A stretch of 64,000 nt of DNA from a virus (lineage: Duplodnaviria > Caudoviricetes). The stretch is from the IMG/VR virus record IMGVR_UViG_3300042554_001750. One strand, 5' to 3'. The position numbers and the translations under genes were made by a program. Positions within the stretch are counted from its first letter, which is position 1; each line of letters begins with the position of its first letter. Positions 1-64,000 of this stretch are shown here, piece after piece. The notes beneath the pieces are model-generated. The model saw only the letters and a list, made by a program, of their open reading frames with translations, had not been told where the DNA came from and did not search any database.

Positions 1-160
1 GAAGATCACCGATTTCTTTTTCAAGTCGTTGAATGTTTGTTACATCAATACCATCCATCATTTGATCGGGTCCAAAACGAAAACACTTACTGACCTCTAC
101 GATAACTTCGGCGCATTCTTCTTGTAGAATGGTTAATATTTCTTTAGTTTGTTCATTCAT
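1..160 (-). CDS. MazG-like nucleotide pyrophosphohydrolase family protein, 5' part (runs off window)
   Basis: Manual translation MNEQTKEILTILQEECAEVIVEVSKCFRFGPD...LEKEIGDL; EExxE helix typical of all-alpha NTP pyrophosphatases; ATG overlaps upstream stop. Confidence 0.55.
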   Translation of the reverse strand, partial: MNEQTKEILTILQEECAEVIVEVSKCFRFGPDQMMDGIDVTNIQRLEKEIGDL

Positions 161-575
161 TTGTGTTTTCCGTTTCAAGGTCTTCTGGTTTTGTATGCTC
201 GTCACAAGCAGTATATAGCCAACCGCCTCCCCTTAGTTTACCCGGTTTACCACAAACTTCACAAGTATTAGCCGCCCAACTTTCAGCCATGCGAACCATA
301 CCATCTATATAGTCATCGCCGCCGTTGTAATAGAATCTAAGTCCACCAAACTTCTCTTTAACTTGTGTAGCTACAACTTGTGCCACCTCCACCTCATTTC
401 GGTTTTGCCAATCAATGTGACGTTGAATTTGACTGCAAAGACTATCAAGTATTTGATACCAGCCGTCGCCGTGATCAAACCCCCAGCACATTGCTGTTAA
501 TGTCATGGGCTTGTGTCTATCAGCAAAAATCTTTGGATACTTTTTGCAAAGTTGGTTATCTAGTTCTTTACGCAT
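153..575 (-). CDS. conserved phage hypothetical protein with C-terminal CxxC
   Basis: QVKEKFGGLRFY motif, TCEVCGKPG; start moved to MRKELD (575), just after upstream stop. Confidence 0.7.
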   Translation of the reverse strand: MRKELDNQLCKKYPKIFADRHKPMTLTAMCWGFDHGDGWYQILDSLCSQIQRHIDWQNRNEVEVAQVVATQVKEKFGGLRFYYNGGDDYIDGMVRMAESWAANTCEVCGKPGKLRGGGWLYTACDEHTKPEDLETENTNE

Positions 576-576
576 A

Positions 577-828
577 TTACATTCCAAAATGTTCTTTAAC
601 TGCCATCTTGCTTTTCTCAATAGTAGCCATAATTAAATTGTGATCAAAGGTTGCATGAGCATGGTGTAGATTGGTATTGTCAATTGCAGTCAAACACTCC
701 TGAATAATTAACTCGGCAAATGTGTAGAAGGCTTCTGTGGTTTTAACCAAGCCAGTGTTACCTTCATCATCGTATTTCTTACAACGATCAAATGCTTGGC
801 CCAAAATATCTGCGATTCTTTCATTCAT
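577..828 (-). CDS. hypothetical protein
   Basis: ORF track; tightly packed with neighbours. Confidence 0.6.
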   Translation of the reverse strand: MNERIADILGQAFDRCKKYDDEGNTGLVKTTEAFYTFAELIIQECLTAIDNTNLHHAHATFDHNLIMATIEKSKMAVKEHFGM

Positions 829-1046
829 AGAATTTTCTTTTCGTGTACCAGTTTTTCAAAGGTGTTGAACAATTCATTAAACTTCATTTCATACAATGTT
901 TGTATACCCAGTAATGCGTTAGCAATCTCATCAGTAGTCATTTCCTTAGGACCATCTAACAAATTGCGATATAACAAATCAACATCCTCAGTAACATTCC
1001 AGCACTTCAAAATCTGCTGTTCAAGATCAAAACGGTCTACTTTCAT
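825..1046 (-). CDS. hypothetical protein
   Basis: ORF track; ATGA overlap with next gene. Confidence 0.65.
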   Translation of the reverse strand: MKVDRFDLEQQILKCWNVTEDVDLLYRNLLDGPKEMTTDEIANALLGIQTLYEMKFNELFNTFEKLVHEKKIL

Positions 1047-1055
1047 GTTAATTCC

Positions 1056-1586
1056 TTAAGGTTTCTTTTTGCTCATTGCCATAGCCATCTTAGGCTCAAT
1101 ATAACGCTTGTGATAATCTTTATAGTTATTCAGATAGTGTTCCCATTGAATCCATTGTGTTTTTTGCTTAGTGCGATTCACTAGAAAGCCCCAGTCTCGT
1201 TGCTGCCGACCCATGAAGAAAAGAGTAGTAGCAGGACCCACGCTCTCATCAAGTTCAAGCCAATGAAAATCTTTTGCACGGCGCCGAATAATACTACCGG
1301 GGCCACGCCATTGACATAGTTCTCCAATGATCTTACCATCGTTTCCGTAAAGAGGTGTATGCTCGTAATAGCCACCCTTAAGAATGATTGTAAGAAAAGG
1401 CCAAGGATGATCATGCAAAATAGGATCATCACTCTTTACAATCTTATGTAGTGTAAGATTGAAGGGAAAATTTTTACGGTCTTTCAAAAACAAGTAATAC
1501 CGATGCATATAATCTTCACCAGTGCGGCGATCAGGAATCAAACGATACCGATCTAGTTTGTTCATAAGATTGTGAAAGAAACCCAT
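1056..1586 (-). CDS. cupin-like phage protein
   Basis: LHKIVKSDD..LHDHPW..ILKGGYYEH and FHWLEL; GGAG SD upstream. Confidence 0.6.
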   Translation of the reverse strand: MGFFHNLMNKLDRYRLIPDRRTGEDYMHRYYLFLKDRKNFPFNLTLHKIVKSDDPILHDHPWPFLTIILKGGYYEHTPLYGNDGKIIGELCQWRGPGSIIRRRAKDFHWLELDESVGPATTLFFMGRQQRDWGFLVNRTKQKTQWIQWEHYLNNYKDYHKRYIEPKMAMAMSKKKP

Positions 1587-1646
1587 TGATTGCTCCTGTA
1601 ATCAGATATACTATTGTAACATATTTTACATTTTTGCACAAGTAGG

Positions 1647-1669
1647 AAAAGGGCACGAATGCCCTTTTT
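1647..1669 (-). terminator. intrinsic terminator
   Basis: GGGCA-TTCG-TGCCC hairpin with T-runs on both sides. Confidence 0.8.
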
Positions 1670-1687
1670 GCTCATCTCATCCCGAGA

Positions 1688-1945
1688 TTAGTCGTTGCTC
1701 ATTGCAAGAGCACGGTAGCCTGCGGCAACAACTGCGCGGCTGGGGGTACCCAAACGGTACTTAGTGAAAGTATCACCACGGCTGTTGGTACGCTTGTTAG
1801 CGTAAACTGCAAAACCTGCAAAGCGAAGGTCGCTTACGGTTGCGGTAGGATTAGCAATACCAAAACGGCTAGTGATTTGCTTTGCGGTCAATTGCTCACC
1901 GCGCTGAAGTGCCTCAAGAAGGGCTTGTTGCTTAGTAACAGTCAT
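1688..1945 (-). CDS. winged helix-turn-helix protein
   Basis: MTVTKQQALLEALQRGEQLTAKQITSRFGIANPTATVSDLR; start at 1945 with GAGG SD. Confidence 0.65.
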   Translation of the reverse strand: MTVTKQQALLEALQRGEQLTAKQITSRFGIANPTATVSDLRFAGFAVYANKRTNSRGDTFTKYRLGTPSRAVVAAGYRALAMSND

Positions 1946-2051
1946 TTTATTTCCTCTTAAAAAATCGTTGTTCTCACAACGTACATAGATGATAACACGA
2001 TCAGTAGTCTTTAACAAGACATAAGGGCAACGAAGTTGCCTTAATTTGGAT

Positions 2052-2882
2052 TTATAGTTCCAAATACTGCAATTTAAAATTTTCAGCTTGTTTTTCATAA
2101 TTAATATAACCACGAGGATTACAAACAATACGGCAATCACCGATCATATAATCAAAGTTATGATGGGTATGCCCATGGGTCCAAACTTTAATCTGCGGAT
2201 GATCCAAAATAAAATCACTAAGATCGGAACTATAAGCACCGTTCATGAGTGTGTCATCAGCATATTTTGGATGCGTACTCAACCGTGAAGGTGCCATATG
2301 GCCTACCACTACAAATTTTTCATCAAACTTGCCTTCAATGACAGTACGAATGTACTCTACACTATGACGGTGTCTAGCCGCGGTATGGGCAGGACGCAGT
2401 TTGGTATATCCCTTACTATCCTCACGAATGATACGGTAATCATTCATCATATCAGTAACAGTATGTAGTGTAAGTGGGTCATAATTATTCATGTTAGTCC
2501 AAAGTGTACAACCAATGAATGTAATATCATTGATCTTTTTGGTCATGTTTTCCAAAAAGTAAACATTCGGAAACTTACTACACTCGTTCATCAGGTCGTC
2601 AAGGCTACCGTGGAATTTTCCGTGGTAGAATTCATGGTTGCCTGCAATGTAGATAACATGCGGAAACTCTGAGCTACAACGCTTCAAAAAATCACGATAG
2701 CGTTGGGCACTTAGTTGACGCCGACCCAAATCAATATTATTGGCTGCACCCTCAGGATGGTCGTGCAGATCCTGAGCGATCATAATGTCGCCACTCAGGA
2801 TCAATACATCTGCATTTCCATCATTGGTTAAATTGATATCACCAAATTCAAGGTGAAGATCACTTGCTAGTGCTAGTTTCAT
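2052..2882 (-). CDS. calcineurin-like metallophosphoesterase
   Basis: SDLHLE, LSGDI, AGNHEFY, GHMAP, HGHTH motifs all intact. Confidence 0.9.
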   Translation of the reverse strand: MKLALASDLHLEFGDINLTNDGNADVLILSGDIMIAQDLHDHPEGAANNIDLGRRQLSAQRYRDFLKRCSSEFPHVIYIAGNHEFYHGKFHGSLDDLMNECSKFPNVYFLENMTKKINDITFIGCTLWTNMNNYDPLTLHTVTDMMNDYRIIREDSKGYTKLRPAHTAARHRHSVEYIRTVIEGKFDEKFVVVGHMAPSRLSTHPKYADDTLMNGAYSSDLSDFILDHPQIKVWTHGHTHHNFDYMIGDCRIVCNPRGYINYEKQAENFKLQYLEL

Positions 2883-2969
2883 TTCTTATTTCTTTTAAAA
2901 CATATTGTGAGCTTAAATATCCTAAGAATAAGCACACAACAATTATAATTAGTTCACGGACAACTGGTT

Positions 2970-3359
2970 TCATACGAAAAATCCCGCATTACGCAACTCG
3001 TTCAAAGCAGAATTACGGACCTTCGCATCAATATAAATTTTCTGCGGCTTGCCACTAGTCAAGTAGTCACACAGGTCCTTCGCCTCTTTCAGACCCAAAC
3101 GCCGATTGTCAACACTACGCACAGCCTTAATCATAGCGACCTTGTTTGCCGAAGCACTATACCCAGTAAGAGTAATGATACCGTCGTAGTCACCAGTCAA
3201 CAGAGAAAAGAAAATCTGACCCTTAACATCAGGGTCAAGGACACTTGCGATTTGGTCCCAAAGTTTCATACCATCATTAGTTCCGTAGGCATCCGTGATG
3301 CTACGCATGAAGTTGATACCACTTTGGATAATGTCTTGTTTGTGTTCAGCGGGAATCAT
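2970..3359 (-). CDS. protein with C-terminal ribosomal protein bL12 (L7/L12)-like domain
   Basis: KVAMIKAVRSV...LGLKEAKDLCD matches the bL12 CTD signature KxxVIKxVR...GLKEAKxLV. Confidence 0.65.
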   Translation of the reverse strand: MIPAEHKQDIIQSGINFMRSITDAYGTNDGMKLWDQIASVLDPDVKGQIFFSLLTGDYDGIITLTGYSASANKVAMIKAVRSVDNRRLGLKEAKDLCDYLTSGKPQKIYIDAKVRNSALNELRNAGFFV

Positions 3360-3556
3360 TTCGTTGGACGTCTAAGTTTAGAAATTTGAGGAGTATAAAC
3401 AGGTTCTTCTTCTACGATTTTAACTGATTTTGATTTGCTTGTCAATAGCACTTCCAAATCATCATAGAAAATATAAACCAATAATCCTATCCAATAAACT
3501 ATGGAAAAGAAAAATAAGATTACGGTAAATGTTAAAAAGGCTGTGTCACTTAACAT
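3356..3556 (-). CDS. small membrane protein
   Basis: N-terminal hydrophobic helix; coupled to neighbours. Confidence 0.55.
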   Translation of the reverse strand: MLSDTAFLTFTVILFFFSIVYWIGLLVYIFYDDLEVLLTSKSKSVKIVEEEPVYTPQISKLRRPTK

Positions 3557-3920
3557 CTTGAATATGCTTGCAAGTATGCCTGAAAGTAAATCCAGGACAT
3601 GTACAAGAATATTTACCAGAACTGTTTTTTGTAAGTAGATAGACTTTTCCGTTGCTACCTTGAACCTCTATAGCATTATTAGGCTTAGTCTCAACAACAG
3701 GCTTACCGAAATAAACCTCGTCACGCTCAGCCTTCTTATCCTTCAATTCTACAAATTTGCGACCACGGACATCAATGGTCATGGGCTTTGAAAACTTGAA
3801 CAGTGCCTTAGTACCAACCTTGATGTAGCCGACCATTTTAGTCTTGCTGTCGTTTACATAGTAAATGTGATTGGGAGTATTGTGCGACCCCCAATCAGTA
3901 GTCTCCTGAAGATATCGCAT
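3546..3920 (-). CDS. SWIM zinc-finger protein
   Basis: C-terminal YSCTCPGFTFRHTCKHI (CxC..CxH). Confidence 0.75.
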   Translation of the reverse strand: MRYLQETTDWGSHNTPNHIYYVNDSKTKMVGYIKVGTKALFKFSKPMTIDVRGRKFVELKDKKAERDEVYFGKPVVETKPNNAIEVQGSNGKVYLLTKNSSGKYSCTCPGFTFRHTCKHIQDVK

Positions 3921-3935
3921 TAGGCTACCACCTGC

Positions 3936-4379
3936 TCACGCACGAAAGCCTCGGCCGAGGGTAATGTAACCATCAGTATCATAAGACTTGACATACCAGC
4001 GACCATCCTTACGGAGAATGTACTCATACTCCTCGTATTGATGATGAGCCAAGTAATCCTGAAAATCAACAAAGTACCGGGCGCTGACACCTGCCTCGCC
4101 CCTATCACGACCATAGAAGGTAGTCATGTTACCATAGAGGTTGTCAAACTCAGCATCGGAGATAGTAGCATCCAACTTGGAAAAAGGATGCTTGGTACCA
4201 ATCATTGGCTTAAGGCTTGAAACATCTCCAAGGTCAATCAAGTCACGCAGGATGAAAGGATTGCTATAGTTTTCAAACAGGATCTTGCCGTTGTGCGACA
4301 GGTAACCGTCCCAATGACAATAAACTTGACCAACAGTACCGTCAGCAAATTCCAGAGCGATAGTAGAGCGAGTAGCCAT
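3936..4379 (-). CDS. conserved phage early hypothetical protein (possible 3' frameshift)
   Basis: MATRSTI..VYCHWDGY; directly behind an early promoter. Confidence 0.75.
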   Translation of the reverse strand: MATRSTIALEFADGTVGQVYCHWDGYLSHNGKILFENYSNPFILRDLIDLGDVSSLKPMIGTKHPFSKLDATISDAEFDNLYGNMTTFYGRDRGEAGVSARYFVDFQDYLAHHQYEEYEYILRKDGRWYVKSYDTDGYITLGRGFRA

Positions 4380-4412
4380 TTGTGAGTCCTTTTCTTAACT
4401 GTCTATGTATGT

Positions 4413-4443
4413 ATTATATACCCAAATCCATTTATTGTCAACC
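4413..4443 (-). promoter_or_regulatory. sigma70-type early promoter
   Basis: TTGACA (4436-4441), 17 nt, TATAAT (4413-4418). Confidence 0.9.
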
Positions 4444-4845
4444 TCAGAAAAGCATAGGAGTGTAGGTTTCTTCACCTTTTAGGGTCATCCAAATTTCTTT
4501 TTCCTCTGAGTAAATCAGTTCAGCATGTTCCAGTAGTGCCCTGCGTAAGCCTTCATCCATACGCAACCATCTATCAACGGTATCATAATCACCCCAGGCT
4601 CGGGTTTTCAGTCCTGTATTTTGAAGCCAAACACTCAACATCTTGAGACCTTCAACTGTATTGGCAGGATGACTGCGGCACATTGCTCCAACAAAATCAT
4701 TGGCAAGCAATGCAGTGAAAAAACTGCCAGGTTGAAACCCATGAACAAAGTAATTGAAAACGGGATCCGCAAATTCTTTCGGCACGTTGTATGTGACAAA
4801 AGTTTCGTAAAACCTATTTTCACTGTATTTGGTAAGTTTCATCAA
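4444..4845 (-). CDS. hypothetical protein
   Basis: ORF track; overlaps upstream stop. Confidence 0.65.
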   Translation of the reverse strand: MMKLTKYSENRFYETFVTYNVPKEFADPVFNYFVHGFQPGSFFTALLANDFVGAMCRSHPANTVEGLKMLSVWLQNTGLKTRAWGDYDTVDRWLRMDEGLRRALLEHAELIYSEEKEIWMTLKGEETYTPMLF

Positions 4846-5138
4846 TCACCTGAGTCAATTTCATAGGATGATTGGCAATGCTTACAAGTGTACCGAGTCA
4901 GGCAACGACCGATAGTACGGCTTTCGTATTCATGTAAACAAGGAGTGCCGTCTGGGCGCAGTAGTACCTGACCACTAGCACGACCATACATGGTTTGAGC
5001 ACCACAGTTGGTACAGGCTACAGTATCATCTTCAGCACGATAGCCATACCATCCATACTTCTGACCGCCGTCACGCAAACGATCGGGACAGGGCATATGA
5101 CCGGTACCGTTACACGCAGGACAAGTTCCAAGACTCAT
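4842..5138 (-). CDS. Cys-rich zinc-binding protein
   Basis: Start moved to MSLGTCPACNGTG (GGAG SD, behind promoter); CxxC motifs CPAC, CTNC, CKHC. Confidence 0.7.
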   Translation of the reverse strand: MSLGTCPACNGTGHMPCPDRLRDGGQKYGWYGYRAEDDTVACTNCGAQTMYGRASGQVLLRPDGTPCLHEYESRTIGRCLTRYTCKHCQSSYEIDSGD

Positions 5139-5162
5139 TACATTCTCCTTTAACATATCCAT

Positions 5163-5193
5163 ATTATAGTATAAAACGGATTTATTGTCAACC
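5163..5193 (-). promoter_or_regulatory. sigma70-type early promoter
   Basis: TTGACA (5186-5191), 17 nt, TATAAT (5163-5168). Confidence 0.9.
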
Positions 5194-5196
5194 ATT

Positions 5197-5218
5197 AAAA
5201 AAACCCCTTTCGGGGCTT
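5197..5218 (-). terminator. intrinsic terminator after rIIB
   Basis: CCCC-GAAA-GGGG followed by T7. Confidence 0.85.
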
Positions 5219-5220
5219 GA

Positions 5221-6198
5221 TTAAGTACGATTACTGGGGAAAGGCCAGAATCCTTGTGACTCATCAGGATTAACATAGCGATAACGCTCTGGTCTACCTT
5301 GTTCACGGTCTCGCTCACCCTTGACATAACCTTCTTCGTAGTTATTGCCATCCTCGTCGGTTTCATATCCCCAAGAATCGTATTCTTCACCATTGAATCC
5401 ATGACTGTAACCATCATAGAACGGAGTGCTACCAGTTTTGGGTTCGGTACGCACACTGTTGGCGTTATGCTGTACAGGCTTAGTAAACTCAACCTCATCT
5501 TTAGCATCACGCTCAACTTCACCGATAACCTCGTAACGGCAAGTACGACCCTTAGCATTGTTGTAATCGCTAGGAATGGACACTACGTCAGCAGGGTCAA
5601 TCTTAACGATAACAGTACGATCACCACTAAAACTCTGTAGATAACTATGGCTACAGAAGTGCAGACCTGCCGAGCAAGTATTGTCACGGTTGTCATCAAC
5701 CATGTTGCGTTCCATTTCTACAACACGACCAATGCTGTTGTCCATAGTGCCAGTATGACAATCAGTATAGTCACCACGCACACGCTTGTATGCGAGGAAG
5801 TGACCATCGGGAGTAATCGGCAGACTGTTCTTTTCTAAGAAGCCATAGAGTTCATCAACGGCTCGCTTGCTAGGATTACGCATGAGGTTGTTCATAAACT
5901 GAACCATTGGTTCAATGTCAAAGCCTTCTTCAAGCATACTTACAATGCGAGTAGCCAAAGCATTGTGGAATGCCTGACCACGCCAAAACATTTCACCGTC
6001 AACAACACTAACATTGCCGCGGCTGTAGTTAACAAGAACCTTAGTAGGGTTGATCAATTCCTTGACACTACCCCAATCACCAGCCTTAATAGCCTCTACG
6101 ACCTTGTTATAGGTCATGTGTGTTTTGTTGATGGTATGCGGTTCACCATCAATAACGATAACAACATTATCACCTTGGAGAATAAACGGATAACTCAT
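5221..6198 (-). CDS. rIIB: rIIB-like protein
   Basis: LYGFLEKNSLPITPDGHFLAYK, MERNMVDDN..CSAGLHFC; directly after rIIA; start MSYPF at 6198. Confidence 0.85.
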   Translation of the reverse strand: MSYPFILQGDNVVIVIDGEPHTINKTHMTYNKVVEAIKAGDWGSVKELINPTKVLVNYSRGNVSVVDGEMFWRGQAFHNALATRIVSMLEEGFDIEPMVQFMNNLMRNPSKRAVDELYGFLEKNSLPITPDGHFLAYKRVRGDYTDCHTGTMDNSIGRVVEMERNMVDDNRDNTCSAGLHFCSHSYLQSFSGDRTVIVKIDPADVVSIPSDYNNAKGRTCRYEVIGEVERDAKDEVEFTKPVQHNANSVRTEPKTGSTPFYDGYSHGFNGEEYDSWGYETDEDGNNYEEGYVKGERDREQGRPERYRYVNPDESQGFWPFPSNRT

Positions 6199-6199
6199 T

Positions 6200-8329
6200 T
6201 TAGATTCCTTTAACTTGATCAACCATATTAATGTAGTCAACTACATCATCAATTTTAGCATAATAACTAGAAATATGTTGTAGCATTGGGTAACGACTCA
6301 TAACCTTTTCAACCTTAACCTTGTATTGTTCAATAAGTTTGTTAGGATCAACATTGTTGACAACGATACCAAACAGTTTGAACAATTGTTCCAAATAGTG
6401 TCGCTTGTGGTCATCAACTGCCTCTACATCCTTAAACTCAGCAAACAACTTGTAGTACGGGCTGTTTTGATTTAGATTACCGTTAATATACTTGAAATTG
6501 TTTTTAATGTCAATGCTGGCTTTGACCAAACCTAGTACATTACTGGTATCAGTAGCCAACAATTTTTCACGGACATGATCAATCAGATTGACCCAATTCT
6601 TTTGCTTACGAACCAATTCAATGTCACTCTTGCGAACACCATGAACGGTTTGACTAAAGATTTCTGCCCGTTGAAGATTCTCAACAAACATAGCCATGTC
6701 ACTCATGGGCACTCCAACTGGCTCCCAGTGATTCATTTCTACATAGTAGAATGTCTTGTTGGCATCGTAGTCACTAGCAGTACCGCCATTAGCCCAAACA
6801 TACTTGCGTTGATAACGGCTACGCTGGCGTTCAACAAATTGTAGGATACTTGCCTTACCCCAGTTGCCACTAACATCACGATCCTTCTCAAGCAATTGAG
6901 TAGCATACATGGTGTTGATTGGGCTGTGCAGGTCACGCAAGAAACTACCAACACTCATAGTTTTGGTTTTGTCAAATGGCTCAATCACAATGACCGACTC
7001 ACTATAAGTATCCATCTTTTTATTACGCCAGTGATACTTAGCCCGTTCCAACGCACCACGCTTGGTATCAGTAATAACAAAGTGAACATTCATAGACGGT
7101 TGAATGCGCCAAGCATGAACATATTTCTTGGTAACATCATCCAATATGCTGTCGGGCTTAAAATTATTACACTTGTCACTACTACGCTCCTTATGGAAGC
7201 CACGGATAGTGATGTTGTACTTTTCCTGAAGGTCAGTAACCTTCAACATAAAGGGCTTGATAAGATTGTATGATGTAGCATCAGCAAGCGGGAATTTAGA
7301 ATCAGTCACATACTTAATAGTAGCCGCCTTGAACAAGGCTTCACTATGGCGCTTGCTAAGATAATCTGCCCGTTGCCAAAAATTATCAATCTTGTCGGCT
7401 TCAGTAGCAATATGGATAGCCAGTTGGTTGTTTAATGCCTCAAGTTTATTTTTGATGGACTGAATTGTAGAAGGAATATAACTCAGACCTTCACGACTTG
7501 CTTGGAAGTCAAGTTCACCGATATTAAATTCCATAACAAGACCGCAACCAAGAAGACCGCGTAACTCGCCTAGTGTACTATCAGCCGCCGGCACATCAAT
7601 GGGATACTGAATGTTACCCATGATTGCTACACTAGATGAACGGTCACTACCAAGACTATGTACGCCTGGGATAATGTCACGATCCTTGTATTCGGGGTCA
7701 AGGAAAGTAAAGTCCTTAGAGCCGTGAATTACAGGGCGCAGTTTGAAATACTTGTAGACATACCTTGTCTCAGTACGGAACTTATCAAAGTCCCAGCGGT
7801 CGTTTACACTAAACTTGACCTCAACACCATTGGGTTCGGTAGTATCATTCTCAGTCATCAATGCGATACTAGGCACACCTTGATCATTGATAAAGGCTGT
7901 GTAGATACCCTTGCGACCGTTTTGAATAGCGGTTACAGTAAAATTATCTGTATAGCTAAACGGAGACTTACTACCAAGACCAAGAGCACCAATAAAATCG
8001 TTAGAATCGGTTTTAGTAGATTCAAAATAGGTAGTATAGATGTTTGTAACTTGTGCATGGCTAAGTCCTGTACCATAGTCACGAATACTGAACCATGGCT
8101 CTAGTTGATTCGGAAGATGAATATCAAAAGGCAAGTCTGGTTTGCCTGCGGCAACATGACTATCCACAGCATTGCAGGACAATTCACGGATGATAGCGCG
8201 GATCTTGTTAGCATACAGACCCGAACTCAGAATGTTAAAAGCCTTAGCTGAATTGCGAATACGGAACTCGCCAATCTGGCCTACATTACTAAGGATGGCC
8301 TCATTTTGAGGCGTGTTATTCAAAATCAT
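6200..8329 (-). CDS. rIIA: rIIA-like protein (N-terminal GHKL ATPase)
   Basis: IRELSCNAVDSH, IRDYGTGL, STK..IGALGLGSKSPFSY. Confidence 0.9.
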   Translation of the reverse strand: MILNNTPQNEAILSNVGQIGEFRIRNSAKAFNILSSGLYANKIRAIIRELSCNAVDSHVAAGKPDLPFDIHLPNQLEPWFSIRDYGTGLSHAQVTNIYTTYFESTKTDSNDFIGALGLGSKSPFSYTDNFTVTAIQNGRKGIYTAFINDQGVPSIALMTENDTTEPNGVEVKFSVNDRWDFDKFRTETRYVYKYFKLRPVIHGSKDFTFLDPEYKDRDIIPGVHSLGSDRSSSVAIMGNIQYPIDVPAADSTLGELRGLLGCGLVMEFNIGELDFQASREGLSYIPSTIQSIKNKLEALNNQLAIHIATEADKIDNFWQRADYLSKRHSEALFKAATIKYVTDSKFPLADATSYNLIKPFMLKVTDLQEKYNITIRGFHKERSSDKCNNFKPDSILDDVTKKYVHAWRIQPSMNVHFVITDTKRGALERAKYHWRNKKMDTYSESVIVIEPFDKTKTMSVGSFLRDLHSPINTMYATQLLEKDRDVSGNWGKASILQFVERQRSRYQRKYVWANGGTASDYDANKTFYYVEMNHWEPVGVPMSDMAMFVENLQRAEIFSQTVHGVRKSDIELVRKQKNWVNLIDHVREKLLATDTSNVLGLVKASIDIKNNFKYINGNLNQNSPYYKLFAEFKDVEAVDDHKRHYLEQLFKLFGIVVNNVDPNKLIEQYKVKVEKVMSRYPMLQHISSYYAKIDDVVDYINMVDQVKGI

Positions 8330-8547
8330 TATTCAACTCCGAAATGTTTCTTGAGTTTATCGCCAAAACTGTCGTAGGGATAACTAGTATCATCACTATC
8401 CAATATCCGAGCACACTCCCTGATAACCCTGTGAGCATACTCTAGCATCTTCTTTTCATCGTATAGATCAAATCCACGACCATCATGTGGCTCTTGATAA
8501 TCAACTGCCCAGGGGTTAGGCAGCAGTTCTTTTAAAAGTTCATTCAT
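8329..8547 (-). CDS. hypothetical protein
   Basis: ORF track; TAATG coupling to rIIA. Confidence 0.6.
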   Translation of the reverse strand: MNELLKELLPNPWAVDYQEPHDGRGFDLYDEKKMLEYAHRVIRECARILDSDDTSYPYDSFGDKLKKHFGVE

Positions 8548-8553
8548 AAAACC

Positions 8554-8775
8554 TCAAACGTAGAAATCTTCACCACGCTGATAAGCGCCGATGGCGTCAT
8601 AAACTGCCTCACGAACCACAGTGTCAAGAGCCTCACCGTACTTCTTGGAGTCAAAATTAGCGAGGTCTTCAAGATTCTGATATACAGTTTTCCAGGAAAG
8701 ATTATGCTCCTTAGCATACTGAACGATGCCAAAAACTGCGACATTGCCTTCTGAAGTGAACATACCGAAATCCAT
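8554..8775 (-). CDS. hypothetical early protein
   Basis: MDFGMFTSEGN; GGAG SD; behind early promoter. Confidence 0.7.
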   Translation of the reverse strand: MDFGMFTSEGNVAVFGIVQYAKEHNLSWKTVYQNLEDLANFDSKKYGEALDTVVREAVYDAIGAYQRGEDFYV

Positions 8776-8808
8776 AATTTGCTCCGTGTCTTAACTGTCT
8801 ATGAGACT

Positions 8809-8839
8809 ATTATATAACCAAACGGATTTATTGTCAACC
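8809..8839 (-). promoter_or_regulatory. sigma70-type early promoter
   Basis: TTGACA (8832-8837), 17 nt, TATAAT (8809-8814). Confidence 0.9.
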
Positions 8840-8840
8840 A

Positions 8841-9164
8841 TTACCACTGATGATAAATCACCATATGATCAACATTTGGGACATTGCCCACTGGCCGGTA
8901 TATTTGTTGCTCACCGTCCCATTGATCCGGGTCAAAAAGTTTATCATGTTCACCGACTACAACAAAACGCACATCCTTGCCGGTGTGATGGCTCTTGACA
9001 AAAAATTCCTGAGGCATACCGAAAAACTCAGAAGCCAACTTAAGGACTTTGCGGGTCTTGTCGTATTCGCAATACTTGAGTGAAACAGTCGGGATTGTTG
9101 CCTCTTCGGTCATTTGACGATGCCGAGCAGCCTCGTACTTGCGGTCGGTAGCACTACGATACAT
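8841..9164 (-). CDS. hypothetical early protein
   Basis: ORF track; GGAG SD; flanked by early promoters. Confidence 0.7.
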   Translation of the reverse strand: MYRSATDRKYEAARHRQMTEEATIPTVSLKYCEYDKTRKVLKLASEFFGMPQEFFVKSHHTGKDVRFVVVGEHDKLFDPDQWDGEQQIYRPVGNVPNVDHMVIYHQW

Positions 9165-9193
9165 TGTTGACTCCGTTTTCTTACTGTACCCGT

Positions 9194-9224
9194 AGTATAT
9201 AAGAAAACGGAATTATTGTCAACC
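9194..9224 (-). promoter_or_regulatory. sigma70-type early promoter
   Basis: TTGACA (9217-9222, overlapping clpP stop), 17 nt, TATACT (9194-9199). Confidence 0.8.
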
Positions 9225-9809
9225 TCTGTTAGTAATTACTTTGTCAGCAAGTCCATAATCTACGGCTTCTTGGGCGCTCATAAAATTATCACGCTCCATA
9301 TCGGCGCTCAACTGCTCAAATGTTTTACCTGCTGAGTTATGCTTGACATAGATATTGGTCAAGTTGCGCTTCATTTCAAGTATTTCGTTAACCTGAATAA
9401 GCATATCGGTTGCCTGACCACGGGCACCACCACTGGGTTGATGAATCATGTGCCTAGCACTGGGAAGAATAAAACGCTTATTGGGTGCACCTGCTTGTGC
9501 AAGCAAACTCCCCATGCTACACGCCTGACCCATAACGATTGTGTGAATGTCAGGCTTAATAAATTGCATAGTATCATAGATGGCCATTCCAGCGGTTACG
9601 CTACCGCCTGGGCTATTAATATAGAGACTAATGTCCTTATCTGGGTTTTCACTTTCTAGGAACAACAATTGGGCAACAATTAAGTTTGCCATTTGATCGT
9701 GAACTTCACCTTCAAGCAAAATTACACGGTCACGCAATAGACGGCTGTAGATATCATAACTGCGTTCACCTCGGGCTGTTTGTTCCAAAACAATAGGTAC
9801 TAGACTCAT
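9219..9809 (-). CDS. clpP: ATP-dependent Clp protease proteolytic subunit
   Basis: [31 protein letters not shown] (Ser), MIHQP (His), ERDNFM (Asp). Confidence 0.97.
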
Positions 9810-9833
9810 AAATTTCCTCTATAAAATAGTATT

Positions 9834-9861
9834 ATTATACAGGAAATTTACAATATGTCAA
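9834..9861 (-). promoter_or_regulatory. sigma70-type promoter for clpP
   Basis: TTGACA (9856-9861), 16 nt, TATAAT (9834-9839). Confidence 0.65.
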
Positions 9862-11372
9862 CGCTTCTTTCGCCCTACATCACCGACTTTTAATTTTTGT
9901 GATGGTTTAGATATGGTGCCAGCACCAGTAATATCTTTGGCTTTAGAAACCAAATCCTTTTCACTACTTGAATAATCTACCTCAGGTTCTCCGGGTTCGT
10001 CACTTACACTGTTATCAGTTCTTCCTAGTTTAAAACTAAATCCACCGGCAGTAGGCTCCGTGGAGCTTGATTTGTTCTCAACAGATATTTGACCGTCAAG
10101 TTTAGCAGGCCATTGTGTGGCAAATGTTAATTGACCACCCTTATAATCTGTGTATTGCTGTATGAAATTCATTTCTAATATTTGTAATACTGCATCTTGG
10201 AATTCAGGTAAGCCATCTCTAGAATTAATTGCTTCGGCTACATCTTTTTTAACAGCATAAACTATTTTACCGCCATCAGTTCCTGCACCCGAAACGCTAT
10301 CTATGATACTATTATATTTTGCTGGCATTAAATAATCATCTCGTTTTCTACCTGCTGCAATATTTTCTCTGCACATTTCTACGATGTTTGGATGCTTATT
10401 TGACCATGGCAAATATTTATGAAATTTTTTACTAATAGCTTGGGGATTTACACTGTAAATTAAATCCATTGCGCTGAATGCTTGTTGAATTGTTCCTTCT
10501 TTCTGGCAGATATCAATAAATTTAACTGCATTTTCAAAATTAGGATCATTTCTAATGTAATCAGGAACTTTTAATCCTGATATAGCAGGGGCTGCACCTC
10601 CGCCTGTGCCTTTACTTGAAATGTTTAATGTGTGGCTAGTTTTGGGGTTAGTAACAGTGGCAAAGCTGTCAGCAAGGTTGGTGTTTGCTTTACTGGGAAA
10701 GTTTAAAACTAACTCACCTATATCTGAACCCAACCATTGTTCAAATTGTGCTTTTCTTGGGAAACGACTACGGTCATACAACAACGCCAAAACACCTAGA
10801 TATTCACCTGCGTAATCAACAATAGCCTTTCTAACTTTTTCTTTATTCTTACCTTGATACTCTTCGGGCAACATTACATATTCGCCGGATGTAATGTATT
10901 TTGCTAATTCAATAATAACTTGACCGTAGTCGGTGCTGTTCAACGCCTTATTTTGAACGATTGTTTCATAAAAATCATGTGCAGGAATATTTTTATCTGT
11001 TATTCCTATTTGGCTAGGTTTGACTACTAAACCTTCTTTACCTGCAGTGCTAGCATCTTGACCTGCGGCAACCGCGGCGCCACCAAATTCATTTGTTTTA
11101 GCTAACTTACTTAGGGGAATTTCTCCCCCATCTATTGTTTTAGCTTTTAAAATACCTTTAAAAGTTTTACCAATATGATACATGTTGAAAAATTTGTTAG
11201 CTTCAACTGGATCAATGATAACTTCTTCCCCGTCAACAGTGGTGAACGGTTCTTGTTTTTTGATTTTATCTATAAATTTCTCAAAACGCCAGTCATATTT
11301 TGATATCTCGCCGGCACTTAAGCCAACCGCAGCTTCCGAAATTGTATCTAGAATGTTTAATAAATCACGCAT
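9858..11372 (-). CDS. late protein with head-targeting-like N-terminus and possible PD-(D/E)xK nuclease domain
   Basis: MRDLLNILDTISE|A; YAGEYLG..FPSKANTNLADSF..ISSK; TAAATA 7 nt upstream of ATG. Confidence 0.5.
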   Translation of the reverse strand: MRDLLNILDTISEAAVGLSAGEISKYDWRFEKFIDKIKKQEPFTTVDGEEVIIDPVEANKFFNMYHIGKTFKGILKAKTIDGGEIPLSKLAKTNEFGGAAVAAGQDASTAGKEGLVVKPSQIGITDKNIPAHDFYETIVQNKALNSTDYGQVIIELAKYITSGEYVMLPEEYQGKNKEKVRKAIVDYAGEYLGVLALLYDRSRFPRKAQFEQWLGSDIGELVLNFPSKANTNLADSFATVTNPKTSHTLNISSKGTGGGAAPAISGLKVPDYIRNDPNFENAVKFIDICQKEGTIQQAFSAMDLIYSVNPQAISKKFHKYLPWSNKHPNIVEMCRENIAAGRKRDDYLMPAKYNSIIDSVSGAGTDGGKIVYAVKKDVAEAINSRDGLPEFQDAVLQILEMNFIQQYTDYKGGQLTFATQWPAKLDGQISVENKSSSTEPTAGGFSFKLGRTDNSVSDEPGEPEVDYSSSEKDLVSKAKDITGAGTISKPSQKLKVGDVGRKKR

Positions 11373-11391
11373 AGTTAAGTATTTATGCGTT

Positions 11392-11883
11392 TTAGCATTT
11401 ATATAAGTTTTGATGCCTAAACCATCTGCGCATTCCAAATGCCCGTTTTAGGGGTATGTTTACTTCTTTTAGTTTTTGTTTATAGATAAAAAATGAAGGA
11501 CCGTGGCTCATTAATGGTTCTAAACCCAACTTGTGTCGCTTAAAACTCTCAACATCCCACTGATATTGGTGACACATTTCATGCGCTAAAGTAGCTATTA
11601 GCCATTGTTTGCAAAACCACTTGTCACTTAATCTAATTAGACAACTTGACTTATTTTTCTCTATGACTCCTGACAATCCAACACAATACCCCCAATATTT
11701 TCTGCACCTGGGTAAAATTTCAAATTCTGGGGTGGGAAGTTTGTTGTTAAAAACTTCTTCATTTAATAGCTTAAAAAGATGTTGTACTTCCCGTTTTGAT
11801 GTTCTATAAGAAAGTCTTTTTTGGTAGGTTCTGGATGGTAGTTCCTGAGCCATTAGTCTTTTGATTTGACTTTCTTTAGACAT
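11392..11883 (-). CDS. SprT-like zinc metalloprotease domain protein
   Basis: LNEEVFNNKLP, LAHEMCHQYQ, SHGPSF. Confidence 0.8.
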   Translation of the reverse strand: MSKESQIKRLMAQELPSRTYQKRLSYRTSKREVQHLFKLLNEEVFNNKLPTPEFEILPRCRKYWGYCVGLSGVIEKNKSSCLIRLSDKWFCKQWLIATLAHEMCHQYQWDVESFKRHKLGLEPLMSHGPSFFIYKQKLKEVNIPLKRAFGMRRWFRHQNLYKC

Positions 11884-11986
11884 AGTATTTGTATGTAGCA
11901 TATCTCACTTGCGTAAAAAATGCTGATTTTACGGGAAAAATTGCCATTTGCTTCAGGTCAAGTAAATAGTATTTTAGGAGAAAATT

Positions 11987-12295
11987 ATGGAAATTATTAT
12001 CATTGCTGGCGTTGTAATTCTTGCAGGTTGGTACATCTTTTTTCGTCAACCCAAGAAGTCAGTAAGTGACCCAGTTGTTGCTGCACCATACAAAGTTGAG
12101 GCAGAACCAGCTCCAGTCGTAGAAGCCAAGGTAGAAGCACCTAAGGTTGAAGAAACTGCTGTTCCAGAGACAAAGGTTGAAGCTCAACCCAAAAAGCGTG
12201 CCGCTAAGCCAAAGGCTCCCGCAGCACCTAAGGCTGAAAAGAAGGCCCCGGCTAAGACAGCTAAAGCTAAGTCAACCCCACGCCGAGTTAAGTAA
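11987..12295 (+). CDS. membrane-anchored Lys/Ala/Pro-rich protein
   Basis: N-terminal TM helix, low-complexity tail; AGGAG SD; GTAAATA upstream. Confidence 0.75.
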   Translation: MEIIIIAGVVILAGWYIFFRQPKKSVSDPVVAAPYKVEAEPAPVVEAKVEAPKVEETAVPETKVEAQPKKRAAKPKAPAAPKAEKKAPAKTAKAKSTPRRVK

Positions 12296-12301
12296 TAATT
12301 C

Positions 12302-13000
12302 ATGGGCGTCGGATTTGACGTAATAAGCGATTTGCATTTATCACCAAATGATAGTTTCAATTGGGAAGGTAAAGCAACTAGTTTATATTTGATTGTAGCA
12401 GGAAATGTAAGCTCTGATGTACGAACCATTGGACTTACATTATCCCATCTTTCAAAGTTTTATCAAGGGGTGTTTTATACCCCAGGTGCGCTTGAGTATC
12501 ACGAAGTTTCAGATGTAGATGCTAGAACGGATGAGATATTAAAGATAACGAAAAGAATCGGCAATGTCGCCGTTCTTTACCATCATGTTGTTATAATAGA
12601 CGGCATAGCGGTATTAGGAACAAATGGTTGGTATGGAAATACTAACACTGATGACCCAGTTGCAAACTTAAAAGTTGAATTACTAAGAAATGATGACATT
12701 CATTATCTTAAAAATTCAATAGAAAAATTACAAAAACATTTGGATGTAGCTAAAATTATTGTAGTTACAAACTCAGTCCCTAACACTAATTTATACTTCG
12801 GAGAAATACCCGATTATGTTAGAGGACAATTGCCATTAGATATTGCTCTATATGCGGATACTCAGTCAAAAGTATCTCATTGGGTGTTTGGCACACATGG
12901 AAAAATAGTTGACATTACTGTTAATAACATCAACTATTTGAACAACCCAAGTTATAAAATTAAACCTTACTGGGCTAAAAGACTAGAAATAACTGTTTAG
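12302..13000 (+). CDS. degenerate metallophosphoesterase-fold protein
   Basis: SDLHL kept, but AGNV, PGALE, TNSVP and FGTHG replace canonical motifs. Confidence 0.7.
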   Translation: MGVGFDVISDLHLSPNDSFNWEGKATSLYLIVAGNVSSDVRTIGLTLSHLSKFYQGVFYTPGALEYHEVSDVDARTDEILKITKRIGNVAVLYHHVVIIDGIAVLGTNGWYGNTNTDDPVANLKVELLRNDDIHYLKNSIEKLQKHLDVAKIIVVTNSVPNTNLYFGEIPDYVRGQLPLDIALYADTQSKVSHWVFGTHGKIVDITVNNINYLNNPSYKIKPYWAKRLEITV

Positions 13001-13302
13001 GCTTCTGCTTCAACTTTAATTTGAAGAGGATAACCTTGAGACCTTGCATCTACAGTTACCTCAATGCCTTTTTGCTCTGCAATTTCATAGGGTAAAATAG
13101 CAACAACAGCACTACCTTCTTCATGAATATTTTTAGTTATATTCGTGGCAGTTTCTGTGTTGTAATTAAAATAATCAATTAATGATTTTACTACGAACTC
13201 CATTGTCGTTACATCATCGTTTATGTAAATGATTTTAAACAATGGGGGTTCTTGAAGTGAAAGATTGGGTTTAATCTTAATCTTGGTTTCAGCTTTAGAC
13301 AT
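12997..13302 (-). CDS. clpS: Clp protease adaptor ClpS
   Basis: PPLFKIIYINDDVTTMEFVV, IHEEGSAVV, AEQK, YPLQIKVE. Confidence 0.93.
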   Translation of the reverse strand: MSKAETKIKIKPNLSLQEPPLFKIIYINDDVTTMEFVVKSLIDYFNYNTETATNITKNIHEEGSAVVAILPYEIAEQKGIEVTVDARSQGYPLQIKVEAEA

Positions 13303-13347
13303 ATTGAATCCTTAGTACGGTGCGTATTTCTACGCACCTCTATAATA

Positions 13348-13788
13348 CTATTTATTAAACGAAATAGCAATTTTCTTGGGCTTTTGTTCTTCAGGAACAA
13401 TACGCTCAAGTGAAATTGTAAGAATGCCATCAGCAACAGTAGCACCTGAAACTTCAACATGGTCTGCAAGAGTCCAGGAGCGATTGAAGTTGCGGCTACT
13501 GATACCATGATGTAGGTATTCTACATTTTCTTTTAGTTCAATTGCCTTTTCTCCCTTGACACTAAGTTGGTTCTTTTCAACAGTAATGTCAATGTCTCCT
13601 TCTTTGAATCCTGCTACTGCAAGTTCAATAGAAAACTTATCCTCACTATGTTTCACAACATTGTATGGCGGATAATTTACTTGTTGAGTTGCAGTCTGAC
13701 GCATAAGTTCATCAAACACATTTTCAAATCCGACTGCAAATTTATGGATAGAAGGAATATCCAAGGAACGAAGTGATAGATTTGTCAT
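13348..13788 (-). CDS. ibpA: small heat shock protein (IbpA/Hsp20)
   Basis: NYPPYNVVK, IELAVAGF, YLHHGISSRNF, DGILTISLERIVPEEQKPKKI. Confidence 0.95.
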   Translation of the reverse strand: MTNLSLRSLDIPSIHKFAVGFENVFDELMRQTATQQVNYPPYNVVKHSEDKFSIELAVAGFKEGDIDITVEKNQLSVKGEKAIELKENVEYLHHGISSRNFNRSWTLADHVEVSGATVADGILTISLERIVPEEQKPKKIAISFNK

Positions 13789-13850
13789 ATTATATCTCCT
13801 TTTTTAAGCAAGAATGACATTGTAGACCCGACCATCGGCATCTACATTAC
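13789..13850 (-). promoter_or_regulatory. ROSE-like RNA thermometer in hsp20 5' UTR
   Basis: TCTTGCTT-AAAA-AAGGAGA anti-SD hairpin with bulged G, preceded by hairpin TGTAGA..TCTACA; ATAAATA at 13851-13857. Confidence 0.75.
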
Positions 13851-13893
13851 TATTTATTCTAACAGTAATTCTATATAAAAACTATTTTTTTGG

Positions 13894-14115
13894 TTAAAAT
13901 AACTTTGGGGGAAGAGTTTGGCTTTGGAGATAACGCTGCCAACGTTTTTTAGCTTGATTCTTTGCTAGTTTCTTTTTAATTGTTGGCTTGACATATGACT
14001 GACGGTTTTGTAATTCCTGTAATAATCCATCCTCCGCAATTTTCTTTTTAAATTTGCGAAGTGCTTTGTCCACATTACCGTCATGAACGATAACTTTTTT
14101 ACCTTTTATATTCAT
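13894..14115 (-). CDS. rpsU: 30S ribosomal protein bS21
   Basis: NVDKALRKFKKK..GLLQEL..YVKPT..K; SQTLPPKLF tail resembles betaproteobacterial bS21. Confidence 0.9.
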   Translation of the reverse strand: MNIKGKKVIVHDGNVDKALRKFKKKIAEDGLLQELQNRQSYVKPTIKKKLAKNQAKKRWQRYLQSQTLPPKLF

Positions 14116-15314
14116 ATCAATGCTTTAGGATGAATTACTAATTCCTGATTAATATTTATCTCTTTAATGTTATTTTTTTGGTATCTTTTGATATTATACA
14201 TATGAGGCATTAAAGTTCTTTCTATCTCTGTATGTAACCCGCGGGCCCCAGTTTTCAACTTAATACAATTATCTACTATTTGATCAATAGCTGATTCATC
14301 AAACTGAAGGTCTACTTCATCCAAACTAAAAAGATATTGATATTGACTAATGTAGTTGTTTTTGACATTTAGTAATACTTGCTTTAATTCATCCTTAGAT
14401 AATTCAGTAAGTGTAACGGTAGTAGTAAAACGACCTATAAATTCGGGAATCATTCCAAACTTCGTAAGATCATCTGGGCTTACAGATGATAAATCTTGTT
14501 CTTTGCTTGATTTATTAATCACTGCACTAAAGCCCATTGTGGTGCCTTTAGTGCGGTTCTTTAAGATTTCGCTTAAGCCCACGAATGCGCCACCGGCAAT
14601 GAATAAGATATCTTTGGTGTTTACTTCTATCATTTCACCACCGGGATGTTTACGGCCACCTTGATTGGGGATTCTGCAAACAGTACCTTCTACTAGTTTA
14701 AGTAGAGCCTGCTGAACACCTTCGCCAGATACATCTCTTGTTATACTAGTAGATTCACCTTTACGGGCGATCTTATCAATTTCATCTACGAAAACAATTC
14801 CGCGCTCTGCTTTTTTAACATCGCCATTTGCGGCATTGAGTAGCATGCTAATCATAGATTCTACGTCATCACCAACATAACCTGCTTCAGTTAAGCTTGT
14901 TGCATCTGCTACTACAAAGGGAACATCCAAAAACTTAGCTACACTTTTTGCTAGTAATGTTTTGCCTGAACCAGTGGGCCCGATTAATAACACGTTGCCT
15001 TTGCTTATTGTTAAGTCAGTGGGAGGATAAGTAATCCGTTTATAATGATTAGCAATAGCTACACTTAAAATTGTTTTCGCATCATTTTGACCAATTGCAT
15101 GTTGGTCTAAGTATTCTTTAATAGCTATGGCATCAAATGTAGATTTATCTTTGCTTACATCTTGTACTACTGCACTATCATCGGCTATGAGTTTGTTACA
15201 CAAATCAATGCAGTCATTACAGATTGCAACGCCTTCACTTACTATTAATTTTTTAACAATATCTTTGTGATTACCGCAAAAAGAACAATGGTTCAATGTG
15301 TTTTCAATGGTCAT
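14112..15314 (-). CDS. clpX: ATP-dependent Clp protease ATP-binding subunit ClpX
   Basis: C4 zinc finger CSFC..CNDC, GPTGSGKT, ADATSLTEAGYVGDDVE, VDEIDKI, GGRKHP, MGF loop, GARGL. Confidence 0.97.
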   Translation of the reverse strand: MTIENTLNHCSFCGNHKDIVKKLIVSEGVAICNDCIDLCNKLIADDSAVVQDVSKDKSTFDAIAIKEYLDQHAIGQNDAKTILSVAIANHYKRITYPPTDLTISKGNVLLIGPTGSGKTLLAKSVAKFLDVPFVVADATSLTEAGYVGDDVESMISMLLNAANGDVKKAERGIVFVDEIDKIARKGESTSITRDVSGEGVQQALLKLVEGTVCRIPNQGGRKHPGGEMIEVNTKDILFIAGGAFVGLSEILKNRTKGTTMGFSAVINKSSKEQDLSSVSPDDLTKFGMIPEFIGRFTTTVTLTELSKDELKQVLLNVKNNYISQYQYLFSLDEVDLQFDESAIDQIVDNCIKLKTGARGLHTEIERTLMPHMYNIKRYQKNNIKEININQELVIHPKALI

Positions 15315-15337
15315 AAAGTACTTATCAGGTGTTTTAT

Positions 15338-16993
15338 TTAAGATTTATTTTTAGTTATGAATGTTTCAACGCTTATTTTCTCATTTTCTGTTAGCATGTC
15401 AACATCATATTCACCCGATGAAATTTTATTTGCCAAATACTTCATATATTCATCATCATACAAATAGCTTGATGATATGTGCTTATTAATTTCTATCCAT
15501 TTTCTACCATCAAACTTAAATGCTTTGTTTGGCAATACATCAACTCTAACAAAAATATCTCCTTTGTTTGAGACTCTAGGAAATTCAGTACCAAAATTTG
15601 TTGTAGACTGTTTTATGGCATCAGCATTTAACAAAAACAAGTCTGGGCGTAATTCTTTTAATGCTACCTTACTGAATACTTTGTTTTCAAAACTTACATA
15701 TCCATCCATTAAATCCTTTACAGCACTTTCTTTTGTTACATTTTCTATTTCTATAACAACTTCTTTTGCTGGCTCGGGTGTAGGTTCAGGAGTTGGCTCT
15801 GTGGATTCTTCAGTTACTGGATTATGAATTTTTTGCAAAATTTCTAATTTTTTTCCGATATTGTCAACAGCTTCATCTGACACTTCAACTGGTTCATTAG
15901 TCTCAGTGATAACATCGGGTTTGTAAACTTGCGGTCCTGACCTATCAATGCCGGGAACTTTATCAGACCAGGGGCGATTTAAATAAGCATATTTTGTAAA
16001 GTCAGTTTTTTCGTTGTCAGTACTACTGATTGTAGCTTCGGGTACTTTTTCTTCTACAACTTTTTCTTTTATAGGTTCGGGTTCTTTCCATTCAGTTGGC
16101 CATGGTGTTGACCCTTCAATAGGTTTGTCTAATATTTCTTTTTCTTCTTCCGTGAATGGTCTAATAGTAACACCTTTTGGTTCGGGATTTATGTTAGTGG
16201 CGTCTTTGTCATCATCTACTTCTTTATCCCATTCTTTACTTGAGTTGGCAGCTAGCACAAGTGCAATAGCTAATGGATCAAATACTACAACAAGTAATAT
16301 GATAACCCAACGAACTGCTCGTTCTAGTAAATTACTATCGGGGTTATCACCGTATATCAATGCGGCAACATACTTTATGGGACCAACTTCAGCCTCTACT
16401 TTACGGTTTTCTGCGGCGATCGGTGCTCGTTCTTCGTTTAATCTAGCAATTTCTTTTTGTGCTTCACCAATTTCTTTTTGTAATTTGGTTCTTTCAGATG
16501 CTTGTTGTCTACGAATCTGTACTGCCCGTTCTGCGCCCGCCTCACTATCACCTCTATTTAATCTTGCATCAACTTGAGCATCCATTTGCTGTAATGCTTT
16601 ACGGGCAATATCAATATTGTCTCGTTGGGTTTTTATTTTTTCATCGTACAACGCCAGTTTAGCTTGAACATCACCCGATGTTATGCCAGCATCCATGTGT
16701 GCTCTGGACAAGAATCCAAATATTCCCATGCTGGTTAACAACGCCAGTGCTACAACAGCAGGAACAAGATATAACTTTAGTAGTAATCCAGACTTGTGCC
16801 AGTATTTGCGTAACCATACTGTAGCGGTTATCTTTCCCACTTCTAGGATAGAACCCATAACAATAATGGGTATAACCGCACCTGCGAAGATAGCGGTTAA
16901 TCCAATAATACTGTAATACGCGGCAACTGTGCTAAGTGCTAGTGCTACAAGTAAGGTTAAGTTTGATAAGTTTAATAAATTTTTAAGTGGCAT
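15338..16993 (-). CDS. membrane-anchored coiled-coil late protein
   Basis: 3 N-terminal TMs, long coiled coil, EAEVGPIKY..FDPLA, EPTP repeats. Confidence 0.75.
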   Translation of the reverse strand: MPLKNLLNLSNLTLLVALALSTVAAYYSIIGLTAIFAGAVIPIIVMGSILEVGKITATVWLRKYWHKSGLLLKLYLVPAVVALALLTSMGIFGFLSRAHMDAGITSGDVQAKLALYDEKIKTQRDNIDIARKALQQMDAQVDARLNRGDSEAGAERAVQIRRQQASERTKLQKEIGEAQKEIARLNEERAPIAAENRKVEAEVGPIKYVAALIYGDNPDSNLLERAVRWVIILLVVVFDPLAIALVLAANSSKEWDKEVDDDKDATNINPEPKGVTIRPFTEEEKEILDKPIEGSTPWPTEWKEPEPIKEKVVEEKVPEATISSTDNEKTDFTKYAYLNRPWSDKVPGIDRSGPQVYKPDVITETNEPVEVSDEAVDNIGKKLEILQKIHNPVTEESTEPTPEPTPEPAKEVVIEIENVTKESAVKDLMDGYVSFENKVFSKVALKELRPDLFLLNADAIKQSTTNFGTEFPRVSNKGDIFVRVDVLPNKAFKFDGRKWIEINKHISSSYLYDDEYMKYLANKISSGEYDVDMLTENEKISVETFITKNKS

Positions 16994-17000
16994 CTAATAT

Positions 17001-17228
17001 TTATTCAGAATCGGGCCACGGAATATCTTCAGTCTTTACGCCGAATAAGTGACCAAAGGTATTTACAAACTCGTCAATTTGCATGACTTGTTTTCTAGGT
17101 ATACCCGGACCTTGCTGTAAATGGTATGTAACCCAAGGTACGCCGCCATCCCGAACTTTTATTTGAATAACGGTAATACTGTCACCATCTTCAAATGTAT
17201 GGCTTTTCCCAATTAAATCATTCATCAA
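17001..17228 (-). CDS. hypothetical protein
   Basis: ORF track; operon packing. Confidence 0.6.
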   Translation of the reverse strand: MMNDLIGKSHTFEDGDSITVIQIKVRDGGVPWVTYHLQQGPGIPRKQVMQIDEFVNTFGHLFGVKTEDIPWPDSE

Positions 17229-17766
17229 ATACTTCTCTGTCCAATTCAGCCATTAAATCCTTATAATGTTGATCTTGGGTTTTTCCTTCTTCAGTCAACT
17301 CCACATCACTATCGCACATTGGGCATACATCTTTGGTGCTGTGTGAATCTTCATCACTTTCAAAGTAGTTTTCAATAACTGTGCCATCTTCACGCAAGTA
17401 TTGCGTTTGTGTTTGATACTTAGACCCAGTCCAACGACATTTGGTACACTTATGTGTGGGTTCAGGTTCTTTGTCGGGTTCTATCCAACTAGACTCGTCA
17501 CCTAGCTCATATGTAATTTCGTAACCACCTTTGCGGTCAGTCCAACAATCATCGTATTGGAAGTCCCATTCTATTTCAACATCGTTATCGTAGGCTGCTT
17601 CAATAACTTCGTCAACTGATACTTCGCCATTTTCAATTTGCTCAAGCATATTGGCGATTTCGTCATCATCCAAGTCAGGATAAATTTCACTCAATAGTTG
17701 TTCATCAAGTTCAATAGCATATTGTCTATCGTGTTGATGCCATTCATGTTTAACAAGTGTAACCAT
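17218..17766 (-). CDS. acidic protein with zinc ribbon
   Basis: CTKCRW..CPMCDS. Confidence 0.7.
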   Translation of the reverse strand: MVTLVKHEWHQHDRQYAIELDEQLLSEIYPDLDDDEIANMLEQIENGEVSVDEVIEAAYDNDVEIEWDFQYDDCWTDRKGGYEITYELGDESSWIEPDKEPEPTHKCTKCRWTGSKYQTQTQYLREDGTVIENYFESDEDSHSTKDVCPMCDSDVELTEEGKTQDQHYKDLMAELDREVFDE

Positions 17767-17767
17767 T

Positions 17768-18028
17768 TTATTTATATACCTTTACATTTTTATGCTCTAC
17801 GCTGATGACGGTGCGTGCAACACCAGATTTGATGATAGGCAAATCCAAGATTACATACACCAATGGTGTGGTGTCAGGTCCACCTATTTGGCTGTCATTT
17901 CCAACTGTACCCACAAATGGAATTCCATTCCACTTACCACATACTCGGTCACCGATAAAGTATTTGGGTTTGTAACTTTCTTTTGCAAAGTAATCAGCAA
18001 GACTCGCCATGATTGCACTCCTCGTCAA
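17768..18028 (-). CDS. hypothetical protein (SH3/KOW-like)
   Basis: KYFIGDRV..FVGTVGND..LDLP. Confidence 0.6.
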   Translation of the reverse strand: MTRSAIMASLADYFAKESYKPKYFIGDRVCGKWNGIPFVGTVGNDSQIGGPDTTPLVYVILDLPIIKSGVARTVISVEHKNVKVYK

Positions 18029-18248
18029 AAACGCTATCCAACATTCTCTTAAGTCTATTTACTTCGGTTTTACTCATACGCAAAGTCATAGACATGGTAT
18101 CGTTCATAAGTGTAAGTGTTGCCATTTCATATGTTGAATCATAACCTACTCTATAGAGTTCATTACTAGATTCAATAGAAGGCACATTCAATTCATTTTC
18201 CATGTCAGAAGATTCTTTTACCATAGGTTTTCCTAACCAATTAAACAT
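17994..18248 (-). CDS. hypothetical protein
   Basis: ORF track; follows ligase. Confidence 0.55.
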   Translation of the reverse strand: MFNWLGKPMVKESSDMENELNVPSIESSNELYRVGYDSTYEMATLTLMNDTMSMTLRMSKTEVNRLKRMLDSVFDEECNHGESC

Positions 18249-18251
18249 ATA

Positions 18252-19589
18252 TTATTTGTCATCCCTAAAACGAACGAACCTTGGGAAACGCAAGCTATAT
18301 GTACCGTCTTGATTCTGCGTGATTACATCACAAAGGATTTCAACTGTACGACCAATAACCATATTGCGATCATTCCAAAAATTATCTCGGTCATCGTCAC
18401 TAAAGCCAGACCCCACATTGACACTGATTTCTTTACCATCATCTACTCCTTCACAAACAAGAGCACCAAGCCGACCTTCATTGCGACCAGTTCCTTCTTC
18501 AAGGTCAACCACAGTCAAGTCAACAGTAATAGTGGGCTTCCACTTCATCCAGAATGTGTTTCGCTTGCACTCGTAAGGAGCATTTACATCCTTAATCATA
18601 ATGCCTTCAAAGCCCGCGTTGACTTGATCCTTAGCATACCGGTTTAGTACATCACGACCTTCTGCGGTATCAAGGTCAACCATGATATGTGGCAACAGTT
18701 CAACATTGGGCATATTATCAACAACATGCCGCATGTTTTCAAGAATTACAACACGCTTACTCAATTGTGCGTTCCAATGTCCACGACGGAAATCTTCAAG
18801 TGGAACAACATCAAAGATGTTGAATACACTATCATCGGCTTGAACATTTTCCTTACGCCGTGCTTGTCGCATAAGTTCTTGGAATGTATTACCGATCACT
18901 TCACCATCAAGTACAAAACCATTTATTAGTGACATTGCTTTAGCCTTGCCAACCAACATAGTAAAGTTATCACGGATTTGATTTTCAATGTGCGTGAAGT
19001 TCTCAAACACCTTGCCATTGCGGCTAAGACTGATAACAGATACCTCTCCATCATCGGCAGGGATAACCATCATCAACACACGCACACCATCCAATTTAGG
19101 TTCAAGTCGCTTGATGCCCTTCATTTCGGGACGACCTTCACTATTGGTAGCAAGTTGACAACCGAATACAGGAATCTCGTACTCAGTCTTTTTACAGATT
19201 TTATTGATAGTCTTGTCTGAAATGCCTGCCCGCATATCACGGCGAATCACAGGAGCGCAAAAATGATTCCACTCATCGCTATCAAAACGGTATGACATTT
19301 CTTCAATAGCATCACGGGCGGCATTGCCAGTTAGTTGGCGTTTGCTAAGTTTAATCAGCAACTCGTTAAATTCTTGCCACGGATTCTCAGCATTGGTAAT
19401 GCAAAAAGTATCAGGCACTTGCCGCACATTGAAAGTTACGAAGGGATTGTAACAAGCCTTGAGCAGACCCAAAAAGATTTGAGCATTGGTGCTGCCTAGG
19501 ACACTTGCCTCAAGGGCTTGCTTAATTACATCTTCTTTGTGAAGGCGACTATCACTCTCGTTTAGTTTATGAATCCAACTTGCTGACAT
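18252..19589 (-). CDS. lig: ATP-dependent DNA ligase
   Basis: EPKLDGVR (motif I), LDGEV, IFDVV, EGIMIK, WMKWK, LRFPRFVRFRDDK. Confidence 0.95.
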   Translation of the reverse strand: MSASWIHKLNESDSRLHKEDVIKQALEASVLGSTNAQIFLGLLKACYNPFVTFNVRQVPDTFCITNAENPWQEFNELLIKLSKRQLTGNAARDAIEEMSYRFDSDEWNHFCAPVIRRDMRAGISDKTINKICKKTEYEIPVFGCQLATNSEGRPEMKGIKRLEPKLDGVRVLMMVIPADDGEVSVISLSRNGKVFENFTHIENQIRDNFTMLVGKAKAMSLINGFVLDGEVIGNTFQELMRQARRKENVQADDSVFNIFDVVPLEDFRRGHWNAQLSKRVVILENMRHVVDNMPNVELLPHIMVDLDTAEGRDVLNRYAKDQVNAGFEGIMIKDVNAPYECKRNTFWMKWKPTITVDLTVVDLEEGTGRNEGRLGALVCEGVDDGKEISVNVGSGFSDDDRDNFWNDRNMVIGRTVEILCDVITQNQDGTYSLRFPRFVRFRDDK

Positions 19590-19596
19590 TATTTTC

Positions 19597-20103
19597 TCAC
19601 TTAAAAGGCCAAGAACTATTGGGATTTAGTTTCGGGCGAGACTCCAATTTGATATTTTCTTCAATGACTTCATTATACTCATCACCGTTTATAATGTCAA
19701 CCGTGACGGGTCCGATAATTTCTACATAATCTTCCTCTACCATCCAATCACTAAAATCGTATAGCCAGGCTGCCCCTACTCGTTCAAACTCGTCATCAGG
19801 ATCTCCGTTATACCATTTATCTTCAATATCTGCTTTTTCCTCGTCAGTCAATTCGTCATCAAATTCAAAATCAATACTGATACTGTCATCAAGTTCACAA
19901 CCCCAACCCAGTCCCGGATCACAGATTACCCATTTATCTTCAAGATAAACAGGTTCATCAAACTCACGGAAACCTTGCCCCCAGCGATAAAGTTCACGCA
20001 CTACAAAACCGCGGGCGTTGCCCCTTTCATCAGTTTTGTAGGCAGCATAAACGGCTGTAATAGATTTTTTATCTACGGGCTTGATGCGGTATAGTTTACC
20101 CAT
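19597..20103 (-). CDS. acidic hypothetical protein
   Basis: ORF track; ends in NPNSSWPFK. Confidence 0.7.
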   Translation of the reverse strand: MGKLYRIKPVDKKSITAVYAAYKTDERGNARGFVVRELYRWGQGFREFDEPVYLEDKWVICDPGLGWGCELDDSISIDFEFDDELTDEEKADIEDKWYNGDPDDEFERVGAAWLYDFSDWMVEEDYVEIIGPVTVDIINGDEYNEVIEENIKLESRPKLNPNSSWPFK

Positions 20104-20287
20104 TATTATCTTTCTTATACTCAGCCGCGTCCCAAATTAAAAACATACCGATCACTACCCAAAGAACGGCCAAACCTGTTTGACCAGTTAAATAGTAATT
20201 AAGTGCGGCAAGCAAATTAAGCCCGCCAATAGTATAACCAACTGCCTTACGCTTGCTACCAAGCCATTCAAGAAATTTACCAAACAT
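20096..20287 (-). CDS. small two-TM membrane protein
   Basis: hydrophobic helices; SD. Confidence 0.65.
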   Translation of the reverse strand: MFGKFLEWLGSKRKAVGYTIGGLNLLAALNYYLTGQTGLAVLWVVIGMFLIWDAAEYKKDNNG

Positions 20288-20297
20288 AATTTTTCCT

Positions 20298-20693
20298 TTA
20301 CCAACTAGAATTATAAAACACTTTTCGCTTTAGAAACAATTCTGCCTTGGCATCAACACAGAATTGTAGGTCTTGCTCATAGTAAACATCATCGCTGGGA
20401 TTACCAAAAAAGAATCCTTGCGTGTGTAGTTTGGCTACTACACCTGATTTAATATCTTTCTCAAGCCTATCAACATCTTCCCAGGTTAGTTCAAGTTCAA
20501 TGCCATTGAACCCACCGTCCCAATCAGCCATTTCAGGAGGCACACCATTGGTTTTCAGTTTTTCAAACCACAGTTGTTCCATCCAACCTTGCAGATTAGG
20601 ATGCTTACGCCAGTAACTAATCTCCTGACGGCTATCATCATCGTAATCAGTACCAGCCTTACTGGCAATGTATGCGTATTGATCAAGTCCCAT
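20298..20693 (-). CDS. conserved phage hypothetical protein
   Basis: MGLDQYAY..YWRKHPNLQGWM..FYNSSW. Confidence 0.75.
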   Translation of the reverse strand: MGLDQYAYIASKAGTDYDDDSRQEISYWRKHPNLQGWMEQLWFEKLKTNGVPPEMADWDGGFNGIELELTWEDVDRLEKDIKSGVVAKLHTQGFFFGNPSDDVYYEQDLQFCVDAKAELFLKRKVFYNSSW

Positions 20694-20696
20694 AAC

Positions 20697-20906
20697 TCAG
20701 ATACCCTTTTTGATTTTGCCAATCACTAGTTCAGCCAGATCAGTTTCCATCTTAGTGTCATAATGACTGGCTAACATCATGTTCACTACAGTAACAGCAT
20801 CAGCGCCGTACATTGCTACAATTTGTCTAATCTTTTCAGGATCGTGGGTTGTATATAGCAACATAGCAATGTACTGTTGAAGTTCATTTGCCAGTTGAAT
20901 ATGCAT
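20697..20906 (-). CDS. hypothetical protein
   Basis: ORF track; TAATG coupling. Confidence 0.55.
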   Translation of the reverse strand: MHIQLANELQQYIAMLLYTTHDPEKIRQIVAMYGADAVTVVNMMLASHYDTKMETDLAELVIGKIKKGI

Positions 20907-21541
20907 TAGATAACCTTGACACGGTTGAGTTGGGTGCTGTTGTCACGGTGCGCCTTGACAGTGCCTTCAGCAATAATCAATTTTCCGATAGCGATAGGTT
21001 GCTTATAAGCAAAGAATACAGCCTGATCATCAGTAGTGACACCGCTAATAAAATGTGTCATCCATTGCTGACTGAAAGTGCAACGAACAACCTCAACAGT
21101 AACCTTAACCTTGTCACCGGGACGACCAATAAAACCACCTGAGGCATTCTCAAGTTTACGATTTATAGTGTCACGCTGGACTGCCCGTTCATAGCAACTA
21201 GGTAGACTTGCGATCACCGCAACATCGTAGGAGTTTTCAATAACATCACGGTTAGCAATCACCATTGCGGTGTTGTCAAAATCGTTCAACTTCTTGCCTT
21301 GAAGAATCTTAAAGGTAAGACCCTTGTAATACTTACGAACTAGTTCGCCTTGCTCTCGGTCAGCTTGTGTGATAAGGTCTGTGTTAGCAAGGAAGTTATC
21401 AATGATCTGCCGATTGGTCTCGCCGGTTTTGCCTTCCTCGATATACTTAAGGTAAGAACCGTTAATGCGTTGTGCCGCACATGCCGCAGACCAAACATCG
21501 TCGGCTTGAAGATTGAGAACTGGACGTTGATAGCGAGCCAT
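20906..21541 (-). CDS. hypothetical protein with C-terminal OB-fold-like region
   Basis: GDKVKVTVEVV..GTVKAH..TQLNRVK. Confidence 0.65.
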   Translation of the reverse strand: MARYQRPVLNLQADDVWSAACAAQRINGSYLKYIEEGKTGETNRQIIDNFLANTDLITQADREQGELVRKYYKGLTFKILQGKKLNDFDNTAMVIANRDVIENSYDVAVIASLPSCYERAVQRDTINRKLENASGGFIGRPGDKVKVTVEVVRCTFSQQWMTHFISGVTTDDQAVFFAYKQPIAIGKLIIAEGTVKAHRDNSTQLNRVKVI

Positions 21542-21551
21542 TTAATGGTCC

Positions 21552-21836
21552 TTACTTAACTTTGATGACGATACCCTTGTTCTTAAATACAGCCCAACGT
21601 TTTGCGGCTTCAAGGGGTGCATAATCACTGCCGCCGCGACTGCGATAAGTTGGTCGGGCACGAATTTGCAATTCAGTCAGTCGGACCCATTCTTCTTTAC
21701 GGAAGAGTTTACCCGCCAATATTTGTGCTACTGCTCCGCCTTCACCGCTACGGTCAAGGTCCTTCCCGCCGAGCCTTGCTCCGGGGCGGTTTTGAACAAT
21801 AACAAACAATGCATCGTTATCAGTACTCTTAGTCAT
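21552..21836 (-). CDS. hypothetical early protein
   Basis: GGAG SD; behind early promoter. Confidence 0.6.
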   Translation of the reverse strand: MTKSTDNDALFVIVQNRPGARLGGKDLDRSGEGGAVAQILAGKLFRKEEWVRLTELQIRARPTYRSRGGSDYAPLEAAKRWAVFKNKGIVIKVK

Positions 21837-21866
21837 TTCTATCTCCGTTGTTTCAGACTATACCTT

Positions 21867-21897
21867 ATTATATGACAATTTGGATTTATTGTCAACC
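21867..21897 (-). promoter_or_regulatory. sigma70-type early promoter
   Basis: TTGACA (21890-21895), 17 nt, TATAAT (21867-21872). Confidence 0.9.
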
Positions 21898-22128
21898 AAT
21901 TACAACTACACGGGGGAACTCGGCACGGTCCATGAAGTGTTCACCCTGCAAAGGAGCCGTGAAGTAGTCAGTCTTAAACTTCTGATCCTCAGAACCTTGC
22001 CAAACACGCTTGATAAACTGAGCACGGAAAGTGCCGTCAGACTCAAACACGCCCACGACCTTACCGACCATGAAGCAGTCATCAATACCGACGAAATCAA
22101 AAGACTTGACAATATCACCAACTTGCAT
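21892..22128 (-). CDS. SH3-like early protein
   Basis: MQVGDIVKSFDF; GGAG SD. Confidence 0.7.
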   Translation of the reverse strand: MQVGDIVKSFDFVGIDDCFMVGKVVGVFESDGTFRAQFIKRVWQGSEDQKFKTDYFTAPLQGEHFMDRAEFPRVVVIG

Positions 22129-22161
22129 TGTTTGCTCCGTTATCTAACTGTCTATGTGACT

Positions 22162-22192
22162 ATTATAGACCCAAACCCATTTATTGTCAACC
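22162..22192 (-). promoter_or_regulatory. sigma70-type early promoter
   Basis: TTGACA (22185-22190), 17 nt, TATAAT (22162-22167). Confidence 0.9.
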
Positions 22193-22208
22193 TTTTCCGT
22201 ACCCGTGG

Positions 22209-22231
22209 AAAAGCCCCTTTCGGGGCATTTT
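22209..22231 (-). terminator. intrinsic terminator
   Basis: GCCCC-GAAA-GGGGC then TTTT. Confidence 0.85.
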
Positions 22232-22236
22232 ATGTA

Positions 22237-22506
22237 TTACTTTTTGTTGGTTTGATTAACAAAAGCATACATCTTTTCGGCGGTTTCCAAAACTTTGTCT
22301 AGACCTGGAAACTCTGGCATAGAAACTGTACTAACAAGTTGTCCACTTTTTTCATCACGCTTGGCGCTCATTTCCCAACCGTGAAACTTCATACTGTATT
22401 CGCTTTGAACCATGTCCTTAGCCATTGCTAGGATATCGGCACGAATCTCGTAACCGTTCTTATTGAACTTGACTTCTGGCAGTCCGGGTAGCTTATTTTC
22501 ACTCAT
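22237..22506 (-). CDS. conserved T4-like phage hypothetical protein
   Basis: KNGYEIRADILAMAKD..AEKMYAFV; AAGGAG SD. Confidence 0.75.
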   Translation of the reverse strand: MSENKLPGLPEVKFNKNGYEIRADILAMAKDMVQSEYSMKFHGWEMSAKRDEKSGQLVSTVSMPEFPGLDKVLETAEKMYAFVNQTNKK

Positions 22507-22535
22507 GTACTTCTCCTTTGTGTGTATGTGTGATA

Positions 22536-22664
22536 TTACTTCTTTTCTTGTTCTTTGTCAACAGGTTGATTAAATTTTTCTGGGTAATTTAACCTTTCCC
22601 ATTCTTCATCACTAACTGGCCACCAATTAGTAATACTTGTTTTGATTTGAGTTGCGATATTCAT
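22536..22664 (-). CDS. 42-aa small protein (not in ORF track)
   Basis: MNIATQIKTSITNWWPVSDEEWERLNYPEKFNQPVDKEQEKK; GGAGG SD. Confidence 0.5.
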   Translation of the reverse strand: MNIATQIKTSITNWWPVSDEEWERLNYPEKFNQPVDKEQEKK

Positions 22665-22719
22665 TTATAGCCTCCGCCCATGCAACAAGGAAGTCATAAA
22701 ATCCTTTTAAAAATTTCAT
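22627..22719 (-). CDS. 30-aa small protein (not in ORF track)
   Basis: MKFLKGFYDFLVAWAEAINEYRNSNQNKYY; AAGGAA SD; ATGA overlap with upstream gene. Confidence 0.55.
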   Translation of the reverse strand: MKFLKGFYDFLVAWAEAINEYRNSNQNKYY

Positions 22720-22910
22720 AAAAAATTCCTTTCTTGTTTTCTTTGAAAATCAATCGCATATCTTTCAACATCACCTGGAGTTTGTGGATTACGGTTGATA
22801 ATATAATTTTCTAATTCTTTTCCATATGTTGTTTCTCTAAACATACCTACCATGCTTATGAAAATTCCAGCCAAGGCAAGTACTATAGAAACTACTAAAG
22901 CACCTAACAT
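22716..22910 (-). CDS. small membrane protein
   Basis: MLGALVVSIVLALAG TM helix. Confidence 0.6.
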   Translation of the reverse strand: MLGALVVSIVLALAGIFISMVGMFRETTYGKELENYIINRNPQTPGDVERYAIDFQRKQERNFL

Positions 22911-22911
22911 T

Positions 22912-23181
22912 TTATTTTCCCTTCTTTTTGCTAATAGCAGGAACAAAGGAATTGAAGCTATTGGTCATCTCATCAAAGAATTCTTTGCTTGCAAAGATCA
23001 TTCCCAATGATGTGGCTGCAGTTGTTCCTGCTGATATCGCAGATTTTGTATATGAGGTTTGTGTGTCAACGAATTGATTTAACGCTCTTGCGATGCCTTC
23101 GTGTGAAACAAAGGTGTTGACAAAATTCTTTTTGGATGTTTGAACCGCATCAATGGCGGCATCTGTAAATGTGTTAAACAT
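22912..23181 (-). CDS. amphipathic helical protein (phasin-like, tentative)
   Basis: MFNTFTDAAIDAVQTSKKNFVNTFV; AAGGAG SD; ATAAATA upstream. Confidence 0.6.
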   Translation of the reverse strand: MFNTFTDAAIDAVQTSKKNFVNTFVSHEGIARALNQFVDTQTSYTKSAISAGTTAATSLGMIFASKEFFDEMTNSFNSFVPAISKKKGK

Positions 23182-23266
23182 GTGTGTCTCCTTGTGTGTA
23201 TGTGTTTTAACATTAGTATTTATACTAATATATTGACGCAAAATATTTAGATATAAAAAGTGGGGA

Positions 23267-23527
23267 CTAGCCCCACTTTTCTTCATACCTCTTTAGTGCC
23301 ATTTGTCTTGCAAACCAAAGTCTGAATTTTACATAGTCACTAAGTTCTTCGTCATCATCAACAGGAATAAATCTGAAATCCTGAGGTCTTCTAGAATAAC
23401 CAACATAAATGTCGTCATCGTAAACTTCTATTTCTACTGGATCATATCCCTGAAGTAATAATGTGAACCGATGAGGATTACTTCTTAGGAGCCTCGGCTT
23501 TAGGGGCTTCCTTTTTAGCAGGCTCAC
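23267..23527 (-). CDS. hypothetical protein
   Basis: ORF track. Confidence 0.55.
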   Translation of the reverse strand: MSLLKRKPLKPRLLRSNPHRFTLLLQGYDPVEIEVYDDDIYVGYSRRPQDFRFIPVDDDEELSDYVKFRLWFARQMALKRYEEKWG

Positions 23528-23708
23528 TTTTGGTGGCGTCAGCAGGCTTGGCTTCTTCCTTCTTCTTAGCCAACTTCATTTCAGGCTTCTTTTCTTCAGC
23601 CTTGGCAGGAGCTGCGGCTGCAGGCTTAACTTCTTCTTTCTTTGCAGGTTCTGCGGCAAAAGCAGAAACAGCGAAAAGACCAGCGATCATAGTTGCGATA
23701 AGTTTCAT
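23478..23708 (-). CDS. secreted Ala/Lys/Glu/Pro-rich low-complexity protein
   Basis: signal peptide MKLIATMIAGLFAVSAFA|AEP; AAGGAA SD. Confidence 0.75.
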   Translation of the reverse strand: MKLIATMIAGLFAVSAFAAEPAKKEEVKPAAAAPAKAEEKKPEMKLAKKKEEAKPADATKSEPAKKEAPKAEAPKK

Positions 23709-23815
23709 GTTAATTTCCTTTTTAAAAACACAGAACATAATTGTTACTGTGTACATATATAACGCTTGAACTATCAAACCAGTTTACAACTAATTACCCA
23801 AATACTAAATACTCT

Positions 23816-24304
23816 ATGATTTATATTTCTTATCTAGGTGTTTACGACGGACAAAACTTTGAGAAGGCTAATACGCCTAATCAGATCGGTACAGCGATTA
23901 CCTCAGGATTCTCTTGTATGATAAATGTTTGGAGAATTGGCGGCAATGTTTGTGTGGGTACTCAAAACAATCCTATCGTAGTGCCCGAACGGTCTATACA
24001 AGGCCCCAGGTATATTATAAATGCTATGAATACAGATATGCAGAATTGGCTACAAACACAGCCTAGTAAATTGTATCCATCATATTTTTGGTTCCCTACC
24101 GCAATGGAGAACACAAATGTTGTTACTAGTAACAACAAGATTATAACCCCGGGTACAGTCCCAGTCAATAATACCAGTATTATGTTCTTACCTGAAATAA
24201 CTGATCGTGGATTGTTAAGTACCGTAAAGTTGCGTTGTTTCGGGGTTATCAGTAACTATCTGACTTTCATCAAACGAATGCGTAATGAAGGTACTTGGTA
24301 CTAA
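23816..24304 (+). CDS. degenerate GDPD/PI-PLC-like phage protein
   Basis: MIYISYLG..ANTP..AITSGFSCMINVW aligns by eye with the AHRG..ENT..A..G.D..E.DV pattern, catalytic residues replaced. Confidence 0.55.
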   Translation: MIYISYLGVYDGQNFEKANTPNQIGTAITSGFSCMINVWRIGGNVCVGTQNNPIVVPERSIQGPRYIINAMNTDMQNWLQTQPSKLYPSYFWFPTAMENTNVVTSNNKIITPGTVPVNNTSIMFLPEITDRGLLSTVKLRCFGVISNYLTFIKRMRNEGTWY

Positions 24305-24462
24305 CCGCCCCTACCACTTCTTCTAACTACAGTTGCACCTCCAAAGCCTTTATTAGGTTTCGGTGCTTTACTTTGTTTTTGGTTATTGAATGGATTAGCA
24401 TTCTTTTTTGCGGCATTGGCCATATTAATGAATGGGTTTTTGCTTTTCTTTTCTTCTGTCAT
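24301..24462 (-). CDS. 53-aa basic protein (not in ORF track)
   Basis: MTEEKKSKNPFINMANAAKK..VVRRSGRGG; ATGA overlap with upstream gene. Confidence 0.65.
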   Translation of the reverse strand: MTEEKKSKNPFINMANAAKKNANPFNNQKQSKAPKPNKGFGGATVVRRSGRGG

Positions 24463-24863
24463 CTTCTTTCCTTTACTGAATCTAAGTATTCATGGATCGT
24501 TCCGTATAATTTAACTAGCATAGAAGTTTTGCTGTCATACAGTCTTATATAAGCTGATTTGTTTCCGTTGTCTAATTTTTTAACTCCCAAATAATAAGGA
24601 CATTTCAACTTTCTTGTAAGTTCAGCAAGCACAATATAATAACTTTTTTTGTCCTGTCTAAAGTCGTGGTCATAGTATTCAATATTAGCCAACTCAAAAG
24701 CAACAACGCCTTCGTCTGTTAAACGAAGGCCTTCTTGTCTGCCCGTAAACCAAAGCTTAAATATTACTTGGTCAATTGGTAATTCATGGTAAATGCTGGG
24801 ATGATGAATCTCAGAAAGTATTGCCTCTGTGATTTGTTGCTTGATTGATTTAGGATTGCTCAT
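24459..24863 (-). CDS. hypothetical protein
   Basis: ORF track; operon packing. Confidence 0.65.
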   Translation of the reverse strand: MSNPKSIKQQITEAILSEIHHPSIYHELPIDQVIFKLWFTGRQEGLRLTDEGVVAFELANIEYYDHDFRQDKKSYYIVLAELTRKLKCPYYLGVKKLDNGNKSAYIRLYDSKTSMLVKLYGTIHEYLDSVKERR

Positions 24864-25149
24864 CGGGGTAAACTGTAGTACCCGTGTTCATAAAGACTAC
24901 AGCAAATTTATTTGTTTTAAACTGTGCGTTTAATTTCCTACATAAATTTCTAGCATGTCCAGGATTACTAAAGCTAGTCTTTTTATACTTAGGTGTGCTT
25001 TCATTATCTAAGTAATGTTGACTTTTTAGATTAATAGGCTGGCCATCGTAGAATACTGCCCAAATGCCAGAAGCTTCAACAATCTGATCACATTTGTAAG
25101 TTTTCTTATCTACGATTTCAAGCAAAACCTTTGGTTGCGTCCTACTCAT
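24850..25149 (-). CDS. conserved phage hypothetical protein
   Basis: KYKKTSFSNPGHARNL. Confidence 0.7.
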   Translation of the reverse strand: MSRTQPKVLLEIVDKKTYKCDQIVEASGIWAVFYDGQPINLKSQHYLDNESTPKYKKTSFSNPGHARNLCRKLNAQFKTNKFAVVFMNTGTTVYPDEQS

Positions 25150-25352
25150 CTAAAAGTGCCACCCTTCAATTCAATTTTAATAACAGGTTCTTCAACGGGT
25201 TTCTTTTCCTGAGACTGTGTGTAACAGTCTGCTAATATTTTAGTCAGTTCGTCCCTCAACCCTCTGGCTTCAGAGATGGGAATAACGAAATCTTTACTTT
25301 GTTTACTTTCTAATAATGAAACCCGATCTATGAACCTTTTAATGTATATCAT
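25146..25352 (-). CDS. hypothetical protein
   Basis: ORF track; ends in KGGTF. Confidence 0.65.
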   Translation of the reverse strand: MIYIKRFIDRVSLLESKQSKDFVIPISEARGLRDELTKILADCYTQSQEKKPVEEPVIKIELKGGTFR

Positions 25353-25804
25353 AGACTATTTATCATAGCGTTTGCTTCGGTTTCAGATTTGTAGGGACCG
25401 ATATAGGGATATCTTTGTATAAAGATGTATTTTGGACAAAAAATGACTTGATTTTGTCCATTTTGATTGATTACATAATATCCGGCTGCGTAATAACACT
25501 TACTTTTTTGCGTTTTTGTATACAAATGCAGTTTGCGCTTAACATCAAACATGCTATTGTATACCTTTGCTGTAGTTGGATAAATCGCAAAAGGTAACTG
25601 TATTTTAGTCTTGTTTGTTTTTAAAGTTTGAAATTCAATTTTAGTTTTGCGTCTAAGGTCAGATGTATTTTTGTAGTGAACATTTGTTCCGTTTAGCTTT
25701 ACATTGAACCCGGACCCCTCAGCAATTACATTACCGACCTTTTTATCTCCGTCGGTAACTACCCAATATTGATCTTTAACAATAGGTTTGGCTGTCAATG
25801 TCAT
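25349..25804 (-). CDS. hypothetical protein
   Basis: HLYTKTQKSKCYYAAGYY..FCPKYIFIQRY. Confidence 0.7.
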   Translation of the reverse strand: MTLTAKPIVKDQYWVVTDGDKKVGNVIAEGSGFNVKLNGTNVHYKNTSDLRRKTKIEFQTLKTNKTKIQLPFAIYPTTAKVYNSMFDVKRKLHLYTKTQKSKCYYAAGYYVINQNGQNQVIFCPKYIFIQRYPYIGPYKSETEANAMINSL

Positions 25805-25988
25805 TTTTTATCTCCATATATGGTGCAATATTATTATCAAAAATTTGTGCCATAGTTTGCCACAAACCTTTTCGTTCTTTATCTGTCATGCCCGCCACCC
25901 ACGGCGGATCGTCATCACTGCGGGTAAGTCCGTAGTCATGACGGTAAGTATAACACATATTTGTAATTATTTCATCCCTTGTTTTCAT
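25776..25988 (-). CDS. hypothetical protein
   Basis: ORF track. Confidence 0.6.
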   Translation of the reverse strand: MKTRDEIITNMCYTYRHDYGLTRSDDDPPWVAGMTDKERKGLWQTMAQIFDNNIAPYMEIKNDIDSQTYC

Positions 25989-26433
25989 CTTTTGTCAATT
26001 CACAAACAAGTAAGAAATGTTCATAGGCTTTCTTCACACTAGGATTAGTCATAAGTTTTTCTGCCTCTGTAATCATTGCCCTTACACCTGCGTCAACATG
26101 GTCACGTGTGCTACCATAGGTCAATGAACATAGTTCATCGCCCATTTCTTTAGCAAGTTTTTTCCATGCTTTATGTTGTGCTTCGGTAATTGGCTTACGC
26201 ATGGGGCGAGCCTCACTAGCTTTAACCATAGCACTACAAATAGCATCCTCAGCAACACGACCCGCGGCAATTAATGGTGCATATTCAATTTCAACATTGT
26301 AGCGAGTGCTTTGTCCGCCGGGATAAACCATAACTAGATGAGCACCTTTGGGCATGGCATCCATGAGTGTTTGGTCATACTCATAGACGGGCTTGTAACG
26401 CCGACCAACCTTTTCATAGAAAATCTTTTTCAT
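25972..26433 (-). CDS. hypothetical protein
   Basis: MKKIFYEKVGRRYKPV. Confidence 0.7.
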   Translation of the reverse strand: MKKIFYEKVGRRYKPVYEYDQTLMDAMPKGAHLVMVYPGGQSTRYNVEIEYAPLIAAGRVAEDAICSAMVKASEARPMRKPITEAQHKAWKKLAKEMGDELCSLTYGSTRDHVDAGVRAMITEAEKLMTNPSVKKAYEHFLLVCELTKDENKG

Positions 26434-26657
26434 TTTGAAAATTCTTCCCAAAACAATTCATTATCTCTAACTGTTGCTACAGGCTTTAACCAGCCATAGT
26501 TAATGCATTCTTGAATAATTGATCTATATTCTTTTGGACAACTATTACTAATTTCAAACCCTGCTCTAGGCGCCGTGACCATACCATCAGTTAACATCCA
26601 TTTGGAATCGCCTTGCTTGACAGTACGCAATGATGTTTGCCTAGTAGTGAAACTCAT
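26430..26657 (-). CDS. hypothetical protein
   Basis: ORF track; ATGA coupling. Confidence 0.65.
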   Translation of the reverse strand: MSFTTRQTSLRTVKQGDSKWMLTDGMVTAPRAGFEISNSCPKEYRSIIQECINYGWLKPVATVRDNELFWEEFSK

Positions 26658-26884
26658 TTTTTCAATTCTTCAAACACAAGTTGTTTTGCCTTATGCACAA
26701 GCATTTCTTCTTCTTTTTCTAGTATGTGAGGAGCCATCATTGTGACATATTCTAATACTGCTTGTTGGCCTTTTTCGGTTAGTTTATTATACTTGGAATC
26801 AATGGTACTAACATAATAAAGGTCTTTATCCTGTAGTATTTCCATCACGCCTGCACTAAACTGTTTCTTAAGCAGGTTGTCCAT
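26654..26884 (-). CDS. hypothetical protein
   Basis: start moved to MDNLLKK. Confidence 0.6.
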   Translation of the reverse strand: MDNLLKKQFSAGVMEILQDKDLYYVSTIDSKYNKLTEKGQQAVLEYVTMMAPHILEKEEEMLVHKAKQLVFEELKK

Positions 26885-27878
26885 GTAGTTCCCCTTTATA
26901 AGGAGCATTAAGCCACTTAGCATAAGCCTCAGCGTTTTCACTGATTTTGTTAAGTTCATATTTGCCACAGAATTTCATAAAGTGAACACCAACTTGGGGT
27001 GTAGTAGTAACACGCACCCCTGTACGAATAGATTCATCAACTTTATCTTTGATATCTTGAGGTTGTGCAGTCAAGTCAATCAATGTACGGTTACGCTCGT
27101 AACAATCACGCACCCGATGTTCTTCGCCATTGTGGTCTACCCATCGTTGTAGCATCATGTTGTTCCAATTAAAGCCTTGCTTGTTGCGGTCAGCGTAAGC
27201 CTCAATCAATCCAACCTTGTTTTTGCTACCCTTTTCACGCACACCGGGATATGCACTAAACACATTGTCGGTACTATCACCACGCATACACTTTTTGAAC
27301 AACAGGTATTGAGGATCCTCAAGTAACTTGTGTTCTTTAGTCTTTTTGTCTAGTACCGGTTTTCCATTATCCTTGAAGTATCCGTCAAGTTTGATGAGTT
27401 CGTTGGATACGCCGTTGTATTGGAACACGTGTTCAGCAATAAGCTGAACGTAATCAGTATCAGAAGAAATAATGTAGTGCGAGTCATTGGGATGTAGATG
27501 AATAAAACGGGCAATCAAATCATCTGCCTCAGCGTTAGGTTCACGCAGTACAGATACATTGGTCTTTTCACGCAAGTAATTGGTAAACATTTCGTATGTT
27601 TCCCAAAACATCTTATTTTCTTCAATCTCGGCATCAGTCATTGCCGTTTCATCAAGTTTACGATTAGCCTTGTATGGCTTGTAATAATCTTTACGCCATG
27701 ACCTTCCCTCTAAGCAGAATACCACATGGTCAATTTTATGTGTGCGTACAATTTGATTTACACTTGCCAGTGTAAGATGTAATGCCATACCAATCTTTTC
27801 CCATGTATCCGAGTTGCGGCTTGCAACATGTCGGGCACGGAAGAATGTATTGGCTGTGTCAATGAGTGCGTAATTCAT
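26868..27878 (-). CDS. rnh: T4-type RNase H / 5'-3' exonuclease (FEN family)
   Basis: LIDTAN, EGRSWRK..YKANR, EADDLIA, ISSDTDY.QL, GDSTDNV. Confidence 0.92.
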   Translation of the reverse strand: MNYALIDTANTFFRARHVASRNSDTWEKIGMALHLTLASVNQIVRTHKIDHVVFCLEGRSWRKDYYKPYKANRKLDETAMTDAEIEENKMFWETYEMFTNYLREKTNVSVLREPNAEADDLIARFIHLHPNDSHYIISSDTDYVQLIAEHVFQYNGVSNELIKLDGYFKDNGKPVLDKKTKEHKLLEDPQYLLFKKCMRGDSTDNVFSAYPGVREKGSKNKVGLIEAYADRNKQGFNWNNMMLQRWVDHNGEEHRVRDCYERNRTLIDLTAQPQDIKDKVDESIRTGVRVTTTPQVGVHFMKFCGKYELNKISENAEAYAKWLNAPYKGELHGQPA

Positions 27879-27913
27879 GTATGGGATAATATATAGTTGA
27901 ATAATATGCGCTT

Positions 27914-27944
27914 ATTATACGCATATTATTCAATTTTGTCAACC
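27914..27944 (-). promoter_or_regulatory. sigma70-type promoter for rnh
   Basis: TTGACA (27937-27942), 17 nt, TATAAT (27914-27919). Confidence 0.85.
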
Positions 27945-28366
27945 TATACTAATTCCAAATACTTATCGGGAAAGTTTTTAATACCTTCCTCAATAGTTTT
28001 AGCATTGTATCTAGTAATGGGCAAGAAAGTCTTTTTCAATCTTAGGAGTTTAAGTGGGTGACACTTAATCCTATCCTCAACCAAATTCTGAATATACTTG
28101 ACATTGATATGAATGTGTTTGGGATCTACATATTCACTGGGCGTACGGTTACCTTGTGGATTTTCTAAATAAGGGAAAAGTTCCCTTTTCACATAATGCT
28201 CACAATTTTTAACGTGTTCATCGTACCCTTCTCTCGCAACGTAGATAGAGTGAAAAGATGGATTGTTATTTCCTTTATCGTAGGATTTAATGCGTGAACT
28301 AATCTTATGTGTAATACCCGGCTTTAGTTTACTGTATACCTCTGCAATGTACAAAAATTGACTCAT
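27944..28366 (-). CDS. GIY-YIG/T5orf172-like protein
   Basis: FLYIA..KLKPGIT..SSRIKSY..E..VK. Confidence 0.5.
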   Translation of the reverse strand: MSQFLYIAEVYSKLKPGITHKISSRIKSYDKGNNNPSFHSIYVAREGYDEHVKNCEHYVKRELFPYLENPQGNRTPSEYVDPKHIHINVKYIQNLVEDRIKCHPLKLLRLKKTFLPITRYNAKTIEEGIKNFPDKYLELV

Positions 28367-29574
28367 TTGAACAACTCCCTTTTTTCCTTACTGAGACATT
28401 GGAACATTGTCTTACCTTGCTCACAGTAACGACTGGTCAAACTTGTAGGGACATATTGATATGTTCCGCCTGCCTTTTGATAAAGTTGCATCAATAGTAC
28501 CAATGAAGCATCACGGGGGCAACCGCTAGGTCTTTCACCAAATGCCTTTTCATAATAATCAGGATATGCTTTTTGAGTAAGGTTCTTAAATTCAGCATAG
28601 CCACCTGCAACTTCCTTAATAACAGCATTCAAATCTCGCATAAAATCTTTGAATTCTTGTGTTGAAAAGTCAGCACCCTCTTTCAACAATTTTTTACGCA
28701 AGTCTTGGAAGGGCAATACTTCCATGGCATCAAGGGGTTCTTGTGGCCAGTATTTCTTGTGGTTCTCGCCAATGAACTTGATGTCCTCTACTTCTAGCTT
28801 CTTAAGCAGATTAACATCAATAACAGCTCCTGGTTTGAAACGGTCACTACTGTCAGGATGAACAGGAATCAAATCATGCTTTTCAAGCTCGGCTTGCTTA
28901 CGCTCCGCCATGACATATTTTTCTTGTGAACTGTTGTCCAGGCGACTACCGAATACATGAATTTTATGAGTGTCAAAAGGAAGAATAGGAAGTTTATCTT
29001 CACCGTTGATGCCCAAAAAATGTTCACGGGCAAAACTGAAATCACTTGTTTCAACAACTTGACAATTTACTTCTACATCCAAAAAGTCTTGTGGATCAAC
29101 ATCAGGGAACAAGCCTAGCATTGCTCGTACAGCAATAGCAAGTACCGTATGCTGTCCGTCAGTAATATAATATGTATCAGTTCCAGGAATACGAATAACG
29201 TTAACTGTCATGGGCCTGCGTGAATCCCATGTTGTAACGATCCTAATCAAATGATCCCAGTCAATTCGGCGTTGTACTGCCAATGCCGTAAAGAGATTGC
29301 GAATTTTAATTCGCATAAGCTTTGGCATCTGATTATATTTTTGGGGTTTACCTTTTCTGTCTTTCTTATACTCGTCAGACTCAAGGATTTTTTTCAATGC
29401 CTTCAATAGGTCACTATCTTTGAAGTTTTGAATAAGATTGGTAACGCTATTTTGCTCAATGTAACCAGGCTTTTTATCCAGTTCATTTTCTGGAAGATCC
29501 TTTTTAGTTACCTTTTTAGAGTTGGAAACCCATGCGAACTTAAAGTTAGATGTTGCCATAATTTTTCCTTTCAT
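28363..29574 (-). CDS. ParB/DndB-like (DGQH motif) protein
   Basis: QRRIDWDHL..YYITDGQHTVLA. Confidence 0.65.
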   Translation of the reverse strand: MKGKIMATSNFKFAWVSNSKKVTKKDLPENELDKKPGYIEQNSVTNLIQNFKDSDLLKALKKILESDEYKKDRKGKPQKYNQMPKLMRIKIRNLFTALAVQRRIDWDHLIRIVTTWDSRRPMTVNVIRIPGTDTYYITDGQHTVLAIAVRAMLGLFPDVDPQDFLDVEVNCQVVETSDFSFAREHFLGINGEDKLPILPFDTHKIHVFGSRLDNSSQEKYVMAERKQAELEKHDLIPVHPDSSDRFKPGAVIDVNLLKKLEVEDIKFIGENHKKYWPQEPLDAMEVLPFQDLRKKLLKEGADFSTQEFKDFMRDLNAVIKEVAGGYAEFKNLTQKAYPDYYEKAFGERPSGCPRDASLVLLMQLYQKAGGTYQYVPTSLTSRYCEQGKTMFQCLSKEKRELFK

Positions 29575-29621
29575 TAAATTAAATTAGGCTGTGCAAAGAA
29601 TATTATTCAACGCACAACCTA

Positions 29622-29650
29622 AGTATACATGAAAAGCTTTTTATTGACAA
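29622..29650 (-). promoter_or_regulatory. sigma70-type promoter for DGQH gene pair
   Basis: TTGTCA (29645-29650), 17 nt, TATACT (29622-29627). Confidence 0.65.
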
Positions 29651-29662
29651 CAAAATGGGTAT

Positions 29663-30088
29663 CTAACTAACCTCTGTACGCCCATTTCCTATATCTCGGG
29701 TTCTTATAACTCGCATGTCCCTGTTATCAGGATCTGCTTGTTGCTGTTCATAAACTTCTAGTGCTACATTCCTACATACAGTTTGGAACCAACGATCAAC
29801 AATTAAAGCCTCGTTGTCATCTTCACGGATTTTGTATCCTGCACGAATCAGATTTAGTACGAACTTATCATTCCAGTCTAGTTCAAATGCACCGTTATTC
29901 ACATCGTTAGGATCAAGTTGGACATGAACAATAGCTACATATGGTTCATTGTTTAATGTAGCTTGTTCTTTGGCTGAAAGCTCAGGTGCTGCTTTCTTCT
30001 CTCTGGGCTTGCGCTCCTTTTTAGGCTTAGGTTCTTCTGCCTTAACAGGCTCGGGTTTTTTAAACCATTGCTTGATTTTGTCTAACAT
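29663..30088 (-). CDS. conserved phage hypothetical protein
   Basis: GAFELDWNDKFV..IVDRWF. Confidence 0.7.
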   Translation of the reverse strand: MLDKIKQWFKKPEPVKAEEPKPKKERKPREKKAAPELSAKEQATLNNEPYVAIVHVQLDPNDVNNGAFELDWNDKFVLNLIRAGYKIREDDNEALIVDRWFQTVCRNVALEVYEQQQADPDNRDMRVIRTRDIGNGRTEVS

Positions 30089-31103
30089 TCTTGGCCTCAA
30101 ATAGTTTTGTGCTTGCTAGGTTCTTAGCCTTGCTCTCGCACATAATATCAAATTTATCATTGAAAGTCAATGCCCAATTATTAGTAGCATGATTCCAATA
30201 ATAATCACTATGGGCGCGCAATTTTTGCTTGTTGTGTCCCAAATTCATCAATGTTGTCAAAGAAGGTCTTTCATGTGTGGGATGGTCAACCAAAAGGTCT
30301 TCTCTTGAAACAGAATAGTGTATAACAGGGCGAATGCCGCGCCAACTATCAATAACCTTTTGAACCCTAACATCAGATGGTTCAATATACTCCCCGCAAT
30401 TAATCCAGTGGTGATGAATGTCCAAAACGATCGGAACCAAATCGCTAATTTGTAAACATGTGTTAAGATCATGTGTCATTTCCTCGTTTTCAATAGTAAG
30501 TGAATTTCGTGCTTCGGGTGATAAACGTTGATAAGCACGCCTAATACCATCAGGACCTTGCCGACCCGCAATGTGTACATTAATTTTAATGTCTTGAAAT
30601 TGTTTGCCATAACCCATCCAACGGGCCATGTCAACATGGTATTCAAATTCTTTGATACTCTTATTTACTACCTCTTCGCGGTCACTTGCTAGAACAACGA
30701 ATTGGTCAGGATGAAAACTTACACGGACATCATGTTGCCGTGCTGTTTCACCCAATGGTGCAAACCATCGTTCAAGACAATTCTGCACATCCGTACTTTG
30801 CCAAAAGTCTGTGTAATCATCGTGCGTATAGAAACTTAGCATGTCACTTGTGATACGCAACATCCGCTGTCCATGGGGTAGACTAGCAACCTTTTTGATT
30901 AGTGCGTGAGTATTCATGATGTTCTTTTTAGCAACATCAATAATTTTTTCTTCTACCTTATTACGGTTGTTACGGCTGGCCCAAGCTAGTGTTGTACCGC
31001 CCGTGTTAAGACCCTCTACGGAAACTATTTCGCCTTTTTTGTTAATTTCCGCAAACTTACATGCGAAGCCAATACGACGGATAGTAGTGTCAAAAGAATG
31101 CAT
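30060..31103 (-). CDS. uvsE: UV damage endonuclease UvsE/UvdE
   Basis: RIGFACK, RITSDM, VSFHPDQFVVLAS, INVH, TIENE, VLDIHHH, HYS, HSDY, MCESKAK. Confidence 0.92.
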   Translation of the reverse strand: MHSFDTTIRRIGFACKFAEINKKGEIVSVEGLNTGGTTLAWASRNNRNKVEEKIIDVAKKNIMNTHALIKKVASLPHGQRMLRITSDMLSFYTHDDYTDFWQSTDVQNCLERWFAPLGETARQHDVRVSFHPDQFVVLASDREEVVNKSIKEFEYHVDMARWMGYGKQFQDIKINVHIAGRQGPDGIRRAYQRLSPEARNSLTIENEEMTHDLNTCLQISDLVPIVLDIHHHWINCGEYIEPSDVRVQKVIDSWRGIRPVIHYSVSREDLLVDHPTHERPSLTTLMNLGHNKQKLRAHSDYYWNHATNNWALTFNDKFDIMCESKAKNLASTKLFEAKNVRQNQAMV

Positions 31104-31181
31104 AAGAAAACCCAGATTGATAAATAATAGATATAGTGTAGCATAGTTACGCAATAAAGTCAACTATTTACGGAAACCAAT

Positions 31182-32582
31182 ATGAAATTTATAGAACTAA
31201 TGGAAGGCGCAGAGCCAAAACTACCCGGAGCACCCAGTGGCATACAGATTATGACTCCTCAGCAATTCGTTGCTAAGAGTGCAGCCGGTGAAGAACCTGA
31301 ACCTGAAAAAGGTGTAACGGAAGGTCTAGGGGACACCAAAACTGAAGTCTTAGGCACATACAAAGGCTGGAAGTTTGAAATTGAAACTCAAGAAGAAGAC
31401 GACCGCTATGTTACATTCTACGGTGCTGTAAGTCCTGAAGGTAAGTGGCACAGTTTACCCAAGCGTGCCAGTGCTGAACAGTTTAAGCAGTTTGTTGACA
31501 GTAAAAGTGTAACGGAAGCAACCAAACTTGCTGCTCCTACCCGTCCAATTGGTGATCCAGAACTAACAGACTATTTGGATCGTATTCGTAATCAAGAGAA
31601 AAAGAAAACAGACAAGTATAAGTTACCATATATTCACCGTAGTAGCGTAGTTGGTTACTATAACGAAGAAGGTAAAAAGTATAATGTTGATGCTATCAAA
31701 CAGGCATTAGCTGAAAGACCAAAAACACTTCTCAAAAAGAATGAGAAGATGAAGCATAGCGACGGAACTGATGAACAATTTTTTAACGTTGGTTTTGCTG
31801 CACTTGTAGGTATCGCACTAGATGAAAACACAAATGAATTAATAGTAGTAAATACATGTCCTGGTGCGGGTAGTTGCAAAATAGATTGTTTTGCAATGAA
31901 GGGAGGCAAGGTGCAATTCCAAGGCCCATGGCTAAGCGATGGGCGCATTCTTACATATCTATTAAATGACCCAAGTGGTTTCTTCAATCAATTAAAAACA
32001 GAAATTGATAATGAAGTCAAGAAAGGTGCCAAGAAAGGATACAAGGTAAGTATTCGTTGGCATGATGCTGGTGACTTCTTTAGTCCTGAGTATGTAGATA
32101 TGGCATTTAATCTAGCAAAGAGTTTACCTAATGTAGACTTTTATGCTTACACAAAAGTTGCTGATGTTGCGTTAGGTGAGAAGCCCGACAACTTTATGAT
32201 TAACTGGAGTGAAGGCGCAAGTGCTTCACAAGAGAAGAAGGTAAAGGGTAGTGATCCTAGTTTAGAAAAAACAAAGAACAGCAGAATTATTCCAAGCAAC
32301 TTATTCTATGATTTATTAGTGAAGGACGAAAAGAAGAACTTGGTTAAGGGTCCTGAAGGCCAATGGCAAGTGATACCTGACAAGTTACCTGAACTAAAAC
32401 AACGACTAGCAAAAGAATACGGACTAAGTCCAAATAGTATTCTTAGCTATAGTGAGTGGGAAAGTAAAGTCAAGGGTAAAGATAAATCACCATTGAAGTA
32501 CAATGTGATTATTGCACCTGGCGAACCTGATTTAACTGCTAAGGATGCAGGAGTATTGAGTACATTGTTACTCAAGCATTAA
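31182..32582 (+). CDS. late protein with head-targeting-like N-terminus and GP88-like Cys-rich domain
   Basis: MKFIELME|G; TCPGAGSCKIDCFA; IRWHDAGDF; FYAYTK; ATAAATA at 31120-31126. Confidence 0.7.
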   Translation: MKFIELMEGAEPKLPGAPSGIQIMTPQQFVAKSAAGEEPEPEKGVTEGLGDTKTEVLGTYKGWKFEIETQEEDDRYVTFYGAVSPEGKWHSLPKRASAEQFKQFVDSKSVTEATKLAAPTRPIGDPELTDYLDRIRNQEKKKTDKYKLPYIHRSSVVGYYNEEGKKYNVDAIKQALAERPKTLLKKNEKMKHSDGTDEQFFNVGFAALVGIALDENTNELIVVNTCPGAGSCKIDCFAMKGGKVQFQGPWLSDGRILTYLLNDPSGFFNQLKTEIDNEVKKGAKKGYKVSIRWHDAGDFFSPEYVDMAFNLAKSLPNVDFYAYTKVADVALGEKPDNFMINWSEGASASQEKKVKGSDPSLEKTKNSRIIPSNLFYDLLVKDEKKNLVKGPEGQWQVIPDKLPELKQRLAKEYGLSPNSILSYSEWESKVKGKDKSPLKYNVIIAPGEPDLTAKDAGVLSTLLLKH

Positions 32583-33402
32583 TCTTAAGTAGTTCGTTGA
32601 TAGTATACAAGTTACGCATATAGGGCGATACATCTTCTAATACACTTGAAGGTAAATCGCCCTTTCTTCTTGGGCCGTATTTTACTTCAAATTCATAGCC
32701 ATTAATGTCTTGGAACATACAAGTCATTTCATAAACTGTTTTACCTACACCATGCCCTAATGATTCAACACTATTGCTAGGCTTATCAATTGCTGTTTTT
32801 AATGCATCACAAATTTCCATGACATGGACATAATCACGCAGACATGTGCCATCTTTGGTATCATAATCATTGCCGAATATTGTGAACTCACCAGTCTTAA
32901 CTGCTCTCATTAAATTGAGCATTAATCCGTCTGGATTTGTGGGAGGCACAACTGTGCTACCTATCACATTATAAAATCTAAAAATGCTATAATCTTTTTT
33001 GTTGTGTTGTGTGCAGTATTCACGGACTACATCTTCTGCGGCTCTTTTGCTAATACCATATGCACTAGCACAACCTTCGGCAGCGCCAGTACTGGCAAAA
33101 ATAAAATTCTTTGTTTTTATTTTATTCACAACATTCATTGTGCCGTTCAAATTAGTGATATAATATTGAATAGGCATCTTCTCACTTTCGCTTACATTAA
33201 CCTTTGCCGCTAAATGAATAACACAATCAAATTCTTCTTCTAAATTGAATTGACGGTTTATATCACAATGGTAAAAAGTATGCGGGTCAACTTGCGGATA
33301 GTTAATATCTAATCCATGAACCTCGTATTCATCTTTTAACAAATGTGTTAAATGTGATCCAATGTATCCTGAACTACCAGTGATTAAAACTTTCTTTACC
33401 AT
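32572..33402 (-). CDS. NAD-dependent sugar epimerase/dehydratase (GalE-like)
   Basis: LITGSSGYIG, IHLAA, FASTG, YGISK (YxxxK), FRFYNV, DGTCLRDYVHV, RRKGD. Confidence 0.92.
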   Translation of the reverse strand: MVKKVLITGSSGYIGSHLTHLLKDEYEVHGLDINYPQVDPHTFYHCDINRQFNLEEEFDCVIHLAAKVNVSESEKMPIQYYITNLNGTMNVVNKIKTKNFIFASTGAAEGCASAYGISKRAAEDVVREYCTQHNKKDYSIFRFYNVIGSTVVPPTNPDGLMLNLMRAVKTGEFTIFGNDYDTKDGTCLRDYVHVMEICDALKTAIDKPSNSVESLGHGVGKTVYEMTCMFQDINGYEFEVKYGPRRKGDLPSSVLEDVSPYMRNLYTINELLKINA

Positions 33403-34724
33403 GCGAATAATTCCTCTTTATCTTCTGTGGGTATAAAATTAGGATCTTTTGTTAGATATGTATCTTCATCTGTATAGATTACACGAAACTTATGTTTATT
33501 CGTCAACACACTACGAATATCATCAATGCAAATTACTTTTCGTCCCAAACTTGCGATATAATCTTTTAGTTTTACAGTGGTCTCGTTGCAAATCTTTGCC
33601 GTATTATTATTAGATTGTTTTGTTTTAAAATCATTAAAACATTCATTCCATTTATGAAATACTGTATTTTCTATACTACCTGCATGACTCAAAACACCTT
33701 TATTATACCAATTTTCAGCAGTAGCAAACATATGATATGCATTTAATATATCTGTTGCCATATTCTTTTTATTTGTTTCAAAAAAGTAACGGCTGTCAAA
33801 GTTTTTTGTCCATCGTTGATCACTTAGGCAGAATGTGGGCAATTGTATGTGCTGTTCATAAAATGCCATACCATAGCTTTCAACTGTGCTAGGATTAAAT
33901 GCAACTCTTGCGCTTGTAATAAAATCTACTTTTTCTTTACCAACAATACTAGAATGAATGTCATACTTGACACCTAACTTAGATAAACGGTCCTCAAATT
34001 TTTTGACACCATTGGGGCTAGTCATTACTTTAGCAGGAAGTTTAGTCTGCTCAATCAAGTCAATAAACAATTCAGGATTTTTACCTTCTTCCCAGCGACC
34101 AACAAACAATACTCCCTCTCTAGGCGTGTGATGTTCTTCTAAAAGTCCACGCTCTGTGATAGGTATAGGAAGATGATATACTGTATCGCTGATGTTTAGT
34201 TGATTAAATTTGCTTTGTGTGCCAACATATATACCCGATGTTTCTAGCTGCTGTCGCATTAATTCATTTGTATTATGTAAAAATGGATTTTTAGTATCTT
34301 TGAAAATTTGACTTTCAAGATGTGTATAGGCAATAATCTGAATTACATCTTCAAGTCCCATTGTACTTGCAACCTGAACTGTCTCATATGTGTTACAAAT
34401 AAACGCATCATATAGATTATGCTCTAATGCTTCTATGATAGCATTTCTAAAGTTCGCCATTCTTTCATAGCAAAATGTATCACCATACATAAAGATATTG
34501 CTATGGTCTGTATAACGCAATGATTCTAGTGGTGCAATAACATTTGCTTTTAAAGATTTTACAAACTCGTTGTCTTGTGGCTCTTTGTCGGTGATAATAT
34601 CAACTTTGATATTACGACTATCCATTAACTCACAGAAGCTTTTAGCAAATTGTCCTATACCACCGTGAGGTATTAGTGTTTGATAACTAACTAAAAAACC
34701 AATTCTTTTATCGTATGTTCTCAT
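33396..34724 (-). CDS. GT-B glycosyltransferase
   Basis: PHGGIG, LFVGRWEEGKNP, ESYGMAFYE. Confidence 0.8.
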   Translation of the reverse strand: MRTYDKRIGFLVSYQTLIPHGGIGQFAKSFCELMDSRNIKVDIITDKEPQDNEFVKSLKANVIAPLESLRYTDHSNIFMYGDTFCYERMANFRNAIIEALEHNLYDAFICNTYETVQVASTMGLEDVIQIIAYTHLESQIFKDTKNPFLHNTNELMRQQLETSGIYVGTQSKFNQLNISDTVYHLPIPITERGLLEEHHTPREGVLFVGRWEEGKNPELFIDLIEQTKLPAKVMTSPNGVKKFEDRLSKLGVKYDIHSSIVGKEKVDFITSARVAFNPSTVESYGMAFYEQHIQLPTFCLSDQRWTKNFDSRYFFETNKKNMATDILNAYHMFATAENWYNKGVLSHAGSIENTVFHKWNECFNDFKTKQSNNNTAKICNETTVKLKDYIASLGRKVICIDDIRSVLTNKHKFRVIYTDEDTYLTKDPNFIPTEDKEELFAW

Positions 34725-34954
34725 TTCTTTAATTGCCAGATTAAAAATTCTTCTTTGCTGATCCAATATTTTTGTACGATCGGGTCACCGGGCCCGGTAA
34801 TCCAATTTTCGCCATAGTAGGCAATTTTACCCCAAAGTGGTTTTTCAGATAAAAAACATTTTTTTGGAATCCAACAGAGTTTTAATTTCCAACCTCTGGT
34901 TCTGTTTAATCCCCAATCTTCTGAAAGAGGCGCCTGCTGGGCATCTCCGTACAT
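34721..34954 (-). CDS. hypothetical Trp-rich protein
   Basis: WKLKLCWIPKKCFLSEKPLWG; TAATG coupling to queE stop region. Confidence 0.6.
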   Translation of the reverse strand: MYGDAQQAPLSEDWGLNRTRGWKLKLCWIPKKCFLSEKPLWGKIAYYGENWITGPGDPIVQKYWISKEEFLIWQLKK

Positions 34955-34957
34955 TAA

Positions 34958-35809
34958 TCAGGTACCCCATTCATTCTTAAACAGTGGCACTTGAAGTCTA
35001 TCACTATAACGCCAACCGTTGTTCATAGCTTCAATAGCAACATTCTTAGCATTAAGAGTATACACTGGTTCTACCCCGCCACAAGGCATCAGGTAAACAG
35101 GACCTGTGAAGCCAGCTTTACGATATAAGTTTACTGCTTCTTTTGCTTCTTCTACATCTTCTTTAGTTGCTACCACAAACTTCAAATAAGTGAAACCATA
35201 TTCATCATATTGAGCAACAACATCAGGCTTTATAGCTTCATCCCATTTTTCACCTGAAATACTTAGTTTAGGACTAACACTAAATGTTACGCTAAAATAA
35301 CCTTTATCATGATGCCATTCACGATGCAACCATTGTCTAAATTCTTTAGTTAATTCTTGAGTGCCATTTGTCTCAAAGGTTAGTTCCTTCAATGGTCTCA
35401 TTTTTTCGTGCGAAAGTAATTCAGGATACGATCTTTGCCATCCAAGCAGAGGTTCACCCCCTGTGATAACCAAGTGCTCATCTTGCCAAGACCGTCCAGG
35501 AAGTAAATCAATAATACTACTAACAATAGTATCGGTATTGAGCACAGGACTAAGATGTTTGAAACGAGGGTCCCAAGATGCATAACTATCACATCCAGTG
35601 CTGACAAGCGGAAGGGATTTATAATCTGTATAAGTTTCTGCATTAATCGCAATTATATCTCTTTCTGTACTTAATTGACCTTTTGGCATGCCGAACCCGC
35701 CGCATGTAAAATTGCATCCAAAAGTTCTTAGGAAGACACTAGGTACACCCATGTATCTACCTTCTCCCTGTATTGAATAAAACAACTCTGATATTTTTAA
35801 ATGGCTCAT
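34958..35809 (-). CDS. queE: 7-carboxy-7-deazaguanine synthase (radical SAM)
   Basis: ISELFYSIQGEG..GVPSVFLRTFGCNFTC..GCDS; ITGGEPLL; FETNGT; SVSPKL; RLQV.L. Confidence 0.93.
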   Translation of the reverse strand: MSHLKISELFYSIQGEGRYMGVPSVFLRTFGCNFTCGGFGMPKGQLSTERDIIAINAETYTDYKSLPLVSTGCDSYASWDPRFKHLSPVLNTDTIVSSIIDLLPGRSWQDEHLVITGGEPLLGWQRSYPELLSHEKMRPLKELTFETNGTQELTKEFRQWLHREWHHDKGYFSVTFSVSPKLSISGEKWDEAIKPDVVAQYDEYGFTYLKFVVATKEDVEEAKEAVNLYRKAGFTGPVYLMPCGGVEPVYTLNAKNVAIEAMNNGWRYSDRLQVPLFKNEWGT

Positions 35810-36975
35810 ATTTGTTCCGAAATTAATTTTGCTGTGTATGGAGCTAATGTCCAACCTAGATGTCCGTGACCTGTATTATAAAATACATTTTTACATTTGT
35901 CACTTTTTTTGGTAATAGGCATCATATTCGGAGTCATTGGTCGCAAACATGCCCATTGTGTATAATCATGCGTGTTAATACGGGGAAAGTTTGTATGCAC
36001 CCATCGCAATAGTGGTTCAACTCTGTCCCTGCGAATATCATAGTTTTCACCTGTTAGTTCAGCAGTGCCAGCAACACGGAACCTATTACCTAAACTTGAA
36101 GTTACAATTTTGGCTTTATCATCAAGTAAACTAACTTTGGGCAATAAAGATGAATCTACATTATTGATAGTAATACTATAGCCCTTGACAGGATAGATCG
36201 GTAATTTATCACCCAAGCTTTCAGCTATGTCAACACTGCCTACTCCAGCACATATGACAACACAATCAGAATGATCCATTAGATACTCAATATCTGCTTC
36301 GTCGTTATAGTAAAACTTTACACGATATTTTTTCTCTAAGACTTTTGCTAACTGATAGCAAAATTTATGTATGTCACCTGTCCAATCGCTAGGAGTCCAA
36401 GCAGCACCAACCACACCTTTAATATCTTTTAAAGATGGATCTAGTGCTATTGTTTGTGCAGGTGTTAGTATATCCCACTCAACGTTGTTATTATTGTAAA
36501 GTTCTTTTGCAACTTTAGCAGAGTCAAAATACTTTTCATCTTTATAAAAGTGAAGTATGCCACAATCACTACGGTCAAACTCTAACTGTTCCTGGTTGCA
36601 AATTTCGTCATACAATTTTCTTGACTCTAAGCCCATGGCTATGGTTTTTTCAGTATTTGTTTTATACTGATTGGTCATAGTGTTGTAAAGAAATTTACTC
36701 ATCCAACTCCATTGCTTAAAGTCAAGCCGAGGACGAATAAGTAACGGGGCATCTTGGGTAAACATCCATTTAATGCCCTTCTTAACATTGCTCCATGTTG
36801 TCCATACTTCACTATTACTAACAGAGACTTGACCCCCATTAGCAAAACTAGTACGCATGGCAGGGTGAGGTTCCTGTTCAAATACAGAAACTTTATGTCC
36901 TGCTTTGGCTAAATAGTAAGCTGTCGTAATACCAGCGATACCTGCACCAATAACTGCTACATGTTTTTTATTCAT
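35806..36975 (-). CDS. dadA: D-amino acid dehydrogenase-like flavoprotein
   Basis: VIGAGIAG, TSFANGGQ, YPVKGYS, WACLRPMTP, NTGHGHLGWT. Confidence 0.9.
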   Translation of the reverse strand: MNKKHVAVIGAGIAGITTAYYLAKAGHKVSVFEQEPHPAMRTSFANGGQVSVSNSEVWTTWSNVKKGIKWMFTQDAPLLIRPRLDFKQWSWMSKFLYNTMTNQYKTNTEKTIAMGLESRKLYDEICNQEQLEFDRSDCGILHFYKDEKYFDSAKVAKELYNNNNVEWDILTPAQTIALDPSLKDIKGVVGAAWTPSDWTGDIHKFCYQLAKVLEKKYRVKFYYNDEADIEYLMDHSDCVVICAGVGSVDIAESLGDKLPIYPVKGYSITINNVDSSLLPKVSLLDDKAKIVTSSLGNRFRVAGTAELTGENYDIRRDRVEPLLRWVHTNFPRINTHDYTQWACLRPMTPNMMPITKKSDKCKNVFYNTGHGHLGWTLAPYTAKLISEQI

Positions 36976-37615
36976 GTTTATTCTCATAATTAAAAGAGTT
37001 ATTATCACCTAAAAACCATTTAGGATTGGTTTCAACAACATACTTTTTAGTACAAACCTTAAAATCAGGGAATAATAGTTCTTTAGGATTGCTAGCAGCA
37101 TCAAAAAATATACATCTATTATTTGGTTGTGCAGCGTACTGTCCATTATCTAGTTCAATAAAATTGAAACTTTTATGATCCTCAGGCCATTCAGCATAAC
37201 TAGTATCAATAATGTTCAAATCAGGAGCACTATGATCTACGGTAAAAAGATAATTGCCCTGATAGAAATTTTTATCTTTGGCATAAAATTTACAACTCAA
37301 ATTTCTTAGAAATGCCTTTTGCATGATTGTAAAATCATAACTAAAACAATCCCAAATTTGCAATGTATCAAGGCTTAAAAATTTGGCAGGATCTAAATCT
37401 TTATTTCTACTTACAAAAGCATGAAGTGGCAACTTATCGTATAGAGCACCATATCTTGGTAGATAAGCCTCTATACGAAAAGCCTGGCTGCGTAAACTTT
37501 TGATACTCACCCAAATACAAGGTTCATACTCATCATGACCTTTTGTAAAGTCATATAAGAATTCTCTGCGTACAAAACAATGTACTGGTGGTATGTTTGC
37601 GACTAAGTGTGCCAT
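36968..37615 (-). CDS. conserved hypothetical protein
   Basis: MAHLVANIPP..LYDKLP..QIWDCF..AAQPNNR. Confidence 0.75.
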   Translation of the reverse strand: MAHLVANIPPVHCFVRREFLYDFTKGHDEYEPCIWVSIKSLRSQAFRIEAYLPRYGALYDKLPLHAFVSRNKDLDPAKFLSLDTLQIWDCFSYDFTIMQKAFLRNLSCKFYAKDKNFYQGNYLFTVDHSAPDLNIIDTSYAEWPEDHKSFNFIELDNGQYAAQPNNRCIFFDAASNPKELLFPDFKVCTKKYVVETNPKWFLGDNNSFNYENKHE

Positions 37616-38116
37616 TTAATTGAATAAGTCCTCGTTCCATTCACGGTGACCTTCACGAAAGGCCATGTTTGCTTGTGTCTCTCTAACTTCTACACGGTAG
37701 CACCATAGGCGTTCGCTTTCTCCCGGTCCCCACATGTCAGGAATGTAGACACCATTAACATACTTGTAAAGCATGTCGGCTAGACCTTCACAGCCTAAGC
37801 GTGGAAGTATAGTTAGTTTAGCCATCTTTTTTTCTTGCAACATTTTAAATGTTTCAAGTTCTGGATCATCTTGCGCTACAAGCAATGTATGGTCAAACTG
37901 ATCTTCTAGAATTTTCTTAAGTTCTTTCAATCCACCGTAATCAGCAGCCCAATTGCGAACATCAAGATTATTAGTACCAAAATAAAATTTCATACTAAAA
38001 CTATATCCATGTATCATATTGCAATGACTGTCAGCACGCCATTGACGATACGCACAGGGAAATGCGTCATGGTATTCTTTAGTACTTGTATATTTGTATG
38101 TAATTGGATTATGCAT
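37616..38116 (-). CDS. queD: 6-carboxy-5,6,7,8-tetrahydropterin synthase
   Basis: CAYRQWRADSHC..IHGY, DYGGLK, FDHTL, GCEGLA, VEVRET. Confidence 0.88.
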   Translation of the reverse strand: MHNPITYKYTSTKEYHDAFPCAYRQWRADSHCNMIHGYSFSMKFYFGTNNLDVRNWAADYGGLKELKKILEDQFDHTLLVAQDDPELETFKMLQEKKMAKLTILPRLGCEGLADMLYKYVNGVYIPDMWGPGESERLWCYRVEVRETQANMAFREGHREWNEDLFN

Positions 38117-38196
38117 ATTTTCTCCTATGTTAATTTTAGCATAGGCAGCGGAATTTTTAAAGCGGGACGATGCTGAGACCGCTATACTTATTTACC
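38117..38196 (-). promoter_or_regulatory. structured leader of queD (pseudoknot riboswitch candidate)
   Basis: TAAATA; AGCGG-13 nt loop-CCGCT; TTAAAAA; loop CAGC complementary to GCTG; CCTATG/CATAGG hairpin over SD. Confidence 0.6.
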
Positions 38197-38655
38197 ATTT
38201 TTATTTAGTTCTGTCTCAGCAACTCGTTTACGCAAACTACTTGAACTAAAACTATGATCACGACCGTTGAATACTAATTGTATTCCACGTTTCTCGCAAA
38301 TGGCACGACCAGTAAAATCTTTCTCCATGTACTCAACACCGAGTATACGCACATCAACGGGCAATGTCAAGAGGATATCTTCTAAGTCTTTTTCCGTATT
38401 GTAGACAACTATTTCATCTACAAAGCGGCAAGCACTTAATGTAATTTGGCGCTCTACAATACTTTGTATGGGAGCATTCTTTTCAGGACGATCCCAACTA
38501 GCATTGTTTTGTAATCCACAAATAAGATAGTCACAGTGATTTTTAGCCTCACTTAGCATTGCGACATGTCCGGCATGCAGTAAATCAAATTGGCTAAAAG
38601 TTATACCAATTCGTAAGCCTTGAGCTTTTAATTCTTTAATTCTGTTGAAGATCAT
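38188..38655 (-). CDS. cytidylyltransferase (TagD-like, HxGH)
   Basis: FSQFDLLHAGH, YLICGLQ, IVERQ, RDHSFSSSSLR. Confidence 0.88.
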   Translation of the reverse strand: MIFNRIKELKAQGLRIGITFSQFDLLHAGHVAMLSEAKNHCDYLICGLQNNASWDRPEKNAPIQSIVERQITLSACRFVDEIVVYNTEKDLEDILLTLPVDVRILGVEYMEKDFTGRAICEKRGIQLVFNGRDHSFSSSSLRKRVAETELNKNGK

Positions 38656-38888
38656 TCTTGCAATCTTCTCCACATGATCTTTTGTTCATGTTCTTTTAAG
38701 AATTCATCCTCTCCTGCAAATTCGGGAGAATCTTTTAGTATTGAATCCACTAACCATTTAATTCTATAAAGGTCCTGTTTTAAGTAAAACGCAGTATAAC
38801 CATCGTTATATGAACTGTTAACTTCTACACCGGTCATATAGATTTGATGATGTACGCTAGTGTAGTCCATTGGTTTCTTAAAGCCCAT
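38652..38888 (-). CDS. hypothetical protein
   Basis: ORF track; coupled. Confidence 0.65.
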   Translation of the reverse strand: MGFKKPMDYTSVHHQIYMTGVEVNSSYNDGYTAFYLKQDLYRIKWLVDSILKDSPEFAGEDEFLKEHEQKIMWRRLQE

Positions 38889-39148
38889 TATACTAACTCC
38901 TCTAAGATTCCCAATAACTCAGCACCGATCAAAAAGAATCCTGCTACAAAAAATACACCACCTCCTTGAAGTAGTGCAACACCGGCGACAATTCTAAGAG
39001 CACTCTTTACAAGGCTAACATAAAAATGTCCTTTGCTGGGATCCTTGGGTTGTATATTAATCATAGGTGGATGATGAGGACAGCGTCCTTGTTGAAAATC
39101 ACAATCAGGGCTATAATCTTTTTTACAGATATCGCACTTCATCTGCAA
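38888..39148 (-). CDS. small membrane protein with CxxC
   Basis: CDICK..CQQGRCPHH; HFYVSLVKS..AELLGILEELV. Confidence 0.65.
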   Translation of the reverse strand: MQMKCDICKKDYSPDCDFQQGRCPHHPPMINIQPKDPSKGHFYVSLVKSALRIVAGVALLQGGGVFFVAGFFLIGAELLGILEELV

Positions 39149-39819
39149 CCCTTAGTTGCAATGTTTAAAAACTCTTGTCTAGCAGCAGGATCATTTTTGA
39201 AACCTCCACCGAGACGGCTAGTGACAGTTGAACTACCTGTATCCTCAACACCGCGACTCTTAACACAATAATGCTGTGCGTCAATCATAACCGCAACATC
39301 TTCTGTATCTAAGATAAACTGTAGTGTGTGGAAAATCTGTTCAGTTAACCGTTCTTGAATCTGCGGACGCTTGCTGAAATATTCTACAATCCGATTAATT
39401 TTAGATAGTCCAAGCACTTTATCCTTAGGCACATATGCAACAGTAGCGGTGCCATCAATGATAACAAAATGGTGCTCACAATTGCTTTGTACATTGACGT
39501 TCCTTTCAACGACCATTTCGTTGTACTTCATCTTGTTATCAACTGTAGTACACTTGGGGAATGCTTCATAATCAAGCCCCCAAAAGATTTCGTTTACATA
39601 CATCCGGGCAACACGTTTGGGTGTTTCTGCTAGACTGTCATCAGACAAATCTAATCCAAGCAATTCCATTATTTGCTTGAAATTAGTTTCAATGATTGAA
39701 ATCTTGGCTTTGCGATCAAGATCAACTTCCTTCATAGGAGTTTCAACACCCATTTTAACTAGATGTTCGTGAACTTTTAAACCAAGCTCAGGGTCTGTTT
39801 TTGTTTTATTGTAACTCAT
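39139..39819 (-). CDS. folE: GTP cyclohydrolase I
   Basis: ETPKRVA, SNCEHH, GLSKINR, RPQIQERLT, HYCVKSRG. Confidence 0.97.
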   Translation of the reverse strand: MSYNKTKTDPELGLKVHEHLVKMGVETPMKEVDLDRKAKISIIETNFKQIMELLGLDLSDDSLAETPKRVARMYVNEIFWGLDYEAFPKCTTVDNKMKYNEMVVERNVNVQSNCEHHFVIIDGTATVAYVPKDKVLGLSKINRIVEYFSKRPQIQERLTEQIFHTLQFILDTEDVAVMIDAQHYCVKSRGVEDTGSSTVTSRLGGGFKNDPAARQEFLNIATKGCR

Positions 39820-39881
39820 AGAATCCTTCCTTACGCGGATATGAAATTGGAAAATGTGCTACCGTTGTGTAGCACATTTAT

Positions 39882-40070
39882 TTATGCCTTAGCTTCTTTG
39901 CGGGCGTTTTTTGTTTCGGTAATTTCATTACGGCGAGCCTTGACAGCCTTCGCTAGTTCTGCCAATGCTTTACGGGCACGGGTGCCTGCAGCATTATTAC
40001 CTTTTTCAAACTTTTCATGTTCGGCTAAGTATGCTTCTAAGTGTGTATTAATATCATTGTGTGCGTTCAT
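39882..40070 (-). CDS. histone H1-like Hc1-type small basic protein
   Basis: KFEKGNNAAGTRARKAL.EL..KARR. Confidence 0.7.
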   Translation of the reverse strand: MNAHNDINTHLEAYLAEHEKFEKGNNAAGTRARKALAELAKAVKARRNEITETKNARKEAKA

Positions 40071-40333
40071 TTTGTTTCCTTTACTGTTTTCTTTTTTGTC
40101 TTTTTTACTGCTGTGACAGGAATAGTTGACTCATGTTTTAGTATAGCATTTCTAACTTCACTAAGCAATGCTTCATCATCCCATTCTAATTTAGTAGTAC
40201 CATCTTCGTATGTAGTTACTGTAAGATGTGTGCCCTTAACTACTTTGGGCCATGCTTCGCTATTTTTTGTTTTCTTTTCCTTTATAACACTGGCTGGTGT
40301 TGAATCAGCAGTGGTTTTCTTTTTTGTTGCCAT
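40067..40333 (-). CDS. Lys-rich hypothetical protein
   Basis: ORF track; GAGGAG SD. Confidence 0.65.
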   Translation of the reverse strand: MATKKKTTADSTPASVIKEKKTKNSEAWPKVVKGTHLTVTTYEDGTTKLEWDDEALLSEVRNAILKHESTIPVTAVKKTKKKTVKETK

Positions 40334-40340
40334 TATCTCC

Positions 40341-41375
40341 TCACTTTAAAAATACATCATTAATCTGACGGTTAACACGGATGAATGTGGTGCACTTACT
40401 AAGTTGTTTAAGAGTTGGTGCTCCAACATATGTGCAAGTGCTACGCAAACCTCCGAGTAAATCTAGTACAGTATTTTTTACTGCACCGCGATATTTAACT
40501 TCAACTGTGCGACCCTCACTACTGCGATAATTAGCGACACCTCCGTGATGCTTGTCCATAGCAGTATCACTACTCATGCCATAAAACACTACACGAGGAT
40601 TCTTACCATCTTCACTAATTACTTCGCCTTCGCCTTCATCATGTCCAGATAACATGCCACCCAGCATTACAAAATCAGCGCCAGCTCCGAAGGCTTTAGC
40701 GACATCCCCAGGACAAGTACAACCGCCGTCAGCAATAATGTGTCCACCAAGACCATGAGCAGCGTCCGCGCATTCAATGATTGCTGAAAGTTGTGGATAG
40801 CCAACGCCAGTTTGAATACGAGTAGTACAAACACTCCCAGGGCCAATGCCCACTTTAACAATATCGGCTCCACGTAGAATTAACTCCTGTGTCATGTCAG
40901 CCGTTACTACATTGCCTGCTATGATAGTATGCTTGGGATACAATCTACGAACATCAGCTACAAAATCACCAAAATGTTCGCTATACCCATTTGCAATATC
41001 AATACAAATAAAATGTATTGCAGGATTATCTTCTAGTATGGCTACTAATCTATTTAAGTCTTTTTCGCTAGTTCCAGTGCTTACGGCAAAATAATTGCCA
41101 CCGATATTATCAGTTAATTTAGGAAATTCATCACGACCTAGTGACTTTACTAGACAAGTAAACATCCTATGTTCGTAAAGTGCTACAGCCATAGAAGGAG
41201 TTCCTACACCATCCATGTTAGCTGCCATGACAGGGACTCCAGTCCATTCCCACCCACTATGCTTAAACTGGTATGTGCGAGTTAAATCAACTTCTTTACG
41301 GCTTGCTAGAGTACTACGCTTAGGACGAATCAATACATCCTTGAAATCTAGCTTAATATCATCTTCAATACGCAT
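40341..41375 (-). CDS. guaC: GMP reductase
   Basis: [46 protein letters not shown]. Confidence 0.96.
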
Positions 41376-41430
41376 TAACAATTGCCTCTAATAAAAACTA
41401 ACTATACAACAAAACAACTATAAAACAAAA

Positions 41431-41455
41431 GAAAACGGGAATAAATCCCGTTTTC
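41431..41455 (-). terminator. intrinsic terminator after dnaK
   Basis: GAAAACGGGA/TCCCGTTTTC stem followed by T-rich run. Confidence 0.8.
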
Positions 41456-41458
41456 CTT

Positions 41459-43336
41459 TTACTTGACTTCTGTAGTTTCTGCGTCTACTACATTTGGTTC
41501 CGTTTTTTGTTTAGCTTGTTCTGCTTCATACTTTTTACTAGTAATGGGACCAATTGCTTGATACAGTTCGGTAACCTTTTTATTGATTTCCTCAGCATCT
41601 TCACCCTTAAGTGCTTGCTCTAAATTGTCAAGTGCTTCCTTTGCTTTATTACTTTCTTCCTCTGTTACCTGATCTTTAAATTCATTGTAATCACTACGGA
41701 AGTTATTTAAAGCACCTTCACCACTGTTCTTTGCTTGAATCAGTTCAAGTTTCTTCTTATCAGCTTCTGCATTTTCTTCAGCTTCACGAACCATCTTATC
41801 AATTTCAGCTTCAGTTAATCCAGAATTAGACTTGATTGTAATCTTGTTTTCTTTACCTGTGCCTTGATCTTTTGCACTAACATGCATGATACCGTTAGCA
41901 TCAATATCAAGTGTTACTTCAATTTGAGGTACTCCACGCTTGGCTGGGGGAATTCCTTCAAGATTAAATTCACCTAACAATTTATTGTGTTGTACAAATT
42001 CTCTTTCACCTTGATAGACTTTGACAGTAACAGCAGGTTGATTATCATCCGCAGTACTAAACACTTGACTATGCTTGGTAGGAATAGTAGTGTTCTTTTT
42101 GATAAGCTTAGTCATGACACCACCCATAGTTTCAATACCGAGACTTAGAGGTGTAACATCAAGCAATAGAACATCCTTACGGTCACCTGCTAAAACACTA
42201 CCTTGAATAGCTGCACCAGCGGCAACTGCTTCATCAGGATTAACATCCTTGCGAGGTGCCTTAGCAAACAATTTTTCAACTTCTTCTTGAACCTTAGGCA
42301 TGCGAGTCATACCGCCAACAAGAATGACTTCATCAATGTCACTTGCTGTTACATTTGCATCCTTCATCGCAATCTTGCATGGTTCAATAGAACGCTTGAT
42401 TAATTCTTCAACCAAACTTTCTAACTTAGCACGGGTGAGCTTGATGTTCATGTGCTTGGGACCACTTGCATCAGCAGTAATGTATGGAAGATTAACATCA
42501 GTTTGGCTACTGCTGGACAATTCAATCTTGGCCTTTTCAGCAGCTTCTTTCAAACGCTGTAGTGCTAATACATCCTTAGTTAGATCAACACCTTGTTCCT
42601 TTTTAAATTCAGAAACAAGATAGTCCATGATGCGTTGGTCAAAGTCTTCACCACCTAAAAATGTATCACCGTTAGTGGACAGAACTTCAATCTGTTTCTC
42701 ACCATCAATGTTTGCAATCTCAATAATAGAAACGTCAAAGGTACCACCGCCCAAGTCATAGACAGCAACCTTACGGTCTTTCTTATCAGCTTTATCTACA
42801 CCATATGCCAGTGCAGCCGCTGTTGGTTCATTGATGATACGCAATACTTCTAGACCAGCAATGCGTCCGGCATCCTTAGTTGCTTGACGCTGGCTGTCGT
42901 TGAAATATGCAGGGACAGTAATAACTGCTTGAGTGACTTCGTGACCGAGATAATCTTCTGCGGTCTTTTTCATCTTGCGCAAAACTTCGGCTGAAATTTG
43001 CGGAGGTGCAATTTCTTTACCTGAAACACGGACCCATGCGTCACCATTAGTTGCCTCATAGATTTCATATGGCATGAGGTCAATATCTTTTTGAACTGCG
43101 TTTTCTTTAAACTTACGACCAATCAAACGCTTGGCTGCATAGATAGTATTTTTGGGATTTGTTACTGCTTGTCGTTTTGCACTTGCACCAACTAAGATTT
43201 CATCGTTAGTGTATGCAATGATTGATGGGGTTGTACGTGCGCCTTCACTGTTTTCAATAACTTTTGTAGAACCGTTTTCTACAACTGCAACGCACGAATT
43301 GGTTGTACCGAGGTCAATACCTATTACTTTGCTCAT
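41459..43336 (-). CDS. dnaK: Hsp70 chaperone DnaK
   Basis: [54 protein letters not shown] linker. Confidence 0.98.
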
Positions 43337-43396
43337 ATTTTATCTCCTTTAAAAAAGCAAGAATATCGTAGGACCTGTAAGGCATCCTACGATATT
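43337..43396 (-). promoter_or_regulatory. ROSE-like RNA thermometer in dnaK 5' UTR
   Basis: 12-bp stem AATATCGTAGGA/TCCTACGATATT, then TCTTGCTTT..AAAGGAGA; TATAAATA immediately upstream. Confidence 0.75.
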
Positions 43397-43414
43397 ATTT
43401 ATACCTAAAAATTA

Positions 43415-44590
43415 TTAGAACTTAGATTCTCTAGTGTGTTTACGATAATCCGTAGACATGCGCAAATATTTCTCACCCTTACCCTGAAGGACATCACAAA
43501 TTCTATCAATAGTACCGTCATTATAGTTACTAATTTTACCCATATTGACATGTGGTTTCTTTAGTAGAATTTCTAACTTGTTTATAGCATCTTCTATTGA
43601 CCATGGAACATAGAGGCGTTCATGATCATTAGCAAAAGTTTCTGGGAAACTGCGATAAGCAGGATACAATACATTACAACCAAGAGTATCGGCCTCAGAT
43701 ACTGTGTTTGATACCCAATCTTGTAAAGCACAATTAAACAAAACCCTACTATCATTAAGAATATTATAGTAAGTATTCTTATCTAGATCCTCATAAATTG
43801 ACAGTTTGTTTTCTTCTTCTAATTTACGGGTGCGTTTCATATAACTATCATTATTGCTACGCAACTTGCCGCCGCTACACAAAACAAATTCAACTTCGTT
43901 AGGATGCCTACGATTATATTCTTCAATTAGATCCATAAAGAAATCGGGCTGCTTTTCCTGATCCCAACGCGCGGCAAATACAACACGCATTCTGCGCTTG
44001 TTGAATGGTTTAATTTTACCTTCAACACGTTCTTCAACTTCTTCTTTACCGAATGCTAGCCCTGAAATATTGTATATAGGACTAGTCCATCCAGCAATAC
44101 GCATATGAGCAACCATTTCTTCGTTTGTTGCGAGGACTCCGTCCACAAACTCATTAACCATTTGTTCGTAGAGGCCCATCCATTTCGCCATACCCCATAC
44201 ATGTACGAAATCGTCAGGATCAATGGACTGAGCAAGACACCTAACATAAATGCGGGGACGTAGATTACTAGGGACTTGATCCAGTATGTAAGGTAAACTT
44301 TCCATACCGGGCTGGAACATGTCTTCAAAGTAGATAACATCTTCATTTGTTACTTTTCCCTCTTTCATCAATTTGACAAGGTTCATCATTTGACTCATGG
44401 AGTAGTAGCTACGACCATGAGCATCCAATACCTGACCAGTAACGATTGCCTGATCACTGGTTAGTGTTTCGCCGGATACAATTTCGTATTTGATTTTTCT
44501 TCGTTTGAAAACACGTTCATTCCAATCAGTTAACTGAAGGGTATAACGCGCTTTATAGGGCTCTAGCCCCATGTAAAATAGTTTTCTCAT
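43415..44590 (-). CDS. GT-B glycosyltransferase
   Basis: VFAARWDQEKQPDFF, LQDWVSNTVSEA..GCNVLYP..SFPE. Confidence 0.8.
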   Translation of the reverse strand: MRKLFYMGLEPYKARYTLQLTDWNERVFKRRKIKYEIVSGETLTSDQAIVTGQVLDAHGRSYYSMSQMMNLVKLMKEGKVTNEDVIYFEDMFQPGMESLPYILDQVPSNLRPRIYVRCLAQSIDPDDFVHVWGMAKWMGLYEQMVNEFVDGVLATNEEMVAHMRIAGWTSPIYNISGLAFGKEEVEERVEGKIKPFNKRRMRVVFAARWDQEKQPDFFMDLIEEYNRRHPNEVEFVLCSGGKLRSNNDSYMKRTRKLEEENKLSIYEDLDKNTYYNILNDSRVLFNCALQDWVSNTVSEADTLGCNVLYPAYRSFPETFANDHERLYVPWSIEDAINKLEILLKKPHVNMGKISNYNDGTIDRICDVLQGKGEKYLRMSTDYRKHTRESKF

Positions 44591-44595
44591 ATTGA

Positions 44596-44841
44596 TTAGA
44601 AAAAGTTAATTTTTAACAATTTGCATACTGCATCATATGGATTTGATATCTCAACCCAAACATTAGATTTAATATCATATGTTTTGAATGCATCTACAGT
44701 AACATTCATTTTATCATTATTATATACTGTAGTCATATTGCATTTTCCCTCTAATACAAAATAATGTATATTAGAATCAGTAATGCTTCCTGTTATTGTT
44801 TCATTCTTATCTAGCTCAATTTGATTTATATTGTATGGCAT
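44596..44841 (-). CDS. small AT-rich late protein (cupin-like, tentative)
   Basis: HYFVLEGKC; own TAAATA plus hairpin upstream. Confidence 0.5.
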   Translation of the reverse strand: MPYNINQIELDKNETITGSITDSNIHYFVLEGKCNMTTVYNNDKMNVTVDAFKTYDIKSNVWVEISNPYDAVCKLLKINFF

Positions 44842-44890
44842 ATATTTTATGTAAAGAATGGCAGTTGCCTGCCATTCTATTTATATGCTT

Positions 44891-45106
44891 TTAAACCAAT
44901 TCAGCTTTTCCATCTATTTCCCAGTTGTCCTTGACAGGCTTTCCAGTAATAAATTTTGTATACTGACGGAATACATAACTCTTGTTACTGTATAGGTCAG
45001 ATTCGTCATATTTGTACCCAAACTGAACACAGAAATTAAGATACTTTTCTAGGTCCTCAAAAATCTGATTGACACGAGGATTGGGTTGAATAACGATTTT
45101 TGCCAT
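44891..45106 (-). CDS. hypothetical protein
   Basis: AAGGAG SD. Confidence 0.7.
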   Translation of the reverse strand: MAKIVIQPNPRVNQIFEDLEKYLNFCVQFGYKYDESDLYSNKSYVFRQYTKFITGKPVKDNWEIDGKAELV

Positions 45107-45117
45107 TTATATCTCCT

Positions 45118-45567
45118 TTAGATGGCTAGTTGTTGATAAGGTTGATGTGTTTTATAAGAAATTGTGGCACCGTTCTCACCGTCTTCGGATACGGTAATCT
45201 CAATGTCACGCCCGGGATAACGAGTAGCAATAACTTCATAAAGGTCATCGCTAATCATTTCACAACTCTTGAAATTCAATTCCAATGTGCCTTGGTAGAG
45301 CTTTTCTAGCCAACGCTTGAATTGGATAAACTCAATATCCCTATCGTTGTGAAATACTTGAATGCCTACGTTGAAATGAAAAATATGACGATGGGGAGTT
45401 CCCAAGAAACTTACATCATATTCATCACCAGTGGCAAGATTTGAGTCGGTTGCAGCAGCCGGGTACTTATGAATACCTTCTTTACGAAAGGTCACCCAGA
45501 TCATTCGGCGTGCTCGGTCGCGAATTCTTTCACGCTTTTCAGCCAATGCTTGTTCGTGTTGATTCAT
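45118..45567 (-). CDS. QueD-paralog T-fold protein (DpdL-like, putative CDG decarboxylase)
   Basis: LGTPHRHIF fits LxxxHRHxF; SCEM; VSEDGENG. Confidence 0.7.
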   Translation of the reverse strand: MNQHEQALAEKRERIRDRARRMIWVTFRKEGIHKYPAAATDSNLATGDEYDVSFLGTPHRHIFHFNVGIQVFHNDRDIEFIQFKRWLEKLYQGTLELNFKSCEMISDDLYEVIATRYPGRDIEITVSEDGENGATISYKTHQPYQQLAI

Positions 45568-45776
45568 TCATAACTCCGATTAAGTGTTGCCCACATCAAC
45601 CATTGATGGAAGGCGTTGTAAACTTTTTCTGCTTCTGTTGCATCTTGTTCAATTTTAATTCCGCGCACATAAAAGCCATCTTTTGCTACACGCAACATTT
45701 CAGACTCATTAGAGTGAAACAAGATTGTTGCAGGCTGAATGTCATGATCCAGATTAAAACTTGTAGTGTCGTCCAT
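45564..45776 (-). CDS. hypothetical protein
   Basis: ORF track; coupled. Confidence 0.6.
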   Translation of the reverse strand: MDDTTSFNLDHDIQPATILFHSNESEMLRVAKDGFYVRGIKIEQDATEAEKVYNAFHQWLMWATLNRSYE

Positions 45777-45940
45777 TATTCGTCACCGTAGCCTATACGC
45801 TGATTTTCTTCGTATTGGGCTTTGCGCAAAAGCCGTAATTCGTTTAAAACTTTATCAATTTTTTCTTTGTCTTTATTTTCGGCACTTTCCAAGTGCTTTA
45901 ATTGATTTTCTAAAATTCTAATTTGATTACTATAGTCCAT
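45776..45940 (-). CDS. 54-aa coiled-coil protein (not in ORF track)
   Basis: MDYSNQIRILENQLKHLES..IGYGDE; AGGAGA SD; TAATG coupling. Confidence 0.65.
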   Translation of the reverse strand: MDYSNQIRILENQLKHLESAENKDKEKIDKVLNELRLLRKAQYEENQRIGYGDE

Positions 45941-45941
45941 A

Positions 45942-47501
45942 CTATTCTCCTAACGCCTCTGTCATTGCATCATCACTATCAATGATTTCTTCATCAATTT
46001 CGGGTTCTGAATTTTCAAAACTAAACAGTTGATCAAACATAGTCATAGCGTTAACAGTCTTTTTACCACTAATACCCTGACTACCACTTTGCATTTGCGT
46101 CCATAGTTTGCTATGTCGCTCAATAACTTCTAAACTTTCAGCCTTTGTTTTCTTACTAAAGATTTCTTCAATCACATCTTTGTACAGTATACGATCAAAT
46201 GTTTCATTCATCAACATTTTTGGTATAACTCCCTGTTCATATCTACGGTTAGCTTCTTGAACACCATTGATATGCATCCAAACATTGTGACTTTGAACCA
46301 ATGTATAACTTAATGTATCCCAACTAGTTTTAGTTTCTTTACCGTGTTGACCCAAAAAGCCAACACCACGATAGCATAAATCTTTAAGTAAGAGTTTATC
46401 AGTTACTGGACTATCTGTAAATGTATCATGGATACCTTCAGCCAAAACAGCAGTGCTAAATTTGCGAGTATCATTAGCAAAGTTTTTATTTTCTGCGGTT
46501 TTTTCCATACTGTATGACCATTTTTTACCATGCTCAAAACTATTATTGAAATAAGCAAGGCCCTTAGCTGCACCATAAAATGGGCTAGCGCAGTCAAAAG
46601 TAATTTCCAAATTAGGATTGTGATATTTGCGTATTGCCTTTTTAATATCACTAAACAATACCGCATATTCCATGATACTAACACCTAGGCAATGAATTAA
46701 ATCATGTTTGCCCGGAATCAATAATCCATCATAGATAATATCAACTAATCTACGCAACATTAAATGTACATCAATTTTATTCTGACCACCGAATGCCCAA
46801 CCATTAAAATGATTGTCTGGATAGATATTTGGGTCACAATATTTTTTCATTTCAAGATACCAATCATCACTTTGAGTATGATTGCGACCTTGCAATACAT
46901 TTAAGAACTTACATTTGCCCGAACGGTTTTGAATAAAATATTCGTTGTTGATATGTGTAGCAGCAATCGCTTCTTCAATTGTGCTGATACCATGTGCTGA
47001 TTTACCAGTTTTGGGATCTTTGATATGAAAAGTAGTTAGTGACTGTGAAGGAATATCAAGACACATACCATAATCCATGTATGTATCCATCCATGTCAAA
47101 ACTTCCTTGCGCTTTTTCATGGCACGAGGACAGTTAGGATCCTTCCAATCAGCAGGCCACTGGCATTTTAGAATCTGAAATCCACCTGAGTCACCGAGCA
47201 TGAATGTGCCCGGTTCACGCTCACGGATAATGCTTTCATTTGGGTCATCTTTAGTGATATCTAAGTTAGCATGACCAGCACTGTACAATCCCCACTTATA
47301 ATAGTAAAGACCTTGTTGACTGTTTAAGAAATTCAAACATTCAACATCATTATTAAAACCAGCAGGAATCCTTGACTTCTCAAAATATTCCTCACCTTTG
47401 CGTTGCTTACCTAATCCACTGATGTAAAAACTACTAACAGCGGGCAAGAATAATGCCCACTCTGGATTGTGTTTACTAGAAAGATTATCTTGTTCCATCA
47501 T
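45942..47501 (-). CDS. TGT-family base-exchange enzyme (DpdA-like)
   Basis: MLGDSGGFQI, CLDIP, LNVLQG, GWAFGG, HCLGV, FDCASP, SHN; TGT CxCxxC zinc motif not evident. Confidence 0.8.
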   Translation of the reverse strand: MMEQDNLSSKHNPEWALFLPAVSSFYISGLGKQRKGEEYFEKSRIPAGFNNDVECLNFLNSQQGLYYYKWGLYSAGHANLDITKDDPNESIIREREPGTFMLGDSGGFQILKCQWPADWKDPNCPRAMKKRKEVLTWMDTYMDYGMCLDIPSQSLTTFHIKDPKTGKSAHGISTIEEAIAATHINNEYFIQNRSGKCKFLNVLQGRNHTQSDDWYLEMKKYCDPNIYPDNHFNGWAFGGQNKIDVHLMLRRLVDIIYDGLLIPGKHDLIHCLGVSIMEYAVLFSDIKKAIRKYHNPNLEITFDCASPFYGAAKGLAYFNNSFEHGKKWSYSMEKTAENKNFANDTRKFSTAVLAEGIHDTFTDSPVTDKLLLKDLCYRGVGFLGQHGKETKTSWDTLSYTLVQSHNVWMHINGVQEANRRYEQGVIPKMLMNETFDRILYKDVIEEIFSKKTKAESLEVIERHSKLWTQMQSGSQGISGKKTVNAMTMFDQLFSFENSEPEIDEEIIDSDDAMTEALGE

Positions 47502-47869
47502 CCGATTTTAATTTCCATTGATGTAAGTTTCCTTACAATATCAATTTGTTCTTTTTTTTCTTTAATTTGTTTTTGAAGATCAGCAATGGTTGGGTTAGTT
47601 TTTGCTAACTCATTTAGTTCCATTTCTTCTTGGCGTTTTTGCCTTGCCCAATCAAGTAACGATTCAGCTTCGGGCGTCATTGAAACAGTAGAATATCCAG
47701 AAGCCATTTGAATCCAATTAGCTCCATCGTATATTTCAATATTTTGTGTTGAAGTATTAAACCGCATGTTACCAACACCTTGAGATCCACTGTAGTTATT
47801 CACATAAGTAGAGCCCGAGCCGCCGGTAACAGTCAGATATTTTCCACCGCCTGTAATGTTCTTAATCAT
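47498..47869 (-). CDS. hypothetical protein
   Basis: GNMRFNTSTQNIEIYDGANW; C-terminal coiled coil. Confidence 0.7.
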   Translation of the reverse strand: MIKNITGGGKYLTVTGGSGSTYVNNYSGSQGVGNMRFNTSTQNIEIYDGANWIQMASGYSTVSMTPEAESLLDWARQKRQEEMELNELAKTNPTIADLQKQIKEKKEQIDIVRKLTSMEIKIG

Positions 47870-48597
47870 TTTGCTTGCGCAGGAAGTAGATACTTGTATG
47901 TTGCAAGACCACTATCAACAGTAATCTCTGTAGCACCCTGATCACTAACCTTAACAGTCTTATCACCGGGCAAGTCCATAATAGATTGGAAGACCTTTAC
48001 AGGCCAGTTCCAAGCCTTACTTAGTGTACCAGTTACACCACTGTGAAACACAAAGTTACCACTGTGAGTTGAAGGATCACCGAAGTTAATCTTTAGATCA
48101 CCATTAAGTGTGGTCATAGTAAAGTGTTGTTCTTCACTGTTAGCACTTGCTTGTTTCTTCAAACGCAAGATACCTGCAATGCTAGGTTCAAATTCAACGT
48201 TCCAATTAGCACCCTTGAATACTGGAGTCTTGATTTTTTCTTCAACAATGGACTTGCTCATCAAACGGTAATCGTTTACGAAGTCATTGTTTTTAGTTTG
48301 AAAGTGAATGTTAGTGGGAACCATTGGATCATCTTTAGTTCCGCGTGTAACATTAACAGTGGCTTGTTCATCATACTCATCAAAACCAAGAATAGTTTTG
48401 AGCTTGCTAAGATTAGGCATACCAAATGTGCCGATAAAGTCACTAACTGGTTGCTTGAATGTACCCATTACGATAACACTCTTATCTTCTGCGATACTAA
48501 CAATTTGTGTTTCTTTGTCAGTACCCACAACCTTGACCAGCTCAATAACTCCTAGTCCATGTGTATGTTGAATCAAATCTTGTAAATAATCTTTCAT
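47866..48597 (-). CDS. sliding clamp (T4 gp45-like)
   Basis: size 243 aa, IGTFGMPNLSKL, VKVSDQGATEITV..YKYLLPA; adjacent to polymerase. Confidence 0.7.
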   Translation of the reverse strand: MKDYLQDLIQHTHGLGVIELVKVVGTDKETQIVSIAEDKSVIVMGTFKQPVSDFIGTFGMPNLSKLKTILGFDEYDEQATVNVTRGTKDDPMVPTNIHFQTKNNDFVNDYRLMSKSIVEEKIKTPVFKGANWNVEFEPSIAGILRLKKQASANSEEQHFTMTTLNGDLKINFGDPSTHSGNFVFHSGVTGTLSKAWNWPVKVFQSIMDLPGDKTVKVSDQGATEITVDSGLATYKYLLPAQAK

Positions 48598-48670
48598 GTT
48601 TTTCCTTTTAAATATTTAGGCATTTATACTGTGTATAATAATGGATTTTTTTGCGAATGTCAATTTCAAT

Positions 48671-51385
48671 TTAACCGAAACTAAACAAATCATCAAATGT
48701 TGAATTTGTATCTGTGTTGCTACGCAAATCCCAACCTAACACACCTAGCAAGTTTTCAATCTTTTCGTCAACTAGTGTGCGTTCCATTTCACTATCATCA
48801 AACGGCAACTCACAGAACCATTGAGGCAATCTAAGTTCGTCAGTTGGATAAGCAATACTTGTAAAGTTCAATGGATTGGGTTTAAGTTTACAAACAATAA
48901 CCTTCATTCCGTCAACAATCTTCATACTATAGTTGTCACTGTTGACACGGCGTAGATAGTTGTAGTTTAGTGCTCCTCTGACATGTCCGGGCATATTAGC
49001 ACGACCTGTTGGGCTTTTCTTTTCTAGTTCTTCGTAATATGTAAGTTTGTTTACAGACTTAGGACTACCCTTTGTCCAACTATCCTGTGCAGATAAGATC
49101 CGTTTGAAACCTTTGATAGCTTCAATTACTTCGTCACGACCCTTACCTTGTTGAATGACCATGCTCAATATATTCATTAAGAATTCTTGAACATACTTAG
49201 GAGTATCAGCCCGTTTCAAATCAAGACCCATAGCCTTGATATCACCCAGTTTGCCATCTTTATCTTTGCGCTTACCTTCTTTATCAAAGATATTGATTGC
49301 ATAACGCTTCTTAGTAATAAAGATAGTACGGTCACCAATTAATTCACGACCAGCCTTGATGATTTCACCGTTCTTGCGAGGCGCGTGAAATGCACGTTCC
49401 ATGAATGCGGGGAATGTGTCATTTGTTTGTTCAGCAATACTATCGTATAAACCTATACAAACATCCTTGTTCCATTCTAATTCATTATTATCTATTTGTG
49501 TTTTAAGAATAGGATAAGCACTAAAGTAGCATGAGTCAGTATCCCCGTATACAATTGCGGGACCATTATGATTGTATTCGCCTTCTACAATTTCATTGAT
49601 CTGGCTCATCATGTGTTTAACAATCTGACGACCACTCAATGTTACTGATTGACCAATGCGTTTATCATAGAATCGGCAATGCTCATTCAAAAGTGCGCCA
49701 TACGCAGAGTTAAGCAAAATTTTACGGACAAGCTGTCGTTTGTCGTAATATTCATACATATCAGTGCCGTATGCTTCCTTAGCTTGCTTTTGAATTGACT
49801 TCCGTTCTGTATACCAGCGTGATAACAGACCTGGAATTACACCTTCAGTATCATACCTAAAGATTGTTCCATTAGCACTAAGAATAAATGGATTGTGACT
49901 ATCAAAGATTAATTTCCATATCTCAGCAGCACTCATTTCTACGCTATCACCATTTTCATAGTCAAGTGTAAGCATAGTACCACGCTCTTGGCGCATGATT
50001 GCTTCATATTCTAATGAACCAAATAAACCTTCCCAGAGTATCGCGCCAGTTACTTCTTCATCATCGTCCTTGGCACGTTTCTTTTCACTGGCTAGCCTTC
50101 TGCCTTTATCTCGCATGTACTGGTCAGTAAGTGTTTGTCTGACTTGTCCAACGATTGTTTCGGGGGCCATGTTAAGGGCGCGAATAGCCGAGGGATAGAG
50201 CGAGTTAATGTCAACTGCACCGACCCATTCGTGGATGCCTCTTTTGGGCGTAGCAACATAGGCACCTGCCGCTTGTTGTTCATCTGTATGATTTTCCTTT
50301 CGTCGTTTATCGGGTACTACCATACCACGTTCATGAGCCTCGTTCATGATTGCCATTTCAATCATTGCAACAGACCCCATGACAGTTGGCAATAGCACAG
50401 TATTTTCATGTGCTAGTGCATTAGCTAAATCTAAAAACTTAAGTTTATTATGAATCTTAACAAGCAACATTGTATCTTGGCGATTGTATTCTACGAACCT
50501 TTTAAAGTCCTTGTTATACAATTGATCCAATGTACCTTCGTACTGTGTTTTGTTTTCACCGACTTCCATTTCACCAATGAAGTCCAATTTATAACTATGC
50601 CGACTTTCATAGTTGTACTTCTTATACAACTGCAAATAGTCCATATGAACACGACCAACTAGATCATATGTTGTTTCTTCTTTACCGAAACGCTCATAGG
50701 TTCTTGGCTTGGGAAGTTGACCAAGCAAACAAAACTTGCGTGTGTCATCCTTGCTCATAACCCTTGTTACACGGTTAACCATGTAGGGTATATCATAGCC
50801 TTCTGAGTTCCAACCAGTAAGAATATCAGCATCCTCAATCAGTTGAAAGAATGTTTCAAACATTTCTATTTCACTACGGAACAGAAGTGTGTTGGGCATA
50901 TCTTTAACTAAATCGTGTGCAGTTTCATCTGTCATGCCGCGAGGAGGGATGACAAGGGTAACTAGTTGGTCTAGCCAATCTAGGTATAGACTGATTGCAG
51001 TTACAGGATTGAAGGGATCACTTGTGGGACTAAAACCCTTTTCAGGATCAAAGTCAACCTCAATGTCAAAGAAGCATGTATGTAGCTTGGGACTTTCTAC
51101 CCCAAGATAATTTTCGCTTAGACAACGGAACACAACGTTGATATCACTTTCAAACAATTTCTTGTTTGCGTGAATCCTGCGTTCCTTTTCAAATTCACTA
51201 CGCTTGCGTGAACTGAATTTAGTTACCTTATCTCCGAAGATGCTATGATATTTGCCTTTTAAATCGCTGAAATAAAAAGTATAATTGCAAGGATATTCCT
51301 TGTAGGTTCGTTTACCTTCAGGAGTTCGTTCTACTACATAGATGCGGTCACTATCACGGTCATGGATAGCATCAATATAACTCAT
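48671..51385 (-). CDS. family B DNA polymerase (T4 gp43-like)
   Basis: FDIEV exonuclease I, WNSEGYD, YNRQD, DINSLYPS, KILLNSAYG, YGDTDS, KKRY. Confidence 0.97.
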   Translation of the reverse strand: MSYIDAIHDRDSDRIYVVERTPEGKRTYKEYPCNYTFYFSDLKGKYHSIFGDKVTKFSSRKRSEFEKERRIHANKKLFESDINVVFRCLSENYLGVESPKLHTCFFDIEVDFDPEKGFSPTSDPFNPVTAISLYLDWLDQLVTLVIPPRGMTDETAHDLVKDMPNTLLFRSEIEMFETFFQLIEDADILTGWNSEGYDIPYMVNRVTRVMSKDDTRKFCLLGQLPKPRTYERFGKEETTYDLVGRVHMDYLQLYKKYNYESRHSYKLDFIGEMEVGENKTQYEGTLDQLYNKDFKRFVEYNRQDTMLLVKIHNKLKFLDLANALAHENTVLLPTVMGSVAMIEMAIMNEAHERGMVVPDKRRKENHTDEQQAAGAYVATPKRGIHEWVGAVDINSLYPSAIRALNMAPETIVGQVRQTLTDQYMRDKGRRLASEKKRAKDDDEEVTGAILWEGLFGSLEYEAIMRQERGTMLTLDYENGDSVEMSAAEIWKLIFDSHNPFILSANGTIFRYDTEGVIPGLLSRWYTERKSIQKQAKEAYGTDMYEYYDKRQLVRKILLNSAYGALLNEHCRFYDKRIGQSVTLSGRQIVKHMMSQINEIVEGEYNHNGPAIVYGDTDSCYFSAYPILKTQIDNNELEWNKDVCIGLYDSIAEQTNDTFPAFMERAFHAPRKNGEIIKAGRELIGDRTIFITKKRYAINIFDKEGKRKDKDGKLGDIKAMGLDLKRADTPKYVQEFLMNILSMVIQQGKGRDEVIEAIKGFKRILSAQDSWTKGSPKSVNKLTYYEELEKKSPTGRANMPGHVRGALNYNYLRRVNSDNYSMKIVDGMKVIVCKLKPNPLNFTSIAYPTDELRLPQWFCELPFDDSEMERTLVDEKIENLLGVLGWDLRSNTDTNSTFDDLFSFG

Positions 51386-51645
51386 AGAGTCTTGCCAACT
51401 GCCTCTAGAATAGTATTCAAATCATCGTGTTCTTGATTGGCTTGTGTTAGACTAGCCTTGTGTGCAATACGGATAGCCTTCTTTAATACACTGGGCTTTA
51501 CTTCCAATTCTTCTGCGATTGCCTTAACTGTGTCACTCAAACCCTCATTCAATGTTTCAATCTCATGCATGACTGCCATGCCTTCATTGATGAGTTGGGT
51601 CAGTTTGATCTTTTGATCGCCACTAAAAGTCTTAGATGTAGTCAT
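51382..51645 (-). CDS. T4 DsbA/GapR-like dsDNA-binding protein
   Basis: INEGMAVMHEIETLNEGLSDTVKAIAEELEVKPSVLKKAI. Confidence 0.7.
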   Translation of the reverse strand: MTTSKTFSGDQKIKLTQLINEGMAVMHEIETLNEGLSDTVKAIAEELEVKPSVLKKAIRIAHKASLTQANQEHDDLNTILEAVGKTL

Positions 51646-51679
51646 TGTTTCTCCTTAAAAGTGTTTGATTATATATGTA

Positions 51680-52288
51680 TTACAGTTGTTTTTCAACAAT
51701 CTTTTTTACCGTTTTGTGTAATCCGGGATTTACATGCAATGAATGCGGTACAAGATTTTTACGGATATAGTTGCGTGTATACCGTTCATCTTCGTTACTC
51801 AAATCTTCGCACCATTCTAAATTTTTTCTTTGACACCAATCAATGAGTTCACTTTTAGGTGTAGTAAGAAATGGGCGAATAACATTGCCACGAATAATAT
51901 TAGGCACTTTGGGCTTACCATGCATTGCTGACCAAAGATATGTTTCTACACAATCATCTAAATGATGTGCGGTAATTACTGGTCCCAATGTAGCCAAATA
52001 CTGATAGCGTTCTTCACGCCAAAATTCTTCGTAACTCATATCACTGGGTTTGTCCCGATTTAGCAAACCCAAAAACATAGGTAATTTTCTTTGTGTACAA
52101 AACTTGCTTACAAACTTTAATGCCCGTTCGCTATTCTCTGTACCATGGTGATAGAATGCACAGGCAACATCATGCTTTTTGGATAAGAAATCCACAACAG
52201 CAACACTATCCACACCGCCGCTAAAGGCTACGGTAACTTGTTTGGGCAATGGGAATAATAGTTTAATCATTGTGCTAGTATAGCACAA
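51680..52288 (-). CDS. tilS: PP-loop ATPase, TilS N-terminal domain only
   Basis: AFSGGVDS, REERY, TAHHLDDCVET, RPFL, DLSN..TRNYIR. Confidence 0.85.
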   Translation of the reverse strand: MCYTSTMIKLLFPLPKQVTVAFSGGVDSVAVVDFLSKKHDVACAFYHHGTENSERALKFVSKFCTQRKLPMFLGLLNRDKPSDMSYEEFWREERYQYLATLGPVITAHHLDDCVETYLWSAMHGKPKVPNIIRGNVIRPFLTTPKSELIDWCQRKNLEWCEDLSNEDERYTRNYIRKNLVPHSLHVNPGLHKTVKKIVEKQL

Positions 52289-52296
52289 CTTAGAAT

Positions 52297-53001
52297 TTAT
52301 TGAAAGATGTGATGGTTCTGTTCGCCGTAAATCTTAATATATTTTCCAGCAAGTGCATCAGCCATTACCTCAATTGGGCTACCGGGATAACTATCACCCG
52401 GTTGAATCATATTCAATTCACCTTGGCGAACATGCACCAACTCATGGAAAACAGTTCTAAGAATATCTACAAGGTTACGGTTTTTAGCATAAACCCAAAC
52501 CTTATTGGAACCCTCAGTATGGCTACCTGTATGATGACCGTCTTGTGCTTCTTCGGTATCCATGCTAAGTTCTATTTCTGGGCGGGTTTGTAAATTCAAT
52601 CGTTTACGAGCCCAATCCGCAAACTTATTAACTTCATCCTCTAAATCACACTCAACATTTGCTTCGTCTAATTTACCTTTTATCCATTTATCTGGAGTTT
52701 CTTTATACTTTCGTTTAAATTTATTGTGTAATAACTCGCTTGTCATGTGATGGCGTTTAGCGATTTTTCTAATCAATTGATCAATAGTATTGTAATCATG
52801 CTTTGATAAGCTAGGTAACTTTTTTGCTAATTCATGTTCTGGTGATTCATACATGCTTTCGCCGCCGCCACCTCCGTCACCACCATCTGATTCGCCGGAG
52901 CCGAAACCAAAGTATCCGTAACCGGGAAAGAAATATCTACGTAAGGATTTTTTCCTAGACTTAGATTTTTTACGTTCGGTGATAAATTCAGTCGCTCTCA
53001 T
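52297..53001 (-). CDS. late tagged protein with zincin (HExxH) domain
   Basis: MRATEFITE; Gly-rich linker; VFHELVHVRQ..EVMAD. Confidence 0.75.
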   Translation of the reverse strand: MRATEFITERKKSKSRKKSLRRYFFPGYGYFGFGSGESDGGDGGGGGESMYESPEHELAKKLPSLSKHDYNTIDQLIRKIAKRHHMTSELLHNKFKRKYKETPDKWIKGKLDEANVECDLEDEVNKFADWARKRLNLQTRPEIELSMDTEEAQDGHHTGSHTEGSNKVWVYAKNRNLVDILRTVFHELVHVRQGELNMIQPGDSYPGSPIEVMADALAGKYIKIYGEQNHHIFQ

Positions 53002-53015
53002 AATAAGTATTTATC

Positions 53016-53450
53016 TTAACACCAACTCTGTTTGGCTTCACCGTAATATTCACGGGCAAAACCATTTTGAATCAGCATACTACGAAGGCTTTGTCCGTTA
53101 AGTATAATATCTCCTAGAACACGACCCCCAAACTTATCCCAATCATATAATACAACTTGGCGCTTTTGTGCGTTTGCTACTGCTTGTTTTGTAAATGCAC
53201 TTGCAGCTTGTCCACGCTGATCTTCCTGCGGGCATTTAGCACGGAATCCTTTCTCAGGTGTGTCAACCCCAAAGACACGAACTGCTAGTTCTTTCTTTAA
53301 TGGTGCTGGTAAAAAAGGTGCCTCTATGACTACAGTATCACCGTCATTTACCCTAAGAATATTAGCATCATAAGTTACACCTTGAGGTTTCTTTTGTGCA
53401 TAAGCAGTTGACATTAACGCTAATAAAACTATTGCTATTATTTTTTTCAT
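53016..53450 (-). CDS. secreted staphylococcal-nuclease family protein
   Basis: signal peptide; VNDGDTV, VRVFGVDTPE, DKFGGRVLG, GFAREY. Confidence 0.9.
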   Translation of the reverse strand: MKKIIAIVLLALMSTAYAQKKPQGVTYDANILRVNDGDTVVIEAPFLPAPLKKELAVRVFGVDTPEKGFRAKCPQEDQRGQAASAFTKQAVANAQKRQVVLYDWDKFGGRVLGDIILNGQSLRSMLIQNGFAREYYGEAKQSWC

Positions 53451-53464
53451 TCTTACTCCGTAAT

Positions 53465-53561
53465 AAAATGCTCACTTTGTAGTTTCACGGTAGCGAATCG
53501 TTACTCCTAAAGCCAGCAGCCGGCTACACCACGCAACGGATTGCGGTCCTAAGGTGGGTTC
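53465..53561 (-). ncRNA. uncharacterised structured RNA candidate
   Basis: GC-rich island in an AT-rich region; stems CGCAA/TTGCG, CACC/GGTG, AGCCGG/CTGGCT; GTAGC/GCTAC alternative pairing. Confidence 0.5.
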
Positions 53562-54668
53562 TTAAACTCTTGCTAATACAAATTGATTACCTTCAGCTTG
53601 TGGTTGATTTGCAATTTCTGGTGGTAAATCACTATATGGAATAGGCTTATACCCATATCTACCTGCGAATCTACGAATCATAGCTTGATACGCACTTGTC
53701 CTTGAGCCACCTTTACTCGCAAATAATATATAGTCCGGAACATTTATGTTTTTCAAATATTCGTTGAATGCTTTTAATACCGTAGCAAAAACTTTACCTG
53801 CATCACCTTCGCCAGTTTTTTCATATGTGCCACCTCTAGTGAAATCAAAATCAATCGCATTGATTTCTTCATGTAATGGGGTAAAGATAACTTCAATGTC
53901 ACGACCTTCACTATCATGTGCTACCGCAACATTGGCATATGTTTCATCATCTTCATACCAACTTTCAATTGGAAAAGATTTTTCAACATCAATTGATTCA
54001 TTTGTTTGTTTTTGTTGTGTTATCCATTGTCTAGCTTGTGGCTTGTTGGGCGGTGCGTTCGTAAATTTAACTAATTTTTTATAGGTATTTTGAATTTGAG
54101 ACTCGGTGCTAGCGCCATCACCACTATTGTCTATGATTGACAAATTATCAAATATCTGGGCAAATTTTCCAATATTGTTTTGAACATCATACCAGCTTTG
54201 TACTACCAATTTATCAGGTACAGTTCTTGTTCTTTGTTGATTGCGCTTTCGTGCTACTTCTAATTCTGTGTTGACAACAACAAGAAATGTATTATAACCT
54301 AATGCATCAAAGTTATTTTTTAACTTAGAAACTTTTTCATAGTCGTCGCCGGTACCGTCAATTACAAGACCCAATCTCCCGTCAATTGCTAGTTCTGATT
54401 TATCAGCAGTGATATCTTTTGCTTTTTGTCTTACAACATCACGCTTTTCTTTTTCTTCAGGTGGCATTTTAGGATCAATTGCATGTTTTTTCATTAGATA
54501 TTCAAAAGCAATATCACTATTGATGTTTACATATCCTAAAGCCTGTAACCCTAATTTTTGAGTAACATAACTTTTACCACTTCCGGGACCACCGATAATA
54601 AACACTGCTTTGAAAATAGCAGGGTCATTTACACCTTCACTGACATTAGTGAATTCTACGGCTCTCAT
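53562..54668 (-). CDS. late tagged P-loop kinase/NTPase (zeta-toxin/AAA_33-like) fused to TGEGDA module
   Basis: MRAVEFTNVSE|G; IIGGPGSGKS; NSDIAFE; LVIDGTG; ARKRNQQRTR. Confidence 0.8.
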   Translation of the reverse strand: MRAVEFTNVSEGVNDPAIFKAVFIIGGPGSGKSYVTQKLGLQALGYVNINSDIAFEYLMKKHAIDPKMPPEEKEKRDVVRQKAKDITADKSELAIDGRLGLVIDGTGDDYEKVSKLKNNFDALGYNTFLVVVNTELEVARKRNQQRTRTVPDKLVVQSWYDVQNNIGKFAQIFDNLSIIDNSGDGASTESQIQNTYKKLVKFTNAPPNKPQARQWITQQKQTNESIDVEKSFPIESWYEDDETYANVAVAHDSEGRDIEVIFTPLHEEINAIDFDFTRGGTYEKTGEGDAGKVFATVLKAFNEYLKNINVPDYILFASKGGSRTSAYQAMIRRFAGRYGYKPIPYSDLPPEIANQPQAEGNQFVLARV

Positions 54669-55111
54669 TATGCACGCTGTTTCTTAAGTATGCTACGCAA
54701 CATCCAGCCATGTTTGCCATGTGCGTCAATGCGACTTGCTATGAAATCAGCAATGCCCTGTTCGTTTTCTTGTTCAGCAATAGGAAATGCTTGTTTCCAC
54801 ATGTTTAATAATGTGGCATTGTCTTGTTGTAATTCTGCAATCATTAATTCGGCACGAGGAATTTTAGTTTGATCTGGTATTTGGCTTAGTTCAGCAAAGC
54901 GAGTAATAGAACCAGGTGTATAACTATCTAATTGACGAATTAATTCTGCTGTTTGGTCAATAGCGTTATCATATACTTCTTCGTACAAATTACCTAAAAA
55001 CTCATGGTATTGTGGGAAATCTGGACCTTCCACATTCCAATGAAAGTTTTGTGCTTTAATTACAAAAGCATAGCTTGTTGCTAATAATGTTTTAAGTGCG
55101 TCTGCTAACAT
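54668..55111 (-). CDS. dps: Dps/ferritin-like protein
   Basis: KAQNFHWNVEGPDFPQYHEFL..LYEE..D..AE.IR; HGKHGWMLRS. Confidence 0.92.
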   Translation of the reverse strand: MLADALKTLLATSYAFVIKAQNFHWNVEGPDFPQYHEFLGNLYEEVYDNAIDQTAELIRQLDSYTPGSITRFAELSQIPDQTKIPRAELMIAELQQDNATLLNMWKQAFPIAEQENEQGIADFIASRIDAHGKHGWMLRSILKKQRA

Positions 55112-55120
55112 AAATTACCT

Positions 55121-55240
55121 TTAATTATTTTTTGCAAATTCTGCTAATAAATCTCTTGCATGAGAAAAATCAATTGCCTGACAGTTGAAATCTTTCCATT
55201 CACCGCTTGCACATAACACTCTGAAATTGTATGTTTTCAT
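55121..55240 (-). CDS. 39-aa small protein (not in ORF track)
   Basis: MKTYNFRVLCASGEWKDFNCQAIDFSHARDLLAEFAKNN; TAATG coupling. Confidence 0.55.
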   Translation of the reverse strand: MKTYNFRVLCASGEWKDFNCQAIDFSHARDLLAEFAKNN

Positions 55241-55935
55241 TATTTCTTTCTACCCTGACAATGTGCTCTTTGACTGAATCCTTTTGGATTAGAACAGTTA
55301 ATGCTACGCTTGTATTTTTCAGACCACTTTTCGTTAATTTCTTCTTCGTTGGTCATTGCCATAATACGGCGTTGTCCATGGCGCTTGAACTTATCAGTTT
55401 CTTGCTCATAAGTACCGGGCATCGGTAAGCCTTTACCACCACCGGTGTGAAATTCTTGGTCTGTGCCTTCTTCTACACTTTCAGATTTGTTGCCCCAGTT
55501 GCTAGCACCTTTTTTACGGCACTTAACTAATGCGCCACTAGCATATGCAGAAGGCCATACTTTGTAACGGCTCTTTACTTTGTAGTAGCAAGCATCCTTC
55601 TTTTCATTAATCATTAATTCGCTAAACATTGCCCCACCACAATGTGGACATTTTTCTTCCATTACGCCTTCATTTGATTTTTTCTTAGTAGCAACATTGA
55701 TTGCCTTGCCACTGCGCTCTGGATTAGGATCTTCTCTGCGCTTTTTACTAGCCGCATACTTGCGACCTTTCTTACCCAATGAATGTGCTTTTGCTTGTGG
55801 TAAACATTTTGGCTTACCTTCGCTATCATCACCTCTAGCACATGCGCCACGAATCTTACCATCAGGACCAAATCTTACCCACTTCTCTTTAAACCATTTT
55901 CTAAGATTTTCAGTAATGATTTCATTTGCTCTCAT
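55240..55935 (-). CDS. late tagged modular basic/Cys-containing protein
   Basis: MRANEIITE|; modules LRKWFKEKW.., KKDACYYKVK.., KWSEKYKRSINC.. Confidence 0.8.
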   Translation of the reverse strand: MRANEIITENLRKWFKEKWVRFGPDGKIRGACARGDDSEGKPKCLPQAKAHSLGKKGRKYAASKKRREDPNPERSGKAINVATKKKSNEGVMEEKCPHCGGAMFSELMINEKKDACYYKVKSRYKVWPSAYASGALVKCRKKGASNWGNKSESVEEGTDQEFHTGGGKGLPMPGTYEQETDKFKRHGQRRIMAMTNEEEINEKWSEKYKRSINCSNPKGFSQRAHCQGRKK

Positions 55936-56341
55936 TTTGTAAGCCCTTCATGATAGCACTTTCTTTTGGTACACAATTAGGTACCATTTTGTCACCCTTC
56001 TTTTTCATACCAACTTGCTTATGGGTGTCCCAACATTTCTCATCTAATTTCTCTATTTCAGCTTGATTAGGCACATGTCTTGGCTTGTAATATCTTTGTG
56101 CTTGTCCCGCGCCACCACCAGTAGAATAAATTTGACCTTCGTCTACTTCTAATTCTTTTTTGGTTGCTTTTACAATTCCACTGAATCTTTTGTTTGCTTT
56201 AGCTATTTTTTCTTGGGACTTAGGGTCATCTACATTGCTAAATGCTTCTTTATCTAAACGGCTGGCTTCTGCACCAGCTTTCTTTTTGTAACTTGCTAAT
56301 GTTGCAGGACTTAACTCAAATAAAAATTCAGTAGATTTCAT
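55922..56341 (-). CDS. late tagged modular protein
   Basis: MKSTEFLFE|LSPATLASYKKKA; CWDTHKQVGMKKKGDKMVPNCVPKE. Confidence 0.8.
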   Translation of the reverse strand: MKSTEFLFELSPATLASYKKKAGAEASRLDKEAFSNVDDPKSQEKIAKANKRFSGIVKATKKELEVDEGQIYSTGGGAGQAQRYYKPRHVPNQAEIEKLDEKCWDTHKQVGMKKKGDKMVPNCVPKESAIMKGLQNESK

Positions 56342-56342
56342 A

Positions 56343-57152
56343 TTAGTCCTTTTTTACTTTTTCAGGTAAACCCTTATGCTTTGTGGCAGCAAAATCTTTA
56401 ACATCGCCTTTAGTCATAGATTTAGCAACGCCTTTTAGTTCTTTGCTTGCACCTTTAATTTTTGCACCCTTTTGCATAGCATGTGCCATACCAAAGAATT
56501 TCTGTTGTGCTTTACTGACTGCTTTTTCATTTACCTTTGATTCACCTACGCCTCCACCTGCAATGACACCACCTGTCATTTCTTGCATCATTTTTTCATC
56601 ATAGTATTCTTTTACTGCGTTTAGATAATCATTGGCTTTGATGAGTTTTTCTTGTACCCAACCTTCAATGCCTTCTTCTTCGCTGCGGTTTTGTAGTAAT
56701 TCATAAATTGATTTAGCATTCTTCATTGTTGCTAAAACATCGCTGCGAGCCATTTCAACTTCGTGGTCTACACGACTTTGACCATGCTGTACAAAGCCTG
56801 TTTTACGCTTCATTTTTGTTCCTGGAACAATGATTACATCATCTTCATCTAATTTAGCTTCTTCAACTTTTTTCTTATCATCCTGATGTTGTTTGATTTT
56901 TTCTTCTGTATCTTTTTTCTGCTTGTTAGACTTATCAACATTTTTTTGTAGTTTACTTAAAAAGTCTTTTTTAGCTTCAGAAATACTATTAGCGTATGGG
57001 CCTTTTTTCTTTGCCTTACCAGACATAACCTTTTCTGCTGGTTCAAGACCTTTTACATCAGGTCTTTTTTGTGTTTCGCCCATTGGTTTAGCAACAGTGG
57101 CGACTGCTCCTGCAGTTGTCATTTCATTAATGATAATTTGATTGATTTTCAT
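56343..57152 (-). CDS. late tagged modular protein
   Basis: MKINQIIINE|; DHEVEMARSD..WVQEKL..DYL; AVSKAQQKFFGMA..FAATKHKGLPEKV. Confidence 0.8.
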   Translation of the reverse strand: MKINQIIINEMTTAGAVATVAKPMGETQKRPDVKGLEPAEKVMSGKAKKKGPYANSISEAKKDFLSKLQKNVDKSNKQKKDTEEKIKQHQDDKKKVEEAKLDEDDVIIVPGTKMKRKTGFVQHGQSRVDHEVEMARSDVLATMKNAKSIYELLQNRSEEEGIEGWVQEKLIKANDYLNAVKEYYDEKMMQEMTGGVIAGGGVGESKVNEKAVSKAQQKFFGMAHAMQKGAKIKGASKELKGVAKSMTKGDVKDFAATKHKGLPEKVKKD

Positions 57153-57197
57153 AGTAAAGTTCCGAAATAATATAGTATTTATCAAAATACCATCTAA

Positions 57198-59720
57198 TCA
57201 GAACTTCCCACTGGGTTTGAGTGTTGGGGGTATTCCTGCACGACTAATCTTGTTACCGAACTTTTTAGCGTCTTTTTTCATGGTGTCGGGCTTAATATCT
57301 ACAGTTAATGCTGTTTTGAATCTTGGATCATTCTTTTCTGCGTTGCTAGGAATATATCCTGAAGCACCCTCTGCTACACCTTTATTGGTATTTTCTATTC
57401 GTTTTAATTTGTATGAATTTGATCCAGGTTCTTCTCGTTTTTGTACTGTATATCCTAAACCAGTAGCAAATCGTTGAACTAATCTGTCGTATAGTTTTGT
57501 TCTGCTACCTGTAGGATCATCTTCTTTCACTGCGGAGAAAAATAAACTTGCAGGTTTTTTCTTCTTTATAAACTGTTGTATCGCATGTAATACTGTAGCA
57601 AAGATTCTTTGAGCATCACCTTCGCCGGTTACTGCCTGACTGTTATTTCTATAGAATTCAACCATCCAATTCTTTTTATATTCATTGTTGAACATGATGC
57701 TAAGATTAGTTCCATCTGGTAACTTAGCCAATGCGTCATAGTCTCCGTAGGCACTTTTCTCCCACTTAAGTGGATAGGGTTGGTCAAAGCCTTCATCAAC
57801 TTTAGGTCTATAAGTTCTCCATCCGCCGGGCTGCACACCTACTGGACCTGATGTGTCGGGCATCTCACTAATTGCCCCGCGAAACTGTCTATCTTTTAAT
57901 CCACCATATGGATTGATAGCAGGAGTTTTCTCACCGGCGAATTGCAGTGTCTCGTCTTCCCCTAATCCTCTAACTCTGTCAAAGAAACTAGGAGTAGGTT
58001 TACCTTTTACTTCTCCATGTCTTTGATGTTGACCTGCATAGTCATAGTACTTACCTACAACATCAAATCCATGTGTAAAGAATATAGCAGCTGGTGGAAG
58101 GCTCATCCGTAACATACCCACACGCTGTTTACCTTCTGGTGCTTGTACAACTTTATTGTCACCGTGTTTTACTTTTTGAAGCCATGCATTTGGTTTGAGT
58201 CTTACTAACCATACATAAGGTTGTTCGCTAGCATAAGGCTTATCGTCTTTGAGATAATAACTTAATGGATAAAACCATAATGCTCTGCGCCCTTGTCCGG
58301 TTCCTATATAATCTACATCAAATTTAGGGTCATCAACATCAGGTGTTTGTCCAAACCCTTGTTTGGCACTGAATCCTAATTTATCACTATCCGTAAATCG
58401 TACAAAGTACTCATTGATATTACCGCCATTTTTCTTAACATCGTTGATGATTTGTTGACGAACACTAGGAACCTTTGCTTCGTTGACATTATATGTAGGA
58501 TCAACTTTCTGACGAGGGATGCCTTTAGGTTGTTTAGGATCAAATGGGTCAATATCAGTTGTAGATAGACCTGTCTTTTGTAACGCTTTAATGTATTGAT
58601 GTTCTAAATCTTCATCACCGAATGCCATGACAGTACTAGGAGGTCCCTTACCAAAGTCATGCTTGCCTAAACCCTTCATATTACTAATGTGTTGTCCTAG
58701 TTTGTACCAGTCATACACATCACTAACATCAACTCTTACTGTACCTGCCGGCATTGTTGGTTTAAACTCTGGGCCCGGAGGAGGTCCATTTGGATCATAA
58801 TCTTCGTTTGTTCCGTCAGATGGTTGCCAAACTATATCTGTAGGATTTACTTGATGCTTTTTAACTAAGAAGTTGATAGCGTTATCTAAATTGTTGTATG
58901 GTAAATTTTGTAAAATTTTAGTAAGGCTATATTTACTTAAATCTTTACCTTGCATCCGACGCAAATACAAATCAATTAATTGTTTTGGATCTTTGTATAA
59001 AATATTTTCTTCAATACTTAAATCAATACTATGCAATTTGTCACGCAATTGGTACAGTTTATCAATGTAACCCTGTGTGCGTAGTGCTTTATATGCTAAG
59101 TTTTCGGGACCAAACTCACCACCTTTATCTAAGCCTGCTTTTCTATATCGTTTAATAGTAGTAATAATGTTTTCAATTTGTTCTAGGTCTTTAGATTTTA
59201 ATGCTTTCTTAATAATATGTAGTAGTTTATCGTATTTTTGTTTGGTGATGGTTTGGTCAAAATTTGCTCTGCGTTTTGTTGGAATCTTTAGCCACTTATC
59301 TTGTAAAATGCTATACTCGCCTAAACTGACTACAGGTTCATTGCTGTCTTGTACATATAATTCAACTGGAACTCCGTGTACAGTTATGTCGTGGCTATCA
59401 TTATATAAATTCTTTTTTGCTGTGAAAAGTTCTTTGTAAACTTCATTATCGGGAAGCTTACTCATATCTACTAATATATGTAAATCTAAATCGCTATGTT
59501 TTGTGTATGTATATGCGGCGTTTGAGCCTGAAATTGTAATATCTTTTACATCTAAATCTTTTATTCCCAATTCATCAATAAAATCTTTAGCGATTAAAAT
59601 TAACTGGTTTTTTACTTCAGGATGTAATTTATTGTTCTCATCCCATAGGTTTTGATTCAATTCATCATGAAAAAAGATGGCGTCGCTTAATTTGAAAGAT
59701 TCCAGTGTTTTAATGTCCAT
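57198..59720 (-). CDS. modular polyprotein with N-terminal Pol-beta-type nucleotidyltransferase
   Basis: ISGSNAAYTY..SDLDLHIL..VELYVQD; modules bounded by EE/NE/GE/SE/DE/AE. Confidence 0.8.
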   Translation of the reverse strand: MDIKTLESFKLSDAIFFHDELNQNLWDENNKLHPEVKNQLILIAKDFIDELGIKDLDVKDITISGSNAAYTYTKHSDLDLHILVDMSKLPDNEVYKELFTAKKNLYNDSHDITVHGVPVELYVQDSNEPVVSLGEYSILQDKWLKIPTKRRANFDQTITKQKYDKLLHIIKKALKSKDLEQIENIITTIKRYRKAGLDKGGEFGPENLAYKALRTQGYIDKLYQLRDKLHSIDLSIEENILYKDPKQLIDLYLRRMQGKDLSKYSLTKILQNLPYNNLDNAINFLVKKHQVNPTDIVWQPSDGTNEDYDPNGPPPGPEFKPTMPAGTVRVDVSDVYDWYKLGQHISNMKGLGKHDFGKGPPSTVMAFGDEDLEHQYIKALQKTGLSTTDIDPFDPKQPKGIPRQKVDPTYNVNEAKVPSVRQQIINDVKKNGGNINEYFVRFTDSDKLGFSAKQGFGQTPDVDDPKFDVDYIGTGQGRRALWFYPLSYYLKDDKPYASEQPYVWLVRLKPNAWLQKVKHGDNKVVQAPEGKQRVGMLRMSLPPAAIFFTHGFDVVGKYYDYAGQHQRHGEVKGKPTPSFFDRVRGLGEDETLQFAGEKTPAINPYGGLKDRQFRGAISEMPDTSGPVGVQPGGWRTYRPKVDEGFDQPYPLKWEKSAYGDYDALAKLPDGTNLSIMFNNEYKKNWMVEFYRNNSQAVTGEGDAQRIFATVLHAIQQFIKKKKPASLFFSAVKEDDPTGSRTKLYDRLVQRFATGLGYTVQKREEPGSNSYKLKRIENTNKGVAEGASGYIPSNAEKNDPRFKTALTVDIKPDTMKKDAKKFGNKISRAGIPPTLKPSGKF

Positions 59721-59730
59721 AAAGTATTTA

Positions 59731-59826
59731 TTACTTTTTTGGATCTTTGTTTTCTTTGACGGGGACTGGAATAGGATTTGGTCTGTATGGAGGATTTTTT
59801 GGAGGTCTATGTCTAAACCAACTCAT
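59731..59826 (-). CDS. 31-aa Pro-rich peptide (not in ORF track)
   Basis: MSWFRHRPPKNPPYRPNPIPVPVKENKDPKK; ATAAATA 5 nt upstream. Confidence 0.5.
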   Translation of the reverse strand: MSWFRHRPPKNPPYRPNPIPVPVKENKDPKK

Positions 59827-59848
59827 AAAAATATTTATCGTAGCCAAT

Positions 59849-59875
59849 AAAAAAGCCCCTTTCGGGGCTTTTATT
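59849..59875 (-). terminator. intrinsic terminator
   Basis: AAAAGCCCC-GAAA-GGGGCTTTTTT. Confidence 0.88.
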
Positions 59876-60767
59876 ACTGAGCGATTTCGTTGCCGTTTTG
59901 ATCAACTAATTTCATACCCTTGTTTCGCTGTTCCTGCATCCACATGGGTCCAACAGTATTCAACAAATGTTGTTGATTTTCCATGCAGAAAACATAAGAA
60001 CCTGAATGGCGTAGTAATACTCGCTTGTCTACCCAAATCTTACCACCAAGATCACGCCAATTTTCACAGAATGTCCAGTCCTCTGAATAATAACGGTTCT
60101 GACGAACTGCGGTATCAAAGTAGGTCTTCAAGTGTTGATCGTACTTGGGATCTAAGCCGATATCGTTCTTGTATTGCTTAACTGCAGGGTGAGTCTTAAG
60201 CTTTTCAAATACATGTCGCTTCATTAACAAGAAGCCCGTACCAGCTTTTGATACTTCCTGCAATCCATCAGGACCTTCTTCCGCACCCTCAAATCCATTG
60301 ACAACCCACTTGATGGGCATAGTCTTCATTGGATAAAGGCCTGCCATTACATCCTTGTCACGGTTCAATAGAACTAACAAGTGCCATGGTTCCCAACCAA
60401 TATCAGCGTCAACAAAGAACAAGTGAGTAGCATCGGGCATATCCAAGTATTTGGCAGTTAATGTATTACGGGCACGTGAAATTAATGATTCATTAACCAT
60501 TGTTTCTAATGTCCAATCAATGCCAAGTTGACGGGCAGTATTTGCCCACTTGATGAAACTCATAAATGTAGATTCAGTTAGCATACCACCATAGCAGGGC
60601 ATTGCTATATGTACTTTAGTAGTGCGCAAGTAATCTACATTAACCTGAACCTGCCCTTGGGTGTTTTCGGCAGGCTGTTGTGGTTGTTGTGCTTGTTCAG
60701 CTAGTTCTTGAACCTGTTCAACAGGTACAGTTGCAGCTTCGGTTTTCTTTGACTTTTTTGTTGCCAT
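59874..60767 (-). CDS. GT-A (family 2-like) glycosyltransferase
   Basis: IAMPCYGG, ESLISRARN, FFVDADIGW, GTGFLL, YYSEDWTFC. Confidence 0.85.
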   Translation of the reverse strand: MATKKSKKTEAATVPVEQVQELAEQAQQPQQPAENTQGQVQVNVDYLRTTKVHIAMPCYGGMLTESTFMSFIKWANTARQLGIDWTLETMVNESLISRARNTLTAKYLDMPDATHLFFVDADIGWEPWHLLVLLNRDKDVMAGLYPMKTMPIKWVVNGFEGAEEGPDGLQEVSKAGTGFLLMKRHVFEKLKTHPAVKQYKNDIGLDPKYDQHLKTYFDTAVRQNRYYSEDWTFCENWRDLGGKIWVDKRVLLRHSGSYVFCMENQQHLLNTVGPMWMQEQRNKGMKLVDQNGNEIAQ

Positions 60768-60818
60768 GTATTCCTCTTAAAAATATAAGATTATTTACAT
60801 GGTATAACGGTGATCAAA

Positions 60819-61865
60819 TTATTTTTCTTCTAGATAATCTAGATTTTCACTTTCAGTTATAGCAGCGATGCCCACGCCTACCCCTGCACTTGCTAATGTG
60901 TATTTGATTGTATCTTTCCAATTTTTACCATTAATGCGTGACACTAATGTTGGAATAACAGTATTAAGTATTCCTTGTAGTGCTAGATTAGTCTGTTGTG
61001 GATTTAGTCCCATACTTTGTGCAGAATTTAACACACCACCTGCTAATAATGCACCGACTGTTGTAATAATGCCACCTTGCAAGTATGGGTTCTCTTTGCC
61101 CTTTTTAAGTATGTCTAGTACTTTTCTTCTGATCGTAGGATCATCAGTCTTACTTAATAATTCACGTGCCTGATCAACATAATCAGGCACTTTTTCTTTT
61201 TGTACATCAGCTATAACTGGCTTATAGAAATCAATTACTGCGTTCGCTACTGGACTTGTTTCTTTATCTTCCGCCACATCTTGTGCGCCCATAACCTGAT
61301 CAAACATACCAACAACTGTTTGTGCTAATTTAGGATTCTTTTGTGCAGCAGGATACAAACTCATAACAAGTGCTGTCTTGCGTTTGTCATTCAATGTAGG
61401 CCATGCCTTGCGAATTTCTGTAGCACTCTTGATGCCGGGTCCAAATGTCACAGTGGGTAAATATGCCATGTAAGCATGTTTACTAAATGGTTGTAAATCT
61501 TTTCCTGTATATGGTTGAAAGTAAGCTGGGCTACCATCTTTCTTTGTTCCGCCAGGCTGTGGAGCTTCATTTCTATCTTTTTCACTGCGAACAAATATTA
61601 GTACATCTTCGTCGGGATTATAATTGCTTGTGATTTCTTTTGCCTGAAATGGACTCTTAACTTGAACAAATCTTCCTGGTGCTACACCTGCTAACTTAGC
61701 TAATTTTTCTTTTAGTGCGAAGGGAAAAGGTCTTTCGCTTTGATCGTTTGTAGCAGCTACATATACATCAGCATTTGGAAATGCTTTTAATGCAGACTGG
61801 TATAACGCATAGTGTCCTGCGTGAAATGGATGAAACCCACCTGGCATTATAACAATCTGTTTCAT
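60819..61865 (-). CDS. HxGH nucleotidyltransferase-superfamily protein with C-terminal extension
   Basis: PGGFHPFHAGH; SATEIR. Confidence 0.8.
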   Translation of the reverse strand: MKQIVIMPGGFHPFHAGHYALYQSALKAFPNADVYVAATNDQSERPFPFALKEKLAKLAGVAPGRFVQVKSPFQAKEITSNYNPDEDVLIFVRSEKDRNEAPQPGGTKKDGSPAYFQPYTGKDLQPFSKHAYMAYLPTVTFGPGIKSATEIRKAWPTLNDKRKTALVMSLYPAAQKNPKLAQTVVGMFDQVMGAQDVAEDKETSPVANAVIDFYKPVIADVQKEKVPDYVDQARELLSKTDDPTIRRKVLDILKKGKENPYLQGGIITTVGALLAGGVLNSAQSMGLNPQQTNLALQGILNTVIPTLVSRINGKNWKDTIKYTLASAGVGVGIAAITESENLDYLEEK

Positions 61866-61866
61866 A

Positions 61867-62253
61867 TTAATAACTCAATTTAACGAATTGAAGGGTACCG
61901 TTATTAAACCCTTCTAACTTTGCTCTCATATACACGAAATTGCCTTCAATGTTTGTATAAACACTGGCATTGCTTGCTAATTGGGGAGCACTATTCGGTG
62001 TGGCATTTGCGTCAGCAACTAATTCATAGACTTTAAACCAGTCGTCAGCAGTTGGGCTTGTGGCTAAACTAGCCTGGATCACAATGTTACCAGTTAAATT
62101 TGTACATTTAATGTTAACAGTTTGTAAATCTCTGTTACCGAGATAATAAGCGGCTGCAGGCTGGCTATTACCAGTAACGGTATAGGGAGCACCGTTACCT
62201 GGATTGACATATGAGGTCTCGGGCAAAAGTATTAATGTAGTTGACTGTGGCAT
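61867..62253 (-). CDS. beta-rich late protein, probably structural
   Basis: GNIVIQASLA..DWF..NIEGNFVYMRAK. Confidence 0.6.
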   Translation of the reverse strand: MPQSTTLILLPETSYVNPGNGAPYTVTGNSQPAAAYYLGNRDLQTVNIKCTNLTGNIVIQASLATSPTADDWFKVYELVADANATPNSAPQLASNASVYTNIEGNFVYMRAKLEGFNNGTLQFVKLSY

Positions 62254-62423
62254 TATTCAGCCCCCACAACCTCAACAATAACACCCTCACCTACTAATTC
62301 TTGGGCTACTTGTTCTAATGCTTGCTGGATATCGCGGTTAGCGAGAACTTTTACATCAGCCTCGCTATCCTTAACAATCTTACTAAATTTTACTACTAGA
62401 ACATCTTCTACAATTTTAGCCAT
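62253..62423 (-). CDS. 56-aa protein (not in ORF track)
   Basis: MAKIVEDVLVVKFSKIVKD..VEVVGAE; GGAG SD; TAATG coupling. Confidence 0.7.
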   Translation of the reverse strand: MAKIVEDVLVVKFSKIVKDSEADVKVLANRDIQQALEQVAQELVGEGVIVEVVGAE

Positions 62424-62453
62424 AAATACTCCATTATTAGAGTATTTATCATT

Positions 62454-63173
62454 TTATTCTGTATCTGGTCGCTTTTCTAGTTTGTACTTTCTTCCCAAAA
62501 GATCACCGTGCATTATGGCTAGATAACTAAGTGTGGATTCATCGTCATAATCAATGAAATACGCAGAGCTTAGGTAAAAGCTTTTCCATCTACTTATGTT
62601 ATCTAATCCAAATAACCACTTTTCCAATGCCCTGCTTGGATTTAAGCTTTTATTGTTTGAAAGTAGACTTCCCAAATCATTATAGATACTGTTCTCAATT
62701 CTTTTGGATTTAAGATAAACGCGGTACTTATGTGGGGGATCACCTACAAAATACTTAGTCCCCTTGTATTCAGCACAAACAGCTTCTGTAAAGTCTACAT
62801 TATTAGCCCAAGTTTTTATATCTTGCAAAAACTGTAAATCATTACTAAATATCGCGGCTGTTTCACCCTCAATTCTTATGGAAGCATTTTTATTTTTCTT
62901 AAGATTGTTTTTAAGATCAATAAATTTTTCCATAGTGGGTGACATGTTAAGCATTTCTACTTTTTCTTGAGGGGTATAAGTACGACTCCATGTTTTACCA
63001 TTCCTTACTTTGTCTCGCCACTCGTCAATGGTTTTGACCCAATAAGTAAATCTAACTCCAGGTAATACAACCCTGGCTCGGTACTTAAATTTATTAAAAT
63101 AATCCATGTCTCGGTATTCATAATAATGAATACCGGGCACGTTATCAACTGACCTCAATAATCCCATCTTCAT
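62454..63173 (-). CDS. hypothetical protein
   Basis: ORF track; overlaps clpA end. Confidence 0.65.
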
Positions 63174-64000
63174 TCACCTTCGCTGTCATTTTATTACTTA
63201 CAACGAATTCTACAGTATCGTTAGCAAGATTAACAACAATATTGGCATTTTTGATTTGTTCAAAGAGAATTTTCTTACTCAATGGAACACGAATCAATTC
63301 GTCAATTTTTCTTGCTAACGGACGAGCGCCCATCTTTTTGTCATATCCTTTATCAGCGAGGTACTCAACAACTGATTCGGTAAGAGTCAAGGTAATGTTA
63401 TGCTTTTCAACTAAGGACTTCTTAAGGTCTTCAGTAAACTTAATAACAATCTTCTTAATAGAAAGCATATCCAACTTGTTAAACTTACAAACCAAATCAA
63501 GACGGTTTCTGAATTCAGGCTTGAAGAATTCTTTCAATGCTTTGTCATCTTCACCAATTTTATCTTGGCTACCAAAACCAATATTCAACCGTTCACCATC
63601 GGCACTACCCAAATTACTGGTCATGATAATGATAGTATTCTTGCAACTGACCTTTTTACCATTACTCCCTGTGATAGTACCTTCATCAAGCATTTGTAAG
63701 AAGATGTTAAAGATATCAGGGTGCGCCTTCTCAACTTCGTCAAACAGCATGATAGCATGTGGATTCTTGCTCAAGTCTGAAATCAAACGACCACCTTGAA
63801 CTTGACTGTCTCCGAAGCCAACATAGCCAGGAGGAGGTCCGATCAATGAACTGACAGAGTGCTTTTCGCTGTATTCTGACATATCATACTTGAGCAACGG
63901 CATGTCAAGATTTTTACCCAACAACTTTGCAAGTTCAGTTTTACCTGTACCCGTTGGGCCCAAGAACAAGAAGCTTGCAGTAGGCTTAGTGTCATTACCG
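63145..64000 (-). CDS. clpA: ClpA-like AAA+ ATPase, C-terminal part (5' outside window)
   Basis: [66 protein letters not shown]. Confidence 0.93.

Follow-up and report, generated by a model that had tools for sequence, protein, structure and literature searches.

The region between positions 32,572 and 47,501 of the window (the whole stretch of phage DNA analysed, 64,000 nucleotides) combines genes of a 7-deazaguanine pathway with glycosyltransferase (GT) genes, and raises the question of whether the phage DNA carries a deazaguanine and whether that base is decorated. The window belongs to a 108-kb contig, a jumbo-phage fragment (about 31% complete) from a very abundant, uncultured clade. The initial annotation had read the locus as a deazaguanine pathway without QueC whose embedded sugar enzymes may glycosylate the modified base. 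All the genes that it named are present as minus-strand open reading frames (ORFs) (Table 1). Its interpretation survives in part: the QueC-less core and the co-occurrence with a 391-aa GT are supported, but the DadA-like flavoprotein is not part of the module. Four genes are insertions that vary among relatives and lie outside the core: the DadA-like gene, GuaC, Hsp70 and the 215-aa ORF. The genes for GMP reductase, Hsp70 and an Hc1-like protein, also inside the span, had been missed.

Table 1. Features of the locus and flanking polymerase in window coordinates, with their occurrence among 30 clade relatives
Feature	Position	Strand	Evidence and occurrence
GalE-like UDP-hexose 4-epimerase (SDR), 276 aa, shortened C-terminus	32572..33402	-	Epimerase E 5.3e-34; GalE model 153 bits, below cut-off
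Second GT-B glycosyltransferase, 456 aa	33396..34766	-	Weak Glycos_transf_1 match, E 3.8e-4
QueE, radical-SAM CDG synthase	34958..35854	-	phrog_2076 E 1.4e-53; NCBIfam QueE models below cut-offs
DadA-like FAD oxidoreductase	35806..37008	-	Family matches; 2/30
215-aa ORF, phrog_3704	36968..37615	-	Family matches; 10/30
QueD, 6-carboxytetrahydropterin synthase	37616..38116	-	PTPS E 1.1e-15; phrog_2389 E 6.5e-37; 29/30
Cytidylyltransferase-like nucleotidyltransferase (TagD/ECT/RfaE-domain-II type), 161 aa	38188..38673	-	Pfam CTP_transf_like and NCBIfam matches; 30/30
FolE, GTP cyclohydrolase I	39139..39819	-	Pfam E 1.3e-62; 30/30
Hc1-like, histone H1-like DNA-binding protein	39882..40070	-	Pfam Hc1 E 7.3e-15; 28/30
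GMP reductase, GuaC	40341..41381	-	554 bits, above cut-off; same place in 4/30
Hsp70/DnaK	41459..43336	-	E 2.9e-261; same place in 0/30
GT4-type GT-B glycosyltransferase, 391 aa	43415..44590	-	AF2 pLDDT 88; GT4 motifs; DpdL/DpdA-linked family
81-aa ORF	44596..44841	-	Weak likeness to cupin end of cytidylyltransferase / mannose-P-isomerase-like fusion
71-aa ORF between DpdL and 391-aa GT	44891..45106	-	Same position in 30/30
DpdL homolog, 149 aa, QueD-like T-fold	45118..45567	-	LGTPHRHIF matching LxxxHRHxF; putative CDG decarboxylase
DpdA-like DNA guanine transglycosylase candidate, 519 aa	45942..47501	-	TGT fold; GDSGGFQ (D104), FDC (D303), QG, HCLG
PolB	48671..51385		

The core of FolE, QueD, QueE, a DpdL homolog and a TGT-fold protein is already known as the "dDG" system of Cellulophaga phage phiST (Cui, Hutinet et al., NAR 2023). 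The gene set of phiST also lacks QueC, and its DNA was found by mass spectrometry to carry 100% dDG (PMC10516641); the earlier reading of a QueC-less FolE/QueD/QueE/DpdL/DpdA-type pathway was correct and equals this published system. FolE, QueD and QueE would convert GTP to 7-carboxy-7-deazaguanine (CDG), a synthesis established in the literature, and DpdL would decarboxylate CDG to 7-deazaguanine (DG), with a decarboxylated CDG derivative as the expected base, as in phiST. DpdL was defined as a QueD-like protein with the motif LxxxHRHxF and a proposed CDG decarboxylase (PMC10516641). The homolog is 57.6% identical to DpdL of Acidovorax phage ACP17 and 34% to CGPG_00067 of phiST. The absence of queC holds for the contig (zero Pfam matches across 108 kb, about 31% of the genome) and for the complete genomes of the cultured GT-bearing phages, but an 86%-complete relative from the clade has two borderline QueC-family ORFs, so the base in this clade could differ from DG.

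The assignment of the 519-aa protein to the TGT family is supported by its fold and by profile–profile comparison, not by sequence models: Pfam, PHROG, NCBIfam and PDB sequence models gave no match, and the TGT Pfam has none anywhere on the 108-kb contig. Against the PDB, the AF2 model (pLDDT 89, pTM 0.89) gave only tRNA-guanine transglycosylases among its best 50 Foldseek matches (E about 1e-7). Alignment by hhalign of its 47-member family with the 424-aa protein adjoining DpdL in ACP17 gave a probability of 96% (E 2e-9), and D104, S105, G107, D149, H270, G273 and D303 are invariant in the family. The gene for the TGT-fold protein is always present, next to the polymerase and a clamp-position ORF; in the window it is two ORFs from PolB (a 123-aa ORF and the 243-aa clamp-position ORF intervene). 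A distant TGT-fold transglycosylase likewise adjoins the polymerase in phiST, but the similarity between this DpdA3 and the 519-aa protein is only marginal (hhalign probability 44%). The DpdA-like protein of Pseudomonas jumbo phage PA5oct shares 33% identity with it (E 1e-63), and the order PolB, clamp-position ORF, DpdA-like is retained there.

The element beyond the searchable literature is the 391-aa GT4-type GT tied to this core. Foldseek pairs its model with MshA, BshA, glycogen synthase and GlgM, and the best BFVD matches are the ACP17 homolog and a viral entry of 370 aa. Glycos_transf_1 is matched by 31 of the 38 family members; the residues R208, E212, K213 and E299 do not vary, and the (E/D)x7E motif is intact. 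Both the predicted fold and the motifs correspond to an active GT4 enzyme.

Among cultured phages, the family was found only in those that encode DpdL (ACP17, BUCT-ZZ01, X1/BUDD, BCSR5, PA5oct and Phosso). A tblastn search of 50,697 phage records matched six, all DpdL-encoding, with 0–4 kb between GT and DpdL; profile methods added PA5oct (E 1.8e-51) and Phosso. The proposed co-occurrence of GT and dpd genes is strongly borne out for this GT in 80 diverse IMG/VR loci, where DpdL is present in 65, a DpdA-like gene in 63 and at least one of them in 76, counted within about 10 kb and usually directly adjacent to the GT. When the GTs are clustered at 50% identity, DpdL lies within 4 kb in nine of ten clusters. 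The exception, L097, is one of the four loci outside the 76 and has the GT beside DpdA (phrog_887) and a Vut_1/YhhQ-type transporter, without DpdL. The adjacency spans the T4-like ACP17, BUCT-ZZ01 (Kyanoviridae), PA5oct, the 469-kb Phosso and hundreds of contigs, at GT identities of 22–36%, and it indicates functional coupling, not which reaction is catalysed. The dependence is one-way: the family was not found in the DpdL-bearing phages phiST (whole genome), RHph_I1_18, Ahp1 and Bakedbeans, a pattern compatible with a tailoring enzyme that works downstream.

The cytidylyltransferase-like enzyme likely activates the donor of the 391-aa GT. Its gene, rightly counted earlier as a cassette member, is found no more than 4 kb from the GT in 16 of the 80 diverse loci, usually just upstream of DpdL. 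The closest solved relatives are ethanolamine-phosphate and glycerol-3-phosphate cytidylyltransferases; as the enzyme resembles those that form CDP-alcohols, the donor may not be a sugar. The 81-aa ORF has no family match of its own in a family search, and its likeness is to a fusion at the same position in a relative (L002:12284-13054; pairwise E 6e-5). Family searches with the 71-aa ORF gave zero matches. The earlier inclusion of the 456-aa GT and the epimerase is upheld by their retention with the pathway across the jumbo-phage clade and in BUCT-ZZ01, where a homolog of the GT (38% identity) lies between FolE and the DpdA-like gene. In the clade, the 456-aa GT occurs together with QueE, FolE and the 391-aa GT in 38–39 of 41 loci, and the GalE-like gene, whose product has UDP-glucose 4-epimerases as its closest PDB relatives, is downstream of it in 37 of 41.

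Our judgement is evenly balanced on the reading that these genes form a DNA guanine-replacement module yielding a decorated deazaguanine, not plain dDG, in virion DNA. The 519-aa enzyme would swap guanine in the phage DNA for the deazapurine after replication, and the 391-aa GT with its donor enzymes would most likely put a sugar or other activated group on the deazaguanine, either while the base is still free or, once it is inserted, on the DNA. The activated donor would probably come from the cytidylyltransferase-like enzyme, and the second GT and the UDP-hexose 4-epimerase would be additions of the jumbo-phage clade to sugar attachment. GT4 enzymes are normally O-glycosyltransferases, and DG offers no obvious oxygen nucleophile, which counts against decoration; attachment would require C7/C8, N2 or O6 as its site, or else a different intermediate as the acceptor. 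Loci of the L097 type pair the GT with a salvage transporter and not with DpdL, so the acceptor could be a compound other than DG. Precedent comes from huimycin biosynthesis, in which HuiG glycosylates a 7-deazapurine nitrogen and whose clusters contain a GT with a Glyco_transf_4 domain (PF13439; bioRxiv 10.64898/2026.04.15.718813).

A possible, though doubtful, explanation is that the DNA contains plain dDG as in phiST and that the GT is needed by the pathway but leaves no sugar. The GT could work together with DpdL or with the large DpdA-like enzyme, or its product could be a glycosylated intermediate or carrier that exists only transiently and is removed later. In favour of this, DG lacks an obvious acceptor oxygen, and dDG is the sole product measured in any DpdL system. 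In E. coli, ACP17 dpdL and dpdA alone gave no dDG and the authors suggest that other enzymes may be needed (PMC10516641), which fits a missing helper and likewise counts for a link between the GT and the pathway in the decorated-base reading, and the DpdA-like proteins of GT-bearing phages are long (416–540 aa) as compared to the 259-aa DpdA3 of the GT-less phiST. However, DpdL is found without the GT in four phages, the GT retains the motifs for donor binding and the (E/D)x7E motif that active GT4 enzymes have, and a frequent donor-activating nucleotidyltransferase plus the clade's second GT and epimerase would be a costly apparatus for a helper.

It is improbable that the GTs and sugar-nucleotide genes target virion proteins, host envelope glycans or another DNA base (an alternative raised in the initial annotation) and lie near dpd genes because they share an early nucleotide-metabolism region. 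Phage GTs with such roles are common, and the 456-aa GT has remoter homologs in Erwinia jumbo phages and in X1/BUDD, there at a distance from the dpd genes. The 391-aa GT family, however, directly adjoins DpdL or DpdA in very different lineages despite its divergence, its tblastn matches are confined to DpdL-encoding records, and even the DpdL-less L097 keeps DpdA and the YhhQ-type transporter beside it. No thymidylate-synthase-type hydroxymethylase, a source of another acceptor, was found on the contig, which weakens this explanation. A free deazapurine nucleoside or glycoside, or a modified tRNA, is a very improbable product: tubercidin is made by CDG pathways that lack QueC and include a phosphoribosyltransferase and a GMP-reductase homolog, HuiG makes huimycin, GuaC lies inside the cluster and XGPRT lies between QueE and QueD in BUCT-ZZ01, but GuaC is at this place in few relatives, both enzymes could equally salvage guanine freed by base exchange, the TGT-fold gene is constant beside the polymerase and clamp-position ORF, and in phiST and PA5oct G is modified at the DNA level.

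Known systems place the decorated-base reading as follows. Relative to phiST, the module has two GTs and donor-making genes in addition; no cytidylyltransferase or epimerase is present in the phiST region examined. ACP17 and PA5oct share the contiguous core of DpdA-like, GT and DpdL (DpdL identity 56–58%; the clusters also contain QueE), but have one GT and no GalE-like gene in the cluster regions examined. Their GT is annotated just as 'hypothetical' or 'GT family 1', and no publication tying it to the deazaguanine pathway was found in the searchable literature. PA5oct DNA resists G-containing restriction enzymes (PMC12191111), and this resistance alone is the evidence for its modification. 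The T4-type DNA glucosyltransferases are also GT-B enzymes of phages; they act on a non-canonical base once the DNA is replicated, and the decoration serves to evade host nucleases. Their acceptor is the hydroxymethyl group of 5-hydroxymethylcytosine, a pyrimidine made at the nucleotide level, whereas the acceptor here would be a deazapurine inserted by a transglycosylase, and the top fold matches of the 391-aa GT are small-molecule GT4 enzymes (MshA, BshA), not the T4 enzymes. In eukaryotic tRNA, glycosyltransferases add a sugar to queuosine, a 7-deazaguanine derivative, and the product is a tRNA base; the HuiG product is a free natural product. Both are set beside the 391-aa GT by reaction and not by homology, and QTMAN_N has zero matches in the GT family and in the contig. 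The DNA of this jumbo phage may carry a sugar-bearing deazaguanine that has so far not been described.

The core pathway encoded in the window is already known, and the conserved glycosyltransferase (GT) module that accompanies it is the new part. Cellulophaga phage phiST carries FolE, QueD, QueE, DpdL and DpdA3 but no QueC, and has 2'-deoxy-7-deazaguanine (dDG) in place of all dG; DpdL is a QueD paralog with the motif LxxxHRHxF, and DpdA3 is a distant homolog of the tRNA-guanine transglycosylases (TGT) (Cui, Hutinet et al.; PMC10516641). The window corresponds to positions 34073-98072 of a linear IMG/VR contig of 108,457 bp, with an estimated completeness of about 31% (CheckV). Every gene from 32.5 to 51.4 kb is carried by the minus strand. 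Genes were identified by family searches of the window, which showed the gene list of the initial annotation to be correct, and are given in the table starting at the polymerase end. Conservation was counted in 30 relatives from the same uncultured jumbo-phage clade that had sufficient flank. The GMP reductase and Hsp70 inside the cluster look like recent insertions. The whole span gave no match by megablast to 50,697 phage records. Upstream (26868-31163, minus strand) lie genes for an RNase H-like 5'-3' exonuclease and a UvdE-type UV endonuclease (E 8.7e-39), together with ORFs of 140 and 403 aa, the longer of which matches only a ParB-like PHROG, and that weakly (2.3e-5).

Features of the deazaguanine/GT locus in the window, and the PP-loop ORFs of a relative (G008)
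Feature	Location	Strand	Kept in relatives	Remarks
PolB	48671-51385	minus		from family searches
243-aa ORF	47866-48597	minus		position of the annotated sliding clamp of Phosso
123-aa ORF	between 243-aa ORF and 519-aa protein	minus
519-aa DpdA-like protein	45942-47501	minus	30/30	no family match
149-aa DpdL homolog	45118-45567	minus	30/30	contains LGTPHRHIF
71-aa ORF	between DpdL and 391-aa GT	minus	30/30
81-aa ORF	between DpdL and 391-aa GT	minus
391-aa GT-B	43415-44590	minus	30/30
Hsp70	within 40341-43336, with GMP reductase	minus	0/30 at same place	full-length, 868 bits
GMP reductase (GuaC)	within 40341-43336, with Hsp70	minus	4/30 at same place	full-length, 554 bits, above cut-off
Hc1-like, 62 aa	39882-40070	minus	28/30	chlamydial-type histone H1-like; Hc1 E 7.3e-15; conserved position between 391-aa GT and FolE
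FolE	downstream of Hc1-like gene	minus	30/30
161-aa cytidylyltransferase-like protein (nucleotidyltransferase)	after FolE	minus	30/30
QueD	after nucleotidyltransferase	minus	29/30
215-aa ORF	36968-37615	minus	10/30	phrog_3704 ("ferredoxin" label), E 8.6e-85
DadA-like flavoprotein	after 215-aa ORF	minus	2/30
QueE	after DadA-like gene	minus
456-aa GT-B	after QueE	minus
276-aa GalE-like epimerase	after 456-aa GT	minus
PP-loop ORF, 222 aa	L253:985-1653; G008:C1 near 296.8 kb	minus		QueC model 22.1 bits
PP-loop ORF, 211 aa	L254:961-1596; G008:C1 near 283.6 kb	minus		QueC model 27.6 bits

The sequence LGTPHRHIF of the 149-aa protein fits LxxxHRHxF and replaces the QueD motif CxxxHGH. L55, H59, H61 and F63 are invariant in 11 DpdL homologs, including those of phiST and ACP17. 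The protein is 57.6% identical to the DpdL of Acidovorax phage ACP17 (E 8e-36) and 34% identical to phiST CGPG_00067 (E 2e-8). The DpdL family matches the QueD of the window weakly by hhalign (probability 34%); for the phiST DpdL, a T-fold/QueD-paralog match was reported at an HHpred probability of 99.9% (PMC10516641). In Vibrio phage Bakedbeans, the C-terminal third of the 383-aa gp176 (L172:6212-7363) is a DpdL domain, and Pfam matches nothing in the N-terminal 260 residues; this may be a fusion, which could point to a partner of DpdL.

The 519-aa protein is predicted to adopt the TGT-type TIM-barrel fold (AF2 model, pLDDT 89). Its best 50 Foldseek matches in the PDB are all tRNA-guanine transglycosylases (E about 1e-7, target-normalised TM about 0.5). 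D104 (GDSGGFQ) and D303 (ITFDCAS) are invariant across 47 diverse homologs; from their DSGG(F/Y)Q and FDC contexts, compared at the level of the motifs, we take these to be the two catalytic aspartates of bacterial TGT. The protein has no match in Pfam (including TGT, PF01702), PHROG or NCBIfam, and neither phmmer nor the 47-sequence family profile found anything relevant among PDB sequences, so that its TGT nature is detected solely by fold search and hhalign. DpdA3 was likewise found by HHpred only (PMC10516641). The family profile matches the 424-aa protein adjoining DpdL in ACP17 with an hhalign probability of 96%, but the match to phiST DpdA3 (CGPG_00065) is marginal (44% over 82 columns). 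Because of this clear link to ACP17 and the marginal one to phiST, we file the protein as a putative DpdA-like member of the TGT superfamily and assign no subfamily. The family is very large, forming 812 clusters when grouped at 50% identity and more than 6,700 when grouped at 90%, and in the window its gene lies beside PolB and the ORF in the clamp position.

The model of the 391-aa GT (pLDDT 88) has the two Rossmann domains of the GT-B fold. Its closest fold matches are MshA, BshA, GlgM and glycogen synthase (TM 0.6-0.7, E down to 4e-14), retaining enzymes of the GT4/GT5 type whose acceptors are mostly small. Of 38 sequences in the family, 31 match Glycos_transf_1 (PF00534), the best with E 9.5e-14; the 391-aa protein itself scores 23.8 bits, just below the cut-off of 26.4. 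R208, E212, K213 and E299 are invariant in the family, with the basic donor-binding residue present, and the (E/D)x7E motif is kept, D291-x7-E299 aligning with ExxxxxxxE of the ACP17 homolog ASD50404. Judged by model and motifs, the enzyme looks catalytically competent. QTMAN_N (PF12038) matches neither the 38-sequence GT family nor anything in the contig, and no QTMAN entry is among the top 30 Swiss-Prot fold matches.

The association of this GT with dpdL and dpdA, suspected from the window, was borne out. Among 50,697 phage records, tblastn located the GT in six only, those of BUCT-ZZ01, ACP17 (two records), BCSR5, X1 and BUDD, and all six encode DpdL 0-4 kb away. Profile methods added EST35_0317 of PA5oct (E 1.8e-51), which lies between the DpdA-like gene and DpdL, and the annotated glycosyltransferase adjoining DpdL in Phosso. 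An IMG/VR scan with the ACP17 homolog as seed gave 566 relatives. In the 80 loci most like ACP17, whose GTs mostly share 25-36% identity with the 391-aa protein, DpdL is present in 65, a DpdA-like gene in 63, both in 52 and either in 76. The usual order in these 80 loci is DpdL, GT, DpdA-like, with the genes abutting; a cytidylyltransferase-like gene lies within 4 kb of the GT in 16, usually directly upstream of DpdL. When the GTs are clustered at 50% identity, DpdL is found within 4 kb in nine of ten clusters. One locus of the tenth cluster (L097:9375-12670) has the order PolA, 202-aa ORF, GT, DpdA of phrog_887 (labelled "queuine tRNA-ribosyltransferase") and a Vut_1 protein, on a contig with neither DpdL nor biosynthesis genes. 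Vut_1 is the family of the preQ0/preQ1 importer YhhQ. The locus looks like a salvage-based form of the GT-DpdA pairing, and this exception also ties the GT to deazaguanine because DpdA and a YhhQ-type transporter stand beside it.

The dependence runs one way. The genomes of phiST, RHph_I1_18, Ahp1 and Bakedbeans encode DpdL and no GT family member anywhere. In contrast to the window, phiST thus lacks the 391-aa family, and mass spectrometry found plain dDG in its DNA; phiST CGPG_00072, considered as a hidden GT, was ruled out by an hhalign probability of 0.2%. That DpdL exists without the GT is what one would expect if the GT were a tailoring enzyme downstream of the 7-deazaguanine (DG) pathway. 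The literature searched, which did not extend to the 2023 supplements or a 2024 MMBR review, describes neither a glycosylated deazaguanine in DNA nor a link between a GT and DpdL.

The 456-aa GT is tied to the pathway at the level of the clade. In a scan with this protein as seed, QueE, FolE and the 391-aa GT were kept alongside it in 38-39 of 41 loci and the epimerase just downstream in 37, and Synechococcus phage BUCT-ZZ01 has a homolog between FolE and the DpdA-like gene. The tie is not universal, since more distant homologs are found in Erwinia jumbo phages and, in X1/BUDD, outside the cluster. The nearest relatives of the nucleotidyltransferase are ethanolamine-phosphate and glycerol-3-phosphate cytidylyltransferases, so that the group activated may be other than a simple hexose; those of the epimerase are UDP-glucose 4-epimerases. 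The 215-aa ORF has no Pfam or NCBIfam match, and no ferredoxin cysteine pattern was seen; a protein-atlas look-up gave 2H-phosphoesterase leads, all sub-threshold. It was suspected of being a conserved pathway member because the X1 and BCSR5 clusters also have 215-aa ORFs, but BLASTP showed no similarity. The deazaguanine/GT cluster of BUCT-ZZ01 includes an annotated xanthine-guanine phosphoribosyltransferase (XGPRT) between QueE and QueD (L004:7093-7554). This enzyme may mark a nucleotide-level route, or, like the GMP reductase of the window, it could recycle guanine set free when bases are exchanged; alternatively, the two enzymes echo the tubercidin pathway. GuaC is not conserved at this place in relatives.

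The absence of QueC, noted initially for the window, extends to the whole contig, to five relatives' contigs of 105-133 kb and to the complete genomes of PA5oct, ACP17, BUCT-ZZ01 and Phosso, none of which gave a match. However, two larger contigs from relatives, G008 (303 kb, 86% complete) and G010 (231 kb), whose DpdA-like proteins are 79% identical to that of the window, have two weak QueC matches each. In G008, some 200 kb separate them from the deazaguanine cluster, and their scores reach the Pfam cut-off of 22 bits. Both ORFs have SGG(A/T)DS and a C-terminal CxxCxxC, and both match the QueC model solely in the C-terminal zinc-ribbon region. Neither ORF has a counterpart in a 264-kb relative or in the contig of the window. 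Given these borderline members of the QueC family, the absence of QueC may not extend to the complete genome. One gene of the X1 cluster (L088:3837-4370) is annotated as a member of the PAPS-reductase family, and the BCSR5 cluster has a 215-aa ORF with the PP-loop motif SGGKDS (L089:9264-9911). A PP-loop ATPase distinct from canonical QueC may therefore be part of some GT-bearing clusters.

In the pathway we propose, FolE, QueD and QueE would turn GTP into 7-carboxy-7-deazaguanine (CDG), a conversion that is established biochemistry, and DpdL would turn CDG into DG, an activity proposed in the literature. The TGT-fold enzyme would then swap guanine in DNA for the deazapurine, to judge from its fold, its motifs, its position beside replisome genes, the 100% dDG of phiST and the resistance of PA5oct DNA to G-containing restriction enzymes (PMC12191111). 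Finally, as their linkage suggests, one or both GTs would decorate the base, drawing on a donor that the nucleotidyltransferase and the epimerase produce. Since decarboxylation frees C7, an electron-rich pyrrole carbon, a C-linked sugar at this position is chemically conceivable, although speculative. Huimycin provides a precedent for a glycosyltransferase that N-glycosylates a 7-deazapurine (bioRxiv 10.64898/2026.04.15.718813), and by analogy, again as speculation, the same might happen here. The predicted resemblance of the GT to small-acceptor enzymes makes it slightly more likely that the GT acts on the free base, ahead of its insertion; the far greater size of the DpdA-like proteins in GT-bearing phages would agree with this.

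The observation behind the initial annotation thus holds for the genes, their folds and their genomic linkage. Its widest reading is that a large, globally abundant set of phages, including this clade, PA5oct, ACP17, BUCT-ZZ01, X1 and Phosso, swaps guanine for glycosylated 7-deazaguanine by means of a dedicated GT4-type enzyme. We hold it tentatively, at somewhat less than an even chance. The base would bear a sugar, or else another nucleotide-activated group, and candidate positions include N2 and the C7 that DpdL leaves free. To our knowledge, the 7-deazaguanine modifications described in DNA all have small groups at C7 (H, carboxyl, amide, cyano and aminomethyl variants), and the DNA glycosylations we know of are all on hydroxymethyl- or hydroxy-pyrimidines. 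Should the DNA hold plain dDG instead, the GT would remain a required, though unexplained, component of the pathway. The product of the conserved glycosyltransferase module is open to direct test, as at least five phages with the cassette are in culture. Glycosylated 7-deazaguanine, if present, would be, as far as we know, the first purine in any DNA to bear a sugar and a new class of DNA base uniting deazaguanine and glycosylation chemistries. It would account for dpdL and dpdA alone being inactive when expressed in Escherichia coli, would give a function to a conserved gene of the therapy-relevant jumbo phage PA5oct, and would bear on how such DNA is handled by restriction enzymes, by defences of the END and Dag types, and by sequencing chemistries and nanopore base-callers.

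Follow-up and report, generated by a model that had tools for sequence, protein, structure and literature searches.

A covarying pseudoknot with preQ1-I-like anatomy precedes queD-like genes of large lake phages: a candidate translational riboswitch of uncatalogued type

Locus and regulated gene

The queD-like gene of a jumbo phage, on the minus strand, is preceded by a 71-nt leader that raises the question of whether it acts as a ligand-sensing switch and, if so, of which type and in which direction. The window (the whole 64,000-nt stretch analysed here) stems from an uncultured virus, of which a 108-kb fragment (about 31% complete) is on record; complete relatives measure 350-380 kb, and the window sequence was contained in lake-water metagenomes. 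A preliminary description had proposed a pseudoknot in this leader and a hairpin over part of the Shine-Dalgarno sequence (SD). The letters it relied on were all present on the minus strand, namely the 5-bp AGCGG/CCGCU stem, the 13-nt loop, the A-rich linker and the SD hairpin.

On the minus strand, the leader is preceded in order by an IMPDH/GMP-reductase-family gene, FolE, two small ORFs and a cytidylyltransferase-like gene, whose stop codon (38190-38188) lies 4 nt 5' of the first aptamer helix (P1). The QueD-like gene is followed by a 215-aa ORF, a DAO-type flavoprotein, a QueE-like radical SAM gene, a glycosyltransferase-like gene and an epimerase. The regulated gene and its translation start are located as follows:

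37616-38116, minus strand: QueD-like T-fold gene (regulated), 166 aa, with a CxxxHGY motif; Pfam PTPS 1.1e-15; PHROG QueD-like 6.5e-37
38114-38126, minus strand: SD AGGAG (38126-38122), spacer and queD-like ATG (38116-38114), read from the sequence

Several features of the surrounding proteins were also recorded. HGY replaced the canonical QueD HGH (CxxxHGY instead of CxxxHGH) in 141 of the 142 QueD-like ORFs linked to the RNA element, in both QueD clades, and proteins of the window clade additionally had A-Y-R at the canonical QueD A-H-R; the HGY-type T-fold proteins may accordingly form a QueD subfamily of their own, in which metal binding or chemistry is altered. Some relatives (L005, L030, L034, L050, L147 and others) possessed a QueD N-terminal extension of 27-61 residues that begins directly after the RNA element, and L163 and L177 had a cupin-like or methyltransferase-like ORF at this position instead. 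The IMPDH/GMP-reductase-family gene (346 aa; 40341-41381, minus strand) heads the cluster 5' of FolE, and may re-route guanine nucleotides during infection. The 215-aa ORF after queD carried only a PHROG 'ferredoxin' label, with no Pfam match and marginal PDB matches (E >= 0.09); a membrane protein was considered and rejected, as the sequence does not have the look of one. ORF 47498-47869 was ruled out as a T-fold protein on examination.

The cultured phage with the nearest QueD was Acidovorax phage ACP17 (52% identity), in which no comparable leader precedes queD and queD overlaps the upstream ORF. A megablast of the leader region against GenBank phages gave no match, and a search of the window genome gave no second copy of the element.

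Structure of the putative aptamer

The leader folds as an H-type pseudoknot in which a hairpin (P1) is joined by a second helix (P2) between its loop and the downstream tail. Its parts, in 5' to 3' order along the minus strand, are:

38179-38183, minus strand: P1 5' strand AGCGG, paired with 38161-38165
38175-38178, minus strand: L1, UCUC; family consensus N-C-U-U followed by 0-6 mostly pyrimidine bases
38168-38174, minus strand: P2 5' strand AGCAUCG, with a variable distal part and a conserved proximal U-C-A/G
38166-38167, minus strand: L2, UC, its C directly 5' of the P1 3' strand
38161-38165, minus strand: P1 3' strand CCGCU, the partner of AGCGG, closing the 13-nt loop 38178-38166
38151-38160, minus strand: L3, UUAAAAAUUC, the A-rich linker; family consensus N-U-A-N-A-A-A-Y-U-C
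38144-38150, minus strand: P2 3' strand CGCUGCC; the sequestering hairpin starts with its last bases (38145-38144)

P1 was paired in 99.6-99.8% of cells across the family and existed in compensated forms (AGUGG/CCACU, AGAGG/CCUCU, ACCGG/CCGGU and UGCGG/CCGCA). The family P2 spans seven positions, with an invariant U.C mismatch and, adjoining L2, an A-U/G-C covarying pair. Its proximal part consists of the C-G and A-U pairs formed by the conserved triplets flanking this mismatch, and its distal part of 4-5 variable loop bases 5' of U-C-A paired with 4-5 tail bases 3' of U-G-C. In the window, positions 38174-38168 face 38144-38150 as A.C, G-C, C-G, A-U, U.C, C-G and G-C, so that its distal P2 is weak: three of its pairs are Watson-Crick, the terminal position is A.C, and about ten other sequences share this variant. 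The nested-only minimum-energy fold of the leader was unremarkable (z = -0.15), because nested folding is uninformative for a pseudoknot.

Conservation was also strong outside the helices. L1, 4-10 nt long, had C and U at positions 2 and 3 in 123 of 128 variants, with a free choice of first base (U in 52, C in 50 and A in 26 variants). The C of L2 was invariant in the first alignment described below (A1); of the 108 variants of the five-nt class, 102 had U before it and 6 had A. In L3, positions U2, A3, A5, A7, U9 and C10 were invariant or nearly so among 126 variants. Binding pockets typically have conserved unpaired bases of this kind, which here comprise the L2 C, the CU of L1, the L3 pattern and the U.C mismatch.

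Conservation and covariation across phage leaders

A search with the QueD protein only yielded more than 589 related viral loci, 80 of which were kept for leader inspection. The RNA element was found 5' of queD in 77 of these 80 relatives, all of which had been retrieved by protein alone. Instances added by a pattern scan brought the total to about 175 phage contigs and 128 unique variants.

The preliminary description had proposed that covariation be sought among phage queD leaders, and it was found for both P1 and P2 in two alignments. In A1, a plain MAFFT alignment of 56 leaders, 87.4% of the P1 and P2 cells were paired, compared to 33-50% when the partners were slid by 1-3 columns, and the covariation score was 0.318, compared to at most 0.065 in slid registers. 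Both sides changed in 8 of the 11 pairs of A1; P1 was 99.6% paired and included three compensated pairs. A covariance model containing P1 only (R1) then gave one strong match (37-72 bits) in each of 99 further loci; the window, itself part of the seed, scored 50.1 bits. The 101 matches (95 distinct) aligned by this P1-only model, and hence not fitted to P2, constituted alignment A2, in which 87.4% of cells were again paired, compared to 28-51% in slid registers, with a score of 0.294. None of 500 shuffles reached the observed score in A1 or in A2, a control that overstates significance somewhat because related sequences share ancestry. A count based on anchors, without any alignment fitting, found 437 of 512 distal P2 cells paired (permutation mean = 256, sd = 13.6). 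The first distal P2 pair occurred as all four Watson-Crick types, and 40 distinct distal P2 combinations were seen.

These data confirmed an H-type pseudoknot with preQ1-I-like anatomy before a phage queD-like gene, with a different second helix from the one initially drawn. The pairing of CAGC (38175-38172) with GCUG (38149-38146) can be drawn in the window only, and the family paired 44-60% of its cells. The register 3 nt further 3' paired 80-88%, and the supported P2 is that of 38174-38168 with 38150-38144. The second CCGCU, initially taken for a competitor of the P1 3' strand, had to be given another role. At the pair next to L2, loop UCA occurred with tail CUGC in 123 variants and loop UCG with tail CCGC in 4 of 4 (window included), with no exception. 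CCGC thus appears only where the loop reads UCG instead of UCA, and is therefore one side of a compensated P2 pair and not a rival P1 strand. An anti-P1 role for the CUGC of the relatives, through pairing with the P1 5' strand, was rejected as well, CUGC being constant while P1 varies, and an alternative P2 involving AUGCU of the hairpin arm showed no covariation.

Taken together, the sequence comparisons make it almost certain that the leader contains a real, conserved and covarying pseudoknot coupled to a sequestor of the SD or of the AUG. Separately, a degenerate second copy of the aptamer was observed in L107 (positions 5-57; 23.7 bits), with P1 ACCAG/CUGGU and without P2 complementarity; it precedes an ORF for a 309-aa methyltransferase-like protein, and the intact copy follows about 1 kb downstream.

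Expression platform and direction of switching

The hairpin that had been described over part of the SD was confirmed, its CCUAUG/CAUAGG arms overlapping AGGAG (38126-38122):

38124-38145, minus strand: sequestering hairpin, CCUAUG (38145-38140), loop CUAAAAUUAA (38139-38130) and CAUAGG (38129-38124); platform minimum-energy fold -6.2 kcal/mol

It buries the AGG of the SD, and its pairing was kept in sequence variants (CCUAUA/UAUAGG, CUCUAUU/AAUAGAG, and forms with U.G and G.U pairs). Across the family, the platforms fell into four designs:

Design 1, 74 variants: (C/U)CUAUG...CAUAGG hairpin on the SD
Design 2, 36 variants: long-range GYCRUC...GAUGRC helix burying the start codon
Design 3, 7 variants: GYCAUUG...CAAUGGC, a helix on the AUG
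Design 4, 6 variants: GUCU...AGAC adjoining the SD

Compensatory changes were also found within the platforms (CAUC/GAUG against CAUUG/CAAUG; U.G against U-A or C-G). Compared to dinucleotide shuffles, the platforms had a mean z of -1.9, with 99% below zero. In 127 of 128 platform minimum-energy folds, the SD or AUG region was paired with two or more of the five distal bases on the 3' side of P2, and blocking the P2 3' bases cost the sequestor 3.6 kcal/mol on average. The P2 pairs at these shared bases covaried with the loop (e.g. GACA/UGUC against GGCA/UGCC) and, as the platform pairing was kept too, both structures must therefore be under selection. P2 and the sequestor are accordingly drawn as mutually exclusive structures, a prediction from the shared bases. 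A single aptamer was thus combined with four platform designs that all overlap the P2 3' strand, as is generic for riboswitches.

From the observed structure, conservation, covariation, sequestor overlap and gene association, we infer ligand binding, the ON direction and the class of ligand as follows. The 5-bp P1, topped by G-C pairs, would accommodate the A-rich L3 in its minor groove, and the C of L2 (UC) would pair with a heterocycle that presents a guanine-like Watson-Crick face, with P2 stacked above the ligand site. At its distal end, the P2 3' strand would contribute 2-4 bases that also start the helix hiding the SD (in the window) or the start codon (in many relatives). When ligand is absent, the sequestering helix would form and queD translation would be low; when present, the ligand would lock P2 and withdraw these bases from the sequestor, and the ribosome-binding site would open.

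It is the position of the P2 3' strand within the anti-SD or anti-AUG strand that predicts activation by the ligand (ON), a direction we consider likely provided that the element is a riboswitch. The last position of P2 is an A.C mismatch in the window, which limits its overlap with the hairpin to 1-2 bases, and the two helices could nearly coexist and stack; with the P2 strand blocked, the window sequestor retained about -3 to -4 kcal/mol. The textbook logic for biosynthetic genes is end-product repression, and an ON switch on a biosynthetic gene (together with a precursor transporter in some phages) would be physiologically unusual.

Gene association, pathway context and candidate ligands

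The gene downstream of the element was QueD-like in 142 of 146 distinct ORFs, which belonged to two QueD clades. The FolE-[RNA]-QueD-...-QueE neighbourhood was constant, QueE usually lying downstream, while the accessory genes varied and comprised either a GT2 glycosyltransferase, a methyltransferase and a B12-radical SAM protein, or a flavoprotein, a glycosyltransferase and an epimerase. FolE lies upstream of the element and outside its translational control. In 12 loci (about 7%), including L073 (3516-4136), a gene of the Vut_1/YhhQ family (queuosine-precursor transporter family) directly followed queD.

As previously noted for the window, QueC was found neither in its record nor in a complete 364-kb relative, and other relatives gave only weak, partial matches to the N-terminal part of the QueC model. 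A DpdL-like gene (45118-45567, minus strand; 149 aa) was present, in which FLGTPHRHIFHF matches the DpdL signature LxxxHRHxF; DpdL is a proposed CDG decarboxylase (PMC10516641). Such a gene was found in all five large relatives examined. Cui et al. reportedly linked such a gene set to 2'-deoxy-7-deazaguanine DNA, and by its gene content the set found here resembles that of 7-deazaguanine-DNA phages. A 519-aa 'TGT-like' protein (45942-47501) was considered as a candidate DpdA; it had no Pfam or PHROG match, and its sole PDB sequence match was NurA, at a marginal E = 0.039.

The lack of QueC in these searches, together with the DpdL-like gene, makes CDG or 7-deazaguanine reasonable ligand candidates. 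Since the tailoring genes vary around an aptamer core that stays constant, one would expect a ligand from the constant core of the pathway or from its inputs, most likely a guanine-faced base or a pterin of the FolE-QueD-QueE-DpdL route. Candidates on this basis would be 7-deazaguanine, CDG, preQ0/preQ1, guanine and a dihydroneopterin-type pterin. For an ON switch, three arrangements would make the most sense: a substrate or precursor could be sensed, e.g. dihydroneopterin triphosphate or guanine; guanine released by DNA transglycosylation could serve as a demand signal; or 7-deazaguanine could exert positive feedback.

Comparison with known riboswitches and alternative explanations

The closest known system was the preQ1-I riboswitch (RF00522; types I-III, e.g. 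those of B. subtilis queC, T. tengcongensis, C. antarcticum and E. coli). The defining positions of this family include a specificity C directly 5' of the P1 3' strand, which follows U in type I and A in types II and III (PMC11625349, a 2024 review). In the leader this C likewise follows a U, which is the type I arrangement; the leader also shares the H-type pseudoknot, the 5-bp P1 topped by GG/CC, the loop-tail P2, and the placement before queuosine/7-deazaguanine genes (here queD, sometimes yhhQ). The Rfam PreQ1 model aligned P1, CCC and the A-tail of the window, placing its A-rich tail on L3.

The element nevertheless falls outside recognised Rfam preQ1 membership, as had been suspected. 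The window reached 14.6 bits against a gathering threshold of 39 (E = 3.3 on 601 nt, with only model positions 6-34 aligned), ten diverse relatives gave no PreQ1 match at E <= 10, and in an Rfam scan of the 64-kb window nothing reached gathering score; the other Rfam matches were chance snoRNA and sRNA ones. The anatomy also differs. P2 has seven positions with an invariant U.C mismatch, compared to 3-4 bp in preQ1-I; L1 is 4-10 nt long (N-C-U-U...) with a first base that is not conserved, whereas preQ1-I has 2-3 nt with a conserved U; and L3, although it has an A-rich core (U-A-N-A-A-A), is 10 nt long with an invariant Y-U-C end that is undescribed for preQ1-I. The P2 3' strand is an anti-SD or anti-AUG strand (ON predicted), whereas in preQ1-I the SD or a terminator strand lies in or next to it (OFF). 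Unlike preQ1-I, the leader element occurs almost only in uncultured lake phages without QueC. The sub-threshold score, the sizes of P2, L1 and L3, the mismatch and the role of the P2 3' strand together place the leader outside the catalogued preQ1-I family, and it probably works like the preQ1-I fold, from which it would descend or on which it would converge.

Other known switches resembled the leader in part. The fluoride, ZTP and guanidine-III ON riboswitches likewise rob an inhibitory helix of bases through a ligand-stabilised pseudoknot, but their aptamer folds and ligands are unrelated, and those of fluoride and ZTP act mostly on terminators and not on SD or AUG sequestors. THF-II (the folE motif) and THF-I are likewise cis-regulators tied to GTP cyclohydrolase/pterin genes, and recognise the 2-amino-4-oxo face common to pterins and guanine analogues. 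They differ from the leader pseudoknot in having hairpin or three-way-junction folds, had no Rfam match here, and are OFF switches before folE and folate genes, whereas here FolE lies upstream of the element.

The likeness to preQ1-I could also mean that the leader is simply a divergent member of that family, binding preQ1 or preQ0 as the bacterial ones do, OFF or ON, in which case the ligand would not be new. The GG/CC top of P1, the specificity C after U and the A-rich L3 all fit such a member, as does its location, which is 5' of a queD-like gene and in 12 loci 5' of queD plus the YhhQ/Vut_1-family transporter gene, a set typical of preQ1 riboswitches. It is made improbable by the Rfam scores of the window and its ten relatives, the divergent P2, L1 and L3 lengths with their invariant mismatch, and the use of the P2 3' strand as anti-SD and not as SD; moreover, no QueC was seen in these phages, which would therefore not make preQ0 or preQ1 themselves. 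About equally unlikely, in our estimation, is a conserved pseudoknot that binds no ligand and serves as the operator of a protein (a phage or host repressor or activator, maybe an enzyme of the pathway), or as a temperature- or Mg-sensitive control of queD. T4-like phages use RNA operators (e.g. RegA and the gp32 pseudoknot) and so offer a precedent, a regA-like gene lies near queD in the relative ACP17, and what was observed here is the structure and its platform, the role of a ligand being deduced from them. Such an operator would however leave the invariant single-stranded bases at exactly the ligand-contact positions of preQ1-I, and what the element tracks is queD-like genes, in both QueD clades and amid changing neighbours, and no single candidate partner protein.

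Conservation could finally reside in the DNA, as an early-type queD promoter (TTTACA, 17 bp, TGnTATAAT) whose RNA folds are incidental. The window contains a match of 9/12 plus TG:

38133-38161, minus strand: sigma-70-like promoter match, TTTAAA, 17 bp, TG-n-TAAAAT, overlapping L3, the P2 3' strand and the hairpin loop

TGnTAnnnT was found in the hairpin loop of 67 of the 75 hairpin-type variants, with 4-5 of 6 matches to the -35 hexamer at 17 bp, and relatives with the hairpin platform had TTTACA or TATACA 17 bp upstream of it. We nonetheless regard a promoter as a very improbable account of the whole element, as it leaves unexplained the compensatory changes in P1 and P2 and the strand-specific G.U pairs. 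The aptamer is also present in 49 classified variants without the SD-hairpin platform, among which no examined TGnTAnnnT match resembled a real -10 box, and such matches are common in the A+T-rich DNA of the window (19 found, 16.3 expected). Promoter and RNA element may in any case coexist. An embedded promoter may produce an aptamer-less queD mRNA, or the match may be a by-product of A/U-rich loops, and a promoter may account for part of the conservation of L3 and of the hairpin loop.

Other promoter-like sequences lie further upstream. A TTGACA-17-TATACT site (38342-38370, minus strand; 11/12 match) is located within the cytidylyltransferase-like gene, about 160 nt 5' of the aptamer, and is a possible start of the leader transcript; in many loci, a TATAAT-like box lies 10-15 nt 5' of P1. 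In one metatranscriptome, a single 153-nt contig of low depth, which carries no transcript ends and may stem from DNA carry-over, joined the 3' end of the upstream gene to the aptamer of a relative.

Weighing these alternatives, we consider it rather probable that the leader senses a ligand as a riboswitch does, by way of a pocket resembling that of preQ1-I. With less assurance, we lean towards a translational riboswitch of a type not yet catalogued, whose aptamer would be built like that of class I preQ1.

Distribution and significance

Lake metagenomes contained the element on hundreds of contigs. When 185,579 prokaryote species were scanned, each represented by a single genome, 20 matches resulted, about the number expected by chance, four of which were real (L086, L083, L094 and L101). 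All four were located on contigs with phage-like gene content in Bacteroidota MAGs, labelled Haliscomenobacter, Crocinitomicaceae, Chitinophagales and an unclassified Bacteroidetes bin; essentially, then, the element is carried by phages. The host may be a member of the Bacteroidota, or phage contigs may have been binned with Bacteroidota. An Eubacteriales match (L090), preceding a WYL regulator, was discarded as chance. On the 183-kb Haliscomenobacter MAG contig (L086), the gene order was FolE, HIT, an unknown ORF, radical SAM, [RNA], PTPS, B12-radical SAM, GT2 and methyltransferase.

Searching the literature in full text brought up no account of an element of this kind, and riboswitches go unmentioned in the two main papers on 7-deazaguanines in phages. 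To our knowledge, phage-encoded riboswitches are rare and none is known for a DNA-hypermodification pathway, and we know of no validated natural ON-acting switch of the preQ1 type. It is conceivable, though we hold it as a tentative proposal, that the element represents a riboswitch class of its own, or a fourth type of preQ1-I with its function inverted, confined to large lake phages. Instead of preQ1 it would sense 7-deazaguanine or CDG, guanine set free by DNA transglycosylation, or dihydroneopterin triphosphate, and it would turn on translation of the genes for 7-deazaguanine DNA.

If true, this would be the first riboswitch dedicated to viral DNA hypermodification. The aptamer is small (about 40 nt), and its natural covariation offers ready-made mutant designs. 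The identity of the ligand would yield a compact new sensor part and a test of how far the preQ1-I fold can be re-wired, and would reveal which metabolite these phages monitor while they replace guanine in their DNA.

Follow-up and report, generated by a model that had tools for sequence, protein, structure and literature searches.

The chaperone genes and their leaders

The window analyzed here is a 64-kb part of a 108-kb virus record that is 31% complete by the CheckV estimate, and contains two chaperone genes, dnaK and hsp20 (Table 1). The gene upstream of dnaK encodes a glycosyltransferase-like protein, and a gene for a GMP-reductase/IMPDH-like protein comes next in this neighborhood, after the glycosyltransferase-like gene and dnaK; hsp20 is flanked by clpS on one side and by the gene for ribosomal protein S21 on the other, clpX lying past the latter. 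The closest homologs of the phage DnaK, with approximately 72% identity, are the DnaK proteins of Burkholderiales such as Limnohabitans, Rhodoferax and Polynucleobacter, which may hint at the host of the phage or the donor of the gene. A search of the INPHARED phage collection for close DNA relatives detected none except for dnaK itself, and a tRNA scan detected none.

The 78-nt gap upstream of dnaK is occupied by a leader on the minus strand, where all the letters quoted in the original prediction are present. A T4-type late-promoter-like box lies directly 5' of a long inverted repeat (hairpin I); the subsequent anti-SD, which holds the ROSE motif UUGCU, is followed by a U-run and then by the SD and the start codon of dnaK. 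In the register that is typical of ROSE elements, the anti-SD and the SD of dnaK would form 7 pairs, with G43358 placed between a U.G pair and a C-G pair.

Transcription from T4 late promoters starts 6-7 nt after the box. Under the assumption that the same holds for this phage, the mRNA would begin at hairpin I, and only about 6 bp (GUAGGA/UCCUAC) of the 12-bp outer stem would be contained in the RNA. Six of the 9 copies of the box in the record are located within 100 nt upstream of the start of an ORF on the same strand, and a scan of positions 43250-43550 for terminators and sigma-70 promoters revealed nothing.

The leader of hsp20, 29.5 kb away from that of dnaK, consists of the same parts in the same order, without a U-run after hairpin I; common to the two leaders are GTAG(G)ATGCC..GG(G)TC(C)TAC and ATTCTTGCTT..AAGGAGAT..AATATG. 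The difference between their outer stems had been interpreted as natural covariation within one genome. This argument is weak because the difference amounts to one extra G-C pair if transcription starts 6-7 nt after the box; the real evidence of covariation comes from the relatives of this phage, not from the dnaK/hsp20 pair alone.

Table 1. Genes and leader elements of the two chaperone loci in the 64-kb window
Feature	Position	Strand	Description
dnaK	41459..43336	(-)	625 aa, full-length Hsp70; Pfam HSP70, E 2.9e-261, residues 4-603
Glycosyltransferase-like gene	43415-44590	(-)	upstream of dnaK
dnaK leader, late-promoter-like box	43396..43403	(-)	TATAAATA; T4-type; predicted promoter, from sequence
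dnaK leader, hairpin I	43362..43396	(-)	full inverted repeat, 12-bp outer stem; from folds and alignment to models R1 and R2
dnaK hairpin I, first arm	43396-43385	(-)	AATATCGTAGGA; TG-CCT-TAC-AGG between the arms
dnaK hairpin I, second arm	43373-43362	(-)	TCCTACGATATT
dnaK hairpin I, core likely transcribed	43368-43390	(-)	GUAGGA-UG-CCUUACAGG-UCCUAC
dnaK hairpin I, bulge	43383-43384	(-)	1-2 nt
dnaK leader, anti-SD	43355..43363	(-)	UUCUUGCUU; bulged G at 43358; from sequence and pairing register
dnaK leader, SD	43343..43349	(-)	AAGGAGA; pairs with the anti-SD in model A, the ROSE-type fold; from sequence, fold and register
dnaK start codon and codons 2-3	43329..43336	(-)	AUGAGCAA; GAGCAA, alternative partner of UUGCUU (model B)
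dnaK ATG	43336-43334	(-)	
hsp20	13348..13788	(-)	146 aa, small heat-shock protein; Pfam HSP20, E 2.2e-21
hsp20 leader	13786..13858	(-)	from sequence and fold
hsp20 leader, box	13851-13858	(-)	AATAAATA
hsp20 leader, hairpin I	13821-13846	(-)	GUAGA-U-G-CCGA-UGG-UCGG-G-UCUAC
hsp20 leader, GUCAU	13814-13818	(-)	
hsp20 leader, anti-SD	13806-13814	(-)	UUCUUGCUU
hsp20 leader, SD	13795-13801	(-)	AAGGAGA
hsp20 ATG	13786-13788	(-)	

A family of leaders in phage chaperone genes

The element is real and represents a large, apparently undescribed phage branch of ROSE-like leaders. Three composite patterns (the hairpin core; anti-SD plus SD; and UYGCU-SD-ATG) co-occur at only two sites in the 108-kb record, and both leaders fold better than dinucleotide shuffles, with z-scores of -3.3 to -3.7. 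A covariance model had been proposed as a check of the prediction. The covariance model R2 was derived from 27 leaders found in other phages, the pairing of both hairpins being set by hand and the window sequences excluded; with the filters off, it recovered the hsp20 leader with 67.0 bits (E 3.6e-15) and the dnaK leader with 44.4 bits (E 2.8e-9), the next best match in the 64 kb scoring 15.4 bits. A search of the whole record with model R1 identified the same two sites. Thus, dnaK and hsp20 are the only two carriers of the leader in the 108-kb record, as expected of the two-gene set originally claimed. A ROSE-like leader is missing in the clpX, clpS and S21 genes of the record as well as in a J-domain gene located 1.4 kb past the end of the window and preceded by a sigma-70-like promoter and next to no leader; neither grpE nor groES was found in the record, only 31% of the genome being covered.

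Protein-guided searches of IMG/VR provided 80 hsp20 loci and the best 80 of more than 590 dnaK candidates. In 218 of the 219 leaders found upstream of dnaK and hsp20 starts in these uncultured phages, YUYRCUU, a short A/U loop, GGAG and ATG follow one another in this order, and the leader is kept on the two genes across more than 180 distinct phage sequences. Given that dnaK leaders of the same design are present on at least 80 phage contigs, the postulated copying of the element onto dnaK is not an event of the present genome. In most of the relatives, hsp20 is directly downstream of dnaK, and each gene has its own leader. Five near-complete relatives of 335-525 kb contain one to three R2 copies each, all located before dnaK or hsp20; the third copy in the 525-kb relative precedes a second hsp20 gene in the same S21-hsp20-clpS setting as in the window. 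Among cultured phages, the leader was detected before hsp20 in Methylophilales phage Melnitz (55.3 bits), Synechococcus phages S-PM2 (37.7 bits) and S-CRM01 (31.2 bits), and Pelagibacter phage Mosig (29.2 bits), and a weak match was found in HTVC008M (18.5 bits). The NATAAATA box precedes hairpin I in 115 of the 159 parsed leaders, mostly 10-12 nt before the bulged purine, and many of the leaders that lack the box are hsp20 leaders just downstream of dnaK.

No such leader was detected (R1, E <= 1) at the 80 bacterial dnaK loci that most closely resemble the phage gene, and the nine upstream regions of these loci that were examined contain sigma-32-like promoters of the CTTGAAA...CCCCAT type, in agreement with the earlier statement that bacterial dnaK is normally controlled at the level of transcription. 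It therefore appears that the phage dnaK has swapped transcriptional heat-shock control for a late box and a leader, and the swap is old because it is common to all sampled phage dnaK genes. In five bacterial genomes (two of Limnohabitans, one each of Polynucleobacter and Pseudomonas citronellolis, and a Methylophilaceae MAG), with 150 candidates per genome scored, R1 found no match and also missed the known Pseudomonas ibpA leader, so that this negative result carries little weight; in the same genomes, the Rfam model ROSE_3 matched only in Pseudomonas.

Hairpin I displays extensive covariation. Compensatory changes were detected by RNAalifold at 6 of 8 pairs; in 102 distinct leaders aligned to R2, an alignment that, being fitted to the model, favors the structure, two-sided changes are seen for 7 of the 9 pairs, and 95.6% of the cells are paired, with a covariation score of 0.397 compared to 0.144 for shuffles (reached by none of 500) and at most 0.08 when the partners are slid. 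The 48 distinct dnaK leaders alone also show covariation of hairpin I, with three to five pair types at five positions. The constant features of this hairpin are a closing Y.G or Y-G pair (U.G in 117 of 159 leaders), a bulged purine that is found on the 5' side only, an invariant C-G pair and a Y-R pair; apart from Y-R-C-Y/R-G-G, the sequence is free, and 88 distinct outer stems were observed. Both the U.G wobble and the bulge confined to one side are specific to this strand, so that hairpin I is an RNA structure rather than a DNA palindrome.

The second helix (hairpin II), between the anti-SD and the SD, is almost invariant in its register of C-G, U-A, U.G, bulge, C-G, U-A and U-A, with G in the bulge in 143 and A in 38 unique leaders. 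No covariation of hairpin II was detected in the 102 distinct leaders because the SD is fixed by the ribosome and cannot vary, and it is only the conservation of the anti-SD that points to this putative pairing. The identity of the bulged purine is linked between the two hairpins, with GG in 129, AA in 29 and AG in 1 of the 159 leaders. When mapped onto a DnaK tree, the A state is found at no fewer than three positions, along with one reversal; the switch always involves both hairpins and, wherever both leaders could be parsed, both genes. The 3-4 independent contrasts available are all concordant and do not suffice for significance.

Relationship to ROSE elements and the predicted folds

The Rfam search at gathering thresholds produced no match in the window. 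Under a relaxed threshold, the hsp20 leader matched ROSE_3 (RF02523) with 26.6 bits (E 1e-3), aligning end to end with the consensus and sharing with it the core GAUGCCGA..UCGGGUC together with UUGCU/AGGAG. The relatives score 25.8-33.6 bits against this family, so that both the window and its relatives stay below the gathering score of 43 by which Rfam membership is assigned; the genuine ibpA leader of Pseudomonas citronellolis scores only 29.1 bits and is thus sub-threshold as well, so the low scores do not argue strongly against kinship. When 68 kb of related phage loci were searched, 8 of the 9 Rfam matches at E <= 1 were to ROSE_3, and one of these was located before dnaK. The dnaK leader of the window did not match any of the ROSE families of Rfam at E <= 10; the matches that it did produce at this threshold, freshwater-2 (E 0.84) and isrL (E 1.7), were taken as chance. 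ROSE_3, the Pseudomonas ibpA thermometer, is the closest catalogued family.

The characterization of these leaders as ROSE-like in the original prediction holds up: they have a stable 5' hairpin and, facing the SD, a U(U/C)GCU anti-SD with its U.G wobble, C-G pair and bulged G, and ROSE_3 is the sole recurring Rfam family. The leaders belong to heat-shock genes and are located directly upstream of the start, the motif faces the SD with the bulged-G geometry by which ROSE-like motifs have been defined (PMC3669281) and which is seen in a crystal structure (U.G / bulged G / C-G; PMC11342760), and the two-hairpin architecture, with the AU-G-CC/GG-GU core in a GC-rich hairpin I, is of the ROSE_3 type. 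As in the Pseudomonas ibpA leaders, there are two hairpins in a leader of about 60 nt before a small heat-shock gene; a stable hairpin I with an ..AU-G-CCG / CGG-GU.. bulged core; and a hairpin II, predicted in the case of the phages, in which U(U/C)GCU pairs imperfectly with the SD, with the bulged G beside the U.G pair. In contrast to the Pseudomonas leaders, those of the phages are located behind a T4-type late box rather than a sigma-32 promoter; have an A/U-rich hairpin II that lacks the flanking G-C clamps (PMC3669281); also precede dnaK; and possess additional potential pairings, GUCAU/AUGAC in hsp20 or with codons 2-3 in dnaK. The U(U/C)GCU sequence opposite the SD and the bulged G are further shared with ROSE-like elements in general, such as Bradyrhizobium japonicum ROSE1, Escherichia coli ibpA, and the leaders of oppF and other ABC transporters (PMC11342760), whereas the classical ROSE elements are bacterial and consist of 3-4 hairpins.

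The predicted fold of the dnaK leader depends on how much of the gene is included. When the leader is cut at AUG, the ROSE-type SD hairpin (model A) is the predicted fold. When 12-30 coding nucleotides are added, RNAfold instead pairs UUGCUU with GAGCAA, that is, the G of AUG and codons 2-3, and the U-run with UAAAA (model B; P = 0.97), placing the SD in a 7-nt loop, where it is predicted to be 92-95% unpaired at all temperatures. The predicted energies of model B and model A are, respectively, -9.2 and -3.7 to -4.5 kcal/mol at 20 C, and -4.6 and -1.3 to -1.8 kcal/mol at 37 C; over the range of 10 to 45 C, the energy rises from -5.2 to -0.1 kcal/mol in model A and from -12.1 to -2.9 kcal/mol in model B. 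The nearest-neighbour models behind these predictions do not take into account the non-canonical contacts of ROSE helices. In these models, the helix in the ROSE register comes out as very weak, at about -1.5 kcal/mol at 37 C, and the ground state predicted for the present dnaK leader is not that of the classic ROSE mechanism. For hsp20, folding with the coding sequence included leaves the SD predicted to be paired. Among the 24 GGAG-bearing genes of this phage, the hsp20 SD is one of the most occluded; that of dnaK is not, owing to the alternative fold.

The coding-region pairing of dnaK varies among the relatives. Codon 2 is AGC in 45, AGU in 10 and UCN in 14 of the 69 distinct dnaK leaders, and model B cannot form in the 14 relatives with UCN. 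A G-type anti-SD is found with AGC (42 leaders), and an A-type with AGU (7) or UCN (12), a pattern of pairing between the anti-SD and codon 2 that is suggestive of G-C to A-U covariation, albeit confounded by descent. In the hsp20 leaders, GUCAU before the anti-SD is present only with AUGAC starts (72 cases compared to 0 of 17 with other starts), and the predicted GUCAU/AUGAC pairing would lengthen the helix so that it covers the start codon. Whichever version is considered, the predicted fold that buries the start region is weak and heat-labile. The predicted pairing with codons 2-3 and the linked identity of the bulges are new details of ROSE-type leaders.

Possible functions of the leaders

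Taken together, these comparisons and the predicted energies indicate that the dnaK leader is probably the phage counterpart of the short ROSE-like 5' leaders with two hairpins and acts in cis on the mRNA, with temperature sensing as its somewhat favored function; thermosensing is the best-supported mechanism, on the grounds of homology and the predicted energies. The Pseudomonas two-hairpin ibpA leaders are thermometers in which hairpin II melts at 25-42 C and suffices alone, and hairpin I is temperature-insensitive, yet its disruption causes derepression (Krajewski et al. 2013, PMC3669281). In the phage, transcription would probably start just after the late-promoter box, so that the mRNA begins with hairpin I, a stable, covarying stem with the U.G wobble, bulged purine and C-G pair. 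The anti-SD would then form a second structure, weak and A/U-rich, that buries the translation start region; its partner would be the SD, in the ROSE register with the bulged G, or, in the case of this dnaK, GAGCAA. Either fold would have to open before the 30S subunit loads, and most of the predicted stability of both is lost as the temperature rises from about 10 to 45 C. Synthesis of DnaK and Hsp20 would accordingly rise with temperature, without involvement of the host sigma-32.

Chaperone genes that are located behind a late-type promoter in a lytic-type phage could be controlled with respect to timing or dosage rather than heat. A possible, although unlikely, alternative is a constitutive dosage and stability device, in which hairpin I shields the late mRNA from decay at its 5' end and the weak fold sets a low, fixed rate of translation or a delay until ribosomes become abundant. 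The placement of hairpin I at the predicted 5' end fits this interpretation, as do the largely free SD predicted for dnaK, the suggestion of Krajewski et al. that hairpin I may stabilize the ibpA mRNA (PMC3669281), and the late-type leader of clpS in the window, which has a 5' hairpin right after a AATAAATA box and no anti-SD. A device of this kind, however, leaves unexplained why an anti-SD with the U.G wobble and the bulged purine, which is the heat-labile module of proven ROSE elements, is maintained in nearly all leaders, and in front of chaperone genes only; furthermore, the homologous leaders of Pseudomonas are proven thermometers in which hairpin II alone is enough (PMC3669281).

The presence of the same U.G / bulged-purine / C-G module in both hairpins is compatible with a binding site for a trans-acting phage or host protein that would read this module and gate translation or mRNA decay. 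The linked identity of the purines and the concerted switches in the DnaK tree, concordant in all contrasts, speak for such a site, which nevertheless is improbable: the small number of contrasts precludes significance, the analysis yielded no candidate protein, hairpin I is largely free in sequence, and no partner is needed for the function of the Pseudomonas relatives in E. coli and in vitro (PMC3669281). The GAUGCC/GGUC core that had been put forward as a conserved, potentially protein-binding sequence is not invariant among the relatives, where only Y-R-C-Y ... R-G-G is kept; the linked bulge leaves a protein site conceivable but does not support one.

Two other explanations address the inverted repeat itself. 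CIRCE is located between the promoter and the chaperone gene. The position of the repeat between the promoter box and dnaK or hsp20 resembles this arrangement, and palindromes can also "covary"; nonetheless, a DNA operator for a dimeric, HrcA-like repressor is very improbable because the U.G closing pair and the one-sided bulge are asymmetric, so that a palindrome of DNA, like the complementary strand, would contain them as mismatches, the structure rather than the sequence of the stem is kept, and the CIRCE consensus is absent from the dnaK leader. In the CIRCE/HrcA and sigma-32 systems of bacterial dnaK, as in the phage, dnaK is subject to dedicated control by an element between the promoter and the gene, but the bacterial control is transcriptional and operates via a protein or a sigma factor, whereas that of the phage appears to have moved into the mRNA. 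Finally, it is barely conceivable that hairpin I and UUCUUGCUUUUUU comprise an intrinsic terminator of the upstream glycosyltransferase-like gene, with an incidental resemblance to the hsp20 leader: the U-rich run after the hairpin in this one leader is countered by the negative terminator scan, by the family alignment, in which the hairpin is followed by A-rich spacers and preceded by the late-promoter box at a fixed spacing, by the same element without a U-run before hsp20, and by model scores that make chance resemblance untenable.

A broader scenario, which we regard as clearly unlikely, is that T4-like phages possess a self-contained post-transcriptional chaperone regulon, consisting of dnaK and one or two hsp20 genes, that replaces sigma-32 control. 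Both hairpins would be recognized by a common trans-acting reader, the leader would be a protein- or ribosome-gated switch rather than, or besides, a thermometer, and dnaK would toggle between folds that occlude the SD and the start codon. A common reader of this kind would explain the concerted G-to-A switch of the purine in both hairpins and both genes.

Phage RNA thermometers are a small class of regulators. No account of a ROSE-like leader, either for phages or for any dnaK gene, emerged from the literature searched, and RNA control is not mentioned in a 2025 paper on phage-borne DnaK. According to a 2024 paper (PMC11182007), three phage RNA thermometers were known at the time, namely lambda cIII, the fourU element of SPbeta blyA, and the sigma-70 fourU of a gut Caudoviricetes phage, none of which is of the ROSE type or controls a chaperone gene. 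Like the leaders described here, for which the temperature response is predicted, these are cis-acting, temperature-responsive structures at phage ribosome-binding sites; they differ in employing other motifs (alternative structures or fourU), in controlling other genes, and in being single cases as opposed to a large family conserved on chaperone genes.

The leaders suggest that the phage tunes its chaperone output at the level of translation. The leader is also found in tractable cultured phage-host pairs, namely those of the Methylophilales phage Melnitz and the Synechococcus phages S-PM2 and S-CRM01. If the leaders function as they do in Pseudomonas, a virus that has redirected the host RNA polymerase would still scale its chaperones to temperature, by means of a portable RNA module as opposed to sigma-32, and the phage family would provide a natural series of hairpin II variants that may be tuned to the cool temperatures of lakes and oceans.

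Bulged purines and predicted pairing with the start region

Comparison of the leaders from related phage loci (L002-L161) revealed that the identity of the bulged purine is linked between the two hairpins: 129 leaders carry G in both hairpin I and hairpin II, 29 carry A in both, and only 1 combines A with G. In the DnaK tree, the switch between G and A maps to at least three places, each time involving both hairpins, and is common to the dnaK and hsp20 genes wherever both leaders could be parsed.

Some lineages possess a third hairpin, GGGCAUAGUGCCC, which is almost invariant and lies after hairpin I and before the anti-Shine-Dalgarno (SD) segment; it is present in dnaK and hsp20 leaders of L103, L107, L110 and L115, among others, and these lineages are mostly of the A-bulge type.

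The ROSE motif UUGCU is also complementary to dnaK codons 2-3 (AGCAA), in the window as well as in the dnaK leaders of L082-L161, and energy models predict that this pairing is favoured over pairing with the SD. Among the latter leaders, AGC or AGU at codon 2 follows G or A, respectively, in the ROSE motif. In the hsp20 leader, a GUCAU that directly precedes the anti-SD is able to base-pair with the start, AUGAC; this pentamer was detected in 72 hsp20 leaders of L002-L161, all 72 with an AUGAC start, and is absent from all 17 that start differently.

The Rfam family freshwater-2 (RF02980) matches the dnaK leader weakly (18.9 bits, E 0.84); both end in an A-rich SD region, and the match is probably due to chance.

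Features of the leaders and of the surrounding genes
Feature	Coordinates	Strand	Remarks
dnaK bulged purines	43383 / 43358	minus	hairpin I / II
hsp20 bulged purines	13839 / 13809	minus	hairpin I / II
ROSE motif and dnaK codons 2-3	43329-43363	minus
freshwater-2 match	43334-43406	minus
GUCAU, hsp20 leader	13814-13818	minus
AUGAC start, hsp20	13784-13788	minus
Additional hairpin, hsp20 leader	13845-13870	minus	predicted
clpS leader	13319-13356	minus
Late-promoter-like box, clpS	13349-13356	minus
clpS hairpin	13319-13338	minus	8 bp
Proteostasis/translation cluster	12997-15314	minus	phage-borne; clpX, ribosomal protein S21, hsp20, clpS, in order
J-domain gene (DnaJ-like, 267 aa)	99478-100281 (whole-record contig G000)	minus	~1.4 kb past the window's end

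Chaperone and proteostasis genes

The order S21-hsp20-clpS is also seen in L268, a relative of 525 kb. The J-domain gene has a sigma-70-like promoter (TTGACA-17-TATAAT) and a nearly leaderless start; control of the phage J-protein appears to be unlike that of its DnaK. The 108-kb record yielded neither GrpE nor Cpn10.

Hairpins of late-type leaders

In the hsp20 leader, an additional predicted hairpin, AUUACUGUU-AGAAUA-AAUAGUAAU, spans the AATAAATA box and would be restricted to read-through RNA coming from the S21 gene. The clpS leader, which lacks an anti-SD, carries a AATAAATA box followed by the hairpin GGUGCGUA-GAAA-UACGCACC. Late-type mRNAs of this phage may generally have a 5'-terminal hairpin.

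Follow-up and report, generated by a model that had tools for sequence, protein, structure and literature searches.

A giant, uncultured member of the T4 phage superfamily, with a Rak2/Atu_ph07-like DNA polymerase, carries a cluster of what are probably late-expressed cargo-precursor genes, whose products would be loaded into the head, cut apart there and injected with the DNA. The tagged products are enzymes and small basic peptides strung together via the cutting motif of T4-type head proteases. We infer packaging, cleavage, ejection and the role of the cargo in the host from comparison.

Gene cluster and genomic context

The window (the whole 64,000-nucleotide stretch of DNA analysed) was studied alongside the searched record (108 kb, 31% complete) and a comparison set of ~260 related viral loci. 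Tags are found on five of eight consecutive minus-strand genes, spanning 52297–57152 of the window sequence, and on at least two more proteins elsewhere in the window. Replication genes adjoin the cluster, and the head module lies elsewhere; FolE and a QueD-like gene are also present in the window. Megablast of the region against isolated phages returned nothing beyond 50-nt cyanophage matches.

Two genes within the cluster are untagged, encoding a secreted SNase and a Dps-like protein. The original prediction had counted a possible nuclease among the tagged cargo; this gene (53016–53450) proved to be the SNase-like one, with a signal peptide and no tag.

Late-promoter-like boxes accompany several of the genes. 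The sequence ATAAATACT occurs seven times in the window against 1.24 expected, including minus-strand copies at 59723–59731 (2 nt upstream of the p840 gene), 57174–57182 (upstream of the p269 gene) and 53006–53014 (4 nt upstream of the p234 gene), and a copy at 11378–11386 directly upstream of p504. A GATAAATAAT box lies 63 nt upstream of p466. In two relatives, L097 and L098, the head-core operon too is preceded by the ATAAATACT box (ATAAATA).

A conserved N-terminal tag

The tag in the cluster spans 9–11 residues of the form M-[RK]-x-x-[EQ]-[FI]-[ILV]-x-E, near the T4 capsid targeting sequence (CTS) MKTYQEFIAE, which is cut off by the head protease and brings foreign proteins into heads (PMC8442874, PMC9026906). 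Every N-terminus quoted in the original prediction was located in the sequence. On the minus strand these are MRATEFITE of p234 (start 53001; nt 52975–53001), MRAVEFTNVSE of p368 (start 54668; nt 54636–54668), MRANEIITE of p231 (start 55935; nt 55909–55935), MKSTEFLFE of p139 (start 56341; nt 56315–56341), MKINQIIINE of p269 (nt 57123–57152) and MRDLLNILDTISE↓A of p504 (gene 9858–11372, start 11372; ↓ marks the border); on the plus strand, MKFIELME of p466 (gene 31182–32582, start 31182). The p269 start was placed at the ATG at 57152, within a longer TTG frame, because homologues begin MKI[NT]QI..E and a promoter-like box lies inside that longer frame. Both p504, for which the family search gave no match, and p466, which carries a GP88 domain (E = 4.6e-26), lie outside the range of the cluster.

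Under a T4-type tag rule set a priori (Glu at residue 8–13, L/I/V/F/M at P3), 163 of 299 distinct homologue N-termini (54.5%) carry a tag, compared with 9 of 226 (4%) in control families from the same loci and 10–16% of internal Met positions. This frequency far exceeds chance. The logo of the 163 homologue tags reads M-[RK]-x-x-[EQD]-[FI]-[ILV]-x-E↓[SATG], with a modal length of 9. When all ORFs of at least 40 aa in the 108-kb record were searched with the tag regex, eight matched, five of them in this cluster. These comparisons support the view that the tag is a conserved N-terminal label, independent of protein family and almost the same in form as the T4 CTS.

A looser rule, with ~10% background among ORFs, was rejected as a stand-alone gene-finder; it also picks up unrelated N-termini, for instance a ClpP-like one at 9219–9809.

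Module junctions and shuffling

What is an internal module here can be a free-standing tagged gene elsewhere. We mapped 381 distinct internal sites by alignment to the mature N-terminus of a tagged homologue; 277 remained once possible mis-called starts were removed. Glu occupies the exact P1 position in 59% of the full set and 58% of the filtered set, against 2–23% at offsets 1 to 8 from the junction P1 and an overall Glu frequency of 7.7%. P3 is L/V/I/M in 175 of 225 junctions (78%), and in at least 10 module families P1 is Glu without exception (100%). The ADP-ribosyltransferase (ART)-fold module provided a replicate: among 120 homologues from a separate protein database, all 84 locatable starts come after [ILVF]-x-E, behind a leader of 8–10 residues in 82 cases and with 74 distinct tags.

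The boundaries originally quoted are present, namely SNE↓G, INE↓K and VEE↓G in p231 (231 aa), VDE↓G in both p139 (139 aa) and p840 (840 aa), and VNE↓A and VAE↓G in p840. Boundary Glu residues are also kept between homologues, with conservation of 1.0 for E52 of p234 (n = 48) and E414 of p840 (n = 50), and of 0.93 and 0.98 for E111 and E202 of p231.

The zincin module is free-standing and tagged in ~30 loci; elsewhere it stands behind a basic/Gly peptide, behind a deaminase, or within nucleotidyltransferase polyproteins of 1475 and 1933 aa. In one 1261-aa relative, a GVAE↓G linker recurs eight times. Some motif-fitting Glu residues sit within folded domains, for example the HExxH Glu, and some motif sites would therefore be uncuttable. 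Comparison across the loci supports the view that module borders are conserved hydrophobic-x-Glu sites, coinciding exactly with the tag end of free-standing module genes, and that modules have moved between genes with a single module and polyproteins as long as 1933 aa.

Composition of the tagged proteins

Behind its tag, p234 (52297–53001, minus strand, as are all the genes in this section and the next) comprises a basic Tyr/Phe/Gly-rich peptide (residues 10–52, nt 52846–52974) and a minimal zincin with a HExxH...GSPxE motif (residues 53–234, nt 52300–52845). E52, which separates them, aligns with 24 distinct tagged free-standing homologues. Residues 11–47 are disordered in the AF2 model, and H186, E187, H190 and E211 of the zincin are invariant. 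Pfam and PDB sequence searches were empty for this module; Foldseek pointed to Wss1, minigluzincins, IrrE/PprI and SPRTN, with probabilities up to 0.97, yet E ≥ 0.2.

The p368 protein (53562–54668) joins a P-loop kinase (residues 12–224, nt 53997–54635; Zeta_toxin 7.6e-13, AAA_33 4.8e-12) to a DUF6934-like module (residues 225–368, nt 53565–53996). E11 has a conservation of 1.0, and E224 aligns with tagged free-standing homologues. The kinase is internal in relatives' polyproteins of 1135 and 1214 aa (behind LTE↓G or LNE↓G) and 1092 aa. A profile of DUF6934-like modules matched nothing meaningful among PDB sequences, and a GNAT-like identity is a guess.

Three proteins consist mainly of small basic modules, and many of the predicted products are very basic by computed fragment charge. 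In p231 (55240–55935) the tag is followed by small Cys-containing modules, mostly very basic, with net charges of +15 (residues 10–89), +7 (112–156) and +8 (203–231). It matches phrog_727 and others, and E9 is conserved at 1.0. Its homologues (T4-GC 119) in cultured T4-like cyanophages are flanked by gp15 and gp16 and have a Glu preceding each module; this location is a structural module, and the ‘structural protein’ labels in those records are annotation only. In p139 (55922–56341) two segments follow the tag, then a basic 26-aa Cys-Trp...Cys mini-module (residues 102–127, nt 55961–56038) and a vestigial second-class tag, SAIMKGLQNE (nt 55931–55960). Conserved at 0.94, E101 aligns with tagged genes beginning MRY[RT]EILE↓ACW; Pfam and PDB sequence searches of p139 were empty. 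In p269 (56343–57152) basic segments lead to a C-terminal DUF3008 module (residues 210–269, nt 56346–56525; E = 2.5e-8), for which a literature search found no paper. E10, E59, E98 and E103 are conserved at 0.79–1.0.

The multi-module protein p840

At 57198–59720, p840 lacks the canonical tag, its N-terminus reading MDIKTLESF. It comprises a Pol-beta nucleotidyltransferase (NTase), identified by Pfam/PHROG matches (residues 1–238, nt 59007–59720), a module without an assigned family (239–414, nt 58479–59006), a putative ART-fold module, suggested by its AF2 model (415–588, nt 57957–58478), three short peptides (589–643, nt 57792–57956), a DUF6934 module (644–784, nt 57369–57791) and a basic C-terminal module (785–840, nt 57201–57368). 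Pfam and PDB sequence searches gave nothing for residues 239–414 and 415–643. The junction Glu residues E414, E588, E597 and E619 are conserved at 1.0, E643 at 0.91 and E784 at 0.81, and E414 and E643 align with the mature N-termini of free-standing tagged homologues.

The p840 N-terminus, read M-N-[IL]-x-E-L in relatives, may possibly be a short Alt-like leader; here Thr occupies the Glu position, and the segment falls within the conserved NTase domain.

Modelling suggests that residues 415–588 form a newly recognised, divergent ART-fold module. The AF2 model (pLDDT 83.9) gave VIA Z scores of 5.3–4.0 to ParT, MbcT, diphtheria toxin, exotoxin A and PARPs; ARTs fill nearly all of the 50 VIA rows, yet Z is just 5.3–2.8, with rmsd 3.4–4.2 Å across 102–113 residues in the top rows. 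Foldseek against the PDB returned weak rows (E ≥ 0.06), and ART-PolyVal was a weak language-model lead (score 0.85). Invariant residues include R27, S37, Y70, R119, R124, H151 and H154; the homologue alignment has no invariant Glu within the module, where canonical triads are R-S-E or H-Y-E/D.

The GP88 domain listed among the original cargo domains belongs to the gene at 31182–32582, outside this range.

Prohead protease in relatives

All three complete relatives with homologous tagged genes encode a Peptidase_S77, the T4 gp21-type prohead protease, and their capsid propeptide and scaffold contain conserved L-L-E, I-L-E and L-A-E sites. The comparison thus supports a Glu-specific, T4-type prohead protease in complete relatives. 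The 108-kb record gave no Peptidase_S77 match and no head genes, so the protease of this phage is predicted from its relatives. A literature search gave no usable virion proteomics for homologues (cyanophages S-CREM1 and S-B43, and the Rak2-like phage CBB).

Proposed function and alternative explanations

We propose that the ~9-residue tag M-[RK]-x-x-[EQD]-[FI]-[ILV]-x-E binds the scaffolding core and in this way incorporates the protein into the prohead. The hydrophobic-x-Glu at the tag end and at every module border would fit a Glu-specific gp21-type (Peptidase_S77) protease, which after head assembly would strip the tag and split the chain into separate products. These would be enzymes (zincin, zeta-like kinase, Pol-beta nucleotidyltransferase, ART-fold module, DUF6934) and small, strongly basic, Cys-containing peptides, which would remain with the DNA and reach the host at infection, as T4 IPI–III and Alt do. 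Because the tag end and the linker are the same signal, modules could be freely fused, split and swapped, and a module that gains a tag, or is spliced behind a hydrophobic-x-Glu linker, would become head cargo. The tag proposal would not cover the loading of p840, which lacks the canonical tag.

It is an even call whether this amounts to a general principle, in which one short signal serves as capsid address, protease site and recombination joint. Giant T4-type phages would then maintain an open-ended stock of injected enzymes and DNA-binding mini-peptides that is quickly reshuffled and is set free by the head-maturation protease, not by embedded peptidases; this would be the phage equivalent of polyprotein processing in viruses and would link T4 internal proteins with polyvalent proteins. 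Comparison supports the original modular reading in part, for its tag, junctions, shuffling and, in relatives, the protease, while presence in virions, cleavage and injection would be predictions; its details on the nuclease and p840 were amended. Its suggestion of IPI-like counter-defence against modification-dependent nucleases found no specific support, because no module is tied to any nuclease inhibitor.

The proteins might be loaded and cut as proposed, but mainly for assembly and DNA packing rather than as injected effectors: they would assist the core or scaffold, or act as basic counter-ion peptides, and their pieces would leave the head or remain on the DNA. Such a role would suit p231, p139 and p269, in which very small, strongly basic modules follow one another and enzyme signatures are lacking, as well as the p231 homologues among cyanophage head and neck genes, and T4 gp22, gp67 and gp68 are indeed cut to small peptides that mostly leave the head (PMC9026906). 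It leaves unexplained why the same tag is found on kinase, nucleotidyltransferase, ART-fold and zincin modules, and T4 itself packages and injects an ART enzyme, Alt (PMC9026906, PMC5512222); we consider this role unlikely. Quite unlikely, too, is that these are classic polyvalent proteins, whose chains are freed without the prohead protease: a zincin within the chain or alongside it (here p234) would do the cutting, or else a host protease would, perhaps not until injection has taken place. Their repertoire does include the same domain set (zincin, ART-like, Pol-beta NTase, zeta-like kinase), MPTase autoproteolysis has been proposed (PMC5512222), and a zincin with invariant HExxH...E occurs in the cluster and in relatives' polyproteins. 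However, most tagged proteins and polyproteins contain no zincin of their own, the junction motif is precisely that of T4-type prohead proteases and is common to the relatives' capsid propeptide and scaffold, the N-terminal tag agrees with the experimentally defined T4 CTS, and the PolyVal families of Pfam were unmatched.

We regard as very unlikely that no processing occurs, the N-terminus being a structural or expression element (an N-terminal helix or start-region preference) and the border Glu arising from acidic linkers. The p234 AF2 model does show a short helix at residues 3–8, and the flanks are somewhat Glu-rich, at 13–23% at some offsets. Against this, the Glu peak is sharp at one position (58–59%), with a hydrophobic P3, and not diffuse; the tag end equals the internal border to the residue in at least 10 unrelated module families; and control families at the same loci lack the tag.

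If the preferred reading of loading, head cleavage and injection is correct, one cheap signal suffices for large T4-type phages to bring many different enzymes into their capsids, and ‘polyvalent’ proteins are dismantled by the head protease at sequence-readable sites. The injected proteome of uncultured phages would then be predictable from genomes, with exact peptide predictions for proteomics, and the tags and linkers would form a natural set for packing foreign proteins into phage heads. DUF6934, DUF3008, the basic Cys mini-modules and the divergent ART-fold domain would stand out as candidate first-minute infection factors, of interest in relation to bacterial defence systems.

Comparison with known systems

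The closest known parallels are the T4 internal proteins IPI, IPII, IPIII and Alt, and the polyvalent proteins. The T4 proteins and those here share a leader of ~10 residues of nearly the same form (MKTYQEFIAE against MRATEFITE or MRANEIITE) ending in hydrophobic-x-Glu, diverse and fast-evolving cargo behind a conserved tag, and many basic products; the ART-fold cargo parallels Alt, and relatives of this phage have a gp21-type protease. The names IPI, IPII, IPIII and Alt are absent among the Pfam and PHROG matches of the modules. Whereas the T4 proteins are single modules with one cut, the chains here hold 2 to ~7 modules with a site per joint, and relatives' precursors reach 1933 aa. The genes also lie beside replication genes, one large member (p840) is untagged, and the system is known from sequence alone.

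Polyvalent proteins of phages and conjugative elements, for which an analogy to viral polyproteins has been drawn (Iyer, Burroughs, Anand, de Souza and Aravind 2017; PMC5512222), likewise combine unrelated conflict-type domains in one polypeptide, with predicted head packaging and delivery with the DNA. At least two unrelated effector-type domains are found together in p840 (NTase, ART-fold, DUF6934) and p368 (kinase, DUF6934-like). The predicted zincin sits in a separate gene here and, in relatives, within polyproteins. In PMC5512222, however, release by embedded zincin peptidases is proposed, and neither a capsid targeting tag nor prohead-protease sites at module borders are described; the present set also includes numerous lone modules and very short peptides. 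PolyVal-specific Pfam families (e.g., MPTase-PolyVal, ART-PolyVal) gave no match at E up to 1. This paper was the only one found in a literature search combining prohead protease and polyprotein.

In phiKZ-like giant phages (SPN3US gp245, PMC10052503), a Glu-specific S77-type protease with an x-x-E motif similarly acts on many head and ejected substrates and cleaves long propeptides at several sites. Cuts there free single mature proteins of their propeptides, with enzyme polyproteins not described, and these related proteases cleave after A-x-E, in contrast to the L/I/V-x-E seen here.

Genomic setting of the tagged cluster

The window is a section of a viral record of 108 kb with an estimated completeness of 31%. 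The family-B DNA polymerase encoded at 48671-51385 shares 42-48% identity with those of jumbo myoviruses in the T4 superfamily (Rak2-, GAP32-, CBB-, XaC1- and Atu_ph07/Phosso-like). The candidate cargo cluster is a row of eight minus-strand genes, whose main products are named here by length in residues: p840 (57198-59720), which starts MDIKTLESF; p269 (56343-57152; MKINQIIINE, ATG at 57152); p139 (55922-56341; MKSTEFLFE); p231 (55240-55935; MRANEIITE); an untagged Dps/ferritin-like protein (54668-55111); p368 (53562-54668; MRAVEFTNVSE); an untagged staphylococcal-nuclease-like protein with a signal peptide (53016-53450); and p234 (52297-53001; MRATEFITE). All N-termini and boundaries given in the original prediction, which read these genes as polyproteins packaged in the head and cut apart there, were found in the sequence. 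A T4-late-promoter-like box, ATAAATACT, lies directly upstream of p840, p269 and p234 and occurs seven times in the window against 1.24 expected; the ATAAATA box, as in the window, also precedes the head-core operon in two complete relatives.

Some of this setting sits uneasily with a cargo role, however: the cluster adjoins replication genes, two untagged genes interrupt it, and p840 lacks a canonical tag. The 3' end of the Dps/ferritin-like gene (Ferritin, 2e-18) runs into the start codon of p368, the tagged kinase. The nuclease-like gene matches SNase (1.2e-10) and phrog_452, and its clear signal peptide is kept in all homologues in relatives. Since it is untagged and its signal peptide is retained, its product is a secreted or periplasmic phage nuclease, and the possible nuclease proposed as head cargo drops out of the set.

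Beyond p840, a 348-residue protein (60819-61865) is cytidylyltransferase/NMNAT-like, hydrophobic in its C-terminal part, and contains a DVAE|D site (bars mark putative cuts). In two related loci, polyproteins of 1135 and 1214 residues begin with its N-terminal domain and contain the kinase module behind LTE|G or LNE|G, so the cargo cluster may reach 61865. The edge of the window holds a ClpB/AAA_2-type ATPase fragment (63145-63969); a ClpP-like protein is encoded at 9219-9809.

A shared N-terminal tag

Using four of the cluster proteins as queries, we gathered roughly 260 related loci on viral metagenome contigs. The tag rule was set beforehand from T4: Glu among residues 8-13 and, two positions before it, L, I, V, F or M. 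It was satisfied by 163 of 299 distinct N-termini among homologues of the six cluster proteins, by 9 of 226 N-termini of control families drawn from these loci (nuclease, Dps, polymerase, PP-loop ATPase and two neighbours), and at 10-16% of internal Met positions. Tags are most often 9 residues long, and the logo reads M-[RK]-x-x-[EQD]-[FI]-[ILV]-x-E, followed by S, A, T or G. The experimentally defined capsid targeting sequence (CTS) of T4 is MKTYQEFIAE (PMC8442874), and its core, E-F-I-x-E, is identical in the p234 tag MRATEFITE. The tag is independent of the module behind it: similar leaders head zincin, kinase, DUF6934, ADP-ribosyltransferase (ART)-fold and DUF3008 modules and several mini-modules.

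A second leader type, M-S-[NS]-I-[LI]-K-G-L-x-E, occurs on about 20 distinct p231 or p139 homologues in relatives. In the window, the sequence SAIMKGLQNE (55931-55960) ends p139 in frame just before its stop and overlaps the p231 start; it resembles what a fusion or fission at a tag would leave behind.

Conserved Glu junctions between modules

Modules internal in one protein are free-standing tagged genes elsewhere. To map the junctions, each tagged protein's first residue after the tag was projected onto its internal homologues. Among 381 distinct internal sites, Glu stood exactly at P1, the residue before the putative cut, in 225 (59%), against 9-23% at neighbouring offsets, and P3, two residues earlier, was L, V, I or M in 175 of these 225. 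Removal of possible mis-called starts left 277 sites, 58% with Glu at P1, against 7.7% for Glu overall. In at least ten module families, 100% of cases had Glu at P1, and most low-scoring junction clusters seem to be out of register by a few residues. In p234, E52 is matched by 24 distinct tagged N-termini of free-standing homologues; such homologues also back E414 and E643 of p840, E202 of p231, E101 of p139 and E224 of p368. The anticipated conservation of Glu boundaries was borne out, at 0.8-1.0 for the junction Glu among homologues less than 90% identical.

An independent replicate searched a large protein database with p840 residues 415-643 and gave 401 matches, mostly of about 183 residues. 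Of the best 120 among the 401, 84 had a module start that could be placed; [ILVF]-x-E preceded it in 84/84, the leader was 8-10 residues long in 82/84, and 74 distinct tags were present. Where this type of module is fused to a downstream partner, G-L-D-E, V-T-E or G-L-G-E follows its end. In a 1261-residue relative the linker GVAE|G recurs eight times; in the window it is present once, at p840 E784. As a misfit, some motif-fitting Glu residues sit within folded domains. The grammar of tag, junction and shuffling, and its conservation, are directly visible at the level of sequence.

Predicted cargo modules

Behind its tag, p234 carries a basic stretch of 43 residues rich in Tyr, Phe and Gly, which the AF2 model leaves disordered, and then a minimal zincin in which H186, E187, H190 and E211 are invariant; its best fold matches, all weak, are Wss1, minigluzincins, IrrE/PprI and SPRTN. 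In three related loci (L068, L070 and L074), the zincin follows a cytidine/deoxycytidylate-deaminase-like domain (HAE...PC..C) in a 293-residue protein starting MRISDF. p368 joins a zeta-toxin/AAA_33-type P-loop kinase to a DUF6934-like module.

p840 comprises a Pol-beta nucleotidyltransferase (phrog_36119, with a weak Pfam match), an unknown module, a 174-residue module, DUF6934 and a basic tail. The AF2 model of the 174-residue module (pLDDT 83.9) aligns almost only with ART-fold proteins, with modest top matches (ParT, MbcT, diphtheria toxin, exotoxin A and PARPs; Z 5.3-4.0), which points to a predicted ART fold; homologue conservation revealed no invariant catalytic Glu.

p231, p139 and p269 are chains of small modules, several with paired Cys and several very basic (net +15 over 80 residues, +8 over 29 and +11 over 60). 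In cultured T4-like cyanophages, homologues of p231 (T4-GC 119) are encoded between gp15 and the gene for the small terminase, again with Glu directly before each module.

Upstream of the cluster, the window encodes an FAD oxidoreductase (35806-37008), a QueD/PTPS-like protein (37616-38116), FolE (39139-39819), a GMP-reductase/IMPDH-like protein (40341-41381) and a full DnaK (41459-43336). This set is consistent with a 7-deazaguanine pathway. The counter-defence role originally suggested for the modules is no more than a plausible guess; we found no link between any cluster module and nuclease inhibition.

The head protease and its substrates in relatives

The 108-kb record contains no head genes. 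Peptidase_S77, the T4 gp21 prohead protease family, is encoded by all three complete relatives with homologous tagged genes (524, 364 and 357 kb). Its neighbours are a scaffold protein that begins MLDAIKPLLE|S and an acidic core protein containing LIINE|N. Within some 45 residues, the capsid propeptide (L260-L262) shows four conserved sites of the form L-L-E, I-L-E or L-A-E, the last directly preceding the conserved mature domain, which suggests cutting into several small pieces. This layout is the T4 arrangement, and both the protease and the shared motif in its classical substrates are directly observed in the relatives' genes. T4 gp21 cuts after Glu, strips the CTS from internal proteins and trims Alt (PMC9026906), and its SPN3US relative cuts after A-x-E (PMC10052503). 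Given the S77 gene, the same motif in head substrates and these specificities, the simplest reading is that the cluster precursors would be processed by the head protease.

Proposed mechanism and relation to known systems

By analogy with T4, the cluster would be transcribed late and the tag would bind the scaffolding core; after shell closure, the S77 protease would strip the tag and cut every joint, and the products would remain in the head and enter the host together with the DNA.

The mechanism (CTS and gp21) is known from the T4 internal proteins and Alt, but these are single modules with one cut, whereas several of the cluster precursors are chains. A review notes that the CTS may allow T4-like phages to take various proteins into capsids (PMC9026906). 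Polyvalent proteins supply the domain repertoire and the idea of a packaged multi-enzyme chain, with release by embedded zincins proposed; we found no mention of a targeting tag or head-protease sites in that paper (PMC5512222). Full-text literature searches on prohead protease and polyprotein likewise returned no account of tagged cargo chains cut by a head protease. As the combination was not found described, we regard the tagged, junction-punctuated chain as a variation on the T4 and polyvalent themes.
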